Assembly: GCA_030622955.1 (NCBI GenBank)
Contig: JAUXFM010000002.1
Location: 1-60,964, forward strand
DNA from: Lentisphaerales bacterium
GTDB lineage: Bacteria > Verrucomicrobiota > Kiritimatiellia > JAUXFM01
Length of the DNA stretch: 60,964 nucleotides
Reading direction: 5' to 3'
Part shown: positions 1 through 60,964 of the stretch, piece by piece
How positions within the stretch are numbered: position 1 is the first letter of the stretch
Layout of the letters: each line of letters starts with the position of its first letter
Notes under the pieces: model-generated
What the model was told of the DNA's origin: nothing
Database searches by the model: none
Seen by the model: only the letters and a program-made list of their open reading frames with translations
Translations under genes and position numbers: made by a program

Positions 1-127
1 CTGCTTCGCCTTCCTTGATCATGCGCAATTCGCAACGCCCCTCCTGCTACAGTATTTCTTCAACCGCTCTAAGGTCAGGGATTCCGGTCATTCGTGCTTG
101 TTTCGAGTTTCGCATTTCGGGTTTCTC

Positions 128-1015
128 TCAAGAGCATGCACAGAAGCGTTCGCCATCATCAAAGAAATAGTGGCCGCAGGTTGAGCAGACCACCCCTGCT
201 TCCCTGCCTTCATGGTTCACAAACACCTGGCCCAGTGCGAACAGCGCCTGGATCTCGCGGAACTCGCATTTCCAGCCGGCATCGGTCCATGGCTTCGCTT
301 CTATGGCAATGGGGTCGGTGAAATTCACGGATTTCAAATGTGTGGCAAATGCCCGCCAGTCCGTCGTGCCATAAGGTGGCTGTATATGCCTGTCCCAGGT
401 CCCATCATTATCCTGCGCGTGAAAAGCTATGATCGTATCGCCCAACGCCTTAAATGCCTCCATCACGCCGATCTTCGGCATCATGTGCGCATGGCCTGTG
501 TCAAAACAGGTGCCCATCCATTTGGAATCGAACTGCCTGACCATTGCTGCGAGTTTCCCGCAATCCCATCCAACATGTTTCGGGGGCAGGTTCTCGACCG
601 CCATCTTCACCCCAAGTTTTTCGGCCAGGGGGAGCAGCTTCTCAAGAGATGTGCGAATATTGTCCTCACCACGCGGCAGCTCCTCGGGTGCACAGGCCAT
701 TCCGGGATGAACGACAACATGATGAACATGCAGGGACGCCGCCTTGTGCAGCATCTTGATGTGATCCTCAACGGCTTTCTTGCGCAAAGAGTCATCCGGC
801 GACGAGATGTTACAGTCTCGTCCAAAAGGGGCGTGACCCGACCAGATTGTGACGCCGCCACGCGTGAAATCAGCGCCCAACTTCTCAACATCCGCCGCTT
901 CCCGCTTCATGAAAACACTCGGACCCAGTTCAACGTACGCAAAACCGCCCTCGGCCAATTCCATGGCAGCCTCTTCCGCGTTTTCTACTTCCCAAATACA
1001 TGCCGCCAGTTTCAT
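128..1015 (-). CDS. sugar phosphate isomerase/epimerase (xylose-isomerase-like TIM barrel) with Cys-rich C-terminal tail
   Basis: 295-aa ORF with ATG at 1013-1015. TIM-barrel motifs by eye: HVHHVVVHPG, KMAVENL, CFDTGHAHM. The last 21 aa carry CxxC-x11-CxC. Confidence 0.75.
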   Translation of the reverse strand: MKLAACIWEVENAEEAAMELAEGGFAYVELGPSVFMKREAADVEKLGADFTRGGVTIWSGHAPFGRDCNISSPDDSLRKKAVEDHIKMLHKAASLHVHHVVVHPGMACAPEELPRGEDNIRTSLEKLLPLAEKLGVKMAVENLPPKHVGWDCGKLAAMVRQFDSKWMGTCFDTGHAHMMPKIGVMEAFKALGDTIIAFHAQDNDGTWDRHIQPPYGTTDWRAFATHLKSVNFTDPIAIEAKPWTDAGWKCEFREIQALFALGQVFVNHEGREAGVVCSTCGHYFFDDGERFCACS

Positions 1016-1239
1016 AAATTGAGCACCTCCAAGCCTGGAACATTAAGCTATTACCATGCTCCCACATCGCAGTACAAGCAAGCCATATTTCTGCAATGAA
1101 GTCGCAGGAGGGAATATCATGCACTGGATCTCTCGCATACATCGTATCCGACAAGAATCACGAATAGATCGGACTTGCAAGAAAAGGGATCTGCCCCCAT
1201 AATGAGTTCACTACGCACAACATGTCAGGAGGACGCATA

Positions 1240-1632
1240 ATGATAAGAAAGCAATATACACTCTTTATTGAAAACAAGCTCGGCGCACTTGCCAAGATCG
1301 CCAGAGTCCTGGCGGCCGCAAACGTCAACATTGACGGGATGTCTATTTCGGAAAGCACCGATGTAGGACTCGTCCAACTGATCGCCAGTAATGCAGCTGC
1401 TGCGAGGAAGGCTTTCGTGCAAAAGCGTATCGCCTACTCGGTACAGGATGTCGTGATTGTGCCCCTCCCCAACAAGCCTGGCGCATTGGCAGAACTGTCT
1501 GACAAGCTTTCGCGTGCAAAGGTGAACATAAACTACATGTATGGCACAACCTGCAAATGCGGGAAGAACTGCGACTGTTCAGTGGTAATCAGCGCGTCAA
1601 AACTACAGGCGGTCGAGAAGCTGCTCGGATAA
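1240..1632 (+). CDS. tandem ACT-domain protein
   Basis: ATG 1240 lies 7 nt after AGGAGG (1227-1232); the ORF-track start at 1222 is less likely. Two ACT-like modules: LFIENKLGALAKIARVLAAANVNI and VPLPNKPGALAELSDKLSRAKVNI. Confidence 0.75.
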   Translation: MIRKQYTLFIENKLGALAKIARVLAAANVNIDGMSISESTDVGLVQLIASNAAAARKAFVQKRIAYSVQDVVIVPLPNKPGALAELSDKLSRAKVNINYMYGTTCKCGKNCDCSVVISASKLQAVEKLLG

Positions 1633-1754
1633 GAAATCAACCTCCTGCGAAACGATCTGGTGGCGAAGCCAACCCTGCAATCTACAGCCTGTCCTTCGAA
1701 GCCAGGAGGCCTTGCCTCTGGGCGAGGCGGGGTTTACAGTCTTCGGTCTCGCCG

Positions 1755-4055
1755 TCATTTCGCTTTCTTCTTACGGCTCTTGCCGCCGAGCAAGCCGATT
1801 CCCTTCTGGGTGTCGCCCGACATATAAACGTGCAGGTACTTGCCCCGCTTAATGTCGGACACACGTACTACCCTGACAACATCGGACAGCTTCTCGGCAT
1901 CAGGCACAATCTCGCTGATCATGTTGGTCGCATTATGAATCATCGTTTCATTCAGCATTGAGTCAGTCGCATCAGGATACAGCGGCAGCACGGCTATGTC
2001 TGCTTCGACCAGGTCCTGGAAGAAATGTGTTCCGTAGGACACTTCCGGCGTGATGCCATCTTTTGCGAAGGCGATCTCTGCCAGCAACACCGTGTGATTG
2101 ATATCACCGTACCTGACAGGCACGCCAAGGTTGATGTCGCTACTACCCCATCGACCAGGCCCGAACAGGGCATACTTCTTCTCCGACAGCCGCCAGTTCA
2201 ACCTGCTCACGAGGCGCGCCACTTTCTGCTTTTCCGCAGCCGACGCCAGGCCATCATACTTCTTCGGATCAATATATACGACATACTCGATATCGCGGAT
2301 GATGCAGTTCGTCAGGCCCTCACCCGCAGTAAAGAAGATGTCTTCCTTTTCCACATCCACAGGGATCTCAACATTCTCAAGCTCTTCTCTGGTATAGAGT
2401 GAACGACATTGCAAAATGTAAAGCTTGCCGCCGTCCCATGCGAATTCGACATCGACCGGCACACCGTAAGCTTTTTCCAGAAAGGCGAGCGTTCGCCTGA
2501 CCAATTTGACAAATTCTGTCTTGTTGAGAAGGTTGTCAAATGTAACACAAAGTTGCTTGCTGCCCAGGTCATCGGTCTTGAACATGGGTGCAGCAAGATG
2601 ATCATCTTTCAGTATCGATACCGCATCAAACAGCTCAGGATGTTGCATCTCCTTCGCCAGCTCTGTGATATCAACGTTCTCCAGTGCGCCCGTCTTGAGA
2701 CTCAACGCATCAAACGCTTTCTGCGAGTATTTCCGAATACGCTGTGCCTCTATTTCCGGACGCAGATTCGGATGACTCAAGGGAATCATGCGCGGGTAAT
2801 CAGCACCGACCCGCTCCACCGCACGTGTCCCCAGTCCGAGGACAAGCCTTACAAGTCCCTGCTTCTTGTCGATTTTCGGGCTCCAGCCGAAGGAGTTGTA
2901 CGAGAACATGACACCCGCAGCGAATGGGAAGAAGTAGTCGCCGAACCGGCGGCCCACGACCTTCTGAACGATCATCGCCATACGTTCATCATAATCTATA
3001 AGGCCATGATCCTGCCTGTAGCGGATAGGATCAGGCCCATAAACGCTCGCGAACACATGCTTCGCCGCATCAATGAACTTCGCCATTCTGGTCTCAAGAT
3101 CGCCCTGGTTGTGCAGGAAGACGGAGTCGTACTTGCCGGAGAATGCCAACCCGAAACTGTCCTCAAGATAGCTAGATGAGCGAATGATGAGAGGGTGCTC
3201 GCCGCATTCTTCGAGCAGAGTTTTGAACCGCTCCAGGACAGATTCACTAAAGGACGCTTCCCTGAATTTCTCTTCGACGTCATGGAACTCGTTCTCAATA
3301 GTGTCATGATTCTTGTATTTCTGGGTATGAAAGAATTGCAACTCGTTCTGGTCAATGAACTCTGAGAAGATTCCCGAACTCAGGTACCATGTATCCGGCA
3401 CTCTCACGTACTTCAGGAGAAGCTCATCCTTCTCCTCGAGGGTTGGAAGCAGGATCTTCTGGCCGAGTATCATGCCAGCCGCCTTGCCGCCCAGTCTTCC
3501 GGGCACGCCACGACTTCCAATTGTCCGCCTGAGTATTCCGTTTATGTCCCTGATCGTAACGTACTTCTTCGCAACGCCGATAAAGGGCAACTGCGCGGAG
3601 ATATACCGGCCAATCAACGAAACGCGAATACCCATCGCCTCTTCCGCAGAGATATAGATTTCTCCTTTTGGAATATCGCAGAATTCCCTGAGCGCCTCGT
3701 ATACTTCGGCGAAAGAAGAATGTTCGTTATTGAGGACCCTGCCCAGGTGCTGACACCTGTCCTGTTTCCGGACCAGGTTGACATAGTTATCGATCTCTGC
3801 CGGCTCAAGATGAGTGGCAAAAAAGAGATCGGTCAGACTATCCCTGTAGAGAACCCGATTGGCCTTGTCCGGATCGACCCCGTCCCTGCTCATTTGTTCA
3901 TGAACCAGGCGCGTCAACTCTGCCTCGGTAAGAACCTTCCTTTCAACGAGAACATGGCGGAACATATTGCGCATGTGCCGGACGAGGGCTGGATACTGGC
4001 TGATCGTCTGGAATAGAACATAGGTCCGTACTATATCGAACTTGCGTTCTTTCAT
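1755..4055 (-). CDS. PEP/pyruvate-binding (PPDK/PEP-synthase N-terminal ATP-grasp-like) domain protein
   Basis: 766-aa ORF with ATG at 4053-4055. Signature-like stretch RSSSYLEDSFGLAFSGKYDSVFL. I saw no phosphohistidine swivel motif (TSHAAI type). Confidence 0.7.
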   Translation of the reverse strand: MKERKFDIVRTYVLFQTISQYPALVRHMRNMFRHVLVERKVLTEAELTRLVHEQMSRDGVDPDKANRVLYRDSLTDLFFATHLEPAEIDNYVNLVRKQDRCQHLGRVLNNEHSSFAEVYEALREFCDIPKGEIYISAEEAMGIRVSLIGRYISAQLPFIGVAKKYVTIRDINGILRRTIGSRGVPGRLGGKAAGMILGQKILLPTLEEKDELLLKYVRVPDTWYLSSGIFSEFIDQNELQFFHTQKYKNHDTIENEFHDVEEKFREASFSESVLERFKTLLEECGEHPLIIRSSSYLEDSFGLAFSGKYDSVFLHNQGDLETRMAKFIDAAKHVFASVYGPDPIRYRQDHGLIDYDERMAMIVQKVVGRRFGDYFFPFAAGVMFSYNSFGWSPKIDKKQGLVRLVLGLGTRAVERVGADYPRMIPLSHPNLRPEIEAQRIRKYSQKAFDALSLKTGALENVDITELAKEMQHPELFDAVSILKDDHLAAPMFKTDDLGSKQLCVTFDNLLNKTEFVKLVRRTLAFLEKAYGVPVDVEFAWDGGKLYILQCRSLYTREELENVEIPVDVEKEDIFFTAGEGLTNCIIRDIEYVVYIDPKKYDGLASAAEKQKVARLVSRLNWRLSEKKYALFGPGRWGSSDINLGVPVRYGDINHTVLLAEIAFAKDGITPEVSYGTHFFQDLVEADIAVLPLYPDATDSMLNETMIHNATNMISEIVPDAEKLSDVVRVVRVSDIKRGKYLHVYMSGDTQKGIGLLGGKSRKKKAK

Positions 4056-4080
4056 AATCGATCCGATATCTCTACAGGTA

Positions 4081-5328
4081 TTACACCCAGCCGCGCAGTT
4101 TGCAGGCTTCTGCTACCCTTGCCACCGAGACAAGGTAAGCCGCTTCACGCATATTCACCTTCTGCTTGAGGTGCATGTCATATACAGCGACAAACGCTGA
4201 AGTGATCTTGTCATCAAGCCGTTTATGGACTTCCTCGAGCGACCAGTAATAGTTGCATATATTCTGGACCGTCTCGAAGTAAGATACAGTTACCCCGCCC
4301 GCATTTGCAAGGATGTCCGGGATTACACAAATGTCCTTGTCATGAAGGATCTTGTCAGCTTCCGGGGTTGTAGGGCCATTTGCCAGTTCAGGCACAATCC
4401 TAGCTTTGATCTGATCAGCATTGTCTTCGGTGATGACATTCTCCAGTGCTGCGGGTATCAAAACAGTTACATTGAGTTGCAAAAGATCCTCGTTACTAAT
4501 CGGCTCCGTCTCGGGCAGATTCACTACCGAACCAGTTCGATCGCACTGCTGCGCCAGTGCATGCATATCAATCCCATTCTTATTATAAATCCCGCCATCC
4601 TCATCGCCCACCGCCACCACCTTGAGCCCCAGCATCTCTTCCGCTAATAGTCCCGTGTAGCGGCCAACATTGCCGAAGCCTTGCAGCGCCATAGTCTGCC
4701 CATTCAGATCGACATTCAACATCTTAGCCGCCTCGCGCAACACAAGCATACCCCCGCGTGCAGTAGCATCACCACGTCCGGCCGATCCACCAAGCGCCAA
4801 AGGTTTGCCGGTGATGACGCCCGGATGTGATCCATCCACGAGCTGCTCATACTCGTCCATCATCCATGCCATGATCTGGGGTGTTGTGTAAACGTCGGGC
4901 GCGGGCATATCCCTGGTAACACCCAGGTCCCGGCTGAGCGCACGTATGAAGGCACGCGCAAGTCGCTCCTGCTCGCCTGCCGACATCTCTTTGGGGTTAC
5001 AGATGATCCCGCCCTTGCCACCACCAAGAGGAATATCGACCACGGCCGTCTTCCAGGTCATCCATGCAGCAAGCGCGCGTACCGTGTCAATTGTCTCGTC
5101 GGGATGCCAGCGCAGGCCGCCCTTTGCGGGACCACGTGCTGTGTTGTACTGAACTCGGAAGCCCTTGAACACCTTCGTGGAACCGTCATCCATCTTAACC
5201 GGCAAAGTCACCTTGATTTCCCGTTGTGGCCAGCGAAGAAACTCCTGTGTTGCCTTGTCCAGTCCCAGTTTCTCTGCCGCTCTGTCCAATTGTTTCTGGC
5301 TGATCTTGAACGGATTATGCTTTGTCAT
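4081..5328 (-). CDS. gdhA: glutamate dehydrogenase (Glu/Leu/Phe/Val dehydrogenase family)
   Basis: Catalytic-Lys region [14 protein letters not shown] and Rossmann motif [11 protein letters not shown] 5328 lies behind AGAGGTG. The ORF-track start at 5334 is a GTG two codons upstream. Confidence 0.9.
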
Positions 5329-5554
5329 TTCCACCTCTTACTGGTCGTTAATGCGATGGCTCGACGCTAAAGTTTGGCAGAAAGAACGTGAACCTGTCAA
5401 CTGCAGTGTAAATAGGTCTGTTTTGCGAGAAAACATGACATGTAATTGTAGATACAAGTGGGGCGCAATTCGAAACTTGTTCAATTTAAGCGCACCAAGC
5501 ATGATCCCACTGTTCAAGTAAAAGGTTTCACCTTCTAACTGACATCCTGGACTG

Positions 5555-6241
5555 TCAGTCGCCGGGCTCATACACAACGTAATCGAAGAGTGCATAGTTC
5601 TCACGAGCAGGAATATGGTCACCCATGAACAGGAGATTTTCGACACTGCAATGGATAGTGAACGACACTTCTCCGCCGAATCTAGTCTGCAACCGTTTCA
5701 TCTGTTTGTCATCGATCGACCATTTCACATGGTAGTTGCCCTCTTCGCCGGGCAGCACCTCGAGCGTGAATTTGTGCCACATGCCGCGAGTCAGCAGGAG
5801 CTGACTTGAACTGTAGGGATTGCCCTGGGAACTGCAGTAACATACGACATCATCTTCCTCTGCGCCAAGCTCCGCGCGGACCTTCTTCTTGCCATAGCCG
5901 ATTTCGAAATCCAGTTCGTGTTTGTCATCCTTGTAGAGAAAGGCGCCTATGCTGGCCTGGTCGCCCTCGCCCATCTCCGGCACGTAAATGCGCCATGTGT
6001 AAGTACCGGCGCCGAACCTGTTCCTTGTACGCACTTTGACGCGGTCACGCGTCCGTTCCCGCGTGGAGATATGAAGAAGACCGTTGGTCGTCACATAGCT
6101 GGCCGGGCTCATTCGTGCGCAATCATTTTGCCACTCTTCGAGGTCGTTGAAACCCCAACGACCACGAGTGGACTGGAGCCGTGCCGAGCTGACGCAACCT
6201 GCACAGAGCAGTACCGCTGCAACAACTGCATACGCCCTCAT
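5555..6241 (-). CDS. GH16-like (concanavalin-like glucanase fold) lipoprotein
   Basis: Lipobox LLCAGC near the N-terminus. E-L-D-F-E (ExDxE-type GH16 motif) occurs in DDKHELDFEIGYG. The composition is beta-rich. Confidence 0.6.
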   Translation of the reverse strand: MRAYAVVAAVLLCAGCVSSARLQSTRGRWGFNDLEEWQNDCARMSPASYVTTNGLLHISTRERTRDRVKVRTRNRFGAGTYTWRIYVPEMGEGDQASIGAFLYKDDKHELDFEIGYGKKKVRAELGAEEDDVVCYCSSQGNPYSSSQLLLTRGMWHKFTLEVLPGEEGNYHVKWSIDDKQMKRLQTRFGGEVSFTIHCSVENLLFMGDHIPARENYALFDYVVYEPGD

Positions 6242-6259
6242 GATTCTGCCCTGCCTCTC

Positions 6260-8593
<2,334 letters not shown>

Positions 8594-8975
8594 TCATCAA
8601 AGTCCGGGGGTGGTTCCTCATAAGAGAGCGATAACTGACATCAAGCTAATACCCTTCTCCATCATATCACGCGCAAACTGCAGGGCCAACTTCCGTTTGA
8701 AGCAGATAGTCGAGCCTGCAAAACCGTTCAGATTTGCTTGATCTCAACGCCGTATGTAGCAACCGAAAAGAGCAGCAGTTGATTCAGTCTGCTCGTCGCA
8801 ATTCCGACCGATATATCCCGCCAAGAAGCCGGAGACCTCATCGTCGACACCCTACCACCTGCACCTTCCGTCTACTTGACCGTATACTCGCAAGTGCCTT
8901 CCATTTTGCCGAAGAGTGTTCCTGTATCCTGCGACACCTTGATAGTGAGCTTGTCACCGGATTTGACGTCTTTGG

Positions 8976-8994
8976 GCATACTCACCGAGTATGC
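8976..8994 (-). other. perfect inverted repeat GCATACTC-N3-GAGTATGC (RNA hairpin) 12 nt downstream of the lipoprotein TGA
   Basis: Read directly from the sequence: 8976-8983 pairs with 8987-8994. On the minus-strand RNA the loop is GGU. The hairpin contains the ATG at 8977-8979. Confidence 0.6.
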
Positions 8995-9006
8995 ACATAT
9001 GCCGCC

Positions 9007-10275
9007 TCAGCCATATTCCATATGGCCGAAATGAATCGGTTTATCAGAACCACCCGCCGTAAAGATCTCTACGCTCGGAGCAGCAACGGTCTTGTATACA
9101 CCATTCTCATCGATATATCCTGAAAGCTTGCTCGCCCCTTTCAATGACATGCTGATGCCAAGCTTGCCATTATTCTCGGCAACAGTGACATCGAGTGAGA
9201 GAGTTCCCGAGAGGATCTCTATGGTGCTGCCCTTTGGCATCTTGAGGTCTTTCTCAAAGCCGGAGATAACCGCCTTGCCTTTGCTGTCCGCCAGCTGCCA
9301 TGACAAAGCGTTGTAGCTGTCTGCCGGCACAGTTACCGGTAACTCTTTGACCGCCGAAGTTAAATGCATCGGAGCGCAGGAAAACTCTCTCCCTTTGATG
9401 CGATAGGCGCTTGCTATCAACTTGAGATCCTTGAACTTCTCGCGCTGCTCAGCCGATAACGTGATGCTCGCATATCCACCTTTGTAAGGCACAAGTTCTG
9501 CAGAGGCGTTATCAACTGCTACCGTGAGCGAGTAGAGCTTGCCGTCCAACGTCACCTGCTTCCCGATTGTCGAGTAGCGATCCATTGAGCCCGTGCCATT
9601 CATGTCGATCCACAGGAAATCCCCCTGCGCATAGTTGCCGTCACATTGCCTGTCGATGACGGCGGCACGACACTCCTTCCCAGCAACGGTGACCTTTCCT
9701 TCCAGCCAGGCCCTTGCAGATACGCGAAGGAACGGCTCTTCATACCGCGCCACACATGCTACCTGCTGCAAGCCAACCGACATCTCGACCTCCCATTTGC
9801 CGTCAGTAAGAGTGAACACCTGGTTATTGGCGAGATCCTTGTCGTCGTTATTATCGATTATGAGTCGGTCATGCGGCTGATCCGCTGCGCTCTTGTAGAC
9901 AATGAAATTCCTGCCGATAGTAGAGAGCCTCAACAAGCCCTTCTTCATATCGAGCAACTCTCCTTCCGGCAGCACGAGCTTATCCTGCTTCTGGTTCGGC
10001 CTGAAGGTGGAACCGCAAACGCCGGCATTGCGCACAATTGCAAAGTCGGCCATCTTCCTTGCCAAAGAAAACCTCTCATCGTTGTCTGCTTCAGATTTCA
10101 GGTTTTTCTGGCCGACACGAGCCATCGGCTCCAGCAGGCGGGTTTCACGTTCCGAATCTGGACTCTGAGCCCCCCCGATTGAGGCAGGACGGTCTATGTG
10201 ATCCGGTGTTGTGCATCCACTGAGTAAAAGGGCTGCAAAGAGGAGTGACACTGTAGTTGTAGTCGCTGTTTTCAT
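9007..10275 (-). CDS. lipoprotein of unknown function, beta-rich
   Basis: The internal ATG at 10275 gives MKTATTTTVSLLFAALLLSGC, a signal peptide plus lipobox. The ORF-track start at 10386 adds a non-signal leader. No family recognised. Confidence 0.7.
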   Translation of the reverse strand: MKTATTTTVSLLFAALLLSGCTTPDHIDRPASIGGAQSPDSERETRLLEPMARVGQKNLKSEADNDERFSLARKMADFAIVRNAGVCGSTFRPNQKQDKLVLPEGELLDMKKGLLRLSTIGRNFIVYKSAADQPHDRLIIDNNDDKDLANNQVFTLTDGKWEVEMSVGLQQVACVARYEEPFLRVSARAWLEGKVTVAGKECRAAVIDRQCDGNYAQGDFLWIDMNGTGSMDRYSTIGKQVTLDGKLYSLTVAVDNASAELVPYKGGYASITLSAEQREKFKDLKLIASAYRIKGREFSCAPMHLTSAVKELPVTVPADSYNALSWQLADSKGKAVISGFEKDLKMPKGSTIEILSGTLSLDVTVAENNGKLGISMSLKGASKLSGYIDENGVYKTVAAPSVEIFTAGGSDKPIHFGHMEYG

Positions 10276-10464
10276 GAGAGAACTATAAAGCCTAAAGAGC
10301 GGACGAGTCAAATAATCAAGCCGTTGTGCCTTCATTTGCACCACTACTCTCTCACTTAACAGTCTAGTGGATTGCGACAGCGCCAAACGTTAGTCGTTTC
10401 CACCGCACTTCCGCGAAACCTGCTTCATTCAAGAGCTTCAACGCGAAGGTGCAGTCCTCAGCTC

Positions 10465-11157
10465 CTAAACATTAAAGCGAATATCGAGTATGCTCTCCGG
10501 CGCAATGATGTCACCCCGATCAACAAGATCGGTAAGGCCCTTGCTGCGAGCATCCTGCAGGTTATGCACCGTCATCATATCTGCGCAACTCACGATCTCT
10601 GCCTTGATAAAGCCTCTCGCAAGGTCCGTGTGAATCTTACCGGCACAGGTCACGGCATCAGCGCCCTTCTCAACAAGCCATGCGTGGACTTCCTGCTTGC
10701 CGACCGTATAGAAGAACATCATGCCAGCCTTATCCATGCCGTCACGGCACACAACGTTCGGATCGATCGAGGAGTCATCGCACACAAGGGTCGGAGTGAA
10801 ACTCAGCAGGTTGAATGCATTGATGATTGCATGCTCCGACTCATTGAAGTCCATGTCACAGACAGGTCGCTGGTCTTCAAGCTGAGCGAGGCATTTTGTC
10901 AGCACATCCTTTTCCGCAGCGTCCTCGACCCGATCCATGCGCACCTCAATCTTTTCCATATCCAGAATGAGAAGGTCCAGAAGATTGTCGCGCGCTATAG
11001 CGATGACATCGGCCGCCTCGTAATCCTCTGCAAGGAATTCGAAATAGTGCGGCGACACTTTCTTCGGCTGAAACTTCTCGACGAGCGCAACGAACAAGTT
11101 GTCGTCGTACTTCATCTTGCCTTCCGGCATCACCAATCCTGTAAATGCTATTTTCAT
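10465..11157 (-). CDS. YchF C-terminal-like (DUF933/TGS-like) protein lacking the GTPase P-loop
   Basis: AGKIHTDLARGFIKAEIV and the terminal ...DIRFNV match my recollection of the YchF C-terminal half. The N-terminus MKIAFTGLVMPEGKM replaces the GxxGxPNVGKS Walker A. Confidence 0.7.
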   Translation of the reverse strand: MKIAFTGLVMPEGKMKYDDNLFVALVEKFQPKKVSPHYFEFLAEDYEAADVIAIARDNLLDLLILDMEKIEVRMDRVEDAAEKDVLTKCLAQLEDQRPVCDMDFNESEHAIINAFNLLSFTPTLVCDDSSIDPNVVCRDGMDKAGMMFFYTVGKQEVHAWLVEKGADAVTCAGKIHTDLARGFIKAEIVSCADMMTVHNLQDARSKGLTDLVDRGDIIAPESILDIRFNV

Positions 11158-11408
11158 CTATCCTCGTTGTTCGGTTGCGGTTGCTCAAAACATACTTTGT
11201 TCAATTGTTTCCTGGCAAGTTCTTGTCGCCAGAAATGCGCGGACGAACAGAAGCTTACCCGGACTATCGGATCGTTCGAATAGCAACGTCGAAAGAGAAC
11301 CCCTTTCGCAGCCAGCCTGTCGAGATTCGGCGTGTCGACATTGGGATTATCCATGCAACCAAGCGCATAGCGATGTTGCTGGTCGGTAAATATGAAAAGA
11401 ACGTTCAT
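11154..11408 (-). pseudogene. sulfatase N-terminal stub (remnant)
   Basis: The first ~48 aa, MNVLFIFTDQQHRYALGCMDNPNVDTPNLDRLAAKGVLFRRCYSNDPI, are a typical sulfatase N-terminus. The sequence ends before the CxPxR motif and no further sulfatase sequence follows in any frame. Confidence 0.6.
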
Positions 11409-12292
11409 TTTTTCCTCCTAAGCAAGAATACTCCTGCAAAAACAAGTGCTGCGGCGAGGTAGTCCATGCATTCAATCGATTCATTGGCAATCAGAACGCC
11501 AATGAAAAGGGCAACAATCGGCGGAATATAGGTTGCAGAAGAAGCCGTTACTGCCCCCAACTTGTCGATAACGTAATAGTACATTATGAAAGCTGCACCA
11601 GTACCCAACAGCCCGAGCCCAACGACTATTCCTACAGCAGGATAGAATTCCGTCCAGATATTGCCGATCCCTTTGTAGTTCGTGAAGCATGCAAGAAAGA
11701 TCAACGCGAGTCCCATCTGGTATGCCGTGAGCGCCCCGCTCTTTATCTTCAGCGGCGTAATGAATTTCTTTGTGTAGACGAATGATGAGCCTACGCTCAA
11801 TATGCCCGCCAACATATAAAGTACTGCCTGCATGTTGCTGCTCAATAGCTGCTCCGCACTCGGTCGTGCAACAAGAGCCAGCCCTACGAATCCCAGCATG
11901 ATCCCGACAGCTTTCTTGAAGGAGAGTTTCTCTTCTTTCAGGAATGCCATCGTCAACAGGAACGAGATAATCGGGCTCCCGCCACTGACGATTCCTGCAA
12001 CTCCCGAATACAACATCGACGTGCCCTTGGCGAAGCTGTAGTAGTACGTCGCCGTTAAGAAAGCCATGACAGCAAAATGGCCAATATGCCTGGCATGTGC
12101 GCGCCTGAATGCACGCGTGAATATCGCATACAACAGCACGGGGCTAAACCCGAAGAGAACCCTGAAAAATGCGATCTGGTCCGGCGTGATCAGGGTAGAT
12201 GCCATCTTCATGTAGATGAAGTTGCAGCCCCAGATCAAGCCCAACACGCAAAACACTATCGCCGGCACGTATCTCTGCTTAGATTCATTCAT
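11405..12292 (-). CDS. DMT-superfamily (EamA-like) transporter
   Basis: About 10 hydrophobic segments in two EamA-like halves. ATG 12292 (MNESKQRYVPAIVF...) is preferred over the ORF-track start at 12382. Confidence 0.85.
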   Translation of the reverse strand: MNESKQRYVPAIVFCVLGLIWGCNFIYMKMASTLITPDQIAFFRVLFGFSPVLLYAIFTRAFRRAHARHIGHFAVMAFLTATYYYSFAKGTSMLYSGVAGIVSGGSPIISFLLTMAFLKEEKLSFKKAVGIMLGFVGLALVARPSAEQLLSSNMQAVLYMLAGILSVGSSFVYTKKFITPLKIKSGALTAYQMGLALIFLACFTNYKGIGNIWTEFYPAVGIVVGLGLLGTGAAFIMYYYVIDKLGAVTASSATYIPPIVALFIGVLIANESIECMDYLAAALVFAGVFLLRRKK

Positions 12293-12439
12293 ATCACAAG
12301 AGGCAACTGGATTGAACCATGATTGCACGGAGTTTCGTGCAAAACAAGGCGCTTGCGGCAAAAATACCCGAATCACAAGCAACGCGGCTCCGCGTAAAAG
12401 CTGTGTGCAACCCGCTTTTGAGACAGGTTCTATTTAATC

Positions 12440-13993
12440 TCATTCTTCAATCGGCATCCATCTCTCGGTGGCAGGGAACTGCTCCTCCGGACCTCTGCCC
12501 GCAATGTACTGATCAATGCGCACAACTTTGTGGTTCTCCCAGGTGCCGTGGTAGAAGTTGCCATCGCATGCCTCCAGCATCATTGTGCCCAGTTCTTTTA
12601 GCTTGTCCGGTCGTTCTTCTGCCAGGTTGTTCTGCTCTTGGTAATCGTCAGGCAGGTAGAAGAGCTGGAACCTGCGGCTCGGTGTGATGTATCGAATCTT
12701 CCATCCGTCCGGTGTCGCGAGCCCCGGCCCGAACCTTCCGGCGAATGCAACATATTCATGTTGTGGCTGCTCTTCACCTTGCAAGGTCGGCAAGAAGGAC
12801 ACCCCGTCTTTCCAGCTCGGAAATTTCACACCCAACAGATCTGCGACCATCGCCATCGTGTCGTAATTCGCCAGCAGGTGATCGCTCACGCTGCCCTTGT
12901 CCTTAATCCCTGACCAACTCACTATGAACGGTATCCTTGCTCCGCCCTCAAGGCTGAAGGTTTTGCAGCCAGCCAGGCCGTCATTGCCGTTGAATACATC
13001 ACCGACTAATTCACTGGTGTAGTTGAGGTCGATATTATCGATTTGCCTACCATCCAGAGTGAGATTGCCCCGCGTCGTACGCCCCTCCTCGGGATAGTAA
13101 ACGGCATGCCCGTTGTCTGACGCGAACAGGATCATGGTATTGTCTAGGATCCCGAGCTTCTCGAGCGTTTCCCGGATCAGGCCGACAGTGTCGTCCAATC
13201 TCAGGATCATGGACGCATATTCCTTCTCATAATCCGTGAGTGTCTCGACATCCTTCACACCCTCATGGATCTCGGGCACCGATATGGGGCCGTGCGGAAG
13301 CTGCGACGGATGATACAGAAAGAAAGACTGATCCTTGTGTTTCGTTATGAACTCCACGATCTTCCCGTTGAACAGGTCTTGGGAATACACTTCCTTCCCG
13401 GTCATATCCCAACGCTTATTCCGTTTCTCCGGCGTTTCGCCTGTGGGGTTCACTCCGCAATCGGGATCACTATTGCCGGGGATCTCGACAAGCTCACCGT
13501 TCTCGAACAGGAACGGTGGATAGAATCCATGGCAGCGTTCGTGATCGTAATAGCCGTAATGATAATCCCAGCCGTGTTTCGCGAGACGCTCTGGCGTAGT
13601 TGAAAAGCCCCACTCAAGCTTGCCGACCTGGCCGGTCACATAGCCGGCTTTCTTGGCCATGTGCGGGAGGAATTCCTCGTCTTCACGTTCATTGAAGCTG
13701 GTATTATTGATCAACTCGCGGATCTGTTCATAGGTTCTTGTTTTATGCGAGATCTCTTTGTAGATCCTCGCCTCGTTGTAGCTCCATCTGCCGGCATGGG
13801 AATCGTGATAGCCGGTGATCAGGCTTGCGCGGGCTGGCGCGCAGACAGCGCAACCATAGGAACGGGTGAACCTCACACCTGTTTCGGCAAGTCGATCGAT
13901 ATTCGGCGTTTTGAAATGCTTCTGACCATAACAACTGAGCATCCCGCGACCCAGGTCATCGGCATACACATAGATAATATTGGGTTTAGACAC
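12440..13993 (-). CDS. Cys-type sulfatase (arylsulfatase family), no signal peptide
   Basis: N-terminus KPNIIYVYADDLG and FGly motif CAPAR in GCAVCAPARASLITG. GTG 13993 lies 9 nt after GGAGGA. The ORF-track TTG at 14017 is less likely. Confidence 0.9.
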   Translation of the reverse strand: MSKPNIIYVYADDLGRGMLSCYGQKHFKTPNIDRLAETGVRFTRSYGCAVCAPARASLITGYHDSHAGRWSYNEARIYKEISHKTRTYEQIRELINNTSFNEREDEEFLPHMAKKAGYVTGQVGKLEWGFSTTPERLAKHGWDYHYGYYDHERCHGFYPPFLFENGELVEIPGNSDPDCGVNPTGETPEKRNKRWDMTGKEVYSQDLFNGKIVEFITKHKDQSFFLYHPSQLPHGPISVPEIHEGVKDVETLTDYEKEYASMILRLDDTVGLIRETLEKLGILDNTMILFASDNGHAVYYPEEGRTTRGNLTLDGRQIDNIDLNYTSELVGDVFNGNDGLAGCKTFSLEGGARIPFIVSWSGIKDKGSVSDHLLANYDTMAMVADLLGVKFPSWKDGVSFLPTLQGEEQPQHEYVAFAGRFGPGLATPDGWKIRYITPSRRFQLFYLPDDYQEQNNLAEERPDKLKELGTMMLEACDGNFYHGTWENHKVVRIDQYIAGRGPEEQFPATERWMPIEE

Positions 13994-14059
13994 TCTCGTC
14001 ACTCCTCCCGGCTGCAAAGACGATTAACTAATAGCCAATCACACCTAACTACTGACCGA

Positions 14060-15577
14060 TCAGTCGTCAATTATCGGTCTACTGCCCCACCACTCTTCGC
14101 TCGGCTGCCACTCGGCATCCAGGTACTGGGCATGCTCAATTTCCAGTTTTGCCATAACTTCTGTCGCCTGCTCCGCGAGAAATGCCTGTTCCTTTTCCGG
14201 ATCGTACTCGGGATCAGGGTATGGGAGCTTCGCGTCGGTATCTTTCAACCACTTGTCCAAGCGCGCACGCATCTCTTTGGCAATGGCCTCATTCTCGCCG
14301 AACACATCGGTCTCTTCACCGATATCGGTTTCGGTGTTGTACAGCTCGTCATGGTCGTCTTCGTAATAGTGTATCAGTTTCCATGGTCCGTTACGAATGA
14401 TGGCGGAAGGATCGCCTCCCTGATTACCATAGTGCGGGTAATGCCAAAAGAGGTCGCGTTCTTCCAGTTCTTTGTCCTGCCCACCCTTGAGCAATGAAAC
14501 AAAACTACGGCCGTCGATCACCTGCTCCGCAGGAACCGATTCGCCGGCAAGTTCGAGCAATGTCGGATAGAAGTCGATGCCAGAAACCGGCACATCGCAG
14601 GTAGATCCAGCCTTAACAGCTTTGGGATACCTGACATAAAGTGGTTCACGGATGCCACCTTCCCACTGACGTCCCTTGCCGCCACGAAGCGGCAGCATCG
14701 AAGATGCGTAGTCATCACCAGAAGACACGCCGCCATTGTCGGACGTGTAACAGACAATGGTGTCTTCAGCGAGTCCCAGCTCATCGAGCTTGTCGAGCAC
14801 GATTCCGACAGCGTCATCCATTGACTCGATCATGCCTGCGTAGATCGGACAATCCTGCACCTGACGCACCGGTTTTCTTCTGTCGAACTTGAATCGCTTG
14901 TCGGCCAATCCCTGCGAGATGGCCTTCCTGCGATACTTCTCCCAGAGTTCCTGTGTTGTCTGGATCGGACAATGTACTGAATAGAACGACATGTATGCCA
15001 TAAACGATTCATCCTTGTTGTCCTCGATGAATTGTGCAGTCACCCTGCCCAGTTTTATCGGAAGCGATTCACCAGGGCCATCGGCTTCACAGTTATCCAG
15101 ATCCCATGGTGAGAAGTAGCCGTTGCGCGGGCTGCCGTGGATCGTGCCACCCCTGTTGATGTCAAATCCGAAATCTGTTGGTAATGCACCTTTCCCGCCA
15201 ACATGCCATTTCCCTGCGAAATGGGTCTTGTATCCCGCACGACGCAGCACTTCGGCAAATGTGATCTCGTCAGATTTTAGAGCGCGCCTATATTCAGGTG
15301 GCAACGTTTTCGTGAATCGTCCTGTTCTGCGCCATCTCTCGCCGCTGGGTGCACCAATGAAATTGGTGATCCCGTGGCGTGGAGTATATTTGCCGGTGAA
15401 GATGCTTGCACGGGATGGGCTGCAGACCTGGCATGCGGCATATCCTCGAGTAAAAAGCATGCCTTCGTTCGCCACGCGATCGATATTGGGGCTTTCGTAA
15501 AACTTGCTGCCACCTGCACTGAGATCGTTCCAGCCGAGATCGTCCGATAATATGAATATGATGTTTGGTCGCTTCAT
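14060..15577 (-). CDS. Cys-type sulfatase, no signal peptide
   Basis: MKRPNIIFILSDDLG, CSPSR in CQVCSPSRASIFTG, and CYTSDNGG. An AAGGAG SD lies upstream of ATG 15577. Confidence 0.92.
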   Translation of the reverse strand: MKRPNIIFILSDDLGWNDLSAGGSKFYESPNIDRVANEGMLFTRGYAACQVCSPSRASIFTGKYTPRHGITNFIGAPSGERWRRTGRFTKTLPPEYRRALKSDEITFAEVLRRAGYKTHFAGKWHVGGKGALPTDFGFDINRGGTIHGSPRNGYFSPWDLDNCEADGPGESLPIKLGRVTAQFIEDNKDESFMAYMSFYSVHCPIQTTQELWEKYRRKAISQGLADKRFKFDRRKPVRQVQDCPIYAGMIESMDDAVGIVLDKLDELGLAEDTIVCYTSDNGGVSSGDDYASSMLPLRGGKGRQWEGGIREPLYVRYPKAVKAGSTCDVPVSGIDFYPTLLELAGESVPAEQVIDGRSFVSLLKGGQDKELEERDLFWHYPHYGNQGGDPSAIIRNGPWKLIHYYEDDHDELYNTETDIGEETDVFGENEAIAKEMRARLDKWLKDTDAKLPYPDPEYDPEKEQAFLAEQATEVMAKLEIEHAQYLDAEWQPSEEWWGSRPIIDD

Positions 15578-15833
15578 GTTTCTCCTTTACTAGTGTCCGG
15601 TTTGCCCGACAGCAGTGTTTCTGCTTACAGAATCACCAGAGGGTCAATCCCGTGAAGCTACAACACCTTGCGGTGCAACTAAAGACAGAAAGGATTTCTA
15701 TTTTGTGGACAAATCAAGAAATCCAACAAACCGGGGACAGGCATAACTCACGCATCCACCTCGTGTAGGACGGATCAGCTTGCCCTTCATAGCTCGCAGA
15801 GCGACGCAGGGCCGGTCCACAAGCCCGCAACGA

Positions 15834-16184
15834 CTACAAGGACATGAAGGCACAGAAAACGGGGGCGTTGCCCAGGCTCCAGAACAGGGATGCGCCAAAC
15901 ATGCCAATGATAGACCACCGTGACGGCTGGATAATCCCCCATATGAAACATGTGCTCGCACCTATGAGACCACAGACCATAGCGATGCCAATCAGTTTTG
16001 AGTAGAACTGGAAGAAGACCTGGATGCCAAACGTCATCTCGAATGGCGCAAGCACAAGTGCGCCAATGTAATTGCCAGGATCAAGCGTGACGCCGTTAAC
16101 CGGCGCAGAGATCAGAGTGCCCAGCAGCACCCCCACAATATGAGCGGTGACCAATAATCCCAATGCTATGAATCTTCTTTTCAT
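15834..16184 (-). CDS. small integral membrane protein (about 4 TM), unknown function
   Basis: 116-aa ORF, strongly hydrophobic throughout, with ATG at 16182-16184. No family recognised. Confidence 0.5.
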   Translation of the reverse strand: MKRRFIALGLLVTAHIVGVLLGTLISAPVNGVTLDPGNYIGALVLAPFEMTFGIQVFFQFYSKLIGIAMVCGLIGASTCFIWGIIQPSRWSIIGMFGASLFWSLGNAPVFCAFMSL

Positions 16185-16228
16185 GCGGCAGCTATCATAA
16201 AGATTTTTTCTTTTCTTCTTGGACGGCG

Positions 16229-16237
16229 CCCCCCCCC
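16229..16237 (-). repeat. homopolymer C9 (G9 on the coding strand) 45 nt upstream of the 15834..16184 start codon
   Basis: Counted directly: ggacggcg-ccccccccc-attatg. Confidence 0.9.
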
Positions 16238-16402
16238 ATTATGAGCCGCTCTCTGTCCTCTGGTGTGTAGAAGTCGATTACTTTCACCAAGAGGTCTTGC
16301 AGTGGATTCAGGAAAGCGCATCTCGAATTGAGCTGGAAACATGCCGCAACAGGGTTCTCACCAGTAAACTATTATCTTGCGGGCTGTGTGACCCTGGCCG
16401 CT

Positions 16403-17812
16403 TTAGACATCTTTGCGATATCGCTCGTCGCCCACTTTCTCCTGTAGGCGATGTAGTTCGTCTGTCAGTTCCTTCGCAATATCGGCATATGCCGGATCAT
16501 TGTACACATTGCACATCTCGCGGGGGTCCTTCACGAGATCGAACAACTCCCATTCAGGTTCGTATGTTTCATTTTTGGCACCTTCTTGTCCGAGCCCATC
16601 GCTATAATAGTAGATCAACTTATGCGTCTTTGTCCGTACACCGTAGTGCGCGTACACGTTGTGACCCTTGTGCATCCAGTAACGATAGTACATGGAGGTC
16701 TGCCAGTCCTCAGGGGTCGCTCCATTGAAGACAGGTCGACAGTTCCGGCCCTGGAATGACTCGGGAATCTCGATCCCTGCCAAATCGAGGAAGTAAGGCG
16801 CGAAGTCTACGTTGAGAATCATGTCTTCATTCGCCGTGCCCGGCTTGATCTCGCGCGGATAACGGATCAGGAACGGCATACGCAACGATTCCTCATACAT
16901 GAATCGCTTGTCGTACCAACCATGATCGCCAAGGAAGAAACCCTGGTCGGACGTATAGATCACGACAGTATCTTCAGCCAAGCCTTCCGCATCCAGGTAA
17001 TCCAGGATCCTGCCGACATTATCGTCGATCGATGCTATCACGCGAAGGTATCGTTTGATGTAGCGCTGATAGGCCCATTTTCGGAGCTCGTTCTCGGACA
17101 TGTTGTCATTGATCTCTGCATCGAGATCATGCTCATGCATATGTACACCTACCCGCATCTCGGCCGCTTCAGCGGCCGACGCCCGATTCTTGTAATCATC
17201 GTAGAGCGTTTCAGGTTCCGGGATTTCCTCGTTCAGATACATGCTTTCGTGCTTTTCGTCGGACTCCCAGTTGCGATGCGGCGCCTTGTGATGACAAAGC
17301 AGACAGAAGGGCTTGTCCTTGTCGCGCTTCTTCAACCAGTCGAGCGACATATCGGCAATCAGGTCGGTTGCATAGCCCTTGACCAATTTGCGTGTTCCAC
17401 CGTCGGGCCCTTTGAATATGAAATCGGGATTGTGATATCGGCCCTGATCCGGCAGGACCGTCCAATCGTCAAATCCAGTGGGGCAGTGCCCCGGCCCTGT
17501 CCCAAGATGCCATTTGCCGAACACGGCCGTTTGGTATCCGTTGTCCTGCAACAGCTTCGGGAAGGTCGGCAACTGGTTGTCCATCTTCGTCACAAGGGTT
17601 GTGACCCTGTTCACGTGATTATAAGTGCCCGCCAGGATAGCTGCACGGCTTGGCGTGCAGATCGAGTTAGTGCAGAAGCAGTTGTCCAATCGCATGCCTC
17701 CTTCGGCAATACGATCGAGGTTCGGGGTCTTGTTGATCTTGCTGCCATATGCGCTGATCGCATGAGCCGCATGATCATCCGACATGATGAATATTATATT
17801 TGGTGTTTTCAT
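16403..17812 (-). CDS. Cys-type sulfatase, no signal peptide
   Basis: MKTPNIIFIMSDDHA, CTPSR in SICTPSRAAILAG, and IYTSDQGF. Confidence 0.92.
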   Translation of the reverse strand: MKTPNIIFIMSDDHAAHAISAYGSKINKTPNLDRIAEGGMRLDNCFCTNSICTPSRAAILAGTYNHVNRVTTLVTKMDNQLPTFPKLLQDNGYQTAVFGKWHLGTGPGHCPTGFDDWTVLPDQGRYHNPDFIFKGPDGGTRKLVKGYATDLIADMSLDWLKKRDKDKPFCLLCHHKAPHRNWESDEKHESMYLNEEIPEPETLYDDYKNRASAAEAAEMRVGVHMHEHDLDAEINDNMSENELRKWAYQRYIKRYLRVIASIDDNVGRILDYLDAEGLAEDTVVIYTSDQGFFLGDHGWYDKRFMYEESLRMPFLIRYPREIKPGTANEDMILNVDFAPYFLDLAGIEIPESFQGRNCRPVFNGATPEDWQTSMYYRYWMHKGHNVYAHYGVRTKTHKLIYYYSDGLGQEGAKNETYEPEWELFDLVKDPREMCNVYNDPAYADIAKELTDELHRLQEKVGDERYRKDV

Positions 17813-17897
17813 TTTGCGCTTTCTTTACGTTCTTGTCAGCCCTTCGTAGCCATTGACGTAGCAGGGCGGCCATTCGTTCTCTGAAGCAAACGAATGT

Positions 17898-18976
17898 TCA
17901 ACTCATCACTTCTGCTTCATCGCCTCTTTTCCCGCCCCTTTCGGGCCGGCCCAATATTGCTGTCCTACGCCTGTCACCGGCTCGCGGCTCCCATCCAGCA
18001 TGGGGTTCGGCATATCTCATGAAGAACCCATCCAGCTTGCTCTTCAACTCTTCAAGCATCCCCTCTGCTTCCGACTGCCCGGAGAGATTCTTCGTTTCAC
18101 AGGGATCTTCTTTCAGGTTGTAAAGCTCGTGCGGCCCATAGACGTAGCGATGCACATACTTCCACTGTTCGGTCCGGATCATTCGCACCGGCCCGTACTC
18201 ATCAAAGACAACGACATTGTCACGGCGTTCGATCTTCTCACCTTTCAACAATGGCGCAAAACTCTTGCCCGGCAATTTGTCAGCTTCGGGATTGTTGAGT
18301 CCCACGTTTCCTCGGGGTGGTTGACACGATTCAACGGAGTGTGCGGCGCAGTGTAATGGACCCCCAGATAGAATGGCGTGTCAGAATCCTTCTGCTGCTC
18401 AAGAAATCGAAGCGCGTTGTTCGTAAAATGGTCCGTGATATACTCCGGCTCCAATGCTACCTCACCATCCTTGATAATCGGCGCGTTGTAGTATCTGCCG
18501 CCGCCCTTGGCGTGCGCTTCCCGGAATGTGTAACCTTTCTGCGCGTGATGCGCATCGCCCATGTGCCATTTGCCGCTCAGGCCACACACGTATCCATCGG
18601 CTGCCAGGATGTCCTTATAGCCCGGCATGCCTGCCAAGTATTCAATCAGCTCGCCCGTTTGTTCAGTCACCAGCTTCTCATCTGCGGCTGCATTCCATTT
18701 CTCGATGGTCGTATTGCCGTGGCATAGCCGGTCGTGGACAGCGTGCTGTGAGGGAATGCGGCCTGTCATGATCAATGCACGTGCCGTCGAGCAGGCGGGT
18801 GACGCGCAAAAGAAATTCTCGTAACGTATGCCTGTAGCTGCGATACGATCGAGGTTGGGTGTTTTGATCTCGCTGTTGCCTGCACAACCCATGGCCCATG
18901 GATCCTGATCAGCGATCAGGATGAAAAGGATGTTAGGCTTGGCCGAGGGGTTCAGAGTTCGTGACTCGGAGCTCAT
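17898..18976 (-). pseudogene. sulfatase pseudogene (frameshift plus internal deletion, degenerate FGly motif)
   Basis: Two overlapping ORFs (18245..18976 and 17898..18305) carry the N- and C-terminal sulfatase parts. The junction reads ...YTAPHTPLNRVNHPEE / GLNNPEADKLPGKSFAPLL. The central TSD(H/Q)G segment is missing. The motif reads C-S-T-A-R instead of CxPxR. Confidence 0.75.
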
Positions 18977-18988
18977 TATCGCGTTTCC

Positions 18989-20428
18989 TTAATGTAGAAT
19001 ATCATTCGGCACTGCCAGTGAATGGAAGCCGGGCCATTGGCCGCGCAGTTCCTGTTCCGTAGGAGTCGGGCGAACCGGCAGATCGCCATGCTCGAGCCAC
19101 TCGTCGTTCACGCGTTTCATTTCATCAATCAATGCCTGGCGCAACTCCGCCTTCTTTGCCGCCATCGACTCATCATTCGCCAGGTTGTTCTGCTCCATGG
19201 GATCGGTCTCCATATCGAACAACAGCTCTTCCCCGCCGTGATAGCAGTAGTGGTACTTATACTGCCCGTCATGTACGGCATAGTATTCCTCGCATTGACC
19301 AAAGAAATGCGAGCGGGCCTGCTCCCCGCGCGCCACGGCCATGAGGTCCAGCCCGTCACATTCCTCTCCCACCTGAACATCGGCACCCGCGGCCGCAAGA
19401 CAAGTCCTGTAGACATCGGCCGGTATTGCGAATGAATCGCATGTGGTTCCCTTCATCTCTGCCGGCATCATCGATGCCGGTGGCCGAACGAGCATCGGTA
19501 CGTGAGCGGAGCCTTCCAGGAAGCGTGATTTGGCGCCAAGATGATGGTCGCCCAGGAGGTCGCCATGATCGGACGTAAAGATAATGAACGTGTTGTCCAA
19601 CAGATCCATTTCACGCAGCCGTGCAATCAGACAACCAAGATTGTAATCTACCTGCGTAATGCAGGCGTAGTAGGCACGACGCGCATCACGGATCAGTTCC
19701 GGGCTGAACCGATCGCAGTTGTTGAGGACAAGGGTGTCTTTCTTCCACCCGGTCGGGATGCTTGAAGCATCTTCCGACCAATCACCGTAGACGGGTTCGG
19801 GCACGGTCGCGTTCTGATACATCAGCCAATACGAGAGACAGGGATCGTAGGGCGGATGTGGTTTCGAGAAACTTGCCCAGAGAAAGAATGGGCGGCTGTC
19901 ATCACGTGTTTCGATAAAATCGACCGACCGGTCCACGATCCAATGTGTCAGGCTATTGGTTTCGTCAACTGTGGAAATGCCCGGCGCCATCTCGTTCTGG
20001 CCCAGTCCCGTGTTTGCGGGAGTGCCTTTTTCCGGATGGCGCGCCATGTAGCGATAGTAATCCTCCAACAACTCCATGTGCTCAAAACCATAGTTAGAGC
20101 GCTTCGGCTTGAAGTGCATTTTGCCCTGAGCCCGTGTCTGGTAGCCGGCTTTTGTCAGCACGCCCGGCAGGCTCGTCTCTGCGTTGATGGGCTTCACTTT
20201 CTCCGTGTTATAGGTCAGGCCAGAACGATAGCCATGCTTTCCGTTCATGATCGTGGCGCGAGTAGGAATGCAAAGGGGCGCATCACTGTAACAGCGCGAG
20301 AACCGGATTCCGTTATCAACCAGCCAATCGAGGTGTGGTGTACGTATATGCGGATTCCCTGCCGCATGAATCGTGTCAAAGCGTTGCTGATCAGTTGTTA
20401 TTAACAGGATGTTAGGTTTTGGCTTCAT
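18989..20428 (-). CDS. Cys-type sulfatase, no signal peptide
   Basis: MKPKPNILLITTDQQ, CIPTR in PLCIPTRATIMNG, and IFTSDHGD. Confidence 0.92.
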   Translation of the reverse strand: MKPKPNILLITTDQQRFDTIHAAGNPHIRTPHLDWLVDNGIRFSRCYSDAPLCIPTRATIMNGKHGYRSGLTYNTEKVKPINAETSLPGVLTKAGYQTRAQGKMHFKPKRSNYGFEHMELLEDYYRYMARHPEKGTPANTGLGQNEMAPGISTVDETNSLTHWIVDRSVDFIETRDDSRPFFLWASFSKPHPPYDPCLSYWLMYQNATVPEPVYGDWSEDASSIPTGWKKDTLVLNNCDRFSPELIRDARRAYYACITQVDYNLGCLIARLREMDLLDNTFIIFTSDHGDLLGDHHLGAKSRFLEGSAHVPMLVRPPASMMPAEMKGTTCDSFAIPADVYRTCLAAAGADVQVGEECDGLDLMAVARGEQARSHFFGQCEEYYAVHDGQYKYHYCYHGGEELLFDMETDPMEQNNLANDESMAAKKAELRQALIDEMKRVNDEWLEHGDLPVRPTPTEQELRGQWPGFHSLAVPNDILH

Positions 20429-20936
20429 GGTTAATTGCTCCTGGTTGCTGATTCATAAATGACGATCCTAATTACAGTCTAAATTGCTCTTGGCATGCCC
20501 CGATAGCAATAGCAGTCATACTGCGAATTCCAATAGCCTGTTACAAGGATGAAGTACTCCGATCTGCCCGTCTCTAGCCCGAACATTTCATGAGTTGTCG
20601 TCGCGAAAGATTGAAGAGTGCTGTTAATATTGTGTCTTAGCAGTGATACTGAGGCAGCGGCATATTGCAATATGACAATGTCGCGTTTTGCAAGAAGTGC
20701 AACCGTGGCAGTGCTATCCAAGCCTGCAACAAATCACTCGTGTAAAGTTGGGACTAGACTGCCGCCTGTGACAAAACGGCGATATCTCCGTGCAAAACAC
20801 AAACTCCTGGTTCTGGCTGAGATAGATGTGAATCCTGAGAAAGGCGGAAACTGAAAATTGCAGAAAAAGGATCATAGAGCTTCAAACACGCTTCAGAGCT
20901 GCTACATTTGATATCGAAGGGGGAAAGCGTAAAGCA

Positions 20937-21890
20937 ATGGATCGTTCATGGGCAGACAGGCTTGAATATATCGGTATCGCTGTTGAAGAACCCGGATATC
21001 ATGTATGGGGATCATCGCCAATCATTGGGCCAGAAGGAAATACCAACCTCTTTGTTGCACGTTGGCCGACTTCGGCCCCATTTACTCCAGGGTGGCATAC
21101 TCATTGCGAAATCGCCCTCTACATGAGCGAGAAACCTGAGGGGCCATTTACCTTCAAGGAAATCGTTCTCAGTGGAACAGAGGAAGACTCATGGGATAGA
21201 CTGGCGCCTCACAATCCAACGATACATAAAGTCGGCACCCAATATGCCCTCCTTTATATAGCGAATACCGGAGAAGGGTTTCCCGCTTCTCAACGGATCG
21301 GCATGGTCGTGTCAAAGAATATCGATGGGCCATGGAAGAAAGTCGGTAAAGACGGGCTTATACTTTCTCCGCCGGATAATCCGTCAGTTTGGTGCCATGG
21401 AAGTACGGTTGGGGTCAACAATCCCGCCCTTCTCAGTCGACCTGACGGTCGCTTCTTTCTCTATTTCAAGGCGATGCGTAAGGGAAATATTCGCCGCATG
21501 GGTGTGGCTATTGCCGAGAACCTTGAGGGTCCCTATGTTTTCCATGACAAACCTCTGACCAACAACAGGACAACCATTGAAGACGGATACGCATTTATAG
21601 AAGACAGAAGAACCTATCTCCTGACGACGGACAACCATAATGGGGCAGGTTTGTTGTGGATGTCCGACGATGGCATTACCTTCCACGATCCGGTCGTGGG
21701 ATTCGATCGGATGGAACAGTACATTCCGGAAGATATCGTGAAGGCAGCCACAAACTGCAGAGACAAGAAGTTCGAACGTCCACAGGTGCTTATCCAGAAC
21801 GGTCATCCTGCCTATCTATACATGCCATCAGGAGTGAACATTCGTGGCGGCAACGGTTCCTGCTCGTACGTCTTTAGAATCAATAAATAG
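20937..21890 (+). CDS. putative glycoside hydrolase, five-bladed beta-propeller type (GH43/117-like); family uncertain, no signal peptide
   Basis: 317-aa ORF with repeated propeller-like strands: HNPTIHKVGTQYALLYI, VNNPALLSRPDGRFFLYF, IEDGYAFIEDRRTYLLT. The family assignment was not verified. Confidence 0.5.
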   Translation: MDRSWADRLEYIGIAVEEPGYHVWGSSPIIGPEGNTNLFVARWPTSAPFTPGWHTHCEIALYMSEKPEGPFTFKEIVLSGTEEDSWDRLAPHNPTIHKVGTQYALLYIANTGEGFPASQRIGMVVSKNIDGPWKKVGKDGLILSPPDNPSVWCHGSTVGVNNPALLSRPDGRFFLYFKAMRKGNIRRMGVAIAENLEGPYVFHDKPLTNNRTTIEDGYAFIEDRRTYLLTTDNHNGAGLLWMSDDGITFHDPVVGFDRMEQYIPEDIVKAATNCRDKKFERPQVLIQNGHPAYLYMPSGVNIRGGNGSCSYVFRINK

Positions 21891-22132
21891 AGGCAGGCGA
21901 ACAATCCGGATGCAGGTGACAGATAACAGCCTCGCCTGATCGGCAACATTCGATGCACGCATGACATGAGGGAAACATGAAGGCTTCGCGCATTGCCTTG
22001 GCTCTTCTGACTTACGCTGTCGCTCCCAGGATTCCCTCGCGTGCTACTGAGAAAGAAGAGGGCCCCGTCAACTTCGAACAATCACTGCAAGCCGTTTTGG
22101 CGCGAGCGAAGAAGGAACACATACAGGACCGA

Positions 22133-23845
22133 CTACTTCGCCCTCAATCGTTTCGTCTCATTTTCACCACCGTTGATCAGATGCATCAACGGGACGGGTC
22201 GGTCGGTTTCGGAGATGAATTGCGGACGTTCCTGCCAGGGCGCCACGGAAATGACGTTGGTCAAGTCCATCCAGTACTGAAGTCTCGCGACCTCCAACCC
22301 CCAGATCATATGGAAATGGTTCGCAGGCGCGAACTGCTTGTATTCTTCCATTGAAGCATATTTCGGCACCACCCAGCTGTGCGGCCACGTAACATTCGAG
22401 CTGTTCGCAACGGCACAAGCCAGCTTCTTCGGCATATCCACCGTAGTCGCTTCATCCCATATCATGCTGAACATGCCGTTGAGCTGACTGAACGCCAACC
22501 TGCCGGCAATACCTTCAATGCCGCCCGGAGAAATGAAACTGACACTGTTCCCTCCGCCCGGGAAGTAATATAACTCCGCGCCAGGCAACGAAACATTTTT
22601 CATGATCTTGCTCATGGATGTGCCGGGTTTTGCCGCCCAGTCGAGACTGGCCGATCCGGAATTGTCACCGTCGACAATCCCGCGCTTCGCCCATACCTCC
22701 TGCCCCCTGCATTTGACTTTGAGCTTCTTCGCCAGCTTCCTCAGCTCTGCCGGCATCCAGACCTTCCGGAAGTCCATGAAGAGCGGAGGATTACCACCGG
22801 ACAACCACGACATAAAGAGCATCGTCAGGAGTCCCTGAACATCTGCCTCCGTGGCGAAGGGACAGACTTCTTTCGGCCCGTTATGGTCGAAGCTCGAGTT
22901 CATGAGCGATTCCGCAAGGTCACAGATTGGTAGAGGGATCCCACGCGGTTCACTGCCCCACTCCAACTGGTTCATGAATCCGCCACCGACGGCATTATGA
23001 TCCTTCACGAGATCACGCATGATCAGATACATCGCAAGCGACTGATCGAATAACTTGGAACCGTTCGGTTGCGACATGTCAAGACGCTTGCCGACATGCT
23101 TATCCACCCAGCTTCGCAAGTCTTTCAGTTCCTTCTTGTTATACGCACCCTTATTCAGCATGTCGGCCAAAAGCTTCATGTCGAGCCGAGAGATCTCGAT
23201 CCCGAACGTATTGCGGGTAGGCAGCACATGTGCGAGCGCTGTTTCCATGCCCATGGAATCGTGACCAAACACTACAACTCTGCGCCCCTGCAATCCAACA
23301 ACCGTGAGCGCGGCGTAACACCAATCGACCAATGCTTTAACGGTCTCAGCCGACGGTTTCGGATTCATCCCGGTGTCAGGCCATGTCCCGACGTTGAGAT
23401 GGGTCAAGCGACCCGACTGAGCAAGAGCGCCGTTCAGCGCATGTGCGAACACAACACCAGGCTTCGGCGCACTGTTGCCACAGGTTATGTTGACAGGCGT
23501 GTTCTCGGGAAACTGGGCTATCAGGCTCATGAAGGAAAGCTGCGGGAATGCCCATGTATCCGGTGTGCAGACGATGGTATTAACACCTGCATCCTTGAAT
23601 TCTGCGGCAACCGCATCAGCCTGGCGCTCATTATCGATCAGGGTCGAAGTCCAGACAACATCAACGGGGCTGCCGTCCGGCATCCGCACTTCCTTAGCCA
23701 TGATATTGGCAATCGTCTCCACGATATTGATCGCGCGTTCGCGCGAAGGCTTATCAATACGTGGATCACCCGCCGCCACTACACCAAATGTGACCGCTTT
23801 TGCCTTTGCCAAGCTGCTTCCCTTGAGTTTCCTTGCTTCAATCAT
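22133..23845 (-). CDS. fucI: L-fucose isomerase family protein
   Basis: Colinear by eye with E. coli FucI, including LMNSSFDHNG, FATEAD, FMDFRKVW, NVTWPHSW and ANHFH, the regions that hold the FucI Mn ligands as I recall them. ATG 23845 lies 9 nt after GAGGAG. Confidence 0.85.
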   Translation of the reverse strand: MIEARKLKGSSLAKAKAVTFGVVAAGDPRIDKPSRERAINIVETIANIMAKEVRMPDGSPVDVVWTSTLIDNERQADAVAAEFKDAGVNTIVCTPDTWAFPQLSFMSLIAQFPENTPVNITCGNSAPKPGVVFAHALNGALAQSGRLTHLNVGTWPDTGMNPKPSAETVKALVDWCYAALTVVGLQGRRVVVFGHDSMGMETALAHVLPTRNTFGIEISRLDMKLLADMLNKGAYNKKELKDLRSWVDKHVGKRLDMSQPNGSKLFDQSLAMYLIMRDLVKDHNAVGGGFMNQLEWGSEPRGIPLPICDLAESLMNSSFDHNGPKEVCPFATEADVQGLLTMLFMSWLSGGNPPLFMDFRKVWMPAELRKLAKKLKVKCRGQEVWAKRGIVDGDNSGSASLDWAAKPGTSMSKIMKNVSLPGAELYYFPGGGNSVSFISPGGIEGIAGRLAFSQLNGMFSMIWDEATTVDMPKKLACAVANSSNVTWPHSWVVPKYASMEEYKQFAPANHFHMIWGLEVARLQYWMDLTNVISVAPWQERPQFISETDRPVPLMHLINGGENETKRLRAK

Positions 23846-23922
23846 TATCTGCACTCCTCTTCAGTTTCGGATTTCGGAATGTGAATTTCGAATTTGACAG
23901 TAACCGGTCTACCGAACAGTGT

Positions 23923-25407
23923 CTATGCTCCCGTAAGCGCGTGAAAACATTCATAAGCCTTCTCGAAATCTGCTCTGTCCGTCGGCTCGTAATTGATCGG
24001 TTCAAAGGATCTCTTCATCAGCTCCTTGCCATCTTCCCTCGTCGCCAAGGCACCGGCAGCCATCATCTGAACGATGATATTGCCAGCCGAAGATGCCTCA
24101 ACGGGACCGGCGATCACCGTGCGATTGATCGCATTGGCTGTGAGTTGGCTGAGCATAACATCCTTTATCCCGCCGCCAACGATATGCAACACATCTATTC
24201 TCCTGCCAGTAAGCTTCTCAAGATTGCTGAACACGGTCCGACATCTGAAGGCGAGGCTTTCCAGTGCAGTTCTGGCGAACTGACCCGGCGTTTCAGGAAC
24301 AGGTTGATCCGTTCGCACACAGTAATCTCTGATGCGTGCTGGCATGTCACCCGGTGTTGTGAAAGATGGATCGTCAGGATCAATAAAAGACCTGAACGGT
24401 TCCGATTCCTGAGCAAGCTTGCCTATCTCGCCGAAATCCATCTCGCTCCCCGCTTCCGCCCACGCGCGCCTACACTCCTGCAGTATCCAGAGCCCCGTAA
24501 TGTTCTTGAGCAGACGGATCGTGCCTCCCACGCCGCCTTCGTTCGTAAAGCCGAAATCGTAGGCACTATCGCTAACAACCGGTTCCGCAGACTCGATCCC
24601 CATGAGTGACCAGCTCCCTGAACTCAGATACGCGTACGAATCGCTCTCAGCGGGAACCGCAGCAACCGCAGATGCTGTATCGTGACCTCCGACAGCAACC
24701 ACATTGACATTCTGCAGGCCGGTCGCTCCCTGGATCTCGGGCAAAATGGGTCCCAGACAAGTACCAGGCTGCGTGATGTCGCCAAACAGATGGGTCGGGA
24801 TGCCCATCTTCGCCATCATGCCGGTCGCCCAATCACGCTTCCTCACATCTAGCAGTTGTGACGTACTGGAGATCGTGTATTCGTTGGTTGCTACGCCGCT
24901 CAGCATGTAATTCACAAGATCCGGGGTAAAGAGCAGGCGCGAAGCTTTCTTCAATTCCTGACGACCCGCCACCACTTCTGAAAGAATTTGGAAAAGGGTG
25001 TTGAAGAACATGAACTGGATGCCCGTCGTTTCATATATCTCACGGCGCGGCACCCGCTTGCAGGCCTCTTCCTCCATCTTCTCAGTGCGTGGATCCCTGT
25101 AGGCGAAGGGCATGTCGATGAGCTTGCCGGATTCATCAAGCAAGCCATAGTCAACACCCCATGTGTCGACGCCAACGCTGACAATGTCTTTACCAAACTT
25201 CGCTGCGGCTGCCTTAAACCCTGTCTTGATTGACTGCAACAAAACATCGAAATCCCATCGAAATGATCCATCTCGCTCCTGCGGCTGGTTCTCAAATCGA
25301 TGCACTTCTTCGATCGCAAGCTTCTCACCATCGTAGATGCCGGCCATGACACGACCGTTCGATGCACCAAGGTCTGCTGCAAGATAGACCTTACGGGTAT
25401 CCGCCAT
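23923..25407 (-). CDS. rhaB: FGGY-family sugar kinase, rhamnulokinase-like
   Basis: AADLGASNGRVM, VGVDTWGVDYGLLD, AYRDPRT and GIQFMFFNTLFQ parallel E. coli RhaB. Its ATG shares one nt with the deoR stop codon (TAATG). Confidence 0.85.
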   Translation of the reverse strand: MADTRKVYLAADLGASNGRVMAGIYDGEKLAIEEVHRFENQPQERDGSFRWDFDVLLQSIKTGFKAAAAKFGKDIVSVGVDTWGVDYGLLDESGKLIDMPFAYRDPRTEKMEEEACKRVPRREIYETTGIQFMFFNTLFQILSEVVAGRQELKKASRLLFTPDLVNYMLSGVATNEYTISSTSQLLDVRKRDWATGMMAKMGIPTHLFGDITQPGTCLGPILPEIQGATGLQNVNVVAVGGHDTASAVAAVPAESDSYAYLSSGSWSLMGIESAEPVVSDSAYDFGFTNEGGVGGTIRLLKNITGLWILQECRRAWAEAGSEMDFGEIGKLAQESEPFRSFIDPDDPSFTTPGDMPARIRDYCVRTDQPVPETPGQFARTALESLAFRCRTVFSNLEKLTGRRIDVLHIVGGGIKDVMLSQLTANAINRTVIAGPVEASSAGNIIVQMMAAGALATREDGKELMKRSFEPINYEPTDRADFEKAYECFHALTGA

Positions 25408-26186
25408 TACTTCTTCCCTCCCGGCGCAGGAACCTTCGAGGTCTTCACCCCCATCTTCTCAACTCCAGCGAGAAAGTCTGCCGATGTGTCGCTGTCGGTA
25501 ATGAACTCAGTGAACTCGATGAGCGAACATATCTGGCAAAAAGAACGAACGCCCAGCTTGCTGCTGTCCGCCAGCAGTATCTTCTGCTCGGCATTCTCAA
25601 CCATCAACCTACGCAGGTTCGCCTGCTCCTCAGTACCGTCACTTATTCCGTGTTCAAGATCGACCCCCTGACAGGACAGGAAGAGTTTATCCACATGATA
25701 GCCGGCCAGTTGCTGTTCGGCTGTAGGGCCAACGAAAGAAAGAGAGCGCTCAACCAGTCTGCCACCCAGAACAAAGACATCAATCATCTTTCGCGATGAT
25801 AGAACAAGGGCAATCTGCGCTGAGTTTGTGATGACCGTGATCGGCATGTCGGACATTCCTTTCGCCATGTGCCATGCAGTAGTACTCGCATCAAGGAGTA
25901 TGCGGTCACCTTCTTTTACCTTATTTAGGGCGAGATCAGCGATCGCGTTCTTCTCTTCTTCGTGGACGGCCTCACGCCAGGCGAACGGCATCTCTCGTTG
26001 ATTTACATCGCTCGATACTGCACCCCCGTGACTACGGACCACGCGCCCCACGTCTTCAAGTTTCGCTAGGTCTCTGCGAATCGTCTCTTCCGTCACTCCA
26101 AAGCGCCCGGCCAGATCGGTGACCTTCGCGCTGCCTGCGCTCTCAATTACCTCCACGATCTCCCTGTGTCTCTCGACGGCCAGCAT
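25407..26186 (-). CDS. DeoR-family transcriptional regulator
   Basis: N-terminal HTH KVTDLAGRFGVTEETIRRDLAKLE plus a DeoR-C sugar-phosphate-binding-type C-terminus. ATG 26186 lies behind GAGGGAG. The ORF-track start at 26201 is TTG. Confidence 0.88.
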   Translation of the reverse strand: MLAVERHREIVEVIESAGSAKVTDLAGRFGVTEETIRRDLAKLEDVGRVVRSHGGAVSSDVNQREMPFAWREAVHEEEKNAIADLALNKVKEGDRILLDASTTAWHMAKGMSDMPITVITNSAQIALVLSSRKMIDVFVLGGRLVERSLSFVGPTAEQQLAGYHVDKLFLSCQGVDLEHGISDGTEEQANLRRLMVENAEQKILLADSSKLGVRSFCQICSLIEFTEFITDSDTSADFLAGVEKMGVKTSKVPAPGGKK

Positions 26187-26209
26187 GCGCAACTCCCTCA
26201 ACTGTGGGC

Positions 26210-26241
26210 AAATGTCTGTTTCTGCCCGAAAATGTCTTTTT
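26210..26241. promoter_or_regulatory. direct repeat AAATGTCTGTTT / AAATGTCTTTTT (20-bp phasing) in the divergent deoR / PHP-operon control region; candidate operator
   Basis: Read directly: 26210-26221 and 26230-26241 match at 11 of 12 positions. The location is between divergent start codons. Regulator binding is inference. Confidence 0.3.
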
Positions 26242-26307
26242 ATGTTTGAAATTACAAGGAGAATATGAGATTTTCATTGCTGGCGTGGCAAAAATCCAAA
26301 AGAAGGT

Positions 26308-26330
26308 GCCCGAAAATGCCCGAAAATGCC
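26308..26330 (+). repeat. 10-bp tandem duplication GCCCGAAAAT x2.3 spanning the likely PHP-gene start codon
   Basis: Read directly: gcccgaaaat gcccgaaaat gcc. A third copy of GCCCGAAAATG lies at 26224-26234. Confidence 0.9.
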
Positions 26331-27527
26331 GTAAACATGCATGTCCATACGACCTACTCGTACAATGCGTACGGATATACACCGGCCGGCTATGCCGAAC
26401 TGGCTCTCGAAGCCGGTCTGGAAGTTGCCGGAATCGTTGACTTCGATGTGCTTGATGGCCTCAACGAATTCAGGGCCGCAGGCCAAGACCAAGGTCTCAA
26501 AACCTGTGTCAGCCTCGAGTCGCGCGTCTTCGTGCCGGAGTTCGCCGACCGCGTGATTAACTCGCCGGGCGAGCCGGGCATCGCCTATCACATGGGAATC
26601 GGCTTCACCACAACAGATCTGACCGCAACTGCTACCTCCTTTCTGGAAAATATGCGTCAGCGTGCATCTGCTCGCAACAGGGAACTGGTCGCACGCGTCA
26701 ACGCCTTCATGTCACCAGTTGAACTCGACTACGACAATGACGTCATACCTCTCACGCCCACAGGCAACGCAACAGAGCGACACATCTGTCTCGCATACGC
26801 GAACAAGGCAGTAGCACAGTTCGATTCTGCCGAATCTCTTTCGACATTCTGGCGTGAGAAGCTCGGGACGAACGATCTGGATCTTCCCAACGGCCCGCAT
26901 ATCCAGAGCTTCATCCGATCGAAAACAATGAAACGGGGTGGGATCGGATACGTTCAACCTGGCTCAGGCTCTTTCCCAACAATGAAAGAGATGAATGAGT
27001 TCGTCCTTGCGGCTGGCGCCATCCCTTGCTTCACCTGGCTGGATGGCACATCACCAGGAGAACAAGCCATCGAAGAACTTTTTGATGTCGGCATCGCTAC
27101 CGGCGGGGCGTTCCTTAACGTCATCCCCGATCGCAATCTCCAGGGTGGCACAGCGTCCAATCTCTGTGATGTTATCAAGCTGGCTCGCTCGCTAGACATG
27201 CCGGTAATCGCCGGCACCGAGATGAACAGTCCCGGCACACGTTTTGTCGACGACTTCGATTCCCCTGAACTTGCCCCCCTACTCCCTGAGATCCATCGTG
27301 GTTCCCTCATCGCCTATGCGCATTCTGCACTCCAGGCGCAGGCAGGGCTGGGCTATCTCAGCGAATGGGCTACCAACAACTTCAACAGCATCGCCAACAA
27401 GAACAGCTTCTATGAAAAGATTGGCGCAGGCCTTGATCCATGCAAGGAATCGCTTCTCTCAAAGGCCAACAGTTCGTATCAACCGCCCCGAATCCTTTCA
27501 TTGCTCGAGGAGACCGATGATGAATAG
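26316..27527 (+). CDS. PHP-domain (polymerase/histidinol-phosphatase-like) metal-dependent phosphoesterase
   Basis: MPENAVNMHVHTTYSYNAYG is a typical PHP N-terminal HxH motif. The start is ambiguous: ATG 26265 or ATG 26316. Confidence 0.7.
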   Translation: MPENAVNMHVHTTYSYNAYGYTPAGYAELALEAGLEVAGIVDFDVLDGLNEFRAAGQDQGLKTCVSLESRVFVPEFADRVINSPGEPGIAYHMGIGFTTTDLTATATSFLENMRQRASARNRELVARVNAFMSPVELDYDNDVIPLTPTGNATERHICLAYANKAVAQFDSAESLSTFWREKLGTNDLDLPNGPHIQSFIRSKTMKRGGIGYVQPGSGSFPTMKEMNEFVLAAGAIPCFTWLDGTSPGEQAIEELFDVGIATGGAFLNVIPDRNLQGGTASNLCDVIKLARSLDMPVIAGTEMNSPGTRFVDDFDSPELAPLLPEIHRGSLIAYAHSALQAQAGLGYLSEWATNNFNSIANKNSFYEKIGAGLDPCKESLLSKANSSYQPPRILSLLEETDDE

Positions 27528-29160
27528 CGGCATCCCAAAAACACAACGTGCCATCCAGCTCATTGGTGTCGACGAGCTGCGTCTGAAACAGGATAAGCCA
27601 GTCCACCGATGCGGACCCTACCAGGTCCTCGCAAAGGTCGAAGTCGCAGGACTCTGCTTCTCCGACCTCAAACTGCTGAAGCAGTTTTCCTCTCACATCA
27701 GGAAATCAGAAATCGTCTCCGGCATCGATCTCGAACTGCTCAAGGAGATCCCGAGCTACGTGCCCGGCGATGCAGCGGTCGTTCCCGGCCATGAAACGGT
27801 TGTACGTATCGTAGAAGTTGGTGAAAAGGTCGAGGGTATAGCACCAGGCGACCGGCGCCTCGTGCAAACAGACTACCGCTGGATCAAAACTGCGCAATCG
27901 AACGCAGCATTCGGATACACCTTTGAAGGCGGCCTGCAGGAATACGTACTCATGGACATGCGGATCATCACCGATCCCGATGGGGAGAATATGCTTATAC
28001 CCGCATCGGAAGAACTCTCCGCTTCCTCAATAGCACTCGTCGAGCCCTGGGCCTGTGTCGAAGACGCATACGTTACAGTCGACCGCAATACGTTGAAAAA
28101 AGGCGGAAACTGCCTGGTCGTCAACATGCCTGATGATGCGAAAGACAAGCTAAGAAGCTTCCTTGTCGATCAGCCAATGTCCGCATCAATGCATTGTATT
28201 GACGGCATGCCGAACAAGTTAGCCGATAACAGCATTGATGATCTCCTTTTCTACGGAACCGATGCCGACCTGCTCGAGAAACTGTTCGACAAGATGGCGC
28301 CTGGCGGGCGGGTCATCCTCATGCAATGTGGCGACACCTTCGCGCGCGACGTGGTTACGCCGGTCGGCCGTATCCACTACACCGCCCTGCGGATATCCGG
28401 CACAGTGGGCAATGACCCCCAAAAGGCCTTGTACACACCGCCCAGCGCGGAGATCAGACCGAACGATCGGATAGATATCGTTGGCGCAGGTGGCCCGATG
28501 GGCACAATGCACGTCATCCGCGATATCTGCCAGGGCGTTCCGGGTGTAAACATCTTTGCCGGGGATATGAGTAACGAACGCCTTGCCGCGCTTTCAGAAG
28601 TCGCCATCCCATTGGCCACAACCAACAAGGTTGGCTTTGAAACGTACAACGCAAAATTGAATCCGCCAGCTGACCCGTTCGACCACATAGCAATAATGGT
28701 CCCCGCCCCGGCTCTTGTTGCACAGGCAATAGAACGCTGTACCAGCAATGCTATGATCGATATTTTTGCGGGCATCCCAGTGACCGTCTACCACCCGCTC
28801 AACCTTAACGACATTATCTCCAAACAGATTTACATGTTCGGCACGAGCGGATCGGCAATGAGTGACATGCGAGTCGTACTCGACAAGGTTTCCGCCGGCA
28901 ACCTCAACACGGACCTTTCAGTGGCCGCAATCTCAGGCCTGGACGGCGCTGCCGAAGGCATGAAGGCGGTCGAACACCAGCAGATAATTGGCAAGGTCGT
29001 TGTCTATCCTGCATGTCATGGCCTTGGCTTGACGAAACTCGAGGATCTGGAAGACTCATTCCCGACCGTTGCTGCCGCACTGGAGAAGGGCAAATGGACC
29101 ATGGCAGCCGAAGATATTCTTCTCCGATTATTCAGAAATGGAGGAAACGGCAATGACTGA
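27517..29160 (+). CDS. atypical long zinc-type MDR alcohol/polyol dehydrogenase (547 aa)
   Basis: GroES-like part with GLCFSDL and PGHETVVRIVEVG. The glycine motif IVGAGGPMG appears only ~390 aa in, and the C-terminus is the MDR type ...IIGKVVVYP. ATG 27517 overlaps the PHP gene by 11 nt. The ORF-track start at 27244 was rejected. Confidence 0.8.
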   Translation: MMNSGIPKTQRAIQLIGVDELRLKQDKPVHRCGPYQVLAKVEVAGLCFSDLKLLKQFSSHIRKSEIVSGIDLELLKEIPSYVPGDAAVVPGHETVVRIVEVGEKVEGIAPGDRRLVQTDYRWIKTAQSNAAFGYTFEGGLQEYVLMDMRIITDPDGENMLIPASEELSASSIALVEPWACVEDAYVTVDRNTLKKGGNCLVVNMPDDAKDKLRSFLVDQPMSASMHCIDGMPNKLADNSIDDLLFYGTDADLLEKLFDKMAPGGRVILMQCGDTFARDVVTPVGRIHYTALRISGTVGNDPQKALYTPPSAEIRPNDRIDIVGAGGPMGTMHVIRDICQGVPGVNIFAGDMSNERLAALSEVAIPLATTNKVGFETYNAKLNPPADPFDHIAIMVPAPALVAQAIERCTSNAMIDIFAGIPVTVYHPLNLNDIISKQIYMFGTSGSAMSDMRVVLDKVSAGNLNTDLSVAAISGLDGAAEGMKAVEHQQIIGKVVVYPACHGLGLTKLEDLEDSFPTVAAALEKGKWTMAAEDILLRLFRNGGNGND

Positions 29161-29965
29161 TAGACCTCTGGAAGGCCAACGCGTGGTCATCACCGGCGGT
29201 GCGCAGGGACTCGGCGAAGCACTTACCGAACGACTTGCCCGTGAAGGTTGCGACATTGTCATAGGCGACATCAATGGTGACGGCGCAGAGGCCGTCGCAA
29301 CACGTATTGCCAGTGAAACAGATCGCAAGATCCTGGCTACATGCGTCGATGTAACAAACGAAGCAGCTGTGAAGCTGCTCTTTGATATGGCGGCCAAGAA
29401 ACTTGGTGGTGTCGATATCGCCATATCGAACGCGGCCATCCTGATCGCAGAGCCAGTCGTCGACGCAGATGCAGAAAAATGGCGTGCCGTGATGAACGTG
29501 AACTTATTCGGCAACTTCCTAGTCACACGTGAAGCGTGTCGCGTGATGAAGAAACAGGGCAGCGGATCCATAATTCAGATCAATTCCAAGTCGGGCAAGA
29601 AGGGTAGCGCCCGCAACTCGGCATATGCCGCATCCAAGTTCGCCGGCATCGGGCTCATCCAGAGCGTGGCCATTGAAATGGCAGAATTTGGCATTCGCTG
29701 CAACGCTATTTGTCCCGGCAACCTGCTGGACGGTCCGCTCTGGACGGACCCTGCGAAGGGATTGTTCGTCCAGTACCTCGAGGCAGGCAAAGTACCAGGC
29801 GCAAAGACAATTGATGATGTGAGAGAACATTACGTTAACCAGGTCCCGATGAAACGGGGCTGCACCTACAAGGATGTCGAAAATGCGGTCATCTTCCTGG
29901 CCTCGCAACAATCATCATACATGACAGGTCAGGCGATCAACGTTACCGGCGGACAGCAGATGTAG
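29153..29965 (+). CDS. SDR-family dehydrogenase, sorbitol-6-phosphate 2-dehydrogenase (SrlD)-like
   Basis: VVITGGAQGLG, IIQINSKSGKKGSARNSAYAASKFAGIGL, VPMKRGCTYKDV and YMTGQAINVTGGQQM closely parallel E. coli SrlD as I recall it. GGAGGA lies 7 nt before ATG 29153. The gene overlaps the MDR gene by 8 nt. Confidence 0.88.
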   Translation: MTDRPLEGQRVVITGGAQGLGEALTERLAREGCDIVIGDINGDGAEAVATRIASETDRKILATCVDVTNEAAVKLLFDMAAKKLGGVDIAISNAAILIAEPVVDADAEKWRAVMNVNLFGNFLVTREACRVMKKQGSGSIIQINSKSGKKGSARNSAYAASKFAGIGLIQSVAIEMAEFGIRCNAICPGNLLDGPLWTDPAKGLFVQYLEAGKVPGAKTIDDVREHYVNQVPMKRGCTYKDVENAVIFLASQQSSYMTGQAINVTGGQQM

Positions 29966-30147
29966 GAGGAGCTGGCAGTGTTCAGTGTTCAGGAAAGAGT
30001 AAGGCAGAGGTTAATGAAGAGGCAGAGTAATAGCCACAAGAGGATGCAAGATGTGCAACGAATGTGCTCGCCGACAGGTAAGCCATTCATCGTGCCCTGT
30101 TTCTGTGCTTTCCTGTGGCCATTGGTTTTTCAGTGGAGGAGCGAATA

Positions 30148-31461
30148 ATGGCTACGGCGATAATGATGCCCAGACAGGGACAATCGGTCGAGAGTTGTGT
30201 TCTCGTCGACTGGCTCGTCTCAAGAGGCGATGAAGTTAAAGAGGGCCAAGTCCTCGCGAACATCGAAACGGACAAGGCTGTCTTCGAACTGGAGTCGCCC
30301 GCTGCCGGAACAATAGTCGATCTCTTTTTTGAAGAAGGCGACGATATTCCCGTACTCATCAATATCGGCGCCATAGGATCGCAGGGAGAAGACGTTGATG
30401 ATTTGAGACCCGACCCCACGACCCTTGCGGCAGCACAGACCGAAACACAGACTACTGAAGCACCATCGTCCAGTGCCCTGCCTGCCCCATCATCTGGCGC
30501 TACGGCCCCGCCCGCTGCAGGGGGCGGCGGCGGCATCAGCCCACGCGCACGCAATGCCGCTGCAAGAGGCGGCGTAAACGTTAACACGCTCGCAGGAACA
30601 GGACCCGGCGGCCGCATCATAGAGCGTGATGTTCTGAACGCTGCAGCAAATATGCCGCATATGAATCGGGCCGCCGCTGAAGCTGCAAGCCAAGGCATGA
30701 CAGCACCAGCCCAGGGTTCGGGACCCGGCGGAATGGTGCTGGCTCGAGATCTGAAAGCCCCAGCCGAAGGCGCTGTTGGCAAGCCACTCTCGGGGATCAG
30801 GAAGCTGATCGCAGGGCGCATGCATCAGTCGCTGGCCACAACGGCCCAGCTCACCCTCCACATGAGTTTCAATGCAACGGCGATCATGACATGCCGGGCA
30901 CATGTGAAAGAAAAAGGCAAATCGCTCGGACTGCCCAACATCACGATCAACGATATACTTGCCTACAATACGGTAAAGACACTCGTGGAATTCCCTGAAA
31001 TGAATGCGCATTTCCTAGGCAACCGCATTGCACAATATCCGGACGTGAACATGGGAATTGCGACCGATACCGAACGTGGGCTCATGGTGCCAGTTGTACA
31101 TGGAGCAAATAACCTATCCCTGGCTGAGTTCTCCGTGAAGGCGAAACAGATCCTGAAAGACGCACAGGCGGCAAGCATCAATCCCGATCTCCTGAGTGGC
31201 GGCACTTTCACCATCACGAACATGGGCATGCTGGGAATCGAGAAGTTCACCCCGATTCTCAACGCACCGGAGGTAGGCATCCTCGGTGTAGGATGTCCAC
31301 ACCTGCAGCCGGTCATGAGAGATGGAGAAGTGACACACATACAGGCAATTACACTGAGCCTGACGATCGACCACCAGGCCGTCGACGGGGCACCGGGCGC
31401 GAGATTCCTGAAGGAACTTTGCATGGCACTTGAGACTTTTGAACTAACGACTGGGGGATAA
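30148..31461 (+). CDS. dihydrolipoamide acyltransferase (E2) of a 2-oxoacid/acetoin dehydrogenase-type complex
   Basis: Lipoyl domain with ETDKA, an Ala/Pro/Gly linker, the subunit-binding domain ISPRARNAAARGGVNVNTLAGTGPGGRIIERDV, and a catalytic LTIDHQAVDG. GGAGGA lies 7 nt before ATG 30148. Confidence 0.9.
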   Translation: MATAIMMPRQGQSVESCVLVDWLVSRGDEVKEGQVLANIETDKAVFELESPAAGTIVDLFFEEGDDIPVLINIGAIGSQGEDVDDLRPDPTTLAAAQTETQTTEAPSSSALPAPSSGATAPPAAGGGGGISPRARNAAARGGVNVNTLAGTGPGGRIIERDVLNAAANMPHMNRAAAEAASQGMTAPAQGSGPGGMVLARDLKAPAEGAVGKPLSGIRKLIAGRMHQSLATTAQLTLHMSFNATAIMTCRAHVKEKGKSLGLPNITINDILAYNTVKTLVEFPEMNAHFLGNRIAQYPDVNMGIATDTERGLMVPVVHGANNLSLAEFSVKAKQILKDAQAASINPDLLSGGTFTITNMGMLGIEKFTPILNAPEVGILGVGCPHLQPVMRDGEVTHIQAITLSLTIDHQAVDGAPGARFLKELCMALETFELTTGG

Positions 31462-31466
31462 ACACC

Positions 31467-32813
31467 ATGGAATACGATATCATTATTGTTGGCGCAGGAC
31501 CGGGCGGCTACGTCGCCGCAGAACGGGCCGGAGAACAGGGACTCAAGGTCCTGCTGGTAGAAAAGAACGAACTGGGCGGCGTCTGCCTGAATTGTGGCTG
31601 CATACCATCCAAGACGCTCCTGAATTCAGCCAAGGTCTATCATTACGCAACTCATGGCGATGCCTATGGCGTGACGACCACCGGCACGGAGTTCAATCTC
31701 AGCACCGTGATGAACCGCAAGCATAAGGTAATCGAAACATTGCGCAAAGGCGTTGCCGGCCTCATGAAACGAGCGAAGGTCGACATCGTGAACGGTGAAG
31801 CCGTATTCGAGTCGAACCGCAGCGTCAGGGTTGGCACTGAGATCTATGCGGGGCGCAACATCATAATCGCAACGGGCTCGTCCCCTGCCCGCCCACCGAT
31901 CCCGGGGATAGACAACGATTGCGTGTATGACTCCACGCGCCTGCTGGACATCGAGAAACTCCCTGAGAAGCTGGTGGTTGTCGGCGGCGGCGTTATTGGC
32001 TGCGAATTCGCCTGCTTCTTCGGAACACTCGGCATACCGGTCACAGTTATCGAAATGCTTCCCGAGATATGTCCTGCAGTCGACCCGGAAATCGCCGGAA
32101 TCCTTCGCAAGGAACTCTCACACCGCAACATCACCTTCCATGTGAATGCTCTGGTGGAGGAGATCGGCAAGGGCTCGGTCACCTTCTCCGTAAACGAGAA
32201 GCAGGAGAGCATCGATGCCGACTGCGTACTGGTCGCGACCGGTCGCACATGCAACGTTGAAGGCCTCGGGCTCGAGATGTTGAAGGTTGATCACGACAAG
32301 CGTGGGATCAAGATTGATGAACGATGCGCAACGAATGTGCCTAACATCTGGGCTATCGGCGACGTTACAGGCAAACAATGGCTGGCACACAGCGCATCAC
32401 GTATGGGTGAAGTGGTTGTCCACAATATCGCCGGGCGTGCTGATCGCATGCGCTACAACGCGATACCCGGCGTCATCTACACGTCGCCTGAAGTGGCTAC
32501 CGTGGGACTGACCGAGGAAGAGGCGAAGAGAACGAACATCCCCGTCAAGGTTGGCAAGATGCCTATGGGTGCAAGCGGACGTTTCCTCGCAGAGAACGAC
32601 AGGGGGCGCGGCGTCTGCAAAGCCGTAATACATGCGGACACAGGTGTATTGCTTGGCGTCCATATGATTGGTGGCGCCTGCTCCGAAATGGTCTACGGCG
32701 CTGCCACCATGATCGAAACAGAAATGCGAGTGAAGGAGATCGAGGAAATCGTCTTCCCGCATCCTACTGTTTCAGAACTAATTAGAGATGCATCGATAAC
32801 GACAAGGAGTTAA
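31467..32813 (+). CDS. lpdA: dihydrolipoyl dehydrogenase (E3)
   Basis: [11 protein letters not shown] and the redox disulfide [13 protein letters not shown]; 448 aa. Confidence 0.93.
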
Positions 32814-32818
32814 GAGAA

Positions 32819-35275
32819 ATGCCCAAGCATCAGATAGTTGACCCGACACAGGAACGCAAGCCAGGCAAGCTCGAATTCCCCGAAGTGCCGCTAAACGCTT
32901 ACGACGGCACCATTGCCGATGAACTGAAGAATCTTGGCAAGGATGCCCTGCTCGGCATGCTCGAGGACATGCTGCTCATCCGTGAGTTCGAGAACATGCT
33001 CAACGAGATAAAGACTGCAGGAGTCTATGAAGGTGTCGAGTACGATCATAAAGGACCAGCTCATCTCTCCATGGGCCAGGAAGCTTCATCGGTGGGACAG
33101 GCATTCCATCTTACCGTAGACGATCACATATTTGGCTCGCATCGATCGCACGGCGAGATCCTCGCTAAAGGCATGTCGGCTATCCGCAAGCTTGATGACA
33201 AATCGCTTCTCGCCATCATGAAGGAATTCATGGGCGGCGAATGCCTCAGCATAGTTGAAAGCAACATCAAAACCTCATCCGTAAAGGATCTGGGACGGCA
33301 GTTCCTGGTTTATGGCGCACTCGCTGAAATCTTCGGGCGTAAGCCCGGCTTCAACCGCGGGCTTGGCGGCTCGATGCATGCATTTTTCACGCCGTTCGGC
33401 ATCTATCCGAACAACGCTATCGTCGGAGGATCGGCAGATATCGCCACTGGCGCAGCACTGTTCAAGAAGATCAATCGCAAACCTGGCATAGTAATCGGGA
33501 ACATAGGCGATGCCTCGATGGGTTGTGGACCAGTGTGGGAAGCGATCAACTTCGCCGCGATGAGCCAGTTCACAACACTGTGGGAAGATGAGATGAAAGG
33601 CGGATTGCCGATCATCATGAACTTCATGAATAACTTCTACGGCATGGGTGGGCAGACCTCGACCGAAACCATGGCGTACGACGTTCTTGCCCGTATGGGT
33701 GCAGGCGTGAACTCTGACGCCATGCATGCTGAACGTGTCGATGGCTACAACCCTCTAGCAGTGGCCGATGCCATCAAGCGCAAACGCGCTATCATCGAAA
33801 AGGGCGAAGGCCCTGTTCTGCTCGACACGCTGACATATCGCTACTCGGGTCACTCGCCATCCGATGCCTCATCGTACCGGGGCAAGGACGAGATGGATCT
33901 CTGGCATAATGTCGATTCGATCGAATGGTTCTCCGGCGAACTCCAGGAAGCTGGTGCTATCGACAACAATGGCCTTGAAACAATAAAGCGAGACATTGTA
34001 AGCGTAACCGCATCTGCTTGCAGGCTTGCAGCTGATGACGCTATTTCGCCCAGAATACAGGCTTCCTTCATAGAAGACGTGATGTTTTCCAACAAGCAAC
34101 GTGACAGCTATGATGAAAGCCGCGAACCGGAGCTGCTTGAGGTAGGTGCGAACAACCCGCGCATCAAGCTGCTAAAGAAACGATCACGTGCCGGGATCGT
34201 TGACGGAAAACCTGCACCGAAGAACAAGGTCATCCAGTTCCGTGATGCTATCTTCGAGGCTGTCCTGCATCGCTTCAAGGAAGATCCTACTCTCGTGGCC
34301 TACGGTGAAGAGAATAGGGACTGGGGTGGAGCGTTCGCCTGCTATCGAGGACTGACCGAGGCACTCCCCTATCATCGCCTTTTCAATTCGCCAATCTCCG
34401 AGGCAGCAATCGTTGGAACAGCTGTCGGTTATGCGCTTGAAGGCGGGCGCGTACTCGCCGAGTTAATGTACTGCGACTTCATGGGACGGGCCGGTGACGA
34501 GATCTTTAACCAGATGAGTAAGTGGCAGAGCATGAGCGCCGGTGTCCTCGAAATGCCATTGGTCCTTCGCGTGTCGGTCGGTTCCAAGTACGGTGCGCAG
34601 CATTCACAGGATTGGACTGCACTGTGCAATCACATTCCAGGTCTGAAAATCTGTTTCCCGGCAACACCTTACGATGCCAAGGGCATGCTGAATACCGCTC
34701 TGCGCGGAAGCGATCCTGTTATCTTCTTCGAAAGCCAGCGGCTCTATGATATTGGTGAGCTGTTCGAACCGGAAGTGCCGGAGGGTTACTATGAAGTACC
34801 GTTCGGGCCGCCGGCAAAGCGGCGTGACGGATCCGACATCACGATCATTACGATTGGGGCAACGCTATACCGTGCACTCCAGGCGACCGACATACTGGAG
34901 CAAAAGCACGGACTAAAGGCCGATGTCTGGGATTGCCGTTCGATCAATCCACTCGACTACGAACCACTTGTGGAATCTGTCAAGAAGACAGGACGCCTGT
35001 TGCTTGCCAGCGACGCATGTGAGCGCGGGTCCGTGATGCAGAGCATTGCGCAGAACCTGTCACAGATGGCATTCGATGCACTGGATGCACCGCCTGTCGT
35101 GGTTGGGTCACGCAACTGGATCACGCCCTGTGCTGAGATGGAGGACAGCTTCTTTCCGCAACCCGAATGGATCCTGGACGCTATCCATGAACAGATCCTC
35201 CCCCTGCCGAGTCACCTTGTTACGAGCAATCAGACAACCGGTGAAGCAGTGCGAAGGGCGAGGATGGGAGTCTAG
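32819..35275 (+). CDS. fused E1 alpha-beta TPP-dependent dehydrogenase component (818 aa)
   Basis: The N-half is E1-alpha-like ([22 protein letters not shown]...MNNFYGMGG). The C-half is E1-beta-like ([14 protein letters not shown]..., [21 protein letters not shown]). AAGGAG SD lies upstream. Confidence 0.9.
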
Positions 35276-35604
35276 GCAAGGTTTCTGGTTTATACCCAGC
35301 CCTTGGGCCAGCTCGGGCGAAGCGGGTAGACAGTGCTCCCTTCGCCGAGGCTACCGCAGGTCAAGCAGGTATCAGGATGAGGGACTGCTGGAATTCCTCG
35401 TTCTCTTGACTTGGACAGATTGACGACGTAGAGCCTGGTGGGGAGGTTTTCGGTTCCTGCGCTGCAAGGCAATGTAGTGCAGCAAGCCAAAATCTTCCAG
35501 GATAGACGCCTTCACCCCGAGGCCACGGCACATCAACCACGGGTCGCCGGGCGCAAACCAGGGAAACAGCTTGAATGTTTGGCGAACATTAATTAAGGAA
35601 TGGT

Positions 35605-36504
35605 ATGGTACTGAACGTAGATGCTACTGAACATGAGGTAGGTAACTCAGTAAATGCAAGTTTCCACGTGCCAGACGTCTGCCGTGTTCCCCCTATTGGC
35701 GTTGCAGGTATCGATGTATTGAAATCGACTCGGCCCGTCTCCAGTCACCGCACGGCAAACGCCTACGAACTACTGTATCTGCGAAGCGGAGAAACAACAT
35801 GGAAAATTGAGTGTCAGCGGTTCAATATCGTGGGTGGCGACCTGCTCCTTGTGCCGCCTGGCGTCCGACACAGGGGAGAAGAAGATGTTCTGCGGCCCTG
35901 CACCTACCTGTGGATGTCTGTCAACCCAGCAACGGAAGAGCCTTCACCGATCTTTACAAACAATGAACTTGATCGTATTGCGTCAGCTCTGCAGGAAGCC
36001 GGCATCAAGACCTGCCGAACAGTACCCGTTTTTACTCAGTTGTTCGATCAGCTCCTGGAGCACTTGAAGAATTCCGACAAAGAAGACGTACTGATCCAAT
36101 TCAGCATCAAGGCGCTCCTCGCACAATTGATCGTCGCGGCAACACAGTCACTCACATCGTGCCAAGGCCCAAGCGAACGGCCACTCGTTGAGGCCGCGAG
36201 AGAGTTCATGGAGGACACCATCATCCAGGGCCACAGCATCTCTATGAAAGAGCTTGCCAAACGACTTGACCTCAGCGTAAACGGATTCCAGCGTGCCTTC
36301 AAGGCAGAGGCGGGACAAACGCCTGCAGATTATCTTGCCAGATTGCGCTGCGCGAGTGCGCAGGAGAAGCTTGCCACCACGACGACCCCCGTCACAACGA
36401 TTGCCATGGATCTCGGATTCAGCAGCAGTCAGTACATGGCAACCTGCTTCAAGAAGTATATCGGCATGACACCGTCGGCATACCGTAAGCGGCATGCCGA
36501 TTGA
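35605..36504 (+). CDS. AraC-family transcriptional regulator (cupin-like sensor plus HTH)
   Basis: C-terminal AraC HTH pair: MKELAKRLDLSVNGFQRAFKAEAGQTPADYL...IAMDLGFSSSQYMATCFKKYIGMTPSAYRKRH. Confidence 0.85.
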   Translation: MVLNVDATEHEVGNSVNASFHVPDVCRVPPIGVAGIDVLKSTRPVSSHRTANAYELLYLRSGETTWKIECQRFNIVGGDLLLVPPGVRHRGEEDVLRPCTYLWMSVNPATEEPSPIFTNNELDRIASALQEAGIKTCRTVPVFTQLFDQLLEHLKNSDKEDVLIQFSIKALLAQLIVAATQSLTSCQGPSERPLVEAAREFMEDTIIQGHSISMKELAKRLDLSVNGFQRAFKAEAGQTPADYLARLRCASAQEKLATTTTPVTTIAMDLGFSSSQYMATCFKKYIGMTPSAYRKRHAD

Positions 36505-36644
36505 GCATTCTGCATTGAGTTTCCTCTTTCTCCAGATGGCACAGCGAAGCGCTCCCAAAAGGCAAGAAGCATGAGCTCTCTTGATTGCCAATCGACATAT
36601 GGGCGATTCGCTAATATATTCGCCTAAACAGACTCACAAACTAT

Positions 36645-37247
36645 ATGAAAACAAATAGCCGATATCTGAAATGGTTCCATCGTATCGAGAAAACGCTATG
36701 GTCCTTCTTCATGCTATTCGAAGACCTCTGTGCCAGGTGCGCGAAGCGCACCATTGAAGAAGTGGAAAATGGACAACGCAGATGCCGCCACGAATGGTGC
36801 TGCTGCATGATCGACAACCAGGTTCATGATAATTGGGAATCACTGAATTGCGTGCAATTGCGAAACAATCCGGATTGGTATGAATCTCTCAGGGAACGCA
36901 AAGGGCCCCGCATGCCCGGCAATGGCCCCTGTCCCGCCCTCGGCGAAGCTGGATGCTTACTCGCGAAACATCGTCCCGTGACCTGCACAACGCAGCTCTG
37001 CACCAAAATGCTTCGCGTCCTGAACGATCTCAAGATCCTCAAATGCAAGACAGAGTCTGCACTTCAGATCGAAGATCTCATCAAATTGCCCGATATACTG
37101 CCATCGCTCTATGGTACAGGCAGAACACAGAAGGTGAATGCAGAGGACGTTGATGCCTATATTGCTGAAGTGAACCGTCTACGGGAAAGACTTGCGGCAA
37201 TTCCGAAAGAGAAACGCAAGCAACAAATAGCGGCCATTTACCGCTGA
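36645..37247 (+). CDS. Cys-rich protein, YkgJ/UPF0153-like cysteine-cluster domain
   Basis: CARC...CRHEWCCC and GPCPALGEAGCLLAKHRPVTCTTQLC resemble the YkgJ-type zinc/iron-chelating motif. The assignment is by eye only. Confidence 0.5.
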   Translation: MKTNSRYLKWFHRIEKTLWSFFMLFEDLCARCAKRTIEEVENGQRRCRHEWCCCMIDNQVHDNWESLNCVQLRNNPDWYESLRERKGPRMPGNGPCPALGEAGCLLAKHRPVTCTTQLCTKMLRVLNDLKILKCKTESALQIEDLIKLPDILPSLYGTGRTQKVNAEDVDAYIAEVNRLRERLAAIPKEKRKQQIAAIYR

Positions 37248-37747
37248 GACATCTCATCAATTCTCAAGAGAACAACTCCAGCCGTCTTCTCAGTGGAGAT
37301 GACGAATTCTGTTTCCTGAGACTCCCCGCTCTCCTTGCGATCGATCATGGCTGGTGTTTTCACACTACTCTTGCCGGATTCGAATGTTTCGATGACCGCA
37401 CGCCGCACCGCGCAACCGCTACAGTTGGGACTGTTGCCGCAACCACCCGGCAGCTTGGCATTAACACATCTGAGGATATCACCACCCCTATAGCCAGCAA
37501 GATCCGAGCTCTCCCAGTCGAGAAGATTCAACGCCTCTGCGTTGGCTGTTCTTATGATACCCCTGTCATCAACAACTACCACAGGCACGCCTAGTCCGTT
37601 GAGGAACGACTCGGTGTCACCGCCAATTTCGGCGAACAGCTTCTTCGCACAGGCCGCACACATCCCATGCGTCACAGCATCTTCAACTACGCCCTTAGCA
37701 GTGACGACACCCATGCTCTTTTTGCACCATGCACATATTCGCTTCAT
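37238..37747 (-). CDS. stand-alone Zn-ribbon plus PAS-like sensor domain protein with a 4-Cys cluster
   Basis: From ATG 37747: N-terminal CAWC-x21-CAAC. A PAS-like core follows (VPVVVVDDRGIIRTANAEALNLL), then C-x8-C-x5-C-x2-C (RCVNAKLPGGCGNSPNCSGC). There is no output domain. The ORF-track start at 37783 is TTG. Confidence 0.5.
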   Translation of the reverse strand: MKRICAWCKKSMGVVTAKGVVEDAVTHGMCAACAKKLFAEIGGDTESFLNGLGVPVVVVDDRGIIRTANAEALNLLDWESSDLAGYRGGDILRCVNAKLPGGCGNSPNCSGCAVRRAVIETFESGKSSVKTPAMIDRKESGESQETEFVISTEKTAGVVLLRIDEMSQR

Positions 37748-37859
37748 GGTGAGAATTCTCCGGAGTCGAGCATCAAGTGTCAAGCAAAGAGGCCTCGGAA
37801 GTTTGCAGTGCAGGAGAGACAGGTGTAGTGAGGCAAGATCAGATTCTGATGAATGTCAA

Positions 37860-38774
37860 CTAGAGGATGCCCGGCCACTTCTTCGGTTGGAACTCTACAT
37901 CGTCAGGATTCTTCTGCATGCGCTCGATCCAGGCAAGGTACTGGTTCACGAACTTGCGGGACACTTCACTGCCCTTGAATGCATCGGACCAAGCTTTCCC
38001 GGCATCATCATCGACGGCGGCAAGTAGCTTCACAGTCTCCTCGGGTTTGTTATGCACAAGGAAGTGAATCAAACCCCATGTTTCCGCATAACCGGCATGT
38101 GGCTCAATGAAGAACCTATACTCGCGCAAGTCCTTGCGACGCCGCAACCCACGCAGCGAATAACCGGCCCAAGTTTCGTCGGGCACGCCTATGGCAAGCT
38201 TGCCTTTCTTCGCATCCCAGCGGTGCGCACTGACGAATGCAGCCATCCCCTGCTCCCAAATCGTCGAACCGCGCTTGTCGCGGTTGTCCAACTCCAGCGC
38301 CTGATCTCTGAACTGATACCAGGCATACATTAACAGGATCTTGCGCGTATGAGCTGCGCCTTCACCATGCCAGAAACTGTGAATTTCGTTCTTGCGGTCC
38401 AAATACTGGCCCGACATTGATGCAACGAACTTCCCGGCTTTTCCGGCCGCCATGTAAGCGCTCTGATCGGCATAGATATGCACCTTCCACCTTTTCTCAG
38501 GCTTCGCTGCACGTCCAAGAAATGCCTCAAACAGGGGCCATGCCGCTTCCAGCAGCTTGCCGATTTCCTTCGGCTCAATCTGCCCATCCATTAACTCGGT
38601 ATAGATCTCATAATGCTTCGTTTTATGGATCCTGCCCTCGCCACCCTGGGCGGCCACGCTCTCGCCAAACAAGACCAATGCTCCCATGAGCAGTACGATC
38701 CACTGGAACTTACGATTTGACAATTGTATGTTGGATGTTCTCATTCTTCGGCTCGAAGGAGTCTTGCCCTCCAT
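37860..38774 (-). CDS. secreted DUF1570-like protein, metalloprotease motif lost
   Basis: N-terminal hydrophobic signal. By eye it is a paralogue of the N-terminal region of 38833..41346: KHYEIYTE vs RHFALKTD, and GLIHFLVHNKPEE vs GMLHFLMDEP. It has LLMYAWYQF where the paralogue has LVMHETFHA. Confidence 0.6.
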   Translation of the reverse strand: MEGKTPSSRRMRTSNIQLSNRKFQWIVLLMGALVLFGESVAAQGGEGRIHKTKHYEIYTELMDGQIEPKEIGKLLEAAWPLFEAFLGRAAKPEKRWKVHIYADQSAYMAAGKAGKFVASMSGQYLDRKNEIHSFWHGEGAAHTRKILLMYAWYQFRDQALELDNRDKRGSTIWEQGMAAFVSAHRWDAKKGKLAIGVPDETWAGYSLRGLRRRKDLREYRFFIEPHAGYAETWGLIHFLVHNKPEETVKLLAAVDDDAGKAWSDAFKGSEVSRKFVNQYLAWIERMQKNPDDVEFQPKKWPGIL

Positions 38775-38832
38775 GGTGCTGCCAGATGCCTGACTACTGT
38801 TAACTAATAACTATGCACTGATAACGGGCCAA

Positions 38833-41346
38833 CTAGTTGGCCCGTCCTCTCCAAACGCTTTCCTCTCTGAACCTCAATGGCTCATCCCTGACCTTGATGT
38901 TCGAGGTTACCTCGACCGTCAACGGCTTGGACGGATCCTTCATAATAAATTTCTTCTTGATCTTCAGGACTTCCCATCGCGTCATATCGAACTCTTCCGT
39001 GAATTCTGCCACCTCGACAGCATCCACCGGTACGGCTTTGAAATGAAGCTTGCCCTTGATGGTGAAGTCACGGTCGTATCCGAACAGGCTCACAACGGCG
39101 ATGGCTTCATTGCCATTGACAACTAGCTCCTTGTGCGGACGTGAACAGGTCCCCGGCCACAGCCTGTCCCCTATTTCATCCGCCATAGCCAACTCCTGGC
39201 CACACCACTTCAGGTCCGCCGTGCCTTGGATCTTGAACTGATCTGAATAGGGCTCATACACACGTTCTCTCTCGAGCTTGCGGACGACACGTAGTTCCTC
39301 GAACGGATCCAGCTCCACTGAGATCTCATTTTTGAACTTTTTCACCATCTTCTCCGGGTTCGTGCTGAGCTTGATCCTGCCGGTGACGCGATGAGCGCTC
39401 CTGTTCTTCAGATCGATGACCAGGGGAACCGTTTTCTCATCATGGTCCTCGCCCCACTCGAGCCTGAACCAGCATCCGGAAAGATCGGCGACCGCTTGTG
39501 GCGCCTTTTCGGAATTGGTCGCCTTTATAGCTTTGGCGAATTGCGGCACAACTTCTTCAAACTGAGCCAGCGCTCGGAGCTGATCGGCCTGGCTTCCTGA
39601 CGCAGCCACCTGCATTTCATTACGTAATGAGAGCAGGCGCTTGGGTACCTGATCTCCGAGCCGCCAGCAAGCCTTTGTCAACCAACCGAGCTGCTGATCG
39701 CCTGGGTTCAACCATCGATTGATCGGCCCCTCTACCATGTAGGCACTCACCGGCTGACTGCCGTCATCGAGATAGGGTGCAATACCTGCACCGCCACCTT
39801 GAGCCTCCAAGCTGATGGTACCGTCAAGGATCTGCTCGCGTTGTGCCTTCGTCAAACTGGCAGAGCTTGAGAATGATTCAACGGAGCCCTTTACATCGCA
39901 TCGCAGTCTGACATCCAGTGATTTAGAGGCAATCGTGACGTGCATTCCAATTTTCGGATTACTTGATTCTTTCAGGGCGCTGACCATGTTGCCCGGCAGG
40001 TTCTTCTCAATCGGATCAGCATCACCGATCGCAATCCTGAGTCTGCTCGCGTCGAGAAGAAGAATCTTGCATGTCGGGCGCTTCTCGTCACAGGCCAGGC
40101 CAAGACCCACTGCCTTGTTGATTATGGCTCCCTCTTCGTCCCTGTCATAGCCAATCAAGCAACCCAACGACGGTTCATCGACATCACGCTCGACCAGTCC
40201 AACGAGCGGTGAGGGTTCAGGCGAAGGATAATCCATCAAGACGCCTCTGCGACAAACAGGGCTACCCGGTGTCAGCGTAATGCATACTCTCCCGTCGCCT
40301 TTACGGCGCCAGAACATACTGCCACGCGCTTCCCACTTGCCCCCCTCAAACCGTGTTTCCCGCTTGGAATCCTCAAGCCATTCCTTAAACTCCGCCTCAA
40401 TCGCCTGCCAGCTTCCATATAGCGAAAGACTGATTACATTGGCCTGAGCCTTACGGGCGCGCCCTGGCGTCTTCTCCATTTCATCCAGCCAGATCTTGTA
40501 GAACTGGTAGCGAAGAGGCTCGTCCATGAGAAAATGCAGCATACCAGCGCCGGGGCCGTACCCTCGCCAGTGAGTCGAGAAGTTCTCGATCTTGGGATGC
40601 CTTTTCGAGCGCCATGATCTCACCGATCCTTTGCTCGTTGTGCCCCATGGCTTATCGACAACGAAGTTCGTCTGCTGCTTGTTGCGATGATCGCGCCGTA
40701 TGGATACGGCATCCTGTGCTGAGCCCTCGCCAAAGAATCCCCCCAACCCGTTCACTTCGTACCACATTATTGAATTTATGGCGTGAAACGTTTCATGCAT
40801 GACCAAGTATTGCGAACCACCATAGGCATGTGCAACGTGGTTATAGAAGAGCTTTTCACCGCTGCCATAGGGCCCGCGCTGCAAGCCATGGTCATGCGTT
40901 GAGCGGTTGGCCGTCTTTCGGCTCCTGGCAAAGACAAGCACGATGCGCCTGAAATCACTGCCTCGTGGCTCTCTGCCGAAATAACAGTAGGCCCATTGGT
41001 AGTAGGCCATCTCGAGTTTTTCGAGTGCGTCCCTGATCTTGGCCGCATCTTTTCTTCCGTAATCGGTTTTCAATGCGAAATGCCTGCTGACCCACCACTC
41101 GAAACCATCACTGTTAGTTATCTTGTCGTCCGACCAGGTGCAAGGGATGTTTTTGCCCAAACAGGCAACATCGAGTTCCCGCAGCGTTGAGGTCAGGCCG
41201 CGCGAAACCACATTGCATCGCTGATCGCGGGGATGCGGAACAGGCAGGCGCTCATCTTCTTCCGCACGCACGGAAGGCAAGCCAAGCATGATCGCCACCA
41301 GCATTGCTGAAAACCGCTGCCGCCGCATGAAATTACCGACACCCAT
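38833..41346 (-). CDS. secreted 837-aa protein with N-terminal DUF1570-like HExxH (putative zinc metallopeptidase) domain
   Basis: Signal peptide MRRQRFSAMLVAIMLGLPSVRA. HETFH is encoded at 40783-40797, with a downstream FFGEGSAQ. The C-terminal ~500 aa are unassigned. Confidence 0.65.
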   Translation of the reverse strand: MGVGNFMRRQRFSAMLVAIMLGLPSVRAEEDERLPVPHPRDQRCNVVSRGLTSTLRELDVACLGKNIPCTWSDDKITNSDGFEWWVSRHFALKTDYGRKDAAKIRDALEKLEMAYYQWAYCYFGREPRGSDFRRIVLVFARSRKTANRSTHDHGLQRGPYGSGEKLFYNHVAHAYGGSQYLVMHETFHAINSIMWYEVNGLGGFFGEGSAQDAVSIRRDHRNKQQTNFVVDKPWGTTSKGSVRSWRSKRHPKIENFSTHWRGYGPGAGMLHFLMDEPLRYQFYKIWLDEMEKTPGRARKAQANVISLSLYGSWQAIEAEFKEWLEDSKRETRFEGGKWEARGSMFWRRKGDGRVCITLTPGSPVCRRGVLMDYPSPEPSPLVGLVERDVDEPSLGCLIGYDRDEEGAIINKAVGLGLACDEKRPTCKILLLDASRLRIAIGDADPIEKNLPGNMVSALKESSNPKIGMHVTIASKSLDVRLRCDVKGSVESFSSSASLTKAQREQILDGTISLEAQGGGAGIAPYLDDGSQPVSAYMVEGPINRWLNPGDQQLGWLTKACWRLGDQVPKRLLSLRNEMQVAASGSQADQLRALAQFEEVVPQFAKAIKATNSEKAPQAVADLSGCWFRLEWGEDHDEKTVPLVIDLKNRSAHRVTGRIKLSTNPEKMVKKFKNEISVELDPFEELRVVRKLERERVYEPYSDQFKIQGTADLKWCGQELAMADEIGDRLWPGTCSRPHKELVVNGNEAIAVVSLFGYDRDFTIKGKLHFKAVPVDAVEVAEFTEEFDMTRWEVLKIKKKFIMKDPSKPLTVEVTSNIKVRDEPLRFREESVWRGRAN

Positions 41347-41808
41347 GATCTTTCCCCCTCCCCCACATTAATTTTGCACTATACAGCTTCGCACGGGATA
41401 TAGCAACAATTTGCGCGCATTACTGATAGGACCCGATTATTCGTGCCGGGTACAACTCCACAATCTGTCGGCGACAATACAGAACGCTGACTATGCGAAG
41501 TCTTCAGGTGCAGGAATGGGCAAGATTATCGTACGGTACGGGGTGTATATGCAGCAAGCAAGAGCAGTCTTCTTCAAGCTGGGCAAAGATTTTAATCGTT
41601 GACTGGCTGTCGCACCAAACAGTTTGGGTCATCTTTTGCCAAGATGTGGGCAACGTGCTGTTAAGCGGTAATTCAGGGACCCACATTCCTCGCGATAGAA
41701 ATCAGGAAACAGCAGCCGGACGGGCGAACCTCGCATCGCACTTGCGTCTTTACACGCTGCCATGATCATCGCATCTCCTCGCTTTTCTTAATCAAAGAGA
41801 AGAAGGCA

Positions 41809-41826
41809 CGAAACCTGACAGTTTCG
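41809..41826 (-). terminator. weak hairpin CGAAAC-N6-GTTTCG directly after the 977-aa gene stop, followed by a T/C-rich tract
   Basis: Read directly. The stem is only 6 bp and the tail TGCCTTCTTCTCTTTG is not a clean U-run. Confidence 0.3.
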
Positions 41827-41827
41827 C

Positions 41828-44761
41828 CTACGGTTTCAGCCGATACTTCAATCCCTCGATCTTCTTCCCCTCTGTTGACATTATATTGGCGCCGAATTTC
41901 CAACCGCCGTGAGTCACGGATATCTTCACCAGTATTTTGTTCGCGCCCTTCTTCAGCTTGAAGGACTTCACATGATCGTTAATGCGGTAGCCACGCTCTT
42001 TCTCATGAAGCTCACCGATGCGCTTGTCGTTGACCCATATGACGAACCCGTCTTCAGATCCAATCCCAAACTTGGCATTCATATCCTTTGGCGCGTCAAC
42101 CCAGGTAACAGCATAGGCCGCAACGTTCTCCGGCCAGCCGTATAGTTTATTGAAATCAACGACACAATCGTCTCTGAACGCTAGCATGCTCTTTATATCC
42201 TGCAGAACCCACTTAACGTCCTTCTCCCCTCTTCCCTTGTAAGTGTTCGCAAGATCGATAGGCTCATTCTCAATCACATGCGCCACATCAACCTCTGCTC
42301 CGCCCTGATTATGGAAGGGGCCAATGACCATCCACTTGTTAACGGCTGTGCCTATCCACTGTTTCTGCTTGACCACAACCTTGGAAGGATACTTCCTTTC
42401 GATAACACGGCCACTGAAGATCCAGTAATCCCCGATCGAGCTCAACTCGACTGCAAACGTGCCATTCATGGAATCGATATTAACGTTGCCCGTTCTCTTC
42501 GCAAGAGAGGCCCCGCTCTGGTACATTATGGAACTGCCCCTGATAAACTTGACAGGTCCACCCGGCCCGATCTCAACAGGCATGCTCAAGCCTTCTCTCG
42601 TGCCCAGGTCCATGAACGCGTATGCCACGCAGGGCTTGTTGCCCGGTTGCCAGATCTTGCCCAAATCCACGGTTGTACCCATGGGAATTGTGAGCACTTC
42701 CACTGCCTGCCTGGTTCCATCTGCGCCTTTGAACAATCCTGCCACTGAATTGATTTTCGGCAGTTGCCTCGCCCAGGAGGGCCGTTCTTCCTTATTCTTA
42801 TCGGCCTGGAACTGCCCTCCGCCTTTGACGAACGGGCCGACTATCGTCCACTGTCCGGCCTTGACGGTCCTAGGCGCTGTAGGATCTCTGCCTTGCGCTT
42901 CCGACGCATATCCCTGCGCAGTTAGGGCGATCGCTTTCGCCTCTTCCGTACGGCCGAGCCCCCTGAGCACAAGCGATCGATACATGTAGTAATGGGCATT
43001 GCCAAAATATGCATGCTGCGTACCTTGCACCGTCCTGTTCATATCCTTCAGGGCTTTCCCCCACTCGCCCTGCTGTACATACGCATGCGCCCGCAGGTGA
43101 TAGATTGGCTTGGAGTTCTCGCCAAATCTGATCGCCATGCTCAGCAGTTCAGAACCAACAGCGAACTCCTTCCTTTCAATGGCATCATATGCCACATCAA
43201 AGGTAATTCTGCCAAGAACAGCGCGCAGATTTTCAAACACTCCATGTTCTCCCTGCCCAAACCTCGGCAGGCTGTGTATGACAGTGCCATCTTCCGCAAG
43301 TATCAGGATATGGGTCGAATTCCCGCGGATACCATGTTCATCCTGCAGTTTCGCATATTGCCCCGAACTGATGCTCGCCATCGGCCCGGATATATCTTCC
43401 TGCTTGAGCAATTCCTTAAGATTGTCAACTTCTGCAAAGAGCGCAATCGTTTCCATATTCGACTGGTATTGCTTGAACTCCCGCCTGTGCTTCCTCAGCA
43501 GGCCCAATCTCTCGCGCTTCTGTTCCGGGTCCTCCGGCAATTTTGTCACAAAAACAAGAGTCAGCCTCTTCGTCAACGATGCCGGAAACTCCCTGCTCCC
43601 ACCATCCGGCAGCATCTTGAATTTCCCTTTGAACACCCGCCCCGTATCTGGTGTAAAACCGAGGAACCTGTAGGCTCTGCGCACCCTGATATCCACGGCA
43701 CTTTCATTCGAAAGCCCATGGGTCAGTCCAGCTTCACCGCAGCCAGCGGCCAGCACCACAGCACCAGCTTTCGCCAACTCTGCCGTTTCCCTGTCGGCAA
43801 ACCGCTGCGCCAACCAGAGAACAGCAGTCCTGTTCGCCATCCTGTCCGCGGAACCTCTCACCTTTTCCCTGAGCTCCGCGAATGCCTTCTTCAACTCATC
43901 CGGCGCATCGCCGAGAAAGGCGCCAGAGATGAGGTGTTTCGCACCATCAATGTCGTTTGCAACTCCGCGCATTGGCCCGGCCGCACGCAGGCGATAATCC
44001 GCAATCGCTCCGTTCGGTCTGATAATAATGAAGCAGGGCAACTTCGTTGAACCGTAGATCCTGTAAGCGGGGTCATCACGTCCCTTATCGGCAAAGGTGT
44101 GCGTCCAGTCCAATCTATTGGCATCAATGAACGCCTGTGCCGCTTCTCTTGAGCCGTCCAGGTTGATGCCGATAATCTTGAATCCATCATCCTGCAGCGA
44201 AGCTAACTCCTTGTTCAGCTCAGCAATGCCGTCCTTGATCGCAGGCGCATCAGACGCCCAGAATACAACAATCGCTTTTTGCCCGAGCAGATCCATCGGC
44301 ATTCTGATCTTAGCGCCATCGCCGGTCGTCAAGATCGCATTGAAGCCCTGTTCACGATGCATAAACACACCCAGCTCATCGTGGAGAAACATCAGAACAC
44401 CGGGTTGATCGCCATATCCGGCAATGAGCTTGTTCCTCGCGGACGCCAGGTATTGATATGCCCCCAAGCCACCTGCCCTGTTTCGCAATCGAAGACCATG
44501 CATCAAGCTCTCCGCCGCATGCTCCGTATTGGCATACCTGGCAGCAAACATGTTCAATAAATCGTCCTGCTTCTTGCTCGGATCACGCTTCTTACCGATC
44601 GTCTCTTGCCTGATCTTCTCAAAAGAGGCCGTGGTCTGATCGCGATCAATCTCAAAATCGGTTCTTGCCATACATAAACCGGACAGGCTCAGCGACAACC
44701 CGATTACAGTCAGGGCGAACCACCGAACTGCCAGCTTGTTGTTATGACTTAAACGAATCAT
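41828..44761 (-). CDS. secreted 977-aa multidomain protein: two Cys-less TlpA/thioredoxin-like modules, TPR-like helices, two C-terminal beta-sandwich-like modules
   Basis: Signal peptide. AIVVFWASDAPAIKDG...FKIIGINLDGSREAAQAFI...KLPCFIIIRPNGAI has a TlpA-like layout without CxxC. QWTIVGPF and KWMVIGPF each start a repeated C-terminal module. ATGA overlap with the upstream gene. Confidence 0.75.
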   Translation of the reverse strand: MIRLSHNNKLAVRWFALTVIGLSLSLSGLCMARTDFEIDRDQTTASFEKIRQETIGKKRDPSKKQDDLLNMFAARYANTEHAAESLMHGLRLRNRAGGLGAYQYLASARNKLIAGYGDQPGVLMFLHDELGVFMHREQGFNAILTTGDGAKIRMPMDLLGQKAIVVFWASDAPAIKDGIAELNKELASLQDDGFKIIGINLDGSREAAQAFIDANRLDWTHTFADKGRDDPAYRIYGSTKLPCFIIIRPNGAIADYRLRAAGPMRGVANDIDGAKHLISGAFLGDAPDELKKAFAELREKVRGSADRMANRTAVLWLAQRFADRETAELAKAGAVVLAAGCGEAGLTHGLSNESAVDIRVRRAYRFLGFTPDTGRVFKGKFKMLPDGGSREFPASLTKRLTLVFVTKLPEDPEQKRERLGLLRKHRREFKQYQSNMETIALFAEVDNLKELLKQEDISGPMASISSGQYAKLQDEHGIRGNSTHILILAEDGTVIHSLPRFGQGEHGVFENLRAVLGRITFDVAYDAIERKEFAVGSELLSMAIRFGENSKPIYHLRAHAYVQQGEWGKALKDMNRTVQGTQHAYFGNAHYYMYRSLVLRGLGRTEEAKAIALTAQGYASEAQGRDPTAPRTVKAGQWTIVGPFVKGGGQFQADKNKEERPSWARQLPKINSVAGLFKGADGTRQAVEVLTIPMGTTVDLGKIWQPGNKPCVAYAFMDLGTREGLSMPVEIGPGGPVKFIRGSSIMYQSGASLAKRTGNVNIDSMNGTFAVELSSIGDYWIFSGRVIERKYPSKVVVKQKQWIGTAVNKWMVIGPFHNQGGAEVDVAHVIENEPIDLANTYKGRGEKDVKWVLQDIKSMLAFRDDCVVDFNKLYGWPENVAAYAVTWVDAPKDMNAKFGIGSEDGFVIWVNDKRIGELHEKERGYRINDHVKSFKLKKGANKILVKISVTHGGWKFGANIMSTEGKKIEGLKYRLKP

Positions 44762-47700
44762 TCTTTCGGCCTCAAAGCATGCTTCAATGCGCCGTCCTTG
44801 TTATCAAGAGTGAGCTGCAGGGAAAATGCCCCTGCCAGATTGGCACATTTCAGCAGGATTTCGTTCCAGCCCTCTTTCAGCTCTAAATCGAAGTTCGAGC
44901 TGGATGATTTCGCCACGAACTTGCCGTTGACGTACATCTTTCCATAATCGTCCACTCTGAAGAGTGTTTTGCAGATGCGCGCATCAGGCGAATAGACATA
45001 AGAGACGGCAAAAACAAGGACATTGCGTCGGCGCCAGTGATCCCACATGTTGACGCATCCAGCATGATCCGCTTGGATAACACACCAGGAAGGCCAGCTT
45101 CCCCTGTAAACAAATGGCCGGTCCAGGTCCACCTTCTTCTCAAGCGCAGTCACCTCATCGAAACTCTTCCACTGGGCATTCTTCGATTTCTCTTTCATGT
45201 CGCTCTGGCCAAGCGGATAAACTCCGATCATATTCCATTTCGGGATCGTGTTCGCGCGGATCTGCTCTGTCTTTTCGTAATCCTTCTCGAATATCTCGGC
45301 CTGTTTTCTGGTGGCCGCAGCTTTGGCGCTCTGCCCAAGCGCGTCCAATGCCTCTGCCTTGTTCATCAACATCGGGTAGTGACCGGCTCCGAGCTTGGCC
45401 TTGTCGAGCACCTTATCAATATCTTGCAGAGCCCCCTGCCAATTCTTCAGCTTCACACGAGCCTCGGAACGCATGCCATGTATGAGCCGTGCTTCGATTC
45501 GCCAGTTCAGCTTACACTTGAGCAATTCAGAGAAGAGCCTGTCAGCACCTGCATAGTCGCCCCCATCAAGCGCTTTCTCGCCTTCTGTCCGATAGTACGC
45601 CTTCATCATTGCATCGAACGCAGCATGAAGATCGGGCGCACGGCCGAATCCAGAAGCATCGTGCCAGTTCGAAGGTGGCCTCAGATCGCGCACAATAAGC
45701 CCATCCCTGCTCACTAGCATCGAATAGACACTCGGCCACCATTTACCCCATGGTGAAAATTTCTGCGCAGCCTCATCCGCAAAACCGTCGCCACTAAATG
45801 CCACTTCGCAAGTAATGTCTCCACTGTCTACAAGCCTCTGCACCTGCTCACGAGATTCGCAAAGCATGACGAAGATCATCTCGGCATCATCACTATACTG
45901 TTCGTGCAACTTGCTAATAGACCAGATAGTCGCAAGAAAGCTTCCCATGGCTCGATCATAGTTACCGGAACGCCCCGGAGTACGCTTTGGCGGTGTCACA
46001 AAACACACAACTCCGAACTTGCCATTCAAGTCTTCAGGTAACTTCAGAGTCGTGCCATCCAGCCGAGTCAGCTCCAAGTCAAGCGGACGACCTTCATCAG
46101 GCCTGAATCCGAAGATTCGCAACATACGACGTACACGCCAGTCATCATAGATTCTCTTGTCCTGCATGAACTTGCCGATCATTTCGTCGAACATGTCCTC
46201 TTCGCCCATGCACAAGGCAAACAACACTGCATAGGCCCTTGCAATGTCGTAGGCATCTGTATCGGCATATTTCTCTGCAAATGCCGCAATACTCTTCTTC
46301 AGATCCGCAAGATCCGACTGCTTACGTAATTTTTGTTTTGCGAGAATGATGTCGGCCAACAGCTTGGCGCCCGATGGGATGCGCGATTCAGAGATCTCTG
46401 CCGCCAGAGCGAGAGCTTCCTTCTTTTTCGCAGTGTCGCTAGTGAGGATCACAAGGCCTTCAAGTGCAGTCAAGATCCTGTTCCTAACAAGAAATGCATT
46501 CCCAGCGTTTGGATGTTTGTCCAGCATCTCACGTCCAAGAGCCAATGCAGCCTCGTAACGTGCAATCGAACTTGACATTGATTCAGTATAGCGTTCAGGC
46601 GGAATCAGAAACAGAGACTGAAGATCGTCAAGAAGATATTCCGGGATGAGTTCACCCCCGACCTTGTAGTTCTCTGACAATGATGCCTCAGGCGGATTGT
46701 TCATGTCTGTAGGCCCAAATGGTTCCGTAACTAGGCATTCTCCCGACAGCAGGAAGGTCACCATGTTTCCCCCGAGATTACGCCCCTTCAATTTATGCAA
46801 CCCCGCAATGCTATCGCTCTTAACTCGCCCGGCAGAGCCTACCAGGCAGTAGCTGGGTTGATCGGATGTACCAAAACGTGAATAGGCATCGTTCTTCCGC
46901 CCGCCTGGTGCAACGACCTGCATCCCGTTAAGCCCATGCAGGCGGCAGAAACGCTTCGCCCCCTCCACGTCTTCGTTGAGATTTATGCCGATCAATGTCA
47001 CGTCTGTGCTGTTCGGGGATTGATACAGCTTCTTTATGTCGCTGAGCTTGTGTTCCATGCTGTAGACCTTGTGGTCCCAGAAATACAGAAAGTTTTTGCG
47101 CCCCATCAGGTCCAGCGGTGCAACAAGTATCTCTCCGTCCAGTGTCCTGAACCGCCCCCTGAACAGCCGTCCGACATTAAGATAGCGCCCAAACCGATCA
47201 CGCATAAAGCCGGCAACACCCGGCACATCGCTGAAGGATTTGGACAAAACCTTGCGATAGCCTGACAGGGCACGCCCATCGTCCGCGTCAAACGCCATCA
47301 GCATCCCGCACATCAGAGCTTTCGCCTCCACTTCACGGTTTTCGATGCCTCTGTATCGCTCGACAAACTCCCTATTCAGTTTCCGTTCTTCCCGCACATT
47401 ATCCTCGTCGAGAGCGCTGAGTTTAGCATGTGTTACTACCAGATCGGCTTGAATTCGTATTGCGGGCAGCGCACTGGATGTTGCGAGTTTCTCTGCAATC
47501 TTGATGAGCACCTTGGAATGCTCATCGGATGCTTCCAGAATTGCTGTCTCCTGCGCGGAACGCATCATGACTGCCCAGAGTTCTACAATGTTTGTCGCGC
47601 CGGGGTACGTCTTTTCCAGTTCCCGGCCGGCCTGGATGATGCCCATGAAGGTCCTGACACGTTTCCGCTCGGACTGCCCGGGCGTAGCCGTGGCATATGT

Positions 47701-47871
47701 CTTGTAGAGCTTCCTGATGGCATGAATGGGAATATTGGCCGGCGCTTCAGCGGGTCCAGGTTCAGCATCCTGTGCAACTGCACCGCAGGCCAGCACAACG
47801 CAGGACACGAAAACCGAAAGATAGATTCGGGTGCGAAGATGACTAATGACTGATGACTGGTAACTACTCAC
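44758..47871 (-). CDS. secreted 1037-aa paralogue of 41828..44761 (two Cys-less thioredoxin-like modules, TPR-like region, C-terminal beta-sandwich-like module)
   Basis: KNFLYFWDHKVYSM...VTLIGINLNEDVEGAKRF and FGVVCFVTPPKRTP... are TlpA-like without CxxC. KWNMIGVYP starts the C-terminal module. GTG start at 47871, 4 nt after the upstream stop. Confidence 0.75.
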   Translation of the reverse strand: MSSYQSSVISHLRTRIYLSVFVSCVVLACGAVAQDAEPGPAEAPANIPIHAIRKLYKTYATATPGQSERKRVRTFMGIIQAGRELEKTYPGATNIVELWAVMMRSAQETAILEASDEHSKVLIKIAEKLATSSALPAIRIQADLVVTHAKLSALDEDNVREERKLNREFVERYRGIENREVEAKALMCGMLMAFDADDGRALSGYRKVLSKSFSDVPGVAGFMRDRFGRYLNVGRLFRGRFRTLDGEILVAPLDLMGRKNFLYFWDHKVYSMEHKLSDIKKLYQSPNSTDVTLIGINLNEDVEGAKRFCRLHGLNGMQVVAPGGRKNDAYSRFGTSDQPSYCLVGSAGRVKSDSIAGLHKLKGRNLGGNMVTFLLSGECLVTEPFGPTDMNNPPEASLSENYKVGGELIPEYLLDDLQSLFLIPPERYTESMSSSIARYEAALALGREMLDKHPNAGNAFLVRNRILTALEGLVILTSDTAKKKEALALAAEISESRIPSGAKLLADIILAKQKLRKQSDLADLKKSIAAFAEKYADTDAYDIARAYAVLFALCMGEEDMFDEMIGKFMQDKRIYDDWRVRRMLRIFGFRPDEGRPLDLELTRLDGTTLKLPEDLNGKFGVVCFVTPPKRTPGRSGNYDRAMGSFLATIWSISKLHEQYSDDAEMIFVMLCESREQVQRLVDSGDITCEVAFSGDGFADEAAQKFSPWGKWWPSVYSMLVSRDGLIVRDLRPPSNWHDASGFGRAPDLHAAFDAMMKAYYRTEGEKALDGGDYAGADRLFSELLKCKLNWRIEARLIHGMRSEARVKLKNWQGALQDIDKVLDKAKLGAGHYPMLMNKAEALDALGQSAKAAATRKQAEIFEKDYEKTEQIRANTIPKWNMIGVYPLGQSDMKEKSKNAQWKSFDEVTALEKKVDLDRPFVYRGSWPSWCVIQADHAGCVNMWDHWRRRNVLVFAVSYVYSPDARICKTLFRVDDYGKMYVNGKFVAKSSSSNFDLELKEGWNEILLKCANLAGAFSLQLTLDNKDGALKHALRPKE

Positions 47872-47875
47872 TGAT

Positions 47876-48868
47876 CTATTCCTGATAGATAGGAATATAC
47901 CTATAAGGAGTCCCTAACACAATGATAGCCATGCTGTGCTCGTAGCTTTTCTTGCCCATGCTGCCGTCTTTGCCCTGCTTCGCGATCAGCGCTTCGCGAA
48001 TCTTGGGATACCACTCACGGTAGTCTTTAAGCCCTGCCTGCACCATCGCCTGAATCGCGTAGTAATGCCCATAATGATAGTTGCGGGTTGCATGGAACAC
48101 AGCTACGGGCTGGTTTCTGAGATAGCGCATCCCGCCCTTGACCTGCTTCGATTCACGCTCGCCTGAGAGCATCAATGTGTAAGTGGCGCCGGCACTGCGT
48201 GGAAATTTGGGCTCCTTGCCGGAATCGAAGTAGTTGAACCCGCCCGATTCAGCTTCCCATGTTCTCTTAAGATAGCCTACAGCCCTGCTGATCGTCTTGT
48301 CCGGTACGACGATTCCGGCCTGACGCGCCGACGCAAGTGCAACAAGGATCGTGACCGTAACCGACGAATCCTGATCAACGGGTTGCGGGTCATAGCGCCA
48401 ACCTCCTCCAACGTGCTGCGCGCGAAGGATGACGCGAACACCTGCTTGAAGGGCTTTGTGCACTTCTTCATCCCTATCGGTCATGCCCCAAAGTTCTGAA
48501 AATACCAGCACCGCCAATCCATGCTCGTACATCTTGACGCCAAGGTATCCGTCACTAGATTTTTTCGCCTCCACAATGAGCCAGTTCAAAGCCTTCGTCG
48601 TGGTTTCCTTGTATTTGCCTTCACCTGGAAAATGGCCTTCCACCAGGAAAGCCATAAGCGCAAGAGATGTCTCCCCAATCTTGTAGGTGCTTCCCCAGCT
48701 ACCATTCTTGCTCTGGGTCTTTACGAGCCGCTGATACCCCTTCTCAATAGCTGCGGCCGCTTTCTCGGTAAGTTCCGGATATTCCACAGCTTCTTCGGCG
48801 AACATCACGTTACTCGTCATTGCAATCAGCATGGCCAGCGCTACGATTGTCCGGATTCCTCTTCTCAT
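47876..48868 (-). CDS. secreted prenyltransferase/squalene-cyclase-repeat (alpha-alpha toroid) protein
   Basis: Signal peptide. QW-like repeats QSKNGSWGS, QHVGGGWRY and QGKDGSMGK. GGGWRYDPQPVDQDSSVTV parallels the squalene-hopene cyclase GGW...DVDDTA segment. ATG 48868 lies 9 nt after AGGGGG; the alternative ATG is at 48877. Confidence 0.75.
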   Translation of the reverse strand: MRRGIRTIVALAMLIAMTSNVMFAEEAVEYPELTEKAAAAIEKGYQRLVKTQSKNGSWGSTYKIGETSLALMAFLVEGHFPGEGKYKETTTKALNWLIVEAKKSSDGYLGVKMYEHGLAVLVFSELWGMTDRDEEVHKALQAGVRVILRAQHVGGGWRYDPQPVDQDSSVTVTILVALASARQAGIVVPDKTISRAVGYLKRTWEAESGGFNYFDSGKEPKFPRSAGATYTLMLSGERESKQVKGGMRYLRNQPVAVFHATRNYHYGHYYAIQAMVQAGLKDYREWYPKIREALIAKQGKDGSMGKKSYEHSMAIIVLGTPYRYIPIYQE

Positions 48869-48881
48869 TGCATACATCCCC

Positions 48882-51800
48882 CTATTCAGCCAGCCGCATA
48901 TAATAATCCTTCAGCACGTCGCCATATTCCAGCGGAAGTTCACGTGCGAAGTTCTCGTTCAAGGCGGCACGTTCGCGGCGCGCTATGATGCGCCAGTCGG
49001 AACGTCTACGTCTCGGATCACGCCCCTCCACAGCCTCTTTAGTCTGTTCCATTTCATCTTCGAGTTCCACATCGCTCGGCGGCATCATCATGAGACTCAT
49101 CGCGTCCATAGGCGGCAGCTCCTCTGTTGGCGAGAACTCCAGCGTGAGAGAAAGAGACATCGCTACCTCAAGCATTTCTTCCTGCTCTTCCAGAATGTCT
49201 TCCTCCTCTTCGCTCTCCATCTCTGCCACGAGCTCCATAACCAATTCCATCAGGATCTGCTCCGCTTTGCGCTGATGCTTGATGCCCGGCTTGGGTTTGA
49301 AACCCTTGAGCTGTACAATCGCAGCCTGCATCTCAGCAGCGGCCTTCCCAAACGCGTCGTAAATCGAGAACTCTTGCGATGCCTTGACAGTGTCCTTCTC
49401 CAGATCTTCCTGGTGCAGGCGCAGGTCTGTAATATCTTCCGGATGCGTACTCGCCATTGTCTCCTGGCGGATCGCACGCTGCCTGCCTGCAAGCTCGAAA
49501 GCTCTCATGAGCGCCTGGATCTCTACCGGGATCTCCATGTCAACGAGTTCCGCAGCCAACTCTGAGGTGATTAACACAACGGCTTCAATCCTTGCGAGCG
49601 CTGCTTCAAGCGCATCTTCTGCGAGCTTCATGTGCCTGCCGGCTTCCTCGCTAGATTTCGCTTTGAGCGAACCGGAGCTAAGCCCCATCTCACCGGATGC
49701 CGTTTGGTGGCTTTCCCGGCCAAGCTGTTCAGGAACCACTTTCGTTATCGCAATCGTCTCCATACGAAGCTCTTCCTGACGATCGACCAGCCCCGGTAAT
49801 TTACCCGGTGCGGATTTGTCGTTTTCCTCATGGAGCAGTCTCTGACGCTGAAGTACGTCCAGCGTGTCTGCCTGAATTCGCTGCAACAGTTCCAGCAATT
49901 CAGCAATTATCTCATACTGTTCAGATCGCATTTTCGACATAATCTGGGATTGACGCAAGAGGGCCTCCGCCTTGTTCTGCATTGGCACTGCACCTGGCAT
50001 GTCGTTCTTCTCGATCTTTTCAGAGGCGCTCGTCATGAGTTGCTGGGCTTGCATCAGCGGCAGCATGATCTTGGTATCCATGCCCACTACGGCGGCCAAC
50101 TGCCCGGCTTCATCGGTGGCGAACGACAGAATCTCTTCTTGCTCTACCAGGCTCGTGAGATCTTCGCTTGCGTTCTTTGTTGAGCGCATTACATCGCGCT
50201 GCTCGGCTTCAACGTCGTACGCATGCATGCGGAAGTTGGCCAATGTCATTATTCCGGTACGCATCTCGACCCGCTTCCCAAGTGCAATGGTTTCATATTC
50301 CGCAGTTTTAAAGGCGCGTTGAATCGCTTCGCTTGCCTTCTCGCAATGCATGATTGCATCTTTCAACTTCTTCCCTTGGATGGATGTAACCGTGACACGC
50401 ATCTTCTCCAATGCCCTGTTCAGGTCGCGTTTGAGTAATGGCACATAGGTCTGTGAATCATCTAATCGGTCCATGAAGCCCATCAGCTCATTCACGGCAT
50501 CGGCCTGAACCAGAAGGACGACTTCATCGGACAACTGCCCCGCCATCAATTCATCAATCTGATCCTGGATATCCAACTGCATGTTATCGAAGTATTTAAT
50601 ACTGCGCTGTCGCTCTGCAGCGAGATTGCGCATACGAGTGACGTTATCCACAATCACCAGGGCCGTAATGCGATCCGTAATGATCTCAACAGCACTTGCC
50701 AGATTAGTTGCCGCTTCTTTCTGTTCCTTTTCGAGCGTCGCTTTATCCATGGCCTTCACAGCCGCTACCGCCCGCTTCATTGCCGAAGCGGCTTCTTGCA
50801 AAGCATAGTCAATACCCGACCCCATCGCCTGTTGCTGCTCTCGGCCCTCCTCCTCCTGCGCAGCCTGCTGCCGTTCTTCGCTGCCAGAAAGCTGGAAGGT
50901 CTTGTCCTTGATCTTCATCGGCACTCGGAGCCGGCTCGTTTTACGCAGCAACCCGCGTTGATGCGCCATGATGCCGATCTGATCCCCTTCAAGATCCAAC
51001 CCTGTTTTACGCATCGCCTGCTGTGCATCAATGATCGCTCTGATGTCGTCCCGCAAGATTTCAAGAAGAATCATCTGGAACTCGGGATTGAGCTTGACCT
51101 GGACTTCCTCGACCCCCTTGAGCGCCAGCCCCTGCTTCACGACGGCAGCTTTCGCCTTCTTTTCCCCCACATCGCGCGCTGCGTCTGACAGGAACATCTC
51201 CTGTTCTCTCAAAGCCTTGGACGCACGCAGCAAGCGCACCTGGGCGAGATAGCGACGAGCAGAGGGGCGCGGCTGCCGAGCATCCTTTGACATTTGAATC
51301 AGTCGATCCGCCGTATCGCGCTGACGCCCCGATAGCTGGCGAAACTCATCCCTATCCATTTCAATGATCGACTCGGCAACATCAAGTGTAAGCGAATAGA
51401 TATCTTCTTCGCGCCTGTATATCTCGTGGAGTTCCCGGGCATAGACATCTGTCGCATACCTGACGTTCAACATCAGGAGCAGCCTGCCCATCTCCCATGC
51501 GGCCACGTCTATGTACTTGTTGGCCTTGTTGACCTTTGTCAGCTGTTCTTTCCCCTCTTTCTGGAAAGCTAAGCGGAGCAGCTCAACCGCACTGGCAAGA
51601 GGCCCGTTCTCAATCTGCTTGACTCTTGTCTTGTACATCTTGACTCGCATCTCCGTGCGCGGATCCAAAGAGCCATTCGCCTTGGAATCTTCAAGAAGAA
51701 GGTCGAATTGCTGGCTCAAAGCGGCCAGCCGCTGGATCACAAGATCCTGCTGCACGGTTTCGAGAAGAATGCCCTGCGACGCCTTCGAGCCACGCGCGCG

Positions 51801-51920
51801 CTGCCCTCTGTCAGATCCATGCACAGGAAAGGATAAGAGGAAAGTAGTCAAAATCGCTACCTGACATAACAGGCTTCGCTGCGCCGCCTTTCTGATTTTA
51901 GAGGCAATGCTTTTTTTCAT
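48882..51920 (-). CDS. secreted 1012-aa all-helical coiled-coil protein
   Basis: Signal peptide ...LTTFLLSFPVHG. The long E/K/Q/A/L-rich sequence has no recognisable catalytic motif. There is an acidic stretch near the C-terminus and the protein ends ...LPLEYGDVLKDYYMRLAE. ATGA overlap with the upstream gene. Confidence 0.75.
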   Translation of the reverse strand: MKKSIASKIRKAAQRSLLCQVAILTTFLLSFPVHGSDRGQRARGSKASQGILLETVQQDLVIQRLAALSQQFDLLLEDSKANGSLDPRTEMRVKMYKTRVKQIENGPLASAVELLRLAFQKEGKEQLTKVNKANKYIDVAAWEMGRLLLMLNVRYATDVYARELHEIYRREEDIYSLTLDVAESIIEMDRDEFRQLSGRQRDTADRLIQMSKDARQPRPSARRYLAQVRLLRASKALREQEMFLSDAARDVGEKKAKAAVVKQGLALKGVEEVQVKLNPEFQMILLEILRDDIRAIIDAQQAMRKTGLDLEGDQIGIMAHQRGLLRKTSRLRVPMKIKDKTFQLSGSEERQQAAQEEEGREQQQAMGSGIDYALQEAASAMKRAVAAVKAMDKATLEKEQKEAATNLASAVEIITDRITALVIVDNVTRMRNLAAERQRSIKYFDNMQLDIQDQIDELMAGQLSDEVVLLVQADAVNELMGFMDRLDDSQTYVPLLKRDLNRALEKMRVTVTSIQGKKLKDAIMHCEKASEAIQRAFKTAEYETIALGKRVEMRTGIMTLANFRMHAYDVEAEQRDVMRSTKNASEDLTSLVEQEEILSFATDEAGQLAAVVGMDTKIMLPLMQAQQLMTSASEKIEKNDMPGAVPMQNKAEALLRQSQIMSKMRSEQYEIIAELLELLQRIQADTLDVLQRQRLLHEENDKSAPGKLPGLVDRQEELRMETIAITKVVPEQLGRESHQTASGEMGLSSGSLKAKSSEEAGRHMKLAEDALEAALARIEAVVLITSELAAELVDMEIPVEIQALMRAFELAGRQRAIRQETMASTHPEDITDLRLHQEDLEKDTVKASQEFSIYDAFGKAAAEMQAAIVQLKGFKPKPGIKHQRKAEQILMELVMELVAEMESEEEEDILEEQEEMLEVAMSLSLTLEFSPTEELPPMDAMSLMMMPPSDVELEDEMEQTKEAVEGRDPRRRRSDWRIIARRERAALNENFARELPLEYGDVLKDYYMRLAE

Positions 51921-53557
51921 GGTAAATCCTCCTCTTCAATGGCCTCCGACATTGCCGACAGGCTCTCATGAGATTCGCGTTCCTGTCGGTAAAGTGGGTT
52001 GAGGGTCGAAAGTTGAGCGCGGCTCAGATCGTCAATATACCTGACATATTCAGATTCCGAAAGCACCTGGAAGCGTCGGCCCTCCGAGCGAACTCTGTGC
52101 GGTTTGCTGCCCTCTGACTCATACGTATCGATGACTTCGATAAAGAACGTGACAATATCGCCGACCTTCAGTTCCGGCATGGACTTGGCGAGCGCCCAAT
52201 CAAAAGGGTTTCGGACACTCCTCTCGGAATTCAGTGCCCCAAGATCGATGCTCTTTTCCTGTGATTCATTGAGCTGATAGATAATACGCGCGCTTGCGAG
52301 TCCATGGTCATCCGCCCCTGCGAACGCAAGGTTTAACGTTCGTCGCAACGTGCCCTTCATATCATCGGCAGGCTTCACTATTTCAACGTGTGGTGGAATG
52401 TCGGGAATCATCTGGATGAAGTGGCGTGATCCTTCATATTCATATCCATTCTCTCTTTCGGTCCATTCGAAATGATACGGCTCCGAACGATCAGCCGTTG
52501 TTGAGACGCGAATTTGGTGACCACCTTCTTCTATGCTGGCAACTGCCTTGTCACCACCGCCCCGCACCAGTTCGGCATGCTTGACAGCACGATCAAGTTT
52601 CAGCGTCCATTCAAGCGTGGTTCCTTCGGGCACTCGCAAATTAAGCGAGGCAGCTTTCCTGTCCGGCAGTCGCATGTATTTCGGATGCAATAGCTTCACC
52701 GAGGCCTCGGTAACCCTGGGGGACGGAATGACCGATACCTTGTATTCGAGCGACCTAGCATCGCCTATTCTAAAGTAGTAAGCAAAATCCTGGTAGATCT
52801 CGGAGAAGTGATAGCTGAACTTGTGCTCCTGTTCTCTTCTTACCGGGATCTCCTCCCATACATTGCCAGACCCCACTGAGACCATGAGAGTGCCGTCGGC
52901 AGGAATCTGGCCACCAGCCGTTGCTTTCAGCCAAACGGGTGAGCCTTCACGCACGACCTGGTCGCCTGAACAGGTTTCCACTCTCGCCTGGGAGGGATAG
53001 ATCGCCATTGAAGGCGGATACAACAGGCGTGTGACCAATACCTTCATGTAGTCCGGAGCCAGCAGCGTAACGCCCACCAGCACCAGCAATGCCGAAGCTG
53101 CCGAGATCAGCAGCTTCTTGAGTTTTGCGAAATTCACAATTGTCGAGAAATCGACGCTCCCGGTCTGTTTACCCGCCTGCTGCTGGACCAGCGCGACAAG
53201 ATCCTTTGACATGCCAGGCTGCATATTCTCCTGAGCGAACTGCACAGTGGAAATCAGGATGCTCTTGAGTTCCGGATGCCTCTTCTCCACCTGCAGGCTC
53301 ACGCGACTCTCATTGAAGCGGCGCAGGTAGCGAATACAGACCTTCTGCACGAGAAATACGAGCACAGCCAGATTCAGCACAAGCAGAACGGTTCTGGCCA
53401 AAGGCGATAGCCGCAGGAAGAGATCCAGCAACAGATCGGCGAAGATGAGGCCGACCCCCGCAATCAACAGCCAGGACAGACCGCGCAGGTACCAGAACCC
53501 ACGCTGCTTATGCCACGCGCTCCGTAACTTGCGATAAATGTTCTTATCTAAGTTCAT
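51917..53557 (-). CDS. membrane protein (N-terminal TM hairpin plus third TM) with beta-rich extracytoplasmic region
   Basis: 546-aa ORF. TM segments LSWLLIAGVGLIFADLLLDLFL, VLLVLNLAVLVFLV and LLISAASALLVLVGVTLL. Family not recognised; possibly DUF4175-related. Confidence 0.7.
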   Translation of the reverse strand: MNLDKNIYRKLRSAWHKQRGFWYLRGLSWLLIAGVGLIFADLLLDLFLRLSPLARTVLLVLNLAVLVFLVQKVCIRYLRRFNESRVSLQVEKRHPELKSILISTVQFAQENMQPGMSKDLVALVQQQAGKQTGSVDFSTIVNFAKLKKLLISAASALLVLVGVTLLAPDYMKVLVTRLLYPPSMAIYPSQARVETCSGDQVVREGSPVWLKATAGGQIPADGTLMVSVGSGNVWEEIPVRREQEHKFSYHFSEIYQDFAYYFRIGDARSLEYKVSVIPSPRVTEASVKLLHPKYMRLPDRKAASLNLRVPEGTTLEWTLKLDRAVKHAELVRGGGDKAVASIEEGGHQIRVSTTADRSEPYHFEWTERENGYEYEGSRHFIQMIPDIPPHVEIVKPADDMKGTLRRTLNLAFAGADDHGLASARIIYQLNESQEKSIDLGALNSERSVRNPFDWALAKSMPELKVGDIVTFFIEVIDTYESEGSKPHRVRSEGRRFQVLSESEYVRYIDDLSRAQLSTLNPLYRQERESHESLSAMSEAIEEEDLP

Positions 53558-53686
53558 CTTGTTCTAACGGACGACCGCTGTCTCCACCTATCTATTTTTC
53601 AATCCTTCTTCCCTGAACTCTGCCTACCCGCCTCACCCTAGCTCGCCATCGGGCCGGCCAGGTAAACCTGAACACTGAAACCGCTC

Positions 53687-56401
53687 CTATGCCAGATCAT
53701 TCTTCCTTCGCAGGAACCATTCGAGGCATACCAATCCTATGAAAGCCAGGAGCACCCACCATTTATCCCACAGCAAGCTTTCTTTAACTACTGAAACTGT
53801 TCTCGGTTCGCCATCGATAATCTCCGGCAGCACGGGCAGATCAGCGATCGCGAAATAGGTGCCACCCGAAGCCAGGGCCAGCTTCCTGAGCCCGTCTTCA
53901 TCAAGTTGTGTCGAAGTCATCTCGCGACGAATCGTACTCACGTGGAATTCCGGCACATTCGCAAACGACAGATCAGCCTCACCCACTGTCAGCTTGTAAG
54001 CCCCTTCACTCTCTGCCGTGTAGTAGCCCTGATAGAGGCCAGCCTTGCCCGGTTCAGGTTTCAGATGCAAAAGCAGGCCGTCATCCTCTTCCTCGCCTTT
54101 GTCATTCACTTTCTTCACATAAAGCGAGTAGTCGGCAGCCACAACAGGTTCGTAGGCTTCATTGAGCACATTGGCATAGATATGAACGCGCTCGCCCGCC
54201 CGGTATATTGTACGGTCGGTCTGGATACGTATGCGCTGATGCTCGCCCAGCAATCGTGAAAGGGTCAGAAACTGGATCGTCTGCGACCACAGTCGCCAGT
54301 GATACTTGTCACCACTCTTGTAGCGTAGTCGCCAAAGTCGATCGGTGCCAATGAACATGGTCTTTCCACTGCCATATCGGTGCCAGGCGATCAAAGGATA
54401 ATTCTTAACACGTCGCCTCGCGTCCGACAGGTATGCCAATGCCACAGCCCCCGGCTTCAGCTCTGTAACCGGCGGCAGCCTGACCAATGGCTTCACACGC
54501 GTCCAGATCATGTTGTTCTTCTCCGCAGGCGATTCCAGGGTCATGACCATACTTCGCTTGCCTGCCATTGACAGCACTGGGTGCACAGATTCGGGCACTT
54601 CATCCCACTTCCCACTGGCGTCGAACCTGACCGGCAACATATCCTCGACCGGCGTGCCTGCATATTCGAATGGCGTATGGTCACGTCCAGCCAGCATCAG
54701 GAGCGAGCCACCGCGATCCCGAACAAGTTCCTGCATCCGCATGAACTCTTCTTCCTCGAAGAAGGAGGCCGCGACATCGCCCAGAATGACCAGGTCATAA
54801 GCGTAAGCATCTTCTTTTTCGCTGGGATAACGGGCGATGTATTCCTGCGAAACCCGCGCTATTTCTGCGCCCACCTTGGTGCTGATGAATTTCACGTTCA
54901 AGCGCGGATCACGCTTGAGAATCGAACGCAGGTATCTGTATTCCCAGCGCGAATCGCCTTCTATGCAGAGCACGTCAACTTTGTTAGTCATCATCCTGAT
55001 GGTACGCTGGATTCTGTTGTTCTCAACGGTCGCCTCGTTAGGCAACGGCTCAAGCGCAATTTCTAACTTCGCCGCCCCACCCCTGGGGCTGTAAGCATCA
55101 AAGAAAATGTCCTCGAACTGAGGGCCGCCCTTGAGCTTCACTGGTGTACGCGCGAGTTGGCGGCCGTCCAGCGATACCTTGAGATTCGTATTGCGCTTCT
55201 CGTATCCATCAGAGTGGATCTGAACACGTACCGGTACCTGGTCGCCCGAGAAGGCAACATCCTGCACCACTATGTTGTGAATGGAAGCGTCATCGGGTTT
55301 CGCCAGGCCGATGCCGACGGGGTAGATGGGAATCGCTCGCTGCCCCATCTTGTTGCCGATCTCGTCAACACTTGCGCCACCATTCGCAGAACCGTCGGTA
55401 AACACAACTACACCTGCAACCAGAGAACCGCCATGAAGGCCAATGGCCTCTTCAATCGCGGAACCAAGGTAAGTAGCTTTCTTGGTTACCTCGAGCTTAT
55501 CAAGCGCAGCATCCGGTAATGCACCCAATCCTTCAGCCACCGATTCCGTGCACTCGTCAAACCGACAATACTTGATCTCGTAGTCGCCTTCGAGTTGCCC
55601 GATGAAATTGCGCTCCTCGCTGCCAAGGATTGATTTCACAAGCTCCATCCGGGACATTTGGGAAAGGCGGTCCTCTGCTTTATCGTTGAGAGTCTTGCTG
55701 TATGACGGACCCTGAATGTCTACCGCGGCAAGGGTTTCCTTCAGCTCATCCTGTTTGTCCGCAATCTCTCTCTGTCGTGCCGCATCTACTGCGACCGCTT
55801 CTGTTTCACGGAACAATCGGTCCTGCTTCCCTTTCAATTCCTCGAGCGTGCCAATAATCTTCATGACCCTGGAATCGGCTACGCCGACAGCACGAACGGC
55901 CGCCAGAGCATCTTCTAAAGCCTCCGCCGCTTTCCGCTGCGCAGGTACCGCAGGGGCGACTTTGCCGGCTTTGAGCGCCCGGACAGCTTTCATCATGTGC
56001 CGTTCCGCGCGAGCCACGAGCCGCCGAACTTCGACATGCTCATATTTGATTTCACCGGTGGCCAGCGCTGCTTCTATCAAATCTTCATGTGCCTTGCGCG
56101 TGTCGCGAATGCCCATACTTTCCGAAACGTCGACCATCACTATCAAGCGCTTCGATACCGGCATTTCTTCACCTGTACGGATGCTGGGCTCCAGCAATAC
56201 GAGAATCAGAAGCATCATGGAAAGAATGCGGAGAATCCCAAGCATTGGCCGCATCTGTTTTTGCAGCTCCGATTCGCCCCGGTAGAGCCAGATCGAGACA
56301 CCGACAGCAGCTACGATGAAAAGCCCCACGAGCAACACCGGCCACTGCTGGTTCAAATGTAACTCGCCCAGCAACATCATTCCTGTTAATCCGCCAATCA
56401 T
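53687..56401 (-). CDS. double-TM VWA-fold protein (904 aa) with long helical insertion and GATase1-like C-terminal module
   Basis: MIDAS DVSES in LIVMVDVSESM. The Thr and Asp elements (KKATYLGSAI, VVVFTDGSANGG) follow only ~215 aa later. VDVLCIEGDSRWEY...YDLVILGDV...GGSLLMLAG resembles class-I amidotransferase-like modules. There is a C-terminal TM. Confidence 0.75.
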   Translation of the reverse strand: MIGGLTGMMLLGELHLNQQWPVLLVGLFIVAAVGVSIWLYRGESELQKQMRPMLGILRILSMMLLILVLLEPSIRTGEEMPVSKRLIVMVDVSESMGIRDTRKAHEDLIEAALATGEIKYEHVEVRRLVARAERHMMKAVRALKAGKVAPAVPAQRKAAEALEDALAAVRAVGVADSRVMKIIGTLEELKGKQDRLFRETEAVAVDAARQREIADKQDELKETLAAVDIQGPSYSKTLNDKAEDRLSQMSRMELVKSILGSEERNFIGQLEGDYEIKYCRFDECTESVAEGLGALPDAALDKLEVTKKATYLGSAIEEAIGLHGGSLVAGVVVFTDGSANGGASVDEIGNKMGQRAIPIYPVGIGLAKPDDASIHNIVVQDVAFSGDQVPVRVQIHSDGYEKRNTNLKVSLDGRQLARTPVKLKGGPQFEDIFFDAYSPRGGAAKLEIALEPLPNEATVENNRIQRTIRMMTNKVDVLCIEGDSRWEYRYLRSILKRDPRLNVKFISTKVGAEIARVSQEYIARYPSEKEDAYAYDLVILGDVAASFFEEEEFMRMQELVRDRGGSLLMLAGRDHTPFEYAGTPVEDMLPVRFDASGKWDEVPESVHPVLSMAGKRSMVMTLESPAEKNNMIWTRVKPLVRLPPVTELKPGAVALAYLSDARRRVKNYPLIAWHRYGSGKTMFIGTDRLWRLRYKSGDKYHWRLWSQTIQFLTLSRLLGEHQRIRIQTDRTIYRAGERVHIYANVLNEAYEPVVAADYSLYVKKVNDKGEEEDDGLLLHLKPEPGKAGLYQGYYTAESEGAYKLTVGEADLSFANVPEFHVSTIRREMTSTQLDEDGLRKLALASGGTYFAIADLPVLPEIIDGEPRTVSVVKESLLWDKWWVLLAFIGLVCLEWFLRRKNDLA

Positions 56402-56423
56402 TTTCTCTCCAGCCGTCTATTCT

Positions 56424-58580
56424 TCAATTTTCTTTCCCTCTTCCCCTGGTCCGCCTGCGTGCATACCATGCTTCCGCTGTCAGGCCCAGGAGACCCAGAA
56501 GGAGGAACATTCGCCACAACTCCCGCCCAACTCGAGCTTCGGTAATCGCCGCAAGGATTCCATCCTTGTTTGCAATCATCTTGACCGGGATGTTTTCAAA
56601 CACTTTCTTGAACGCACCTCTGTCCAATCCTGTCAGATCGGATTCCGCGGTGTTCACGTTCGCTGCCATGCTGACCCCTGGTGATGTGGGACTGTATCTC
56701 ACCTTGTAGAAGCCGGCCTTTTCGAGATTCTTCAGCTCGGCAACAACCTGGCCCTGTCGCTCGCTTGCCTTGACCGGGGGCATCGGTTTGCCATCAGGAT
56801 CTTCAACTGAGACTTCGCCGCCGATAAGCTGACCCGTCAGAGGAAGAATAACCGGTTCGCCCACTGCCAGCGGCACCTCGTAGTCGCGCCTTGTCAGGTG
56901 CGTTATGGATTGCTGGACCAATATCGGGTACATCGGATTAATAACCATGTTGTTCCATTGACGGTTTGCCGACGTTGTGAAGAGCAGCACTTTACCACGA
57001 CCCAGGTTCTGTTCAAGCAACACCGGATATCCCTTACCTGCGACCGACAGTATGGTGCGGCCTTTCGGACTGGGCTCAGTCTCAACGACGTTCTCGAAGA
57101 ATACTTCGCCAAGTAGATCGGGCGGCAGCGAACTCAATGCCCTTGCGAGTGGATGATCAGGCATCTCGGGATCCAGATGCATGGGTGCGGTATCTTCACC
57201 CAGCAGCCGCGTTGTTACGCCCAAAAGCTTTCCAGGCAACAAGCTTGAACGACCACGACTCATACGCTCGTTCATCAGATCCGGATCCGTATTCTCACCG
57301 AGAAACATAACCAGGCCGCCACCATCCTGAACAAAATCGTAGAATCCCGACGCCATTTCCCTGGTGATTTCCGGCACATTAGCAAGGAACACTACATCAT
57401 AATCCGAAAGTTGTTCTGAAGGCAGGCCAAGCCATGGGATGACCTTCAAATTTATGCCTGCGGCTACGTCACCGCTTGTTCTCGCCTGGATCGCACGTAC
57501 CAGGTAATCGGTCGCGCCCTTGAAAGCCTCTATTGAAGGAGAGCCATCTACACAGAGCACCGACGTGCTTTCCCTGACATCCGCCACAACGTGCTTCTCG
57601 TTATCGATCAACAGTTCGTCATGATCCAACTTAGCCGTAAGACGCATAATCCCCGCTTCGTTGAGTGGCGCAAAAAGCGGAACCGTAACGCTGGCGCCGG
57701 CTGGTATCGTATCGATCAAGCGCTCATCAACAGGTGTTGCGTTCACTTCAAGCGAGATCCTGACACCCTTGCGATCGGAACGACCGAAGTTATGAACCGT
57801 CGCAGCATAGCGAACGATTGAACCGCGTCGTAGACTACCGGAGACCAATTCAAATCGCGTCAGGCCCAAATTCTCACTGTTCCCATTGCGGATGGGAACG
57901 AGGAAGATCTTCGCCAGATCCGAAAGATCGTGGAATTCCTGGCCTGTGGCGTCGGTAATGTACTGCCAGTCTTTTGCCTGCGCGTCTGTTATAATGTAAA
58001 GCTCACGACCGGGACTCTTCAATTCTTCACAAAGCTGCTTGAGCTCGCCGATACATGCTTCAACATTCAAACCTTCCGACAATGGCTCGAGATCACCAAG
58101 TATTTTCTCAACGCGTGCTTCATTGTAACCGGCGTTGCGGAGAAGCGTCCTGTTGCGGTTACCCATAAGGACCAGGGAAAGAGGCTGGCCCGGTTTCAGC
58201 GACTTAATGATCTGCCTGGTCGCCATAAGTGCTTCATCAAAACGGGAATTTGCGCCTGGCTTGTGCAGTTGACTGTATGAAGCGTCGAGGGCAATAACCA
58301 CGCCTGCAGTCTTCTCCCCAAGCGCCCATCCCCCGCTTTCGGGCATGAGCGTTGGTCGTGAAAGAGCCAGGACAATGAACAAAATGATCATACATCTCAG
58401 AATCATCAGCAAAATATCGCGAAGCTTGATTTGTTTGGCGCGAACCCTGAACGCCCGGCGGAGCAGCAGCATCGCGCCCCAGTCGGTTGTCTTGACTCTG
58501 AGCCTGTTGAGCAGATGGATAAGGATCGGCAATCCAACCCCCAAAAGGCCGAATAGTAACCATGGGTTTAGAAAAGACAT
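56424..58580 (-). CDS. BatA-N (N-terminal double-TM) VWA protein with GATase1-like module
   Basis: MSFLNPWLLFGLLGVGLPILIHLLNR is the aerotolerance-regulator N-terminal motif. MIDAS DASYS. VLCVDGSP...YDVVFLANV...GGGLVMFLG. There is a C-terminal TM. Confidence 0.85.
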   Translation of the reverse strand: MSFLNPWLLFGLLGVGLPILIHLLNRLRVKTTDWGAMLLLRRAFRVRAKQIKLRDILLMILRCMIILFIVLALSRPTLMPESGGWALGEKTAGVVIALDASYSQLHKPGANSRFDEALMATRQIIKSLKPGQPLSLVLMGNRNRTLLRNAGYNEARVEKILGDLEPLSEGLNVEACIGELKQLCEELKSPGRELYIITDAQAKDWQYITDATGQEFHDLSDLAKIFLVPIRNGNSENLGLTRFELVSGSLRRGSIVRYAATVHNFGRSDRKGVRISLEVNATPVDERLIDTIPAGASVTVPLFAPLNEAGIMRLTAKLDHDELLIDNEKHVVADVRESTSVLCVDGSPSIEAFKGATDYLVRAIQARTSGDVAAGINLKVIPWLGLPSEQLSDYDVVFLANVPEITREMASGFYDFVQDGGGLVMFLGENTDPDLMNERMSRGRSSLLPGKLLGVTTRLLGEDTAPMHLDPEMPDHPLARALSSLPPDLLGEVFFENVVETEPSPKGRTILSVAGKGYPVLLEQNLGRGKVLLFTTSANRQWNNMVINPMYPILVQQSITHLTRRDYEVPLAVGEPVILPLTGQLIGGEVSVEDPDGKPMPPVKASERQGQVVAELKNLEKAGFYKVRYSPTSPGVSMAANVNTAESDLTGLDRGAFKKVFENIPVKMIANKDGILAAITEARVGRELWRMFLLLGLLGLTAEAWYARRRTRGRGKEN

Positions 58581-58688
58581 TAAATCTCTCTCGTCTCGCT
58601 CTACGTCATTCTAGTTAACAAATCCTGAATCCGAATGTACCAATACTCTAAACTCGCCAAAATTCCTCGCCGGTCTCAGCCCTCATCC

Positions 58689-59612
58689 CTATCCCGACGT
58701 CCCCATCCCTTTTGCTCTCATCCTTCTACGGAGATATTCAATTATTACGACGTCAACCGGTCGCGAGATATCGACGAGCACATAGTCAACCTGGCATCTC
58801 TCGCAACCTGCCGAGATAGCTGCCTGAAACTTGCGGAGTTCTTCGAGATATGCGTCCCGTATCCTCTGCGGCTGAGTTGTCAGCGGTTCCTCGTTCTCCA
58901 ATCCCTTGAATTGCCAGGTCCCTTTGAATGGAAACTTCAGCTCGTAGGGATCCATGACATGAAAGACCGTGACGTTATGTCCTTCAAAGTGAAGATGATC
59001 CAGGCCCGAGATGAGATGTTCGACATCGTCAAAGCAATCTGAAAACAGCATCACCAGGCCGCGCCGTGGTATTCGATCTGCGAAATCGTGAAGCTGCTTG
59101 CCGATGTTTGAAAGCGGCTCATCTTTAGCACGCTTCATTTCCTCGTCCATAATGCCAATTACGCCCATCGTGCTTCTTGGCGGGATATACTTGCGAAGTT
59201 CCGCGTCGAAGAACCCCATACCGACCGAATCGCGCTGCTGCACTATAAGGTACGCCATCGAAGCAGCCAGGTACTTCGTGTATTCCACCTTACTGATGTC
59301 GCCCGAGCCATACCTCATTGATGAACTCGTATCTATGAGGAAATTCGCGTCGTAGTTCGTCTCCGCCTCGTAGAGCTTGATATAATAGCGCTCAGTGCGG
59401 CCGTATACCCGCCAGTCCAGGTGACGTACAGGATCCCCGGGTACATACTGCCTGTGATGCGCGAATTCCGTACTGAACCCACGCAACGGGCTCTTGTGCA
59501 CGCCCACTCTGACGCCTTCGACAATCGTCTGGGCGATTACTTCCAGGCCGCCCAGCTTCTGCAGGGTCGCAGGGTCAAAGTATTGCAGCTGGTTTGTTTC
59601 AGTTTGAGGCAT
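58689..59612 (-). CDS. DUF58 (VWA-like) protein
   Basis: [33 protein letters not shown] and FLIDTSSSM are the classic DUF58 layout. Its start overlaps the moxR end by 14 nt. Confidence 0.9.
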
Positions 59613-60639
59613 TCTTCAGCTTTTCGTCCGACGGAATCGTTTCCATCAGTTTCGTGATGATCTTGTCCGAATCCAGCCCTTCCGATTTGGCCACAAAATT
59701 GGGAATAATTCTGTGGCGCAGGATAGGATGCGCTACCGCCTGAATATCTTCCAGTGCGACATGGAATCGACCGCGCAGAATGGCGCGCGCTTTACCTGCG
59801 AGAATCAGGTAGAGAGAAGCACGTGGTCCTGCACCCCAGCCCAACCACTTCTTAATGAAGTCCGGCGCCTCCGGCTGCGTTGGGCGTGTCGCCCTGACCA
59901 GTGCCGCGGCATAATCGAACATGTGATCCGCGACCGGGATCTTACGAACGAGTTTCTGGAGCTGAATGATGTCGTCGGCATGAAGCACTTCGTTCAGCAC
60001 AACCGTTTCCTGGCTCGTGACGCGTTTCATGATTTCGATTTCTTCATCAAGCGATGGATAGTCGACCAAGATATTGAAGAGGAACCGGTCAAGCTGCGCT
60101 TCGGGCAAAGGATAAGTACCTTCCTGTTCAATCGGATTCTGTGTGGCCAGCACGAAGAACGGCTCTTGCAGCGGGTAATCTTCACCACCAGAAGAAATTT
60201 GTCTTTCCTGCATGGCTTCCAGAAGAGCGGCTTGAGTTTTGGGCGGGGTACGATTAATTTCGTCTGCGAGCAACAGATTCGCAAAAACGGGGCCCTGCAG
60301 GAACTTAAATACACGCTGCCTGGTCTCAGGATCCTCCTGAAGCACCTCGGTTCCGGTAATGTCCGAAGGCATCAAATCCGGAGTGAACTGGATGCGCTTG
60401 AAAGAAAGCGAGAGCGCCTGCCCCAGCGAACTGATGAGCAAGGTTTTCGCGAGGCCCGGCACACCAACAAGAAGACAGTGACCCTGAGCAAAAATCGCGA
60501 TCATCATTTCATCAACGACATGGTCCATGCCGACGATGACTTTGCGAAGTTCTTTTACAATTTTGTCTCTTGCTTCCGACAGGCGCGCAACTGCCGCCTG
60601 ATCCGAACTACTGACATCGGCTTTTGTGTTGTCTGACAT
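59599..60639 (-). CDS. moxR: MoxR-family AAA+ ATPase
   Basis: Walker A GVPGLAKT, Walker [10 protein letters not shown], and [22 protein letters not shown]. An AGAGGAGA SD lies before ATG 60639. Confidence 0.93.
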
Positions 60640-60686
60640 TTCGCTATCTCCTCTTTGTTTCTATCATGCTCGCCGTTTATTTGAAG

Positions 60687-60721
60687 CGTGGATTCTATAG
60701 CATCCACGAGCAATACGTCAA
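60687..60721 (-). promoter_or_regulatory. candidate sigma70-like promoter (TTGACG-16 nt-TATAGA) with the -10 box centred in a 7-8-7 inverted repeat CGTGGAT-N8-ATCCACG
   Basis: Read directly on the minus strand: -35 at 60716-60721, -10 at 60694-60699, inverted repeat at 60687-60708, about 50-80 nt upstream of the moxR ATG. Function is not demonstrated. Confidence 0.3.
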
Positions 60722-60964
60722 ATAGTCATGCTCATTTATAATCGAATCAAAATGCCAATTCTTGCACTTGTGGATACTCACACTGCATACGAGGCTGCAT
60801 ATTGTTCGCTATTCACACCATGTGTTCCCCGAACAGCTCAGCAAGACAACAATCTTTTGTTTCGAATTTCAGCAATCCGGTAGCTGTAGAGCCTCTTGCA
60901 AAACTATCCGGCGAGTCAGTCCGCACCGGCATGATATCGTGACTATCGCATGATGTTGTGCAGA

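Follow-up and report, generated by a model that had tools for sequence, protein, structure and literature searches.

A candidate 6-deoxy-L-hexose catabolic island linking a PHP-MDR gene pair to a lipoamide-dependent complex in a Lentisphaerales bacterium

The window considered here, meaning the whole 60,964-nucleotide (61-kb) stretch of DNA that was analysed, carries nine genes arranged as two divergent units, all of which were found in the sequence as an earlier sequence-only reading had described them, with only small coordinate corrections needed. The minus strand encodes a FucI-like aldose-ketose isomerase (22133-23845; 570 aa in the protein-collection call), a RhaB-type FGGY ketose 1-kinase (23923-25407; 494 aa) and a DeoR-family repressor of the sugar-phosphate type (25407-26201, likely ATG at 26186), whose gene overlaps that of the kinase by 4 nt as derived from coordinates. 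On the plus strand lie the genes for a PHP-fold metal-dependent protein (26316-27527; 403 aa), a long Zn-type MDR dehydrogenase with an inserted alpha/beta domain (27517-29160; 547 aa), a SrlD-like SDR (29153-29965; 270 aa), an E2 dihydrolipoamide acyltransferase (30148-31461; 437 aa, start corrected), an E3 dihydrolipoyl dehydrogenase (31467-32813; 448 aa) and a fused E1 alpha-beta thiamine-diphosphate component (32819-35275; 818 aa). The 11-nt overlap of PHP with MDR and the 8-nt overlap of MDR with SDR are both present, and a gap of 183 bp separates SDR from E2, at a position where relatives have a second DeoR gene.

The two units are separated by a divergent control region of about 129 bp (26187-26315, assigned to neither strand), which bears repeats as the reading had noted. 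In total, three direct copies of TGCCCGAAAATG occur there, at 26223, 26307 and 26317, and a scan of the whole window found exact copies nowhere else; a 20-nt tandem is also present at 26210/26230. The DeoR gene matches HTH_DeoR and DeoRC in Pfam, and a DeoR gene holds the equivalent position in four related loci (L003, L004, L086 and L088). DeoR-family rhamnose regulators use operators with tandem-repeat symmetry (PMC3870299), and the repeats of the control region are putative DeoR binding sites.

The isomerase matches all three L-fucose-isomerase domains (Pfam Fucose_iso_N1, N2 and C), falls far below the FucI equivalog model (152.6 bits, cut-off 775) and shares only 24-26% identity with E. 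coli FucI. The catalytic and Mn residues of the E. coli enzyme, E337, D361 and H528, correspond to E336, D361 and H513, which are invariant. In PVC, Armatimonadota and other phyla the FucI-like family is conserved at 70-78%, and one of its homologues is adjoined by a GH29 fucosidase. The kinase scores 484.4 bits against the rhamnulokinase model TIGR02627 (cut-off 527.95) and shares 38% identity with E. coli RhaB versus 25% with FucK. Judged by homology and conserved residues, the isomerase would produce a 6-deoxyketose and the kinase the corresponding 6-deoxyketose 1-phosphate.

The PHP protein matches Pfam PHP weakly (24.9 bits versus 26.4), and its AF2 model (pLDDT 91.8) finds its best PDB matches in the Cv1693 3′,5′-bisphosphate nucleotidase, BAD_1165 and RNase AM, with target TM-scores of 0.70-0.72. 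Its invariant residues include H9, H11, E68, H92, E302, N304 and several arginines, and every public relative with a source name is annotated as “hypothetical protein”. The MDR matches ADH_N (Pfam) and retains invariant C47, H92-E93 and E176, a Zn site of the polyol-dehydrogenase type; its AF2 model (pLDDT 86.9) has a predicted fold similar to 2,3-butanediol, threonine and sorbitol dehydrogenases plus one additional domain spanning roughly residues 190-315, and some JGI annotations name its relatives “L-sorbose 1-phosphate reductase”. The SDR, with intact TGxxxGxG and YxxxK motifs, scores 294.8 against the sorbitol-6-phosphate dehydrogenase model NF009050 (cut-off 307) and 181.6 bits against the bifunctional RhaD_aldol-ADH model. 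Its identity to E. coli SrlD is 41.9%, against only 28% to the RhaW (lactaldehyde dehydrogenase) half, which agrees with its earlier assignment by eye as closest to sorbitol-6-phosphate 2-dehydrogenase.

The E2 contains the Pfam domains Biotin_lipoyl, E3_binding and 2-oxoacid_dh with intact lipoyl-lysine (ETDKA) and catalytic (DHQAVDG) motifs, and the E3 lies above the cut-off of TIGR01350 (512.6 versus 408.8) with an intact redox disulfide motif, CLNCGC. The fused E1 matches E1_dh, Transket_pyr and Transketolase_C and stays under the PDH E1 cut-offs (228.7 versus 321; 188.5 versus 393.85). Its placement had been left to be determined, and E1/E2/E3 prove not to be ordinary PDH or BCKDH genes; both E1 and E2 are below every NCBIfam equivalog cut-off, and the nearest annotated E1s lie in sugar clusters that contain acetoin-type E2 parts. 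These are fused E1s of alpha-proteobacterial plasmids (Rhizobium pRL8 and a Pleomorphomonas plasmid), which belong to the same clade and share 53-55% identity with the window protein versus 32-36% for ordinary split E1s. Their neighbours are a stand-alone lipoyl protein, an alpha/beta-hydrolase protein labelled AcoC (acetoin cleaving system) in the Pleomorphomonas record, sugar kinases, sugar ABC transporters, FucU and a SorC/DeoR regulator, and these sugar clusters are aldolase-free. Altogether three fused-E1 clades, 28-39% identical to one another, are present in PHP-MDR loci, and that of the window is separate from the other two; the planctomycete clade, at 340.5, exceeds the cut-off of a PDH E1-beta subfamily model (321).

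To date, relatives of PHP-MDR are found in at least 509 species genomes of Planctomycetota, Verrucomicrobiota/Kiritimatiellia and Armatimonadota, and we tallied their neighbourhoods over 80 loci. PHP lies immediately 5′ of MDR in 71 of them, a kinase orthologue immediately upstream of the pair in 49, and a true L-rhamnose isomerase (57-63% identical to E. coli RhaA) after MDR in 42, with FucI-like genes in seven loci and RhaT in five. In Verrucomicrobiota/Kiritimatiellia loci, SDR orthologues (64-71% identity) follow immediately 3′ of MDR, and in a marine group PHP is followed by a mannitol-dehydrogenase-family protein (Pfam Mannitol_dh domains, 398 aa). Searched from the other end, the fused E1 has 558 metagenomic relatives, nearly always in the order DeoR>E2>E3>E1 with PHP, SDR, MDR and FucU nearby; a DeoR gene stands directly 5′ of E2-E3-E1 in most relatives, and FucU occurs in 19 E1-anchored loci. 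Among the 21 well-flanked E1-anchored loci, 16 contain PHP, 16 SDR, 14 MDR and 13 all three. The divergent arrangement, DeoR-kinase opposite PHP-MDR-SDR...E2-E3-E1, is kept in the nearest relatives, while one divergent group has the single co-directional string DeoR>E2>E3>E1>PHP-like>SDR>FGGY>MDR. Recurrence in hundreds of genomes places the association far outside what chance would give, and comparative genomics defines the kinase, PHP, MDR, SDR and E2/E3/E1 as one co-inherited functional unit dedicated to, and regulated with, this sugar pathway. The proposal that the two divergent units belong together in deoxyhexose catabolism is likewise upheld by the kinase-PHP-MDR core lying beside RhaA orthologues, RhaT, FucU and FucI-like genes.

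Two further claims of the sequence-only reading held for the window and failed beyond it. The absence of an aldolase is correct for the 61-kb window, where tblastn and HMM searches of all six frames found no class II aldolase-family ORF and no match to FucA, RhaD or FucO; it does not characterise the gene association as such, since RhaE-like or FucA-like genes of this family occur in 18 of the 28 related loci that are well flanked, including both of the closest (L086 and L088), and the aldolase of the window organism may be encoded elsewhere in its genome. Similarly, five sulfatase ORFs (12440-20428) and a GH43-like ORF do lie immediately upstream of the block, and such a sulfatase/GH43 neighbourhood is conserved in none of the 80 loci.

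As in the E. coli fucPIKUR/fucAO and rhaBAD systems, the module begins with a FucI-family isomerase (RhaA in relatives) and an FGGY ketose 1-kinase and is sugar-specifically regulated, and FucU and RhaT occur in its related loci. The window differs from them in having neither a FucA/RhaD aldolase nor FucO/AldA, and in adding PHP, the long MDR, the SrlD-like SDR and E1/E2/E3. Our literature search found no description of the module, in line with the earlier remark that the association was not known to the reader from a described pathway, and it may represent an undescribed deoxy-sugar route in marine and soil polysaccharide degraders. We consider it possible, if somewhat short of probable, that the island is a DeoR-controlled system for catabolism of 6-deoxy-L-hexoses of the L-fucose/L-rhamnose type in which the complex cleaves a C5-ketone. 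The MDR and SDR would act on the sugar phosphate to put a keto group at C5, beside the terminal methyl, and may also reduce C2 by way of a 6-deoxyalditol 1-phosphate. The model for this is L-sorbose catabolism, where a comparable MDR and SDR pairing, SorE (sorbose-1-phosphate reductase) and SorD/SrlD (glucitol-6-phosphate dehydrogenase), is likewise encoded next to the step making a ketose 1-phosphate and shifts the carbonyl between the two ends of the sugar phosphate. The window MDR is about 140 aa longer, with its extra domain, and the ketose phosphate comes from a kinase in the window and from a PTS in the sorbose system. With a 6-deoxy sugar as substrate, this chemistry would give a methyl ketone in place of the fructose 6-phosphate of the sorbose system.

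The TPP/lipoamide complex would then split the C4-C5 bond of this methyl alpha-hydroxyketone, much as acetoin dehydrogenase acts on acetoin, and would yield acetyl-CoA, NADH and a four-carbon sugar phosphate; such E1 cleavage of a ketose-derived hydroxyketone, already suggested by the sequence-only reading, is a plausible hypothesis. Like the window, the AcoA/AcoB/AcoC/AcoL system places a TPP E1, a lipoyl E2 and an E3 outside central metabolism, converting a methyl alpha-hydroxyketone into acetyl-CoA and an aldehyde, and acoB, aceF and acoC are the record labels beside the Pleomorphomonas fused E1. The window differs in its single-polypeptide E1, its classical lipoyl-PSBD-catalytic-domain E2, its DeoR regulation and its lack of acetoin or butanediol genes. 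Since L-rhamnulose 1-phosphate and L-fuculose 1-phosphate differ solely at C4, cleavage between C4 and C5 would erase the difference, so that one downstream route could serve both sugars with no free lactaldehyde released. The PHP-fold metalloenzyme would act on some phosphorylated intermediate or product.

Several observations favour the C5-ketone scheme: the conserved PHP-MDR pair with its upstream kinase, the deoxyhexose link through RhaA, RhaT, FucI-like genes, FucU and the GH29 neighbour, the reciprocal presence of PHP, SDR and MDR around E1, a complex that appears dedicated (DeoR before E2-E3-E1, and three fused-E1 clades that joined PHP-MDR loci), the acetoin-type affinity of the window clade, the polyol-type characters of SDR, MDR and the marine mannitol-dehydrogenase-family protein, the planctomycete LsrF orthologue, an enzyme that releases acetyl-CoA from a methyl-ketone sugar phosphate, and the aldolase-free window. 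Against it, all chemistry after the kinase is inferred, and the aldolase genes of related loci, the closest included, make canonical cleavage available to most module carriers. Furthermore, 11 planctomycete loci have kinase-PHP-MDR-RhaA and a fused RhaEW-like gene with no E1/E2/E3 in range, so PHP-MDR must have a role independent of the complex; the planctomycete E1 clade passing the PDH E1-beta cut-off fits pyruvate as substrate; the LsrF analogy better suits a 2,4-diketone made by C4 oxidation; the predicted C4 product is D-threose 4-phosphate or L-erythrose 4-phosphate and not D-erythrose 4-phosphate, hence a further step is needed; and PHP is left without explanation.

An extension of the canonical route to acetyl-CoA is in our view a serious though unlikely alternative. 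Here a class II aldolase from another locus, such as one for a microcompartment, would yield DHAP and L-lactaldehyde from the ketose 1-phosphate, the SDR and perhaps the MDR would take lactaldehyde via lactate to pyruvate, E1/E2/E3 would be a sugar-induced pyruvate dehydrogenase, and PHP an accessory phosphatase. Besides the aldolase genes of related loci and the planctomycete E1 score, it gains from the RhaEW clusters of Bacillus and Chloroflexus, which have, like the module, a RhaB kinase and a DeoR-family regulator (RhaR) with direct-repeat operators, putative in the module, and some of whose regulons go past lactaldehyde to lactate dehydrogenases and pyruvate (PMC3870299). Module relatives carry fused or split RhaE/RhaW genes, RhaW lactaldehyde dehydrogenase belongs to the SDR family, and the window SDR scores on the RhaD_aldol-ADH model; the window itself has no RhaE domain, its SDR shares only 28% identity with the RhaW half, and PHP, MDR and a lipoamide complex are not part of described RhaEW clusters. 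An aldolase is also present in the PV-type (pvm) microcompartment loci of related bacteria (PMC8857213), a route sharing with the module the same sugars and phyla, a DeoR regulator (PvmA) and the toxic-lactaldehyde problem. The window ORFs that were examined include no shell gene and no acylating aldehyde dehydrogenase, and the module has soluble dehydrogenases and a lipoamide complex in place of a microcompartment. The canonical extension gives the most conserved pair of the module, PHP-MDR, no role, and the MDR, SDR and mannitol-dehydrogenase-family protein resemble polyol or sugar-phosphate enzymes, not lactate dehydrogenases. Moreover, the window E1 and E2 fail the PDH cut-offs, this E1 groups with fused E1s paired to acetoin-type E2 parts in aldolase-free sugar clusters, and it would be odd for a complex that merely oxidises pyruvate to have been recruited several times independently and placed under DeoR control.

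Less likely still is oxidation at C4 followed by retro-Claisen cleavage, where the MDR would make a 2,4-diketone from the ketose 1-phosphate, to be split into DHAP and either L-lactate, through hydrolysis by PHP, or lactoyl-CoA, through an LsrF-like thiolase in loci that have one; from there the SDR and E1/E2/E3 would take the C3 unit to acetyl-CoA, and the fucose and rhamnose series would merge here too. In autoinducer-2 degradation (LsrK kinase, LsrG isomerase, LsrF thiolase) an FGGY kinase likewise acts first on a deoxy sugar-like substrate, and at the end of the path LsrF breaks a methyl-ketone sugar phosphate down to acetyl-CoA and DHAP; the module sugar differs in having six carbons. At least 16 planctomycete loci contain a true LsrF orthologue (59.8% identity with the E. 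coli protein; 499 versus an equivalog cut-off of 297 bits), and no LsrK or LsrG is found near the LsrF-like genes of related loci; the known LsrF substrate, a 1-phospho-2,4-diketone, differs from the proposed one only in acetyl versus lactoyl. The metal-hydrolase fold of PHP and its gene overlap with MDR also fit, and the scheme would let PHP-MDR work on its own in loci without E1/E2/E3. However, the window has no LsrF-like gene, retro-Claisen cleavage would duplicate RhaE/RhaW in loci having both, and the SrlD-like SDR and mannitol-dehydrogenase-family protein would have no clear role. We know of no C-C bond cleavage in the PHP family, whose characterised members are, as far as is known, all phosphoester hydrolases. 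A phosphoesterase fold would suit a polyol shunt, where kinase, dehydrogenase and PHP would convert the 6-deoxyketose through 6-deoxyalditol 1-phosphate to free fucitol or rhamnitol, as an electron sink or intermediate, with E1/E2/E3 acting separately. PHP always adjoins a polyol-type dehydrogenase (MDR, SDR or mannitol-dehydrogenase-family protein), and kinase, sugar-phosphate reductase and phosphatase is the pattern of known polyol synthesis, where mannitol or sorbitol is made by such a reductase together with a phosphatase. We nevertheless hold the shunt to be very improbable, as it spends ATP for zero carbon gain in a clearly catabolic, transporter-linked locus and does not account for the tight linkage of E1/E2/E3. 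Finally, the 183-bp gap and the second DeoR gene found there in relatives leave room for separate transcription of the complex, which would suit two unrelated operons adjacent by chance. This, in our view the most improbable reading, already conflicts with the conservation data: the genes lie together in several phyla and whichever end is searched from, the E1s concerned come from three different clades, and the genes form a single co-directional string in four loci (L016, L017, L078 and L134), the first three of which share the order E1>E2>kinase>PHP>MDR.

The gene list of the sequence-only reading was borne out by an ORF map and by profile searches of the window, the Pfam scan covering ORFs of 180 aa or more. 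On the minus strand, profile searches identify genes for a FucI-like isomerase (22133-23845), an FGGY kinase (23923-25407) and a DeoR regulator. The plus strand carries, in this order, genes for a PHP-domain protein (26316-27527, from ORF map and profile search), a 547-aa MDR dehydrogenase (27517-29160, with an 11-nt overlap with the PHP gene), a 270-aa SDR (29153-29965, with an 8-nt overlap with the MDR gene), E2, the start of which was corrected to 30148, E3, and a fused E1 alpha-beta of 818 aa. Catalytic motifs are intact in E2 (lipoyl-lysine and DHxxxDG), E3 (CLNCGC) and the SDR (YxxxK). The divergent control region spans 129 bp and holds three copies of the direct repeat TGCCCGAAAATG (26223, 26307 and 26317), with no further exact copy elsewhere in the window, and these repeats fit with the tandem-repeat operators known for DeoR-type rhamnose regulators (PMC3870299). 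Promoter and terminator scans of the window gave signal at or below chance level. The nearest relatives carry a second DeoR gene in the interval from SDR to E2; in the window this interval (29966-30147) is a 183-bp non-coding gap with no TGCCCGAAAATG repeat, and the window complex may have lost a regulator of its own.

More than 4000 relatives of the MDR were found in the protein collection, of which the best is only 61% identical. A scan restricted to a single genome for each species placed a relative in at least 509 species, belonging to Planctomycetota (Pirellulales, Phycisphaerae and Sedimentisphaerales), Verrucomicrobiota including Kiritimatiellae, and Armatimonadota. On plasmids no close MDR relative was found, the sole match being a Deinococcus protein of 27.6% identity. 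Among the best 80 loci, the PHP gene stands directly upstream of the MDR gene in 71 and an FGGY kinase gene upstream in 49; an orthologue of RhaA, 57-63% identical to the E. coli enzyme, follows just downstream of MDR in 42, and RhaT is present in five. The usual planctomycete order is rhaB-PHP-MDR-(glycosidase-like gene)-rhaA-transporter, after which comes either a fused RhaEW-like gene or a longer set made of an LsrF orthologue, a ribulose-phosphate-epimerase-like gene, split RhaW and RhaE, and E1alpha-beta-E2-FucI-like. Armatimonadota loci consist of PHP-MDR-kinase and a FucI-like gene, with nothing further recognisable within 10 kb. This RhaA, RhaT and FucI-like context of the PHP-MDR loci argues that the module belongs to 6-deoxyhexose catabolism. 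One locus, L027 from a metagenome bin, is a perfect inverted duplication (<RhaA <c9 <MDR <PHP <KIN >KIN >PHP >MDR >c9 >RhaA) and in all likelihood arose as an artefact of assembly.

The idea that the two divergent units are linked, which had been drawn from the window itself, is strongly supported, as the arrangement recurs in the nearest relatives and the searches from both MDR and E1 return the same co-occurrence. In the loci L003, L004/L083, L086 and L088, DeoR-kinase is divergent from PHP-MDR-SDR, which is followed by DeoR-E2-E3-E1. A metagenome scan with the window E1 as query gave 558 relatives, nearly all in the order DeoR>E2>E3>E1, and in the 21 E1-anchored loci with enough flank we counted PHP in 16, SDR in 16, MDR in 14 and all three in 13. 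FucU occurs in 19 E1-anchored loci. One divergent group carries the whole as a single co-directional gene string, DeoR>E2>E3>E1>PHP-like>SDR>FGGY>MDR. Comparative genomics shows co-inheritance and predicted DeoR-type regulation of a seven-gene unit, and in the module we see a genuine and conserved extension of deoxyhexose catabolism that is as yet uncharacterised.

Variants of this order were also seen. A Kiritimatiellia locus (L082/L083:4783-5818) has a 126-aa ORF and an AbiEii-like toxin gene between the SDR gene and the second DeoR gene, which breaks the conserved order. A marine group (L092-L125, e.g. L097:2679-6348) reads PfkB kinase>PHP>mannitol-dehydrogenase-family protein>DeoR>E2>E3>E1>short class II aldolase-family gene>long MDR>SDR, with FucU opposite; the PfkB kinase and the 398-aa mannitol-dehydrogenase-family protein flank PHP and replace the FGGY kinase and long MDR. 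The idea that the latter enzyme had taken the place of the MDR in this group proved only partly true, as a distant MDR of 604 aa, for which Pfam gave no match, comes after E1. An isomerase was sought in the marine-group loci, and none was identifiable.

Turning to the complex, neither E1 nor E2 of the window reaches a curated PDH or OGDH threshold: against PDH models the E1 beta half scores 228.7 (cut-off 321) and the alpha half 188.5 (393.85), and E2 scores 249.9 (445) and 260.9 (722). Only E3 passes its curated model (512.6 against 408.8). In the acetoin dehydrogenase system, a TPP-dependent E1, a lipoyl E2 and an E3 are encoded together outside central metabolism, and the same is seen in the sugar operon of the window, whereas the acetoin/butanediol genes and AcoR-type regulator of that system were not found among the annotated window ORFs. 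The window E1 clade is 53-55% identical to the fused E1s of two plasmids, Rhizobium johnstonii 3841 pRL8 (L170, 12001-17649) and Pleomorphomonas pSM30-1 (L171), as against 32-36% for ordinary split E1s, and depositors labelled these nearest annotated relatives acoB or alpha-ketoacid dehydrogenase alpha/beta. The plasmid E1 genes neighbour a stand-alone lipoyl protein of 79 aa, sugar kinases, sugar ABC transporters, a FucU/RbsD protein and a SorC/DeoR regulator, as well as a gene for an alpha/beta-hydrolase protein that the Pleomorphomonas record labels acoC (acetoin cleaving system). No PHP, MDR, SDR or aldolase gene is present at the two plasmid loci, which look like an uncharacterised sugar-cleaving system in their own right; the literature on Rhizobium pRL8 makes no mention of the E1 cluster. 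Within PHP-MDR loci as a whole there are three mutually distant fused-E1 clades, with 28-39% identity between clades, suggesting that such a complex was recruited more than once. The planctomycete clade looks PDH-like in sequence and may be an ordinary housekeeping PDH that lies nearby by synteny. For the window clade, assignment to a housekeeping PDH by synteny was rejected on the grounds of DeoR control, reciprocal co-occurrence, the three recruited clades and the plasmid relatives.

The isomerase matches the FucI Pfam domains and keeps the equivalents of E. coli FucI E337, D361 and H528, and its score against the FucI equivalog model, far below the cut-off (152.6 against 775), marks it as a distant member of the FucI family. 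The kinase shares 38% identity with E. coli RhaB and falls just under the curated threshold of the rhamnulokinase model TIGR02627 (484.4 bits, cut-off 527.95). These comparisons support the isomerase and kinase steps of the predicted pathway.

The PHP protein has a confident structure model (pLDDT 91.8), the top Foldseek matches of which are 2yb1, 3o0f and 9etk (probability 1.00, target TM-score 0.70-0.72), that is, the Cv1693 / BAD_1165 / RNase AM branch of PHP phosphoesterases. Sequence comparison gave fainter signals, with a score of 24.9 against Pfam PHP, under the gathering cut-off of 26.4, and marginal matches only in the PDB; all public relatives with a source name are called 'hypothetical protein'. 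The PHP-barrel fold has its N-terminal HxH, with H9 and H11 invariant, as are a bridging Glu and a His, and E68, H92 and E302 are kept in the alignment. Mapped by eye onto what we take to be the metal sites of HPP and Cv1693, the expected third-metal positions read N17, D44 and N304, and the C-terminal DxH reads ExN. In L018, a planctomycete locus, kinase and PHP form one continuous ORF of 870 aa (~2331-4950), which may be a natural fusion or may stem from faulty sequencing; if genuine, the fusion would speak against PHP merely reversing the kinase reaction.

As for the two dehydrogenases, the MDR model (pLDDT 86.9) shows a Zn-alcohol-dehydrogenase fold with an extra alpha/beta domain, resembles butanediol, threonine and sorbitol dehydrogenases, and conserves Zn ligands of the polyol-dehydrogenase type; some JGI names of its relatives are sorbose-1-P reductase. 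The SDR is 41.9% identical over its full length to E. coli SrlD (sorbitol-6-phosphate dehydrogenase), as against 28% for the RhaW half, and scores 294.8 against NF009050 (cut-off 307). It could oxidise lactaldehyde, but SrlD is the nearer of the two relatives.

That the system works without an aldolase was a premise of the sequence-only reading, and it holds for the 61-kb window, where six-frame searches gave no class II aldolase-family ORF, FucA, RhaD or RhaE, and where no FucO match was found. It fails for the related loci: of 28 loci anchored on the MDR and flanked by 6 kb or more either side, 18 have an aldolase-family gene, 11 have parts of E1/E2/E3, and four have the complex with no aldolase-family gene. 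L086, the closest relative, carries a RhaE-like gene at the position of the window's FucI-like gene and a second, FucA-like gene, L088 likewise has an aldolase-family gene, and in Verrucomicrobiia loci a short one comes after the SDR gene. The fused RhaEW-like gene was found in eleven loci with no complex in range. PHP-MDR beside a canonical cleavage enzyme in many genomes shows that the pair is not simply its substitute. Our first idea, prompted by rhaB-PHP-MDR-rhaA loci with no RhaD match, was that PHP and MDR are a simple RhaD replacement; it was weakened when the pairs of ~400 aa and the proteins of ~650 aa in these loci turned out to be split or fused RhaE/RhaW.

The preferred reading is that the MDR and the SrlD-like SDR would act on a 6-deoxyketose 1-phosphate, by analogy with SorE and SrlD, which shift the carbonyl in sorbose catabolism. 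The dehydrogenases would yield a keto group at C5, adjoining the methyl group, and the resulting methyl-ketone sugar phosphate would undergo acetoin-dehydrogenase-type cleavage by the dedicated E1-E2-E3 to acetyl-CoA and a C4 (tetrose-type) phosphate, with the PHP-fold enzyme carrying out a putative new reaction on a phosphorylated intermediate. As L-rhamnulose and L-fuculose differ only in their configuration at C4, C5 oxidation with C4-C5 cleavage would merge both sugars into one product, and such merging would explain why one kinase and downstream set are common to RhaA and FucI-like isomerases. We infer this chemistry from sequence and analogy and regard it as a good hypothesis. Only tentatively do we propose that PVC bacteria, Armatimonadota and perhaps some alpha-proteobacteria possess an undescribed, lactaldehyde-free L-fucose/L-rhamnose route comprising the C5 ketone, E1-E2-E3 cleavage and a PHP step.

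Several points stand against the preferred reading. It gives PHP no explained role, and the stereochemistry of its product is awkward, since the C4 compound would be D-threose-4-P or L-erythrose-4-P and one more step would be needed. The frequency of aldolase-family genes in related loci and the PDH-like look of the planctomycete E1 clade also count against it. A rather unlikely alternative is an aldolase encoded elsewhere with the complex acting as a dedicated PDH. A different cut is offered by oxidation at C4 to a 2,4-diketone followed by retro-Claisen cleavage, distinctly unlikely in our judgement and favoured by the LsrF orthologue of the planctomycete loci. This protein, orthologous to a phospho-diketone thiolase and unexpected in a rhamnose operon, is full-length, 59.8% identical to E. 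coli LsrF and well above its model (NF006081, 499 against a cut-off of 297); it occurs in the rhamnose loci L012, L018, L039, L056 and L058 (e.g. L058:15907-16803) and in about 11 other planctomycete loci, mostly adjoining the ribulose-phosphate-3-epimerase-like gene, with neither LsrK nor LsrG near it. A polyol shunt we hold to be very improbable. The literature search gave nothing relevant on fucitol or rhamnitol phosphate, on LsrF with rhamnose, or on acetoin dehydrogenase with deoxy sugars. A Met-salvage-like scheme, with an aldolase-family dehydratase, an enolase-phosphatase and a 2-oxoacid, was dropped for being over-elaborate; we noticed no gene for a dioxygenase in the annotated set.

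Sulfated polysaccharides rich in fucose and rhamnose make up a large pool of marine carbon that is slow to degrade, and their specialist degraders are found among Verrucomicrobiota, Kiritimatiellia and Planctomycetota. Our literature search found no description of the PHP/MDR/E1 module, and a comparative study of rhamnose pathways makes no mention of Planctomycetes, Verrucomicrobia or PHP proteins (PMC3870299). Current PVC models assume the E. coli aldolase route with a microcompartment for monomer use (PMC8857213, PMC11958385). Gaps in it are noted in genome descriptions: in fucoidan-degrading Pontiella, fucK could be identified in neither of two strains and aldA was missed in one of them, although fucose and rhamnose support growth of both (PMC7356697). 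The module places two families with no assigned function and a dedicated lipoamide complex in hundreds of species, and assigning its function would alter the annotation of thousands of genes, the predicted carbon and energy yield (acetyl-CoA and a C4 phosphate, not lactaldehyde or propanediol) and the view of how lactaldehyde toxicity is avoided. If the preferred reading is true, the complex would be the first of 2-oxoacid-dehydrogenase type for which cleavage of a sugar phosphate is known, and the pathway would be a major route, so far overlooked, for the carbon of algal fucoidan and rhamnan; TPP-dependent cleavage of deoxy sugar phosphates could serve the biotechnology of seaweed sugars.

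The sulfatase neighbourhood had been read as fitting the use of sulfated deoxyhexose polymers; the sulfatase, GH43-like and AraC genes are not conserved in related loci. In the window, an array of five sulfatase ORFs lies upstream of the module on the minus strand (12440-20428), one of which (18245-18976, 243 aa) holds the N-terminal part of the sulfatase domain only and may be truncated. A GH43-like ORF (20937-21890) comes after the array, and an AraC-family gene lies downstream of the module. Farther out, a 459-aa ORF (9007-10386) has no Pfam match, and a Bat-like operon of BatA/VWA, DUF58 and MoxR-type AAA ATPase genes at the 3′ end (56424-60639) is preceded by several very long ORFs (977-1037 aa), for which Pfam gives little signal or none. 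The 5′ end (1755-8536) encodes a PPDK-N-domain protein, glutamate dehydrogenase and a monomeric isocitrate dehydrogenase.

Follow-up and report, generated by a model that had tools for sequence, protein, structure and literature searches.

A MoxR-VWA-DUF4175-toroid gene cluster of PVC bacteria as a candidate source of one large envelope complex

The window, a 60,964-nt stretch of DNA from a Lentisphaerales bacterium, carries on its minus strand a MoxR gene followed by a long series of genes for membrane and exported proteins, and the question that it raises is whether these genes specify one machine or a MoxR core with loosely associated neighbours. Nine tightly packed co-directional ORFs occupy positions 41828-60639 (∼19 kb). 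A preliminary description had counted ten minus-strand genes in the same direction; strand and direction stand but the count is nine, the number that its own list names, because the intergenic gaps are too short to hold another gene. The features, all on the minus strand and in gene order, are:

60692..60721, minus: candidate sigma-70-like promoter, TTGACG-18 nt-TAGAAT (10/12 consensus matches, the best in the region)
60687..60708, minus: inverted repeat CGTGGAT-N8-ATCCACG (7 bp arms), candidate operator, read directly from the sequence
59599..60639, minus: MoxR-type AAA+ ATPase, 346 aa (Pfam AAA_3 3.8e-62, AAA_lid_2 1.9e-15)
58689..59612, minus: DUF58 VWA-like adaptor, 307 aa (Pfam DUF58 2.9e-39)
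56424..58580, minus: BatA-like membrane protein, 718 aa (BatA 1.4e-15, TIGR02226 1.5e-20, VWA_2 4.5e-07, CARDB 1.3e-05)
53687..56401, minus: second membrane VWA protein, 904 aa (weak Pfam VWA and MG2, the latter 1.5e-06)
51917..53557, minus: DUF4175 N-terminal half, 546 aa (Pfam DUF4175 38 bits, cut-off 27.3)
48882..51920, minus: DUF4175 C-terminal half, 1012 aa
47876..48877, minus: secreted single-domain (alpha/alpha)6-toroid protein, 333 aa (weak SQHop_cyclase_C; AlphaFold2 pLDDT 90.6)
47842..47873, minus: 7-nt repeat run, NNNCAGT x5, between the toroid stop and the start of the 1037-aa gene
44758..47871, minus: secreted thioredoxin-like/TPR protein, 1037 aa (Thioredoxin_8 1.1e-05)
41828..44761, minus: 977-aa paralogue with two C-terminal beta-sandwich copies (AhpC-TSA 2.5e-10)
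41808..41827, minus: weak hairpin abutting the last stop codon (-13.8 kcal/mol)

The ORF coordinates agree with the lengths and junctions reported before: moxR and the DUF58 gene overlap by 14 nt, gaps of 108, 22 and 129 nt separate the genes from DUF58 to the 546-aa protein, an ATGA overlap joins the 546-aa and 1012-aa genes, 4-nt gaps lie on either side of the toroid gene, and a second ATGA overlap joins the last two genes. The genes at the locus are translationally coupled. A GGAG-type ribosome-binding site stands 8 nt 5' of the MoxR start, and 52 nt 5' of the same start is the promoter candidate, assigned by consensus match only, whose -10 hexamer is overlapped by the inverted repeat; these two candidates correspond to the putative promoter/operator proposed earlier at 60687-60721. 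Across the region, promoter-like and terminator-like sites are no commoner than in shuffled sequences. The terminal hairpin does abut the last stop, as described, but its stability is unexceptional (z = -0.88 against shuffles). On its 3' side come 481 nt of non-coding DNA, and the next gene, which encodes an 837-aa protein with a homologue in none of the related loci, has a promoter-like site of its own (41406..41378). The unit likely ends at the hairpin. The NNNCAGT run, a pattern with 3 matches in the window where 0.01 is expected, extends into the opening codons of the 1037-aa ORF should translation start at the GTG at 47871; it had no match in Rfam, and a like run occupies the same junction between the toroid and thioredoxin-like genes in loci L027/L028 and L040.

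Cytoplasmic and membrane components

Topology was read from a hydropathy scan and the positive-inside rule, and the hydrophobic leaders and TM segments found in this way agree with those described earlier. Neither MoxR, which is 72% identical to its Phycisphaeraceae orthologue in locus L003, nor the DUF58 protein has a TM segment in the scan, and both are therefore probably cytoplasmic. The DxSxS MIDAS motifs attributed to three of the proteins were all located, as DTSSS at residue 94 of the DUF58 protein, DASYS at residue 99 of the 718-aa protein and DVSES at residue 91 of the 904-aa protein.

The 718-aa protein begins with a double-TM hairpin, followed by the VWA domain, a CARDB-like beta domain, a weakly matched GATase1-like domain and a hydrophobic C-terminal tail (LWRMFLLLGLLGLTAEAWYARRR), which we read as a probable TM anchor although it falls under the hydropathy threshold. 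Its large domain is predicted to be periplasmic from the positive-inside rule and from the BatA-like Borrelia protein BB0173, whose VWA domain is periplasmic by experiment (PMC5700661). In the 904-aa protein a hairpin (residues 22-40 and 52-70) and a C-terminal TM segment (875-893) flank a VWA domain, assigned from a match below Pfam thresholds and interrupted by a helical insert of ∼190 aa, together with a GATase1-like domain and an MG2-like beta domain. This protein is 44-45% identical to its orthologues in all loci; mean identity rises to 56% in the GATase-like region, where it is also weakly related to the 718-aa protein. Both VWA proteins would thus be clamped in the membrane at each end, with their MIDAS-VWA, beta-sandwich and GATase1-like domains in the periplasm.

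The next two genes are, on their alignments, colinear halves of one DUF4175 protein. The 546-aa product aligns with residues 17-547 of P0002, a 1531-aa protein (2e-95), and the 1012-aa product is colinear with residues 550-688 and 1466-1531 of the same protein. In a search of representative sequences the 1012-aa protein matched both stand-alone proteins of ∼950-990 aa and residues ∼540-1485 of fused proteins of 1450-1520 aa; most relatives have DUF4175 as a single protein of 1350-1530 aa, and the same split (569 + 991 aa) recurs in a Phycisphaerae MAG (locus L004). The 546-aa half has three TM segments, a predicted cytoplasmic loop at ∼76-148 and then a beta-rich part predicted to be periplasmic. 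The 1012-aa half has a hydrophobic leader of its own (residues 1-45), and signal peptides are present in 8/8 stand-alone homologues that align from the N terminus as well as in the L004 orthologue. We read these features as a gene fission in this lineage, with the rod exported separately through its own signal peptide.

Helical bundles fill the ∼900 aa after the leader, and the C terminus bears the motif RERAALNENFARELPLEY..LKDYY.RLAE. This protein had been called a coiled-coil protein, but its AlphaFold2 model (pLDDT 80.6, all-alpha) is a chain of helical bundles rather than a classical coiled coil, with local resemblance to vinculin, talin and alpha-catenin. The C-terminal 52 aa of DUF4175 are 57% identical across 64 loci; the cytoplasmic loop (∼70 aa) is 32% identical across loci, no higher than the rest of the protein. 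We infer a periplasmic part made of the beta-rich domain, the ∼900 aa of helical bundles and, at the end, the conserved 50-aa tail. None of the solved structures is sequence-related to the DUF58, 718-aa, 904-aa or 546-aa protein, the four that were searched.

Gene order across relatives

The earlier suggestion to look for the distal genes beside the MoxR core in other genomes, whose absence there was named as grounds for refutation, was followed from two anchors, the toroid gene (the best 80 of 431 genome loci) and the BatA-like gene (the best 80 of 296 metagenome loci); under both, the synteny holds. In the toroid-anchored set, DUF4175 lies 5' of the toroid gene in 52/52 loci, the 904-aa VWA protein in 45/45 and the BatA-like protein in 37/38. 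In the BatA-anchored set, MoxR (41/44) and DUF58 (42/44) lie 5' of the BatA-like gene, and VWA, DUF4175 and toroid genes all lie 3' of it in 26/26. Both sets were drawn from the same subfamily, and more distant members could depart from the pattern.

The cluster occurs in hundreds of genomes of Planctomycetota, Verrucomicrobiota (including Kiritimatiellae) and Lentisphaerae, in several of them in multiple copies, with a nearly invariant order: MoxR, DUF58, BatA-like VWA, second VWA, DUF4175 and alpha/alpha-toroid, usually followed by one to three thioredoxin-like/TPR genes. Conservation is strongest in the DUF4175 C-terminal tail, the GATase-like domain of the 904-aa protein, the BatA_N hairpin and the toroid. 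Since the 546-aa and 1012-aa proteins are halves of DUF4175, they belong to the conserved core, and the earlier division into a core of four and five distal genes gives way: DUF4175 (two of the five) and the toroid show a linkage no less rigid than that of the first four genes. Judged by gene order, the invariant module is MoxR-DUF58-BatA-VWA-DUF4175-toroid, and the thioredoxin-like/TPR genes alone vary in copy number and presence.

Among the best 80 of 431 genome loci, a thioredoxin-like/TPR gene was found downstream of the toroid gene in 42 of the 57 with enough downstream DNA, and adjacent to it in only 24. These genes are thus missing from about a quarter of such loci, and so may be accessories rather than subunits. 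It is accordingly possible, if doubtful, that the two in the window are variable clients, cargo or co-located accessories and that the machine consists of the first seven ORFs only. Their copy number ranges from none to three; elsewhere the position after the toroid is taken by a conserved secreted protein of ∼640 aa, by SASA esterases or by a SASA+transglutaminase protein; the C-terminal beta-sandwich is restricted to a few Phycisphaerae loci; and a search of 5.8 billion proteins gave hardly any homologues of the 977-aa paralogue. Against this, the 4-nt gap and ATGA overlap tie both genes to those before them in the window, the family sits beside the toroid gene in three phyla, and in the rearranged loci L003/L007 a thioredoxin-like gene has accompanied the toroid gene to a new place directly upstream of moxR.

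Secreted toroid and thioredoxin-like proteins

All distal products have predicted signal peptides or TM anchors, as described before. The 1037-aa protein consists of a helical region, a Cys-less TlpA/ResA-like fold, a further helical region, a second Cys-less thioredoxin-like fold, STI1/SGT-like TPRs and a C-terminal beta-sandwich; its family profile matches ResA/DsbE folds and co-chaperone TPRs in the PDB, and along its whole length it shares 28% identity with the product of the gene that follows the toroid gene in L004 (E 9e-101). The 1037-aa and 977-aa proteins are paralogues, as had been recognized (E 4e-18 and 3e-17), and the 977-aa gene is a lineage-specific duplicate of the thioredoxin-like gene. 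Tandem copies of this family occur also in L027, L072, L037, L071, L036, L079, L032 and L049.

The thioredoxin-like folds bear on the reading suggested by the name 'Bat', namely an aerotolerance or oxidative-stress system in which thioredoxin/AhpC-like distal proteins bring reducing power to the envelope. There is a BatA domain in the core, and the 977-aa protein matches AhpC-TSA. It was an aerotolerance phenotype that defined the Bat operon of Bacteroides fragilis, in the account that PMC8862662 and PMC11834572 give in citing Tang et al. 1999; deletion of batA in R. anatipestifer lowers survival under oxidative stress (PMC11834572); and annotations of planctomycete Bat genes routinely give oxygen protection as their role (PMC8862662). 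However, in PVC organisms the name was carried over by homology, and a Leptospira mutant in which every bat gene is deleted has no oxidative-stress phenotype (PMC3557215), a result that also tells against the reading that we favour below. Both active-site cysteines of the first module are absent from the window proteins and from every aligned homologue (Cys at the CxxC position in 0 of ∼70 aligned motifs), the position reading FWDHKVYSM in the 1037-aa protein against FWSxxTPG in relatives, and the second module has a CxxC pair in none of the aligned homologues. Thiol redox chemistry is therefore excluded for the family. The toroid protein also lacks any cysteine, and we regard an oxidative-stress role as unlikely.

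The toroid family has >935 homologues at ∼50% identity and 431 loci among species-representative genomes, and its model gave generic toroid matches in Foldseek (TM ∼0.6). It seems improbable that the protein catalyses a reaction on an isoprenoid or glycan of the envelope (as a class II terpene cyclase, prenyltransferase or glycoside-hydrolase-like enzyme) and that the rest of the operon serves to position or mature it. The best Foldseek matches are single-domain squalene-hopene-cyclase-like proteins, MstE, AprG and MmpH; family conservation is very high, Asp170 and numerous aromatic residues being invariant; carbohydrate esterases of the SASA type turn up repeatedly close to the operon; and a hopanoid-type cluster (SHC, polyprenyl synthase, radical SAM) adjoins it on the other strand in L004. 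That adjacency, however, is confined to one locus, and all Pfam and NCBIfam cyclase matches fall far under cut-off. Squalene-hopene cyclase is a beta-gamma didomain, whereas this protein has one domain, and with no cysteine it offers no Cys/His pattern of the kind that forms the zinc site of a prenyltransferase. Nor is DxDD conserved: the family reads D-x-[DE/L/T]-S, with the first Asp alone invariant; within 'DQDSSVT' the family alignment shows only D170, S172 and T174 to be invariant.

We give a similarly low probability to periplasmic protein processing or protease trapping, in which MG2-, CARDB- and TED-like modules would form a dispersed alpha-2-macroglobulin or a MoxR-VWA-coupled degradation or quality-control machine. 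The MG2 match of the 904-aa protein and a TED_complement match of the toroid (0.0018) point that way, as do Foldseek matches of the toroid to the TED domains of C3d, C4dg and CD109 and the IMG name 'YfaS (alpha-2-macroglobulin family)' of some homologues. The gene after the toroid in L005 has a transglutaminase core, which recalls the MoxR-vWA-transglutaminase-like peptidase operon for which a role in degradation close to the membrane has been proposed (PMC3495828). Yet both Pfam matches are under their cut-offs, terpene cyclase, AprG and glycoside hydrolase folds match equally well (TM ∼0.6, 12-16% identity), the window operon encodes no protease domain, and the lack of cysteine makes a CxEQ thioester impossible. 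The Cys-less modules and the DQDS sequence had been taken for degenerate catalytic folds; they are family-wide states, not local decay, and point to non-catalytic families of ancient origin. The toroid and thioredoxin-like/TPR proteins look, from their sequences, like secreted, cysteine-poor, non-catalytic binding modules.

A proposed envelope complex

We consider it somewhat more probable than its negation that this PVC-wide operon encodes one large complex of the cell envelope, held in the inner membrane and reaching into the periplasm, with MoxR driving its assembly or conformation from the cytoplasm. We infer co-transcription of the genes, and physical interaction and localisation of their products. 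The known pairs of a MoxR ATPase and a VWA adaptor, RavA-ViaA, NorQ-NorD and CbbQ-CbbO, provide the model for MoxR and DUF58: by analogy, a MoxR hexamer would use DUF58 as its VWA adaptor and would act on cytoplasmic loops of the membrane subunits, such docking being speculation. The periplasmic VWA domains could hold partners through metal-dependent MIDAS contacts, and the DUF4175 rod would project the toroid and the thioredoxin-like/TPR adaptors, the gene for which has been duplicated in this lineage, away from the membrane, where they might bind an envelope ligand or a client protein. An observation against a single complex is that the AAA+ ATPase is cytoplasmic and the partner domains are mainly periplasmic. 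The MoxR-driven, metal-dependent assembly of an extracytoplasmic scaffold that the preliminary description put forward is compatible with this anatomy.

That description knew of no function for the extended architecture, and we likewise found no paper on it. Previously undescribed as far as this literature search shows, the cluster represents a PVC-specific variant of the Bat-like MoxR-VWA systems.

Organization of the operon

The operon occupies 41828-60639 on the minus strand, where nine long ORFs follow one another with hardly any spacing. In the order of transcription they are as follows.

Genes of the operon, with the evidence for each assignment
59599-60639, minus strand: MoxR, 346 aa (AAA_3)
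58689-59612, minus strand: DUF58, 307 aa (DUF58 profile)
56424-58580, minus strand: BatA-like VWA protein, 718 aa (BatA/TIGR02226, VWA_2)
53687-56401, minus strand: second membrane VWA protein, 904 aa (TM and VWA matches)
51917-53557, minus strand: DUF4175 N-terminal half, 546 aa (Pfam DUF4175)
48882-51920, minus strand: DUF4175 C-terminal half (rod), 1012 aa (colinearity with fused DUF4175)
47876-48877, minus strand: toroid, 333 aa (AlphaFold2 fold)
44758-47871, minus strand: Trx-like/TPR protein, 1037 aa (Thioredoxin_8/AhpC-TSA)
41828-44761, minus strand: Trx-like/TPR paralogue, 977 aa (Thioredoxin_8/AhpC-TSA)

The junctions agree with those originally read from the sequence. Adjacent genes overlap by 14 nt at the first junction, are separated by 108, 22 and 129 nt at the next three, share an ATGA at the fifth, lie 4 nt apart at the sixth and seventh, and again share an ATGA at the last. 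The preliminary description counted ten genes but itself listed nine, and there is no tenth, because the intergenic gaps of 108, 22 and 129 nt are too short to hold one. A 47-codon ORF (MIMAACKDASAMRGSPVRLLFPDFYREECGSLNYRLTARCPHLGKR; 41630-41770, minus strand) with a GAGGAG ribosome-binding site lies just 3' of the terminal hairpin; we rejected it as a tenth gene, since it falls outside the region claimed for the operon and is unsupported.

The best sigma-70-like site in the region is TTGACG-18-TAGAAT (60721..60692), the -10 hexamer of which is overlapped by a 7-bp inverted repeat, CGTGGAT-N8-ATCCACG (60708-60687), and a GGAG-type ribosome-binding site precedes the first ATG of moxR. At the opposite end a hairpin (41827..41808) begins immediately 3' of the last stop. 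We rejected the claim that it is a terminator, since its folding energy is ordinary (z = -0.88 relative to shuffled sequences); neither promoter-like nor terminator-like sites are enriched in the region. The end of the operon is better marked by the 481-nt non-coding stretch 3' of this hairpin. The next gene downstream (837 aa) has no Pfam family and no counterpart in any related locus compared, and Rfam gave no match at E<=1 within 38000-60964.

Some gene junctions in the window and in related loci (L numbers, from the scans described below) carry, on the coding strand, five or six heptamer repeats in a row (NNNCAGT, often [AGT]ATCAGT), which in most cases immediately precede or overlap the start of the following gene.

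Heptamer runs
Window 47842-47873, minus strand: junction of the toroid and 1037-aa genes
Window 38803-38820, minus strand: junction of the 837-aa and 304-aa genes
Related loci: L027:5815, L028:10205, L040:4265 and 5487, L019:5144, L014:15847, L027:14410

The pattern CAGTNNNYAGTNNNYAGT occurs three times in the window against 0.01 expected, and of the ten runs counted across the window and 1.27 Mb of related loci, every one is on the operon strand and none on the opposite one. The run has no Rfam match; a translation-initiation element, a site for an RNA-binding protein and a slippage-prone repeat are all possible. Because of the run at 47842-47873, it is uncertain which codon truly starts the 1037-aa gene.

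Elsewhere in the window, four full-length sulfatase ORFs and one shorter sulfatase-domain ORF lie at 12440-20428 (minus strand). In all five as called, the Pfam sulfatase domain starts at residues 4-14, too near the N-terminus for a signal peptide to fit, so that these are either cytoplasmic sulfatases or ORFs with wrongly called starts. Close by are genes for a fucose isomerase and an FGGY kinase and a GH43-like gene, and this gene set indicates that the organism lives on sulfated fucose-rich glycans.

Products of the nine genes

Profile searches, combined with a motif and hydropathy scan, bore out most of the product identities first proposed. MoxR matches Pfam AAA_3 (3.8e-62) and AAA_lid_2 (1.9e-15), and the product of the overlapping gene directly 3' matches DUF58 (2.9e-39) and carries DTSSS at residue 94; neither protein has a TM segment in the hydropathy scan. 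The 718-aa protein combines a BatA-type double-TM N-terminus (BatA 1.4e-15, TIGR02226 1.5e-20) with VWA_2 (4.5e-07, DASYS at residue 99), a CARDB-like domain and a weak GATase1-like domain, and we read its hydrophobic C-terminal tail as a TM anchor even though it falls below the threshold of the scan. In the 904-aa protein a TM hairpin and a VWA domain carrying DVSES are accompanied by a GATase-like region with distant similarity to its counterpart in the 718-aa protein, by a sub-threshold MG2-like stretch and by a TM segment at the C-terminus. Its VWA domain is split by a helical insert of ~190 aa, the VWA_2 match covering residues 86-111 and the VWA match residues 300-377. This insert (residues ~112-300; gene 53687-56401, minus strand) is 25% identical between loci, against 41-56% for the flanking parts, and matches the helical part of DUF4175 only faintly and without significance. 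BatD was matched by none of the 546-, 904-, 718- and 1012-aa proteins even at E<=5, nor by any of the nine products at E<=0.01, and a PDB sequence search found no relatives of DUF58 or of the 718-, 904- and 546-aa proteins. The first four genes belong, as had been proposed, to the Bat-like MoxR-DUF58-VWA class.

The next two genes are best understood together. The 546-aa protein has three TM segments and matches Pfam DUF4175 (PF13779) with 38.0 bits (cut-off 27.3). On its own the 1012-aa protein gave no Pfam match, and NCBIfam TIGR02302 was not matched at E<0.01. A word-indexed search with the 1012-aa protein returned two relatives only, DUF4175 proteins of 1531 and 1352 aa that match its last 65 residues. 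Aligned to the fused 1531-aa homologue P0002, the two window proteins are strictly colinear, the 546-aa protein covering residues 17-547 (2e-95) and the 1012-aa protein residues 550-688 and 1466-1531. An exhaustive search of 1.84 billion representatives was required to place the 1012-aa protein, and its 123 matches are of two kinds: stand-alone proteins of ~950-990 aa that align over their whole length, and fused proteins of 1450-1520 aa, covered at residues ~540-1485 (in the fused homologue P0134, for example, residues 569-1484 correspond to query residues 47-1011). Residues 1-45 of the 1012-aa protein form a hydrophobic leader that is missing from the fused forms, and a canonical signal peptide stands directly before the conserved LEAxRQD of the helical region in eight N-terminally aligned stand-alone homologues and in the orthologue of locus L004. 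DUF4175 is split likewise in L004/L008 and L006, giving proteins of 569 and 991 aa in L004, a Phycisphaerae MAG. We considered an assembly frameshift or pseudogene and rejected both, since the second half has a signal peptide, as in the independent stand-alone homologues. Stand-alone halves with signal peptides of their own argue instead for functional gene fission, so that the 546- and 1012-aa genes encode one DUF4175 protein in two pieces, a membrane half inserted by its own TM helices and a rod half exported separately.

The 1012-aa protein had been described as a coiled coil. Its AlphaFold2 model (pLDDT 80.6, pTM 0.72) shows helical bundles instead, built from ~28 helices of 15-65 residues, and the best structural neighbours are the four- and five-helix bundle chains of vinculin, talin and alpha-catenin. 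The match is local (global TM ~0.13); we take the modelled likeness as one of architecture and claim no homology. PVC DUF4175 proteins end in a distinctive conserved tail, RxRAALNENFARELPLEY.

The 333-aa protein carries a signal peptide, and its squalene-cyclase and TED matches are all sub-threshold, no single stretch passing. Its family comprises >935 homologues at ~50% identity from Phycisphaerae, Planctomycetota and Verrucomicrobia, annotated as 'prenyltransferase/squalene oxidase repeat' or 'terpene cyclase/mutase family', and is very conserved, with 53 invariant columns. The AlphaFold2 model (pLDDT 90.6, from a 67-sequence alignment) is an (alpha/alpha)6 barrel. Foldseek returned 8paj (TM 0.64) and 2sqc (E 1.3e-05) within a set of single-domain squalene-hopene-cyclase-like proteins, MstE, AprG, a glycoside hydrolase and complement/alpha-2-macroglobulin thioester domains, all of them neighbours at the level of fold only (TM ~0.6, 12-16% identity). 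Scores against cyclase models were 21.8 bits for TIGR01787 (322.7 needed) and 17.6 for TIGR01507 (431.1 needed); for SQHop_cyclase_C the whole protein reaches 27.9 bits against 26.1, yet no single stretch passes.

The preliminary description saw in this protein a cyclase DxDD motif changed to DQDS. DQDS is indeed present, but it does not mark a local degeneration: the DxDD of class II terpene cyclases is neither found in the toroid nor conserved in its family, and across 67 homologues only D170, S172 and T174 are invariant. Asp170 could be taken to indicate that the toroid is an active enzyme; every family-defining motif fails, however, and we consider this unlikely. An alpha-2-macroglobulin-like or proteolytic role is suggested by the sub-threshold MG2/TED matches and by one transglutaminase-bearing relative (L005), but a thioester (CxEQ) is impossible in a protein with zero cysteines, for which reason we rejected the alpha-2-macroglobulin-like reading and give the wider proposal little credence. 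With no DxDD, no zinc site and no cysteine, the toroid shares the fold of class II terpene cyclases, prenyltransferase beta subunits and alpha-2-macroglobulin/complement thioester domains while failing the defining features of each; it is a single secreted domain and represents a distinct, tightly conserved family.

The 1037- and 977-aa proteins carry signal peptides and are paralogues, aligning in two colinear blocks (4e-18 and 3e-17). Pfam matches to AhpC-TSA (2.5e-10) and Thioredoxin_8 (1.5e-09) are extended by a 25-member profile that finds TlpA/ResA/DsbE-type structures in the PDB for two separate modules (3fw2, 3fkf and ResA structures, 1.6e-06 to 2e-04), and these profiles support a thioredoxin fold. 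Near the C-terminus lies a TPR region (TPR_2 0.0014 in the 977-aa protein), which the profile matches to STI1/SGT/PP5-type TPRs. Where the first module would have its CxxC, the sequence is FWDHKVYSM in the 1037-aa protein and FWASDAPAI in the 977-aa protein; none of ~70 aligned homologues (FWSxxTPG-like) has a cysteine there, and the second-module alignments contain no CxxC pair. The absence of cysteines first reported therefore holds, but not its reading as the decay of enzymes, since the loss extends through the family (~70 homologues). As the loss is ancestral, these would be thioredoxin-fold binding modules. This bears on an aerotolerance or redox role, for which the Bat name and phenotypes in Bacteroides (Tang et al. 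1999, as cited in PMC8862662 and PMC11834572) and Riemerella (PMC11834572) speak. Both the family-wide absence of cysteines from the CxxC position and the null phenotype of a Leptospira strain without any bat genes (PMC3557215) argue against such a role, and we regard it as unlikely.

Tandem Trx-like duplicates, in two or three copies, are common in other genomes, a general pattern that the 1037/977 pair fits. The 977-aa protein is itself nearly an orphan: a word-indexed search with it returned almost nothing, and its C-terminal beta-sandwich extension was found only in a few Phycisphaerae loci. The lineage-specific features of the window operon are this orphan second paralogue and the DUF4175 fission, the latter common to some Phycisphaerae. 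The window organism is most likely a divergent member of Phycisphaerae, to which the full-length match of the 1037-aa protein, the closest orthologues and the fission all point.

Conservation of the operon in PVC genomes

We compared gene order around two anchors. A toroid scan of one genome per species gave 431 loci, the best 80 of which were compared by tblastn of the nine window proteins, counting genes on the same strand and in the same order; a BatA scan of metagenome contigs gave 296 loci, again compared for the best 80. Both anchors come from the same subfamily, and each comparison covers its 80 most similar loci.

The best 80 of the 431 toroid loci comprise 32 from Planctomycetota (Phycisphaerae, Planctomycetaceae, Pirellulaceae/Mariniblastus, Brocadiia), 37 from Verrucomicrobiota (Akkermansiaceae, Luteolibacter, Verrucomicrobiales, Opitutales, Kiritimatiellae), 3 from Victivallales and 8 with other or no labels, these last probably binning errors. 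Operon contigs filed under non-PVC MAGs are L026, L033, L039 (Anaerolineales), L042 (Alphaproteobacteria) and L064 (Halieaceae), for which binning errors are most likely, rather than lateral transfer.

In these best 80 loci, DUF4175 lies upstream of the toroid in 52/52 with at least 5 kb of upstream sequence, the 904-aa VWA protein in 45/45 and the BatA-like protein in 37/38, and DUF58 is present wherever the 10-kb flank reaches that far. From the BatA anchor (best 80 of 296), MoxR is upstream in 41/44 and DUF58 in 42/44, and the VWA protein, DUF4175 and toroid all follow downstream in 26/26 loci with at least 9 kb. PVC DUF4175 genes were always followed by a toroid gene in the loci compared from both anchors. 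Two Phycisphaeraceae loci (L003/L007) are rearranged, yet the toroid and Trx-like genes still lie directly upstream of moxR. Synteny of the distal genes with the MoxR core, named at the outset as the point on which the proposal could fail, thus holds from both anchors.

The operon is multi-copy in some genomes. Among the best 80 loci, a single Verrucomicrobia MAG, co234_bin56, contributes five (L019, L036, L062, L067 and L080) and a second MAG three, and locus L134 (Ga0209711_10000438) carries two complete operons head to tail on one contig.

The distal end is the more variable. Of the 57 loci with 3 kb or more of downstream sequence, 42 have a homologue of the 1037-aa protein downstream of the toroid, and in 24 of them the two genes are immediate neighbours (best 80 of 431). 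A subclass of operons (Akkermansiaceae, Pirellulaceae, Mariniblastus and others) encodes an extra secreted protein of ~630-680 aa between the toroid and Trx-like genes; its Planctomycetota and Verrucomicrobiota versions share 55-84% identity, and it has no Pfam family and a weak CBM_6 match only. It is absent from the window operon. SASA-type (sialate O-acetylesterase-like) carbohydrate esterase domains recur beside or within related operons, in one case fused to a transglutaminase core; there is no SASA gene among the window ORFs scanned. Their recurrence hints at a link to the modification of glycans or envelope polymers.

Additional genes in related loci
Extra ~630-680-aa secreted protein: L043:11013-12971, L075:10994-12952, L078:11013-12908, L050:11793-13697, L081:11859-13760, L071:10967-12892, L084:11533-13566, L029:14103-16316
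SASA domains: L003:1039-1773, L005:1-968 and 11120-14260, L081:11011-11862, L050:10795-11796

That the position of the Trx-like genes can be filled by other conserved secreted proteins or by SASA esterases raises the possibility that the Trx-like genes are accessories, which we consider somewhat doubtful but worth keeping in mind. In L004, a locus with a split DUF4175, a hopanoid-type cluster (14365-21074, minus strand; squalene-hopene cyclase, prenyltransferase-repeat protein, polyprenyl synthase and radical SAM) abuts the operon end on the opposite strand; seen at this one locus only, the arrangement is probably a coincidence.

Relation to known systems and a proposed envelope complex

Like the Bat operon (MoxR, DUF58, BatA/BatB VWA, BatC/BatE TPR, BatD), the PVC operon begins with MoxR followed by DUF58 and encodes a pair of VWA proteins anchored in the membrane, both with a DxSxS MIDAS motif and one starting with the double-TM domain of BatA. 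At its distal end are exported proteins with a TPR region, possible counterparts of BatC/BatE. It differs in its VWA proteins, which are two to three times larger, carry added CARDB/MG2-like and GATase1-like domains and are clamped at both ends by a C-terminal TM anchor; in having no BatD match; and in the addition of a ~1500-aa DUF4175 protein (split here), the toroid and the Cys-less double-thioredoxin/TPR proteins. The full unit, with its larger VWA proteins, DUF4175, invariant secreted toroid and Cys-less Trx/TPR proteins, differs from every described operon of the Bat-like class. DUF4175 (PF13779) occurs in MoxR-DUF58-BatA_N clusters elsewhere, for example as alphaproteobacterial TIGR02302-type proteins, which are large and anchored by N-terminal TM segments, have a long low-complexity helical region and are encoded downstream of MoxR, DUF58 and double-TM proteins. 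Those of PVC bacteria are set apart by the conserved C-terminal tail and the toroid gene that follows, and in the window and some Phycisphaerae by the split into membrane and secreted halves.

The biochemical function of the Bat operon is still unassigned (PMC3557215, PMC11834572). In RavA-ViaA, NorQ-NorD and CbbQ-CbbO, where a MoxR-class ATPase gene likewise adjoins that of a VWA/MIDAS partner, the partner couples the ATPase to a specific client (PMC9976466, PMC3893208, PMC4660213). Those pairs comprise two genes and act on a cytoplasmic or membrane enzyme (cNOR, respiratory complexes, Rubisco), whereas the PVC operon has seven to nine genes, mostly periplasmic other products and no known client. 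A MoxR-vWA-YebA transglutaminase-like peptidase operon has been proposed as a membrane-proximal machine (Zhang and Aravind 2012, PMC3495828). Both operons couple a MoxR and DUF58-type vWA pair to a membrane protein, and the related locus L005 has a transglutaminase-core protein at its distal end. The window operon, of different architecture, has no transglutaminase-like domain, and its large domains are predicted to be periplasmic whereas the YebA domain is cytoplasmic.

Full-text literature searches found no description of the extended architecture, in agreement with the initial statement that no function was known for it. In them DUF4175 came up solely in connection with AdvA of Acinetobacter, which is unrelated; in Akkermansia the mucin-utilisation loci MUL1 and MUL2 consist of different genes; and papers combining PVC taxa with MoxR or BatA offered name-based annotation only, with 'oxygen tolerance' carried over.

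As for topology, MoxR and DUF58 should be cytoplasmic, judged by their lack of hydrophobic segments. Arg/Lys residues are abundant in the 718- and 904-aa proteins both in the C-terminal tail and in the loop joining TM helices 1 and 2, which places the large VWA/beta/GATase-like part, by prediction, in the periplasm; the periplasmic VWA orientation of the BatA-like BB0173 of Borrelia has been shown experimentally (PMC5700661). DUF4175-N (the 546-aa half) would have a basic N-terminus, a TM hairpin, a cytoplasmic loop of ~70 residues, a third TM segment and a periplasmic beta-rich part, and the rod, toroid and Trx-like proteins all have signal peptides. Conservation is highest in the C-terminal 52 residues of DUF4175 (57% identity in 64 loci), followed by the GATase-like domain of the 904-aa protein and the BatA_N hairpin (56% each) and the toroid (~50%), a pattern that would be expected of interaction surfaces; the DUF4175-N cytoplasmic loop is no more conserved than the rest of that protein.

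Our preferred reading, proposed with moderate confidence, follows the analogy with the adaptors of RavA-ViaA, NorQ-NorD and CbbQ-CbbO: MoxR-DUF58 would act on the cytoplasmic faces of the membrane subunits, leading to assembly or remodelling of an inner-membrane-anchored periplasmic complex; MIDAS contacts would hold the partners together within it, and the rod would carry the toroid and the Trx/TPR adaptors. A bolder suggestion, to which we give a low probability, is a previously unrecognised, PVC-specific trans-periplasmic machine in which a MoxR motor works through membrane VWA proteins on a talin/vinculin-like DUF4175 rod tipped by the toroid and by Trx/TPR ligand-binding adaptors. Paralogous copies might then be specialised, in the manner of PULs, each for a task of its own in the envelope, for example the organisation of the enlarged PVC periplasm or the capture of macromolecules. 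Rigid synteny, multiple copies, the absence of catalytic sites and an occurrence confined to PVC among the loci seen are compatible with such a machine.

The original observation is real, with corrections, and its interpretation is supported in part. The unit is a PVC-specific extended variant of a known, mechanistically unsolved class, widespread in public genomes and not peculiar to the window, and the value lies in recognising as a unit what has been annotated piecemeal in hundreds of them, not in new sequence. Few bacterial gene clusters that still lack a mechanism are as widespread as the MoxR-DUF58-VWA ('Bat') operons, and 25 years of work on them have to our knowledge yielded inconsistent stress phenotypes only. 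Being larger, rigidly ordered and often multi-copy, the PVC version is unusually informative, and its 1500-aa rod, conserved secreted toroid and Cys-less Trx/TPR proteins offer handles for pull-downs, structure prediction and cryo-ET. The active sites give no support to the names 'oxygen tolerance' and 'terpene cyclase' that these genes bear in PVC genomes. The envelopes of PVC bacteria are atypical, and little is known of how their proteins are organised; an envelope complex spanning phyla would offer a good way into this question, and the operon presents a clean, testable 'conserved unknown' of the PVC envelope.
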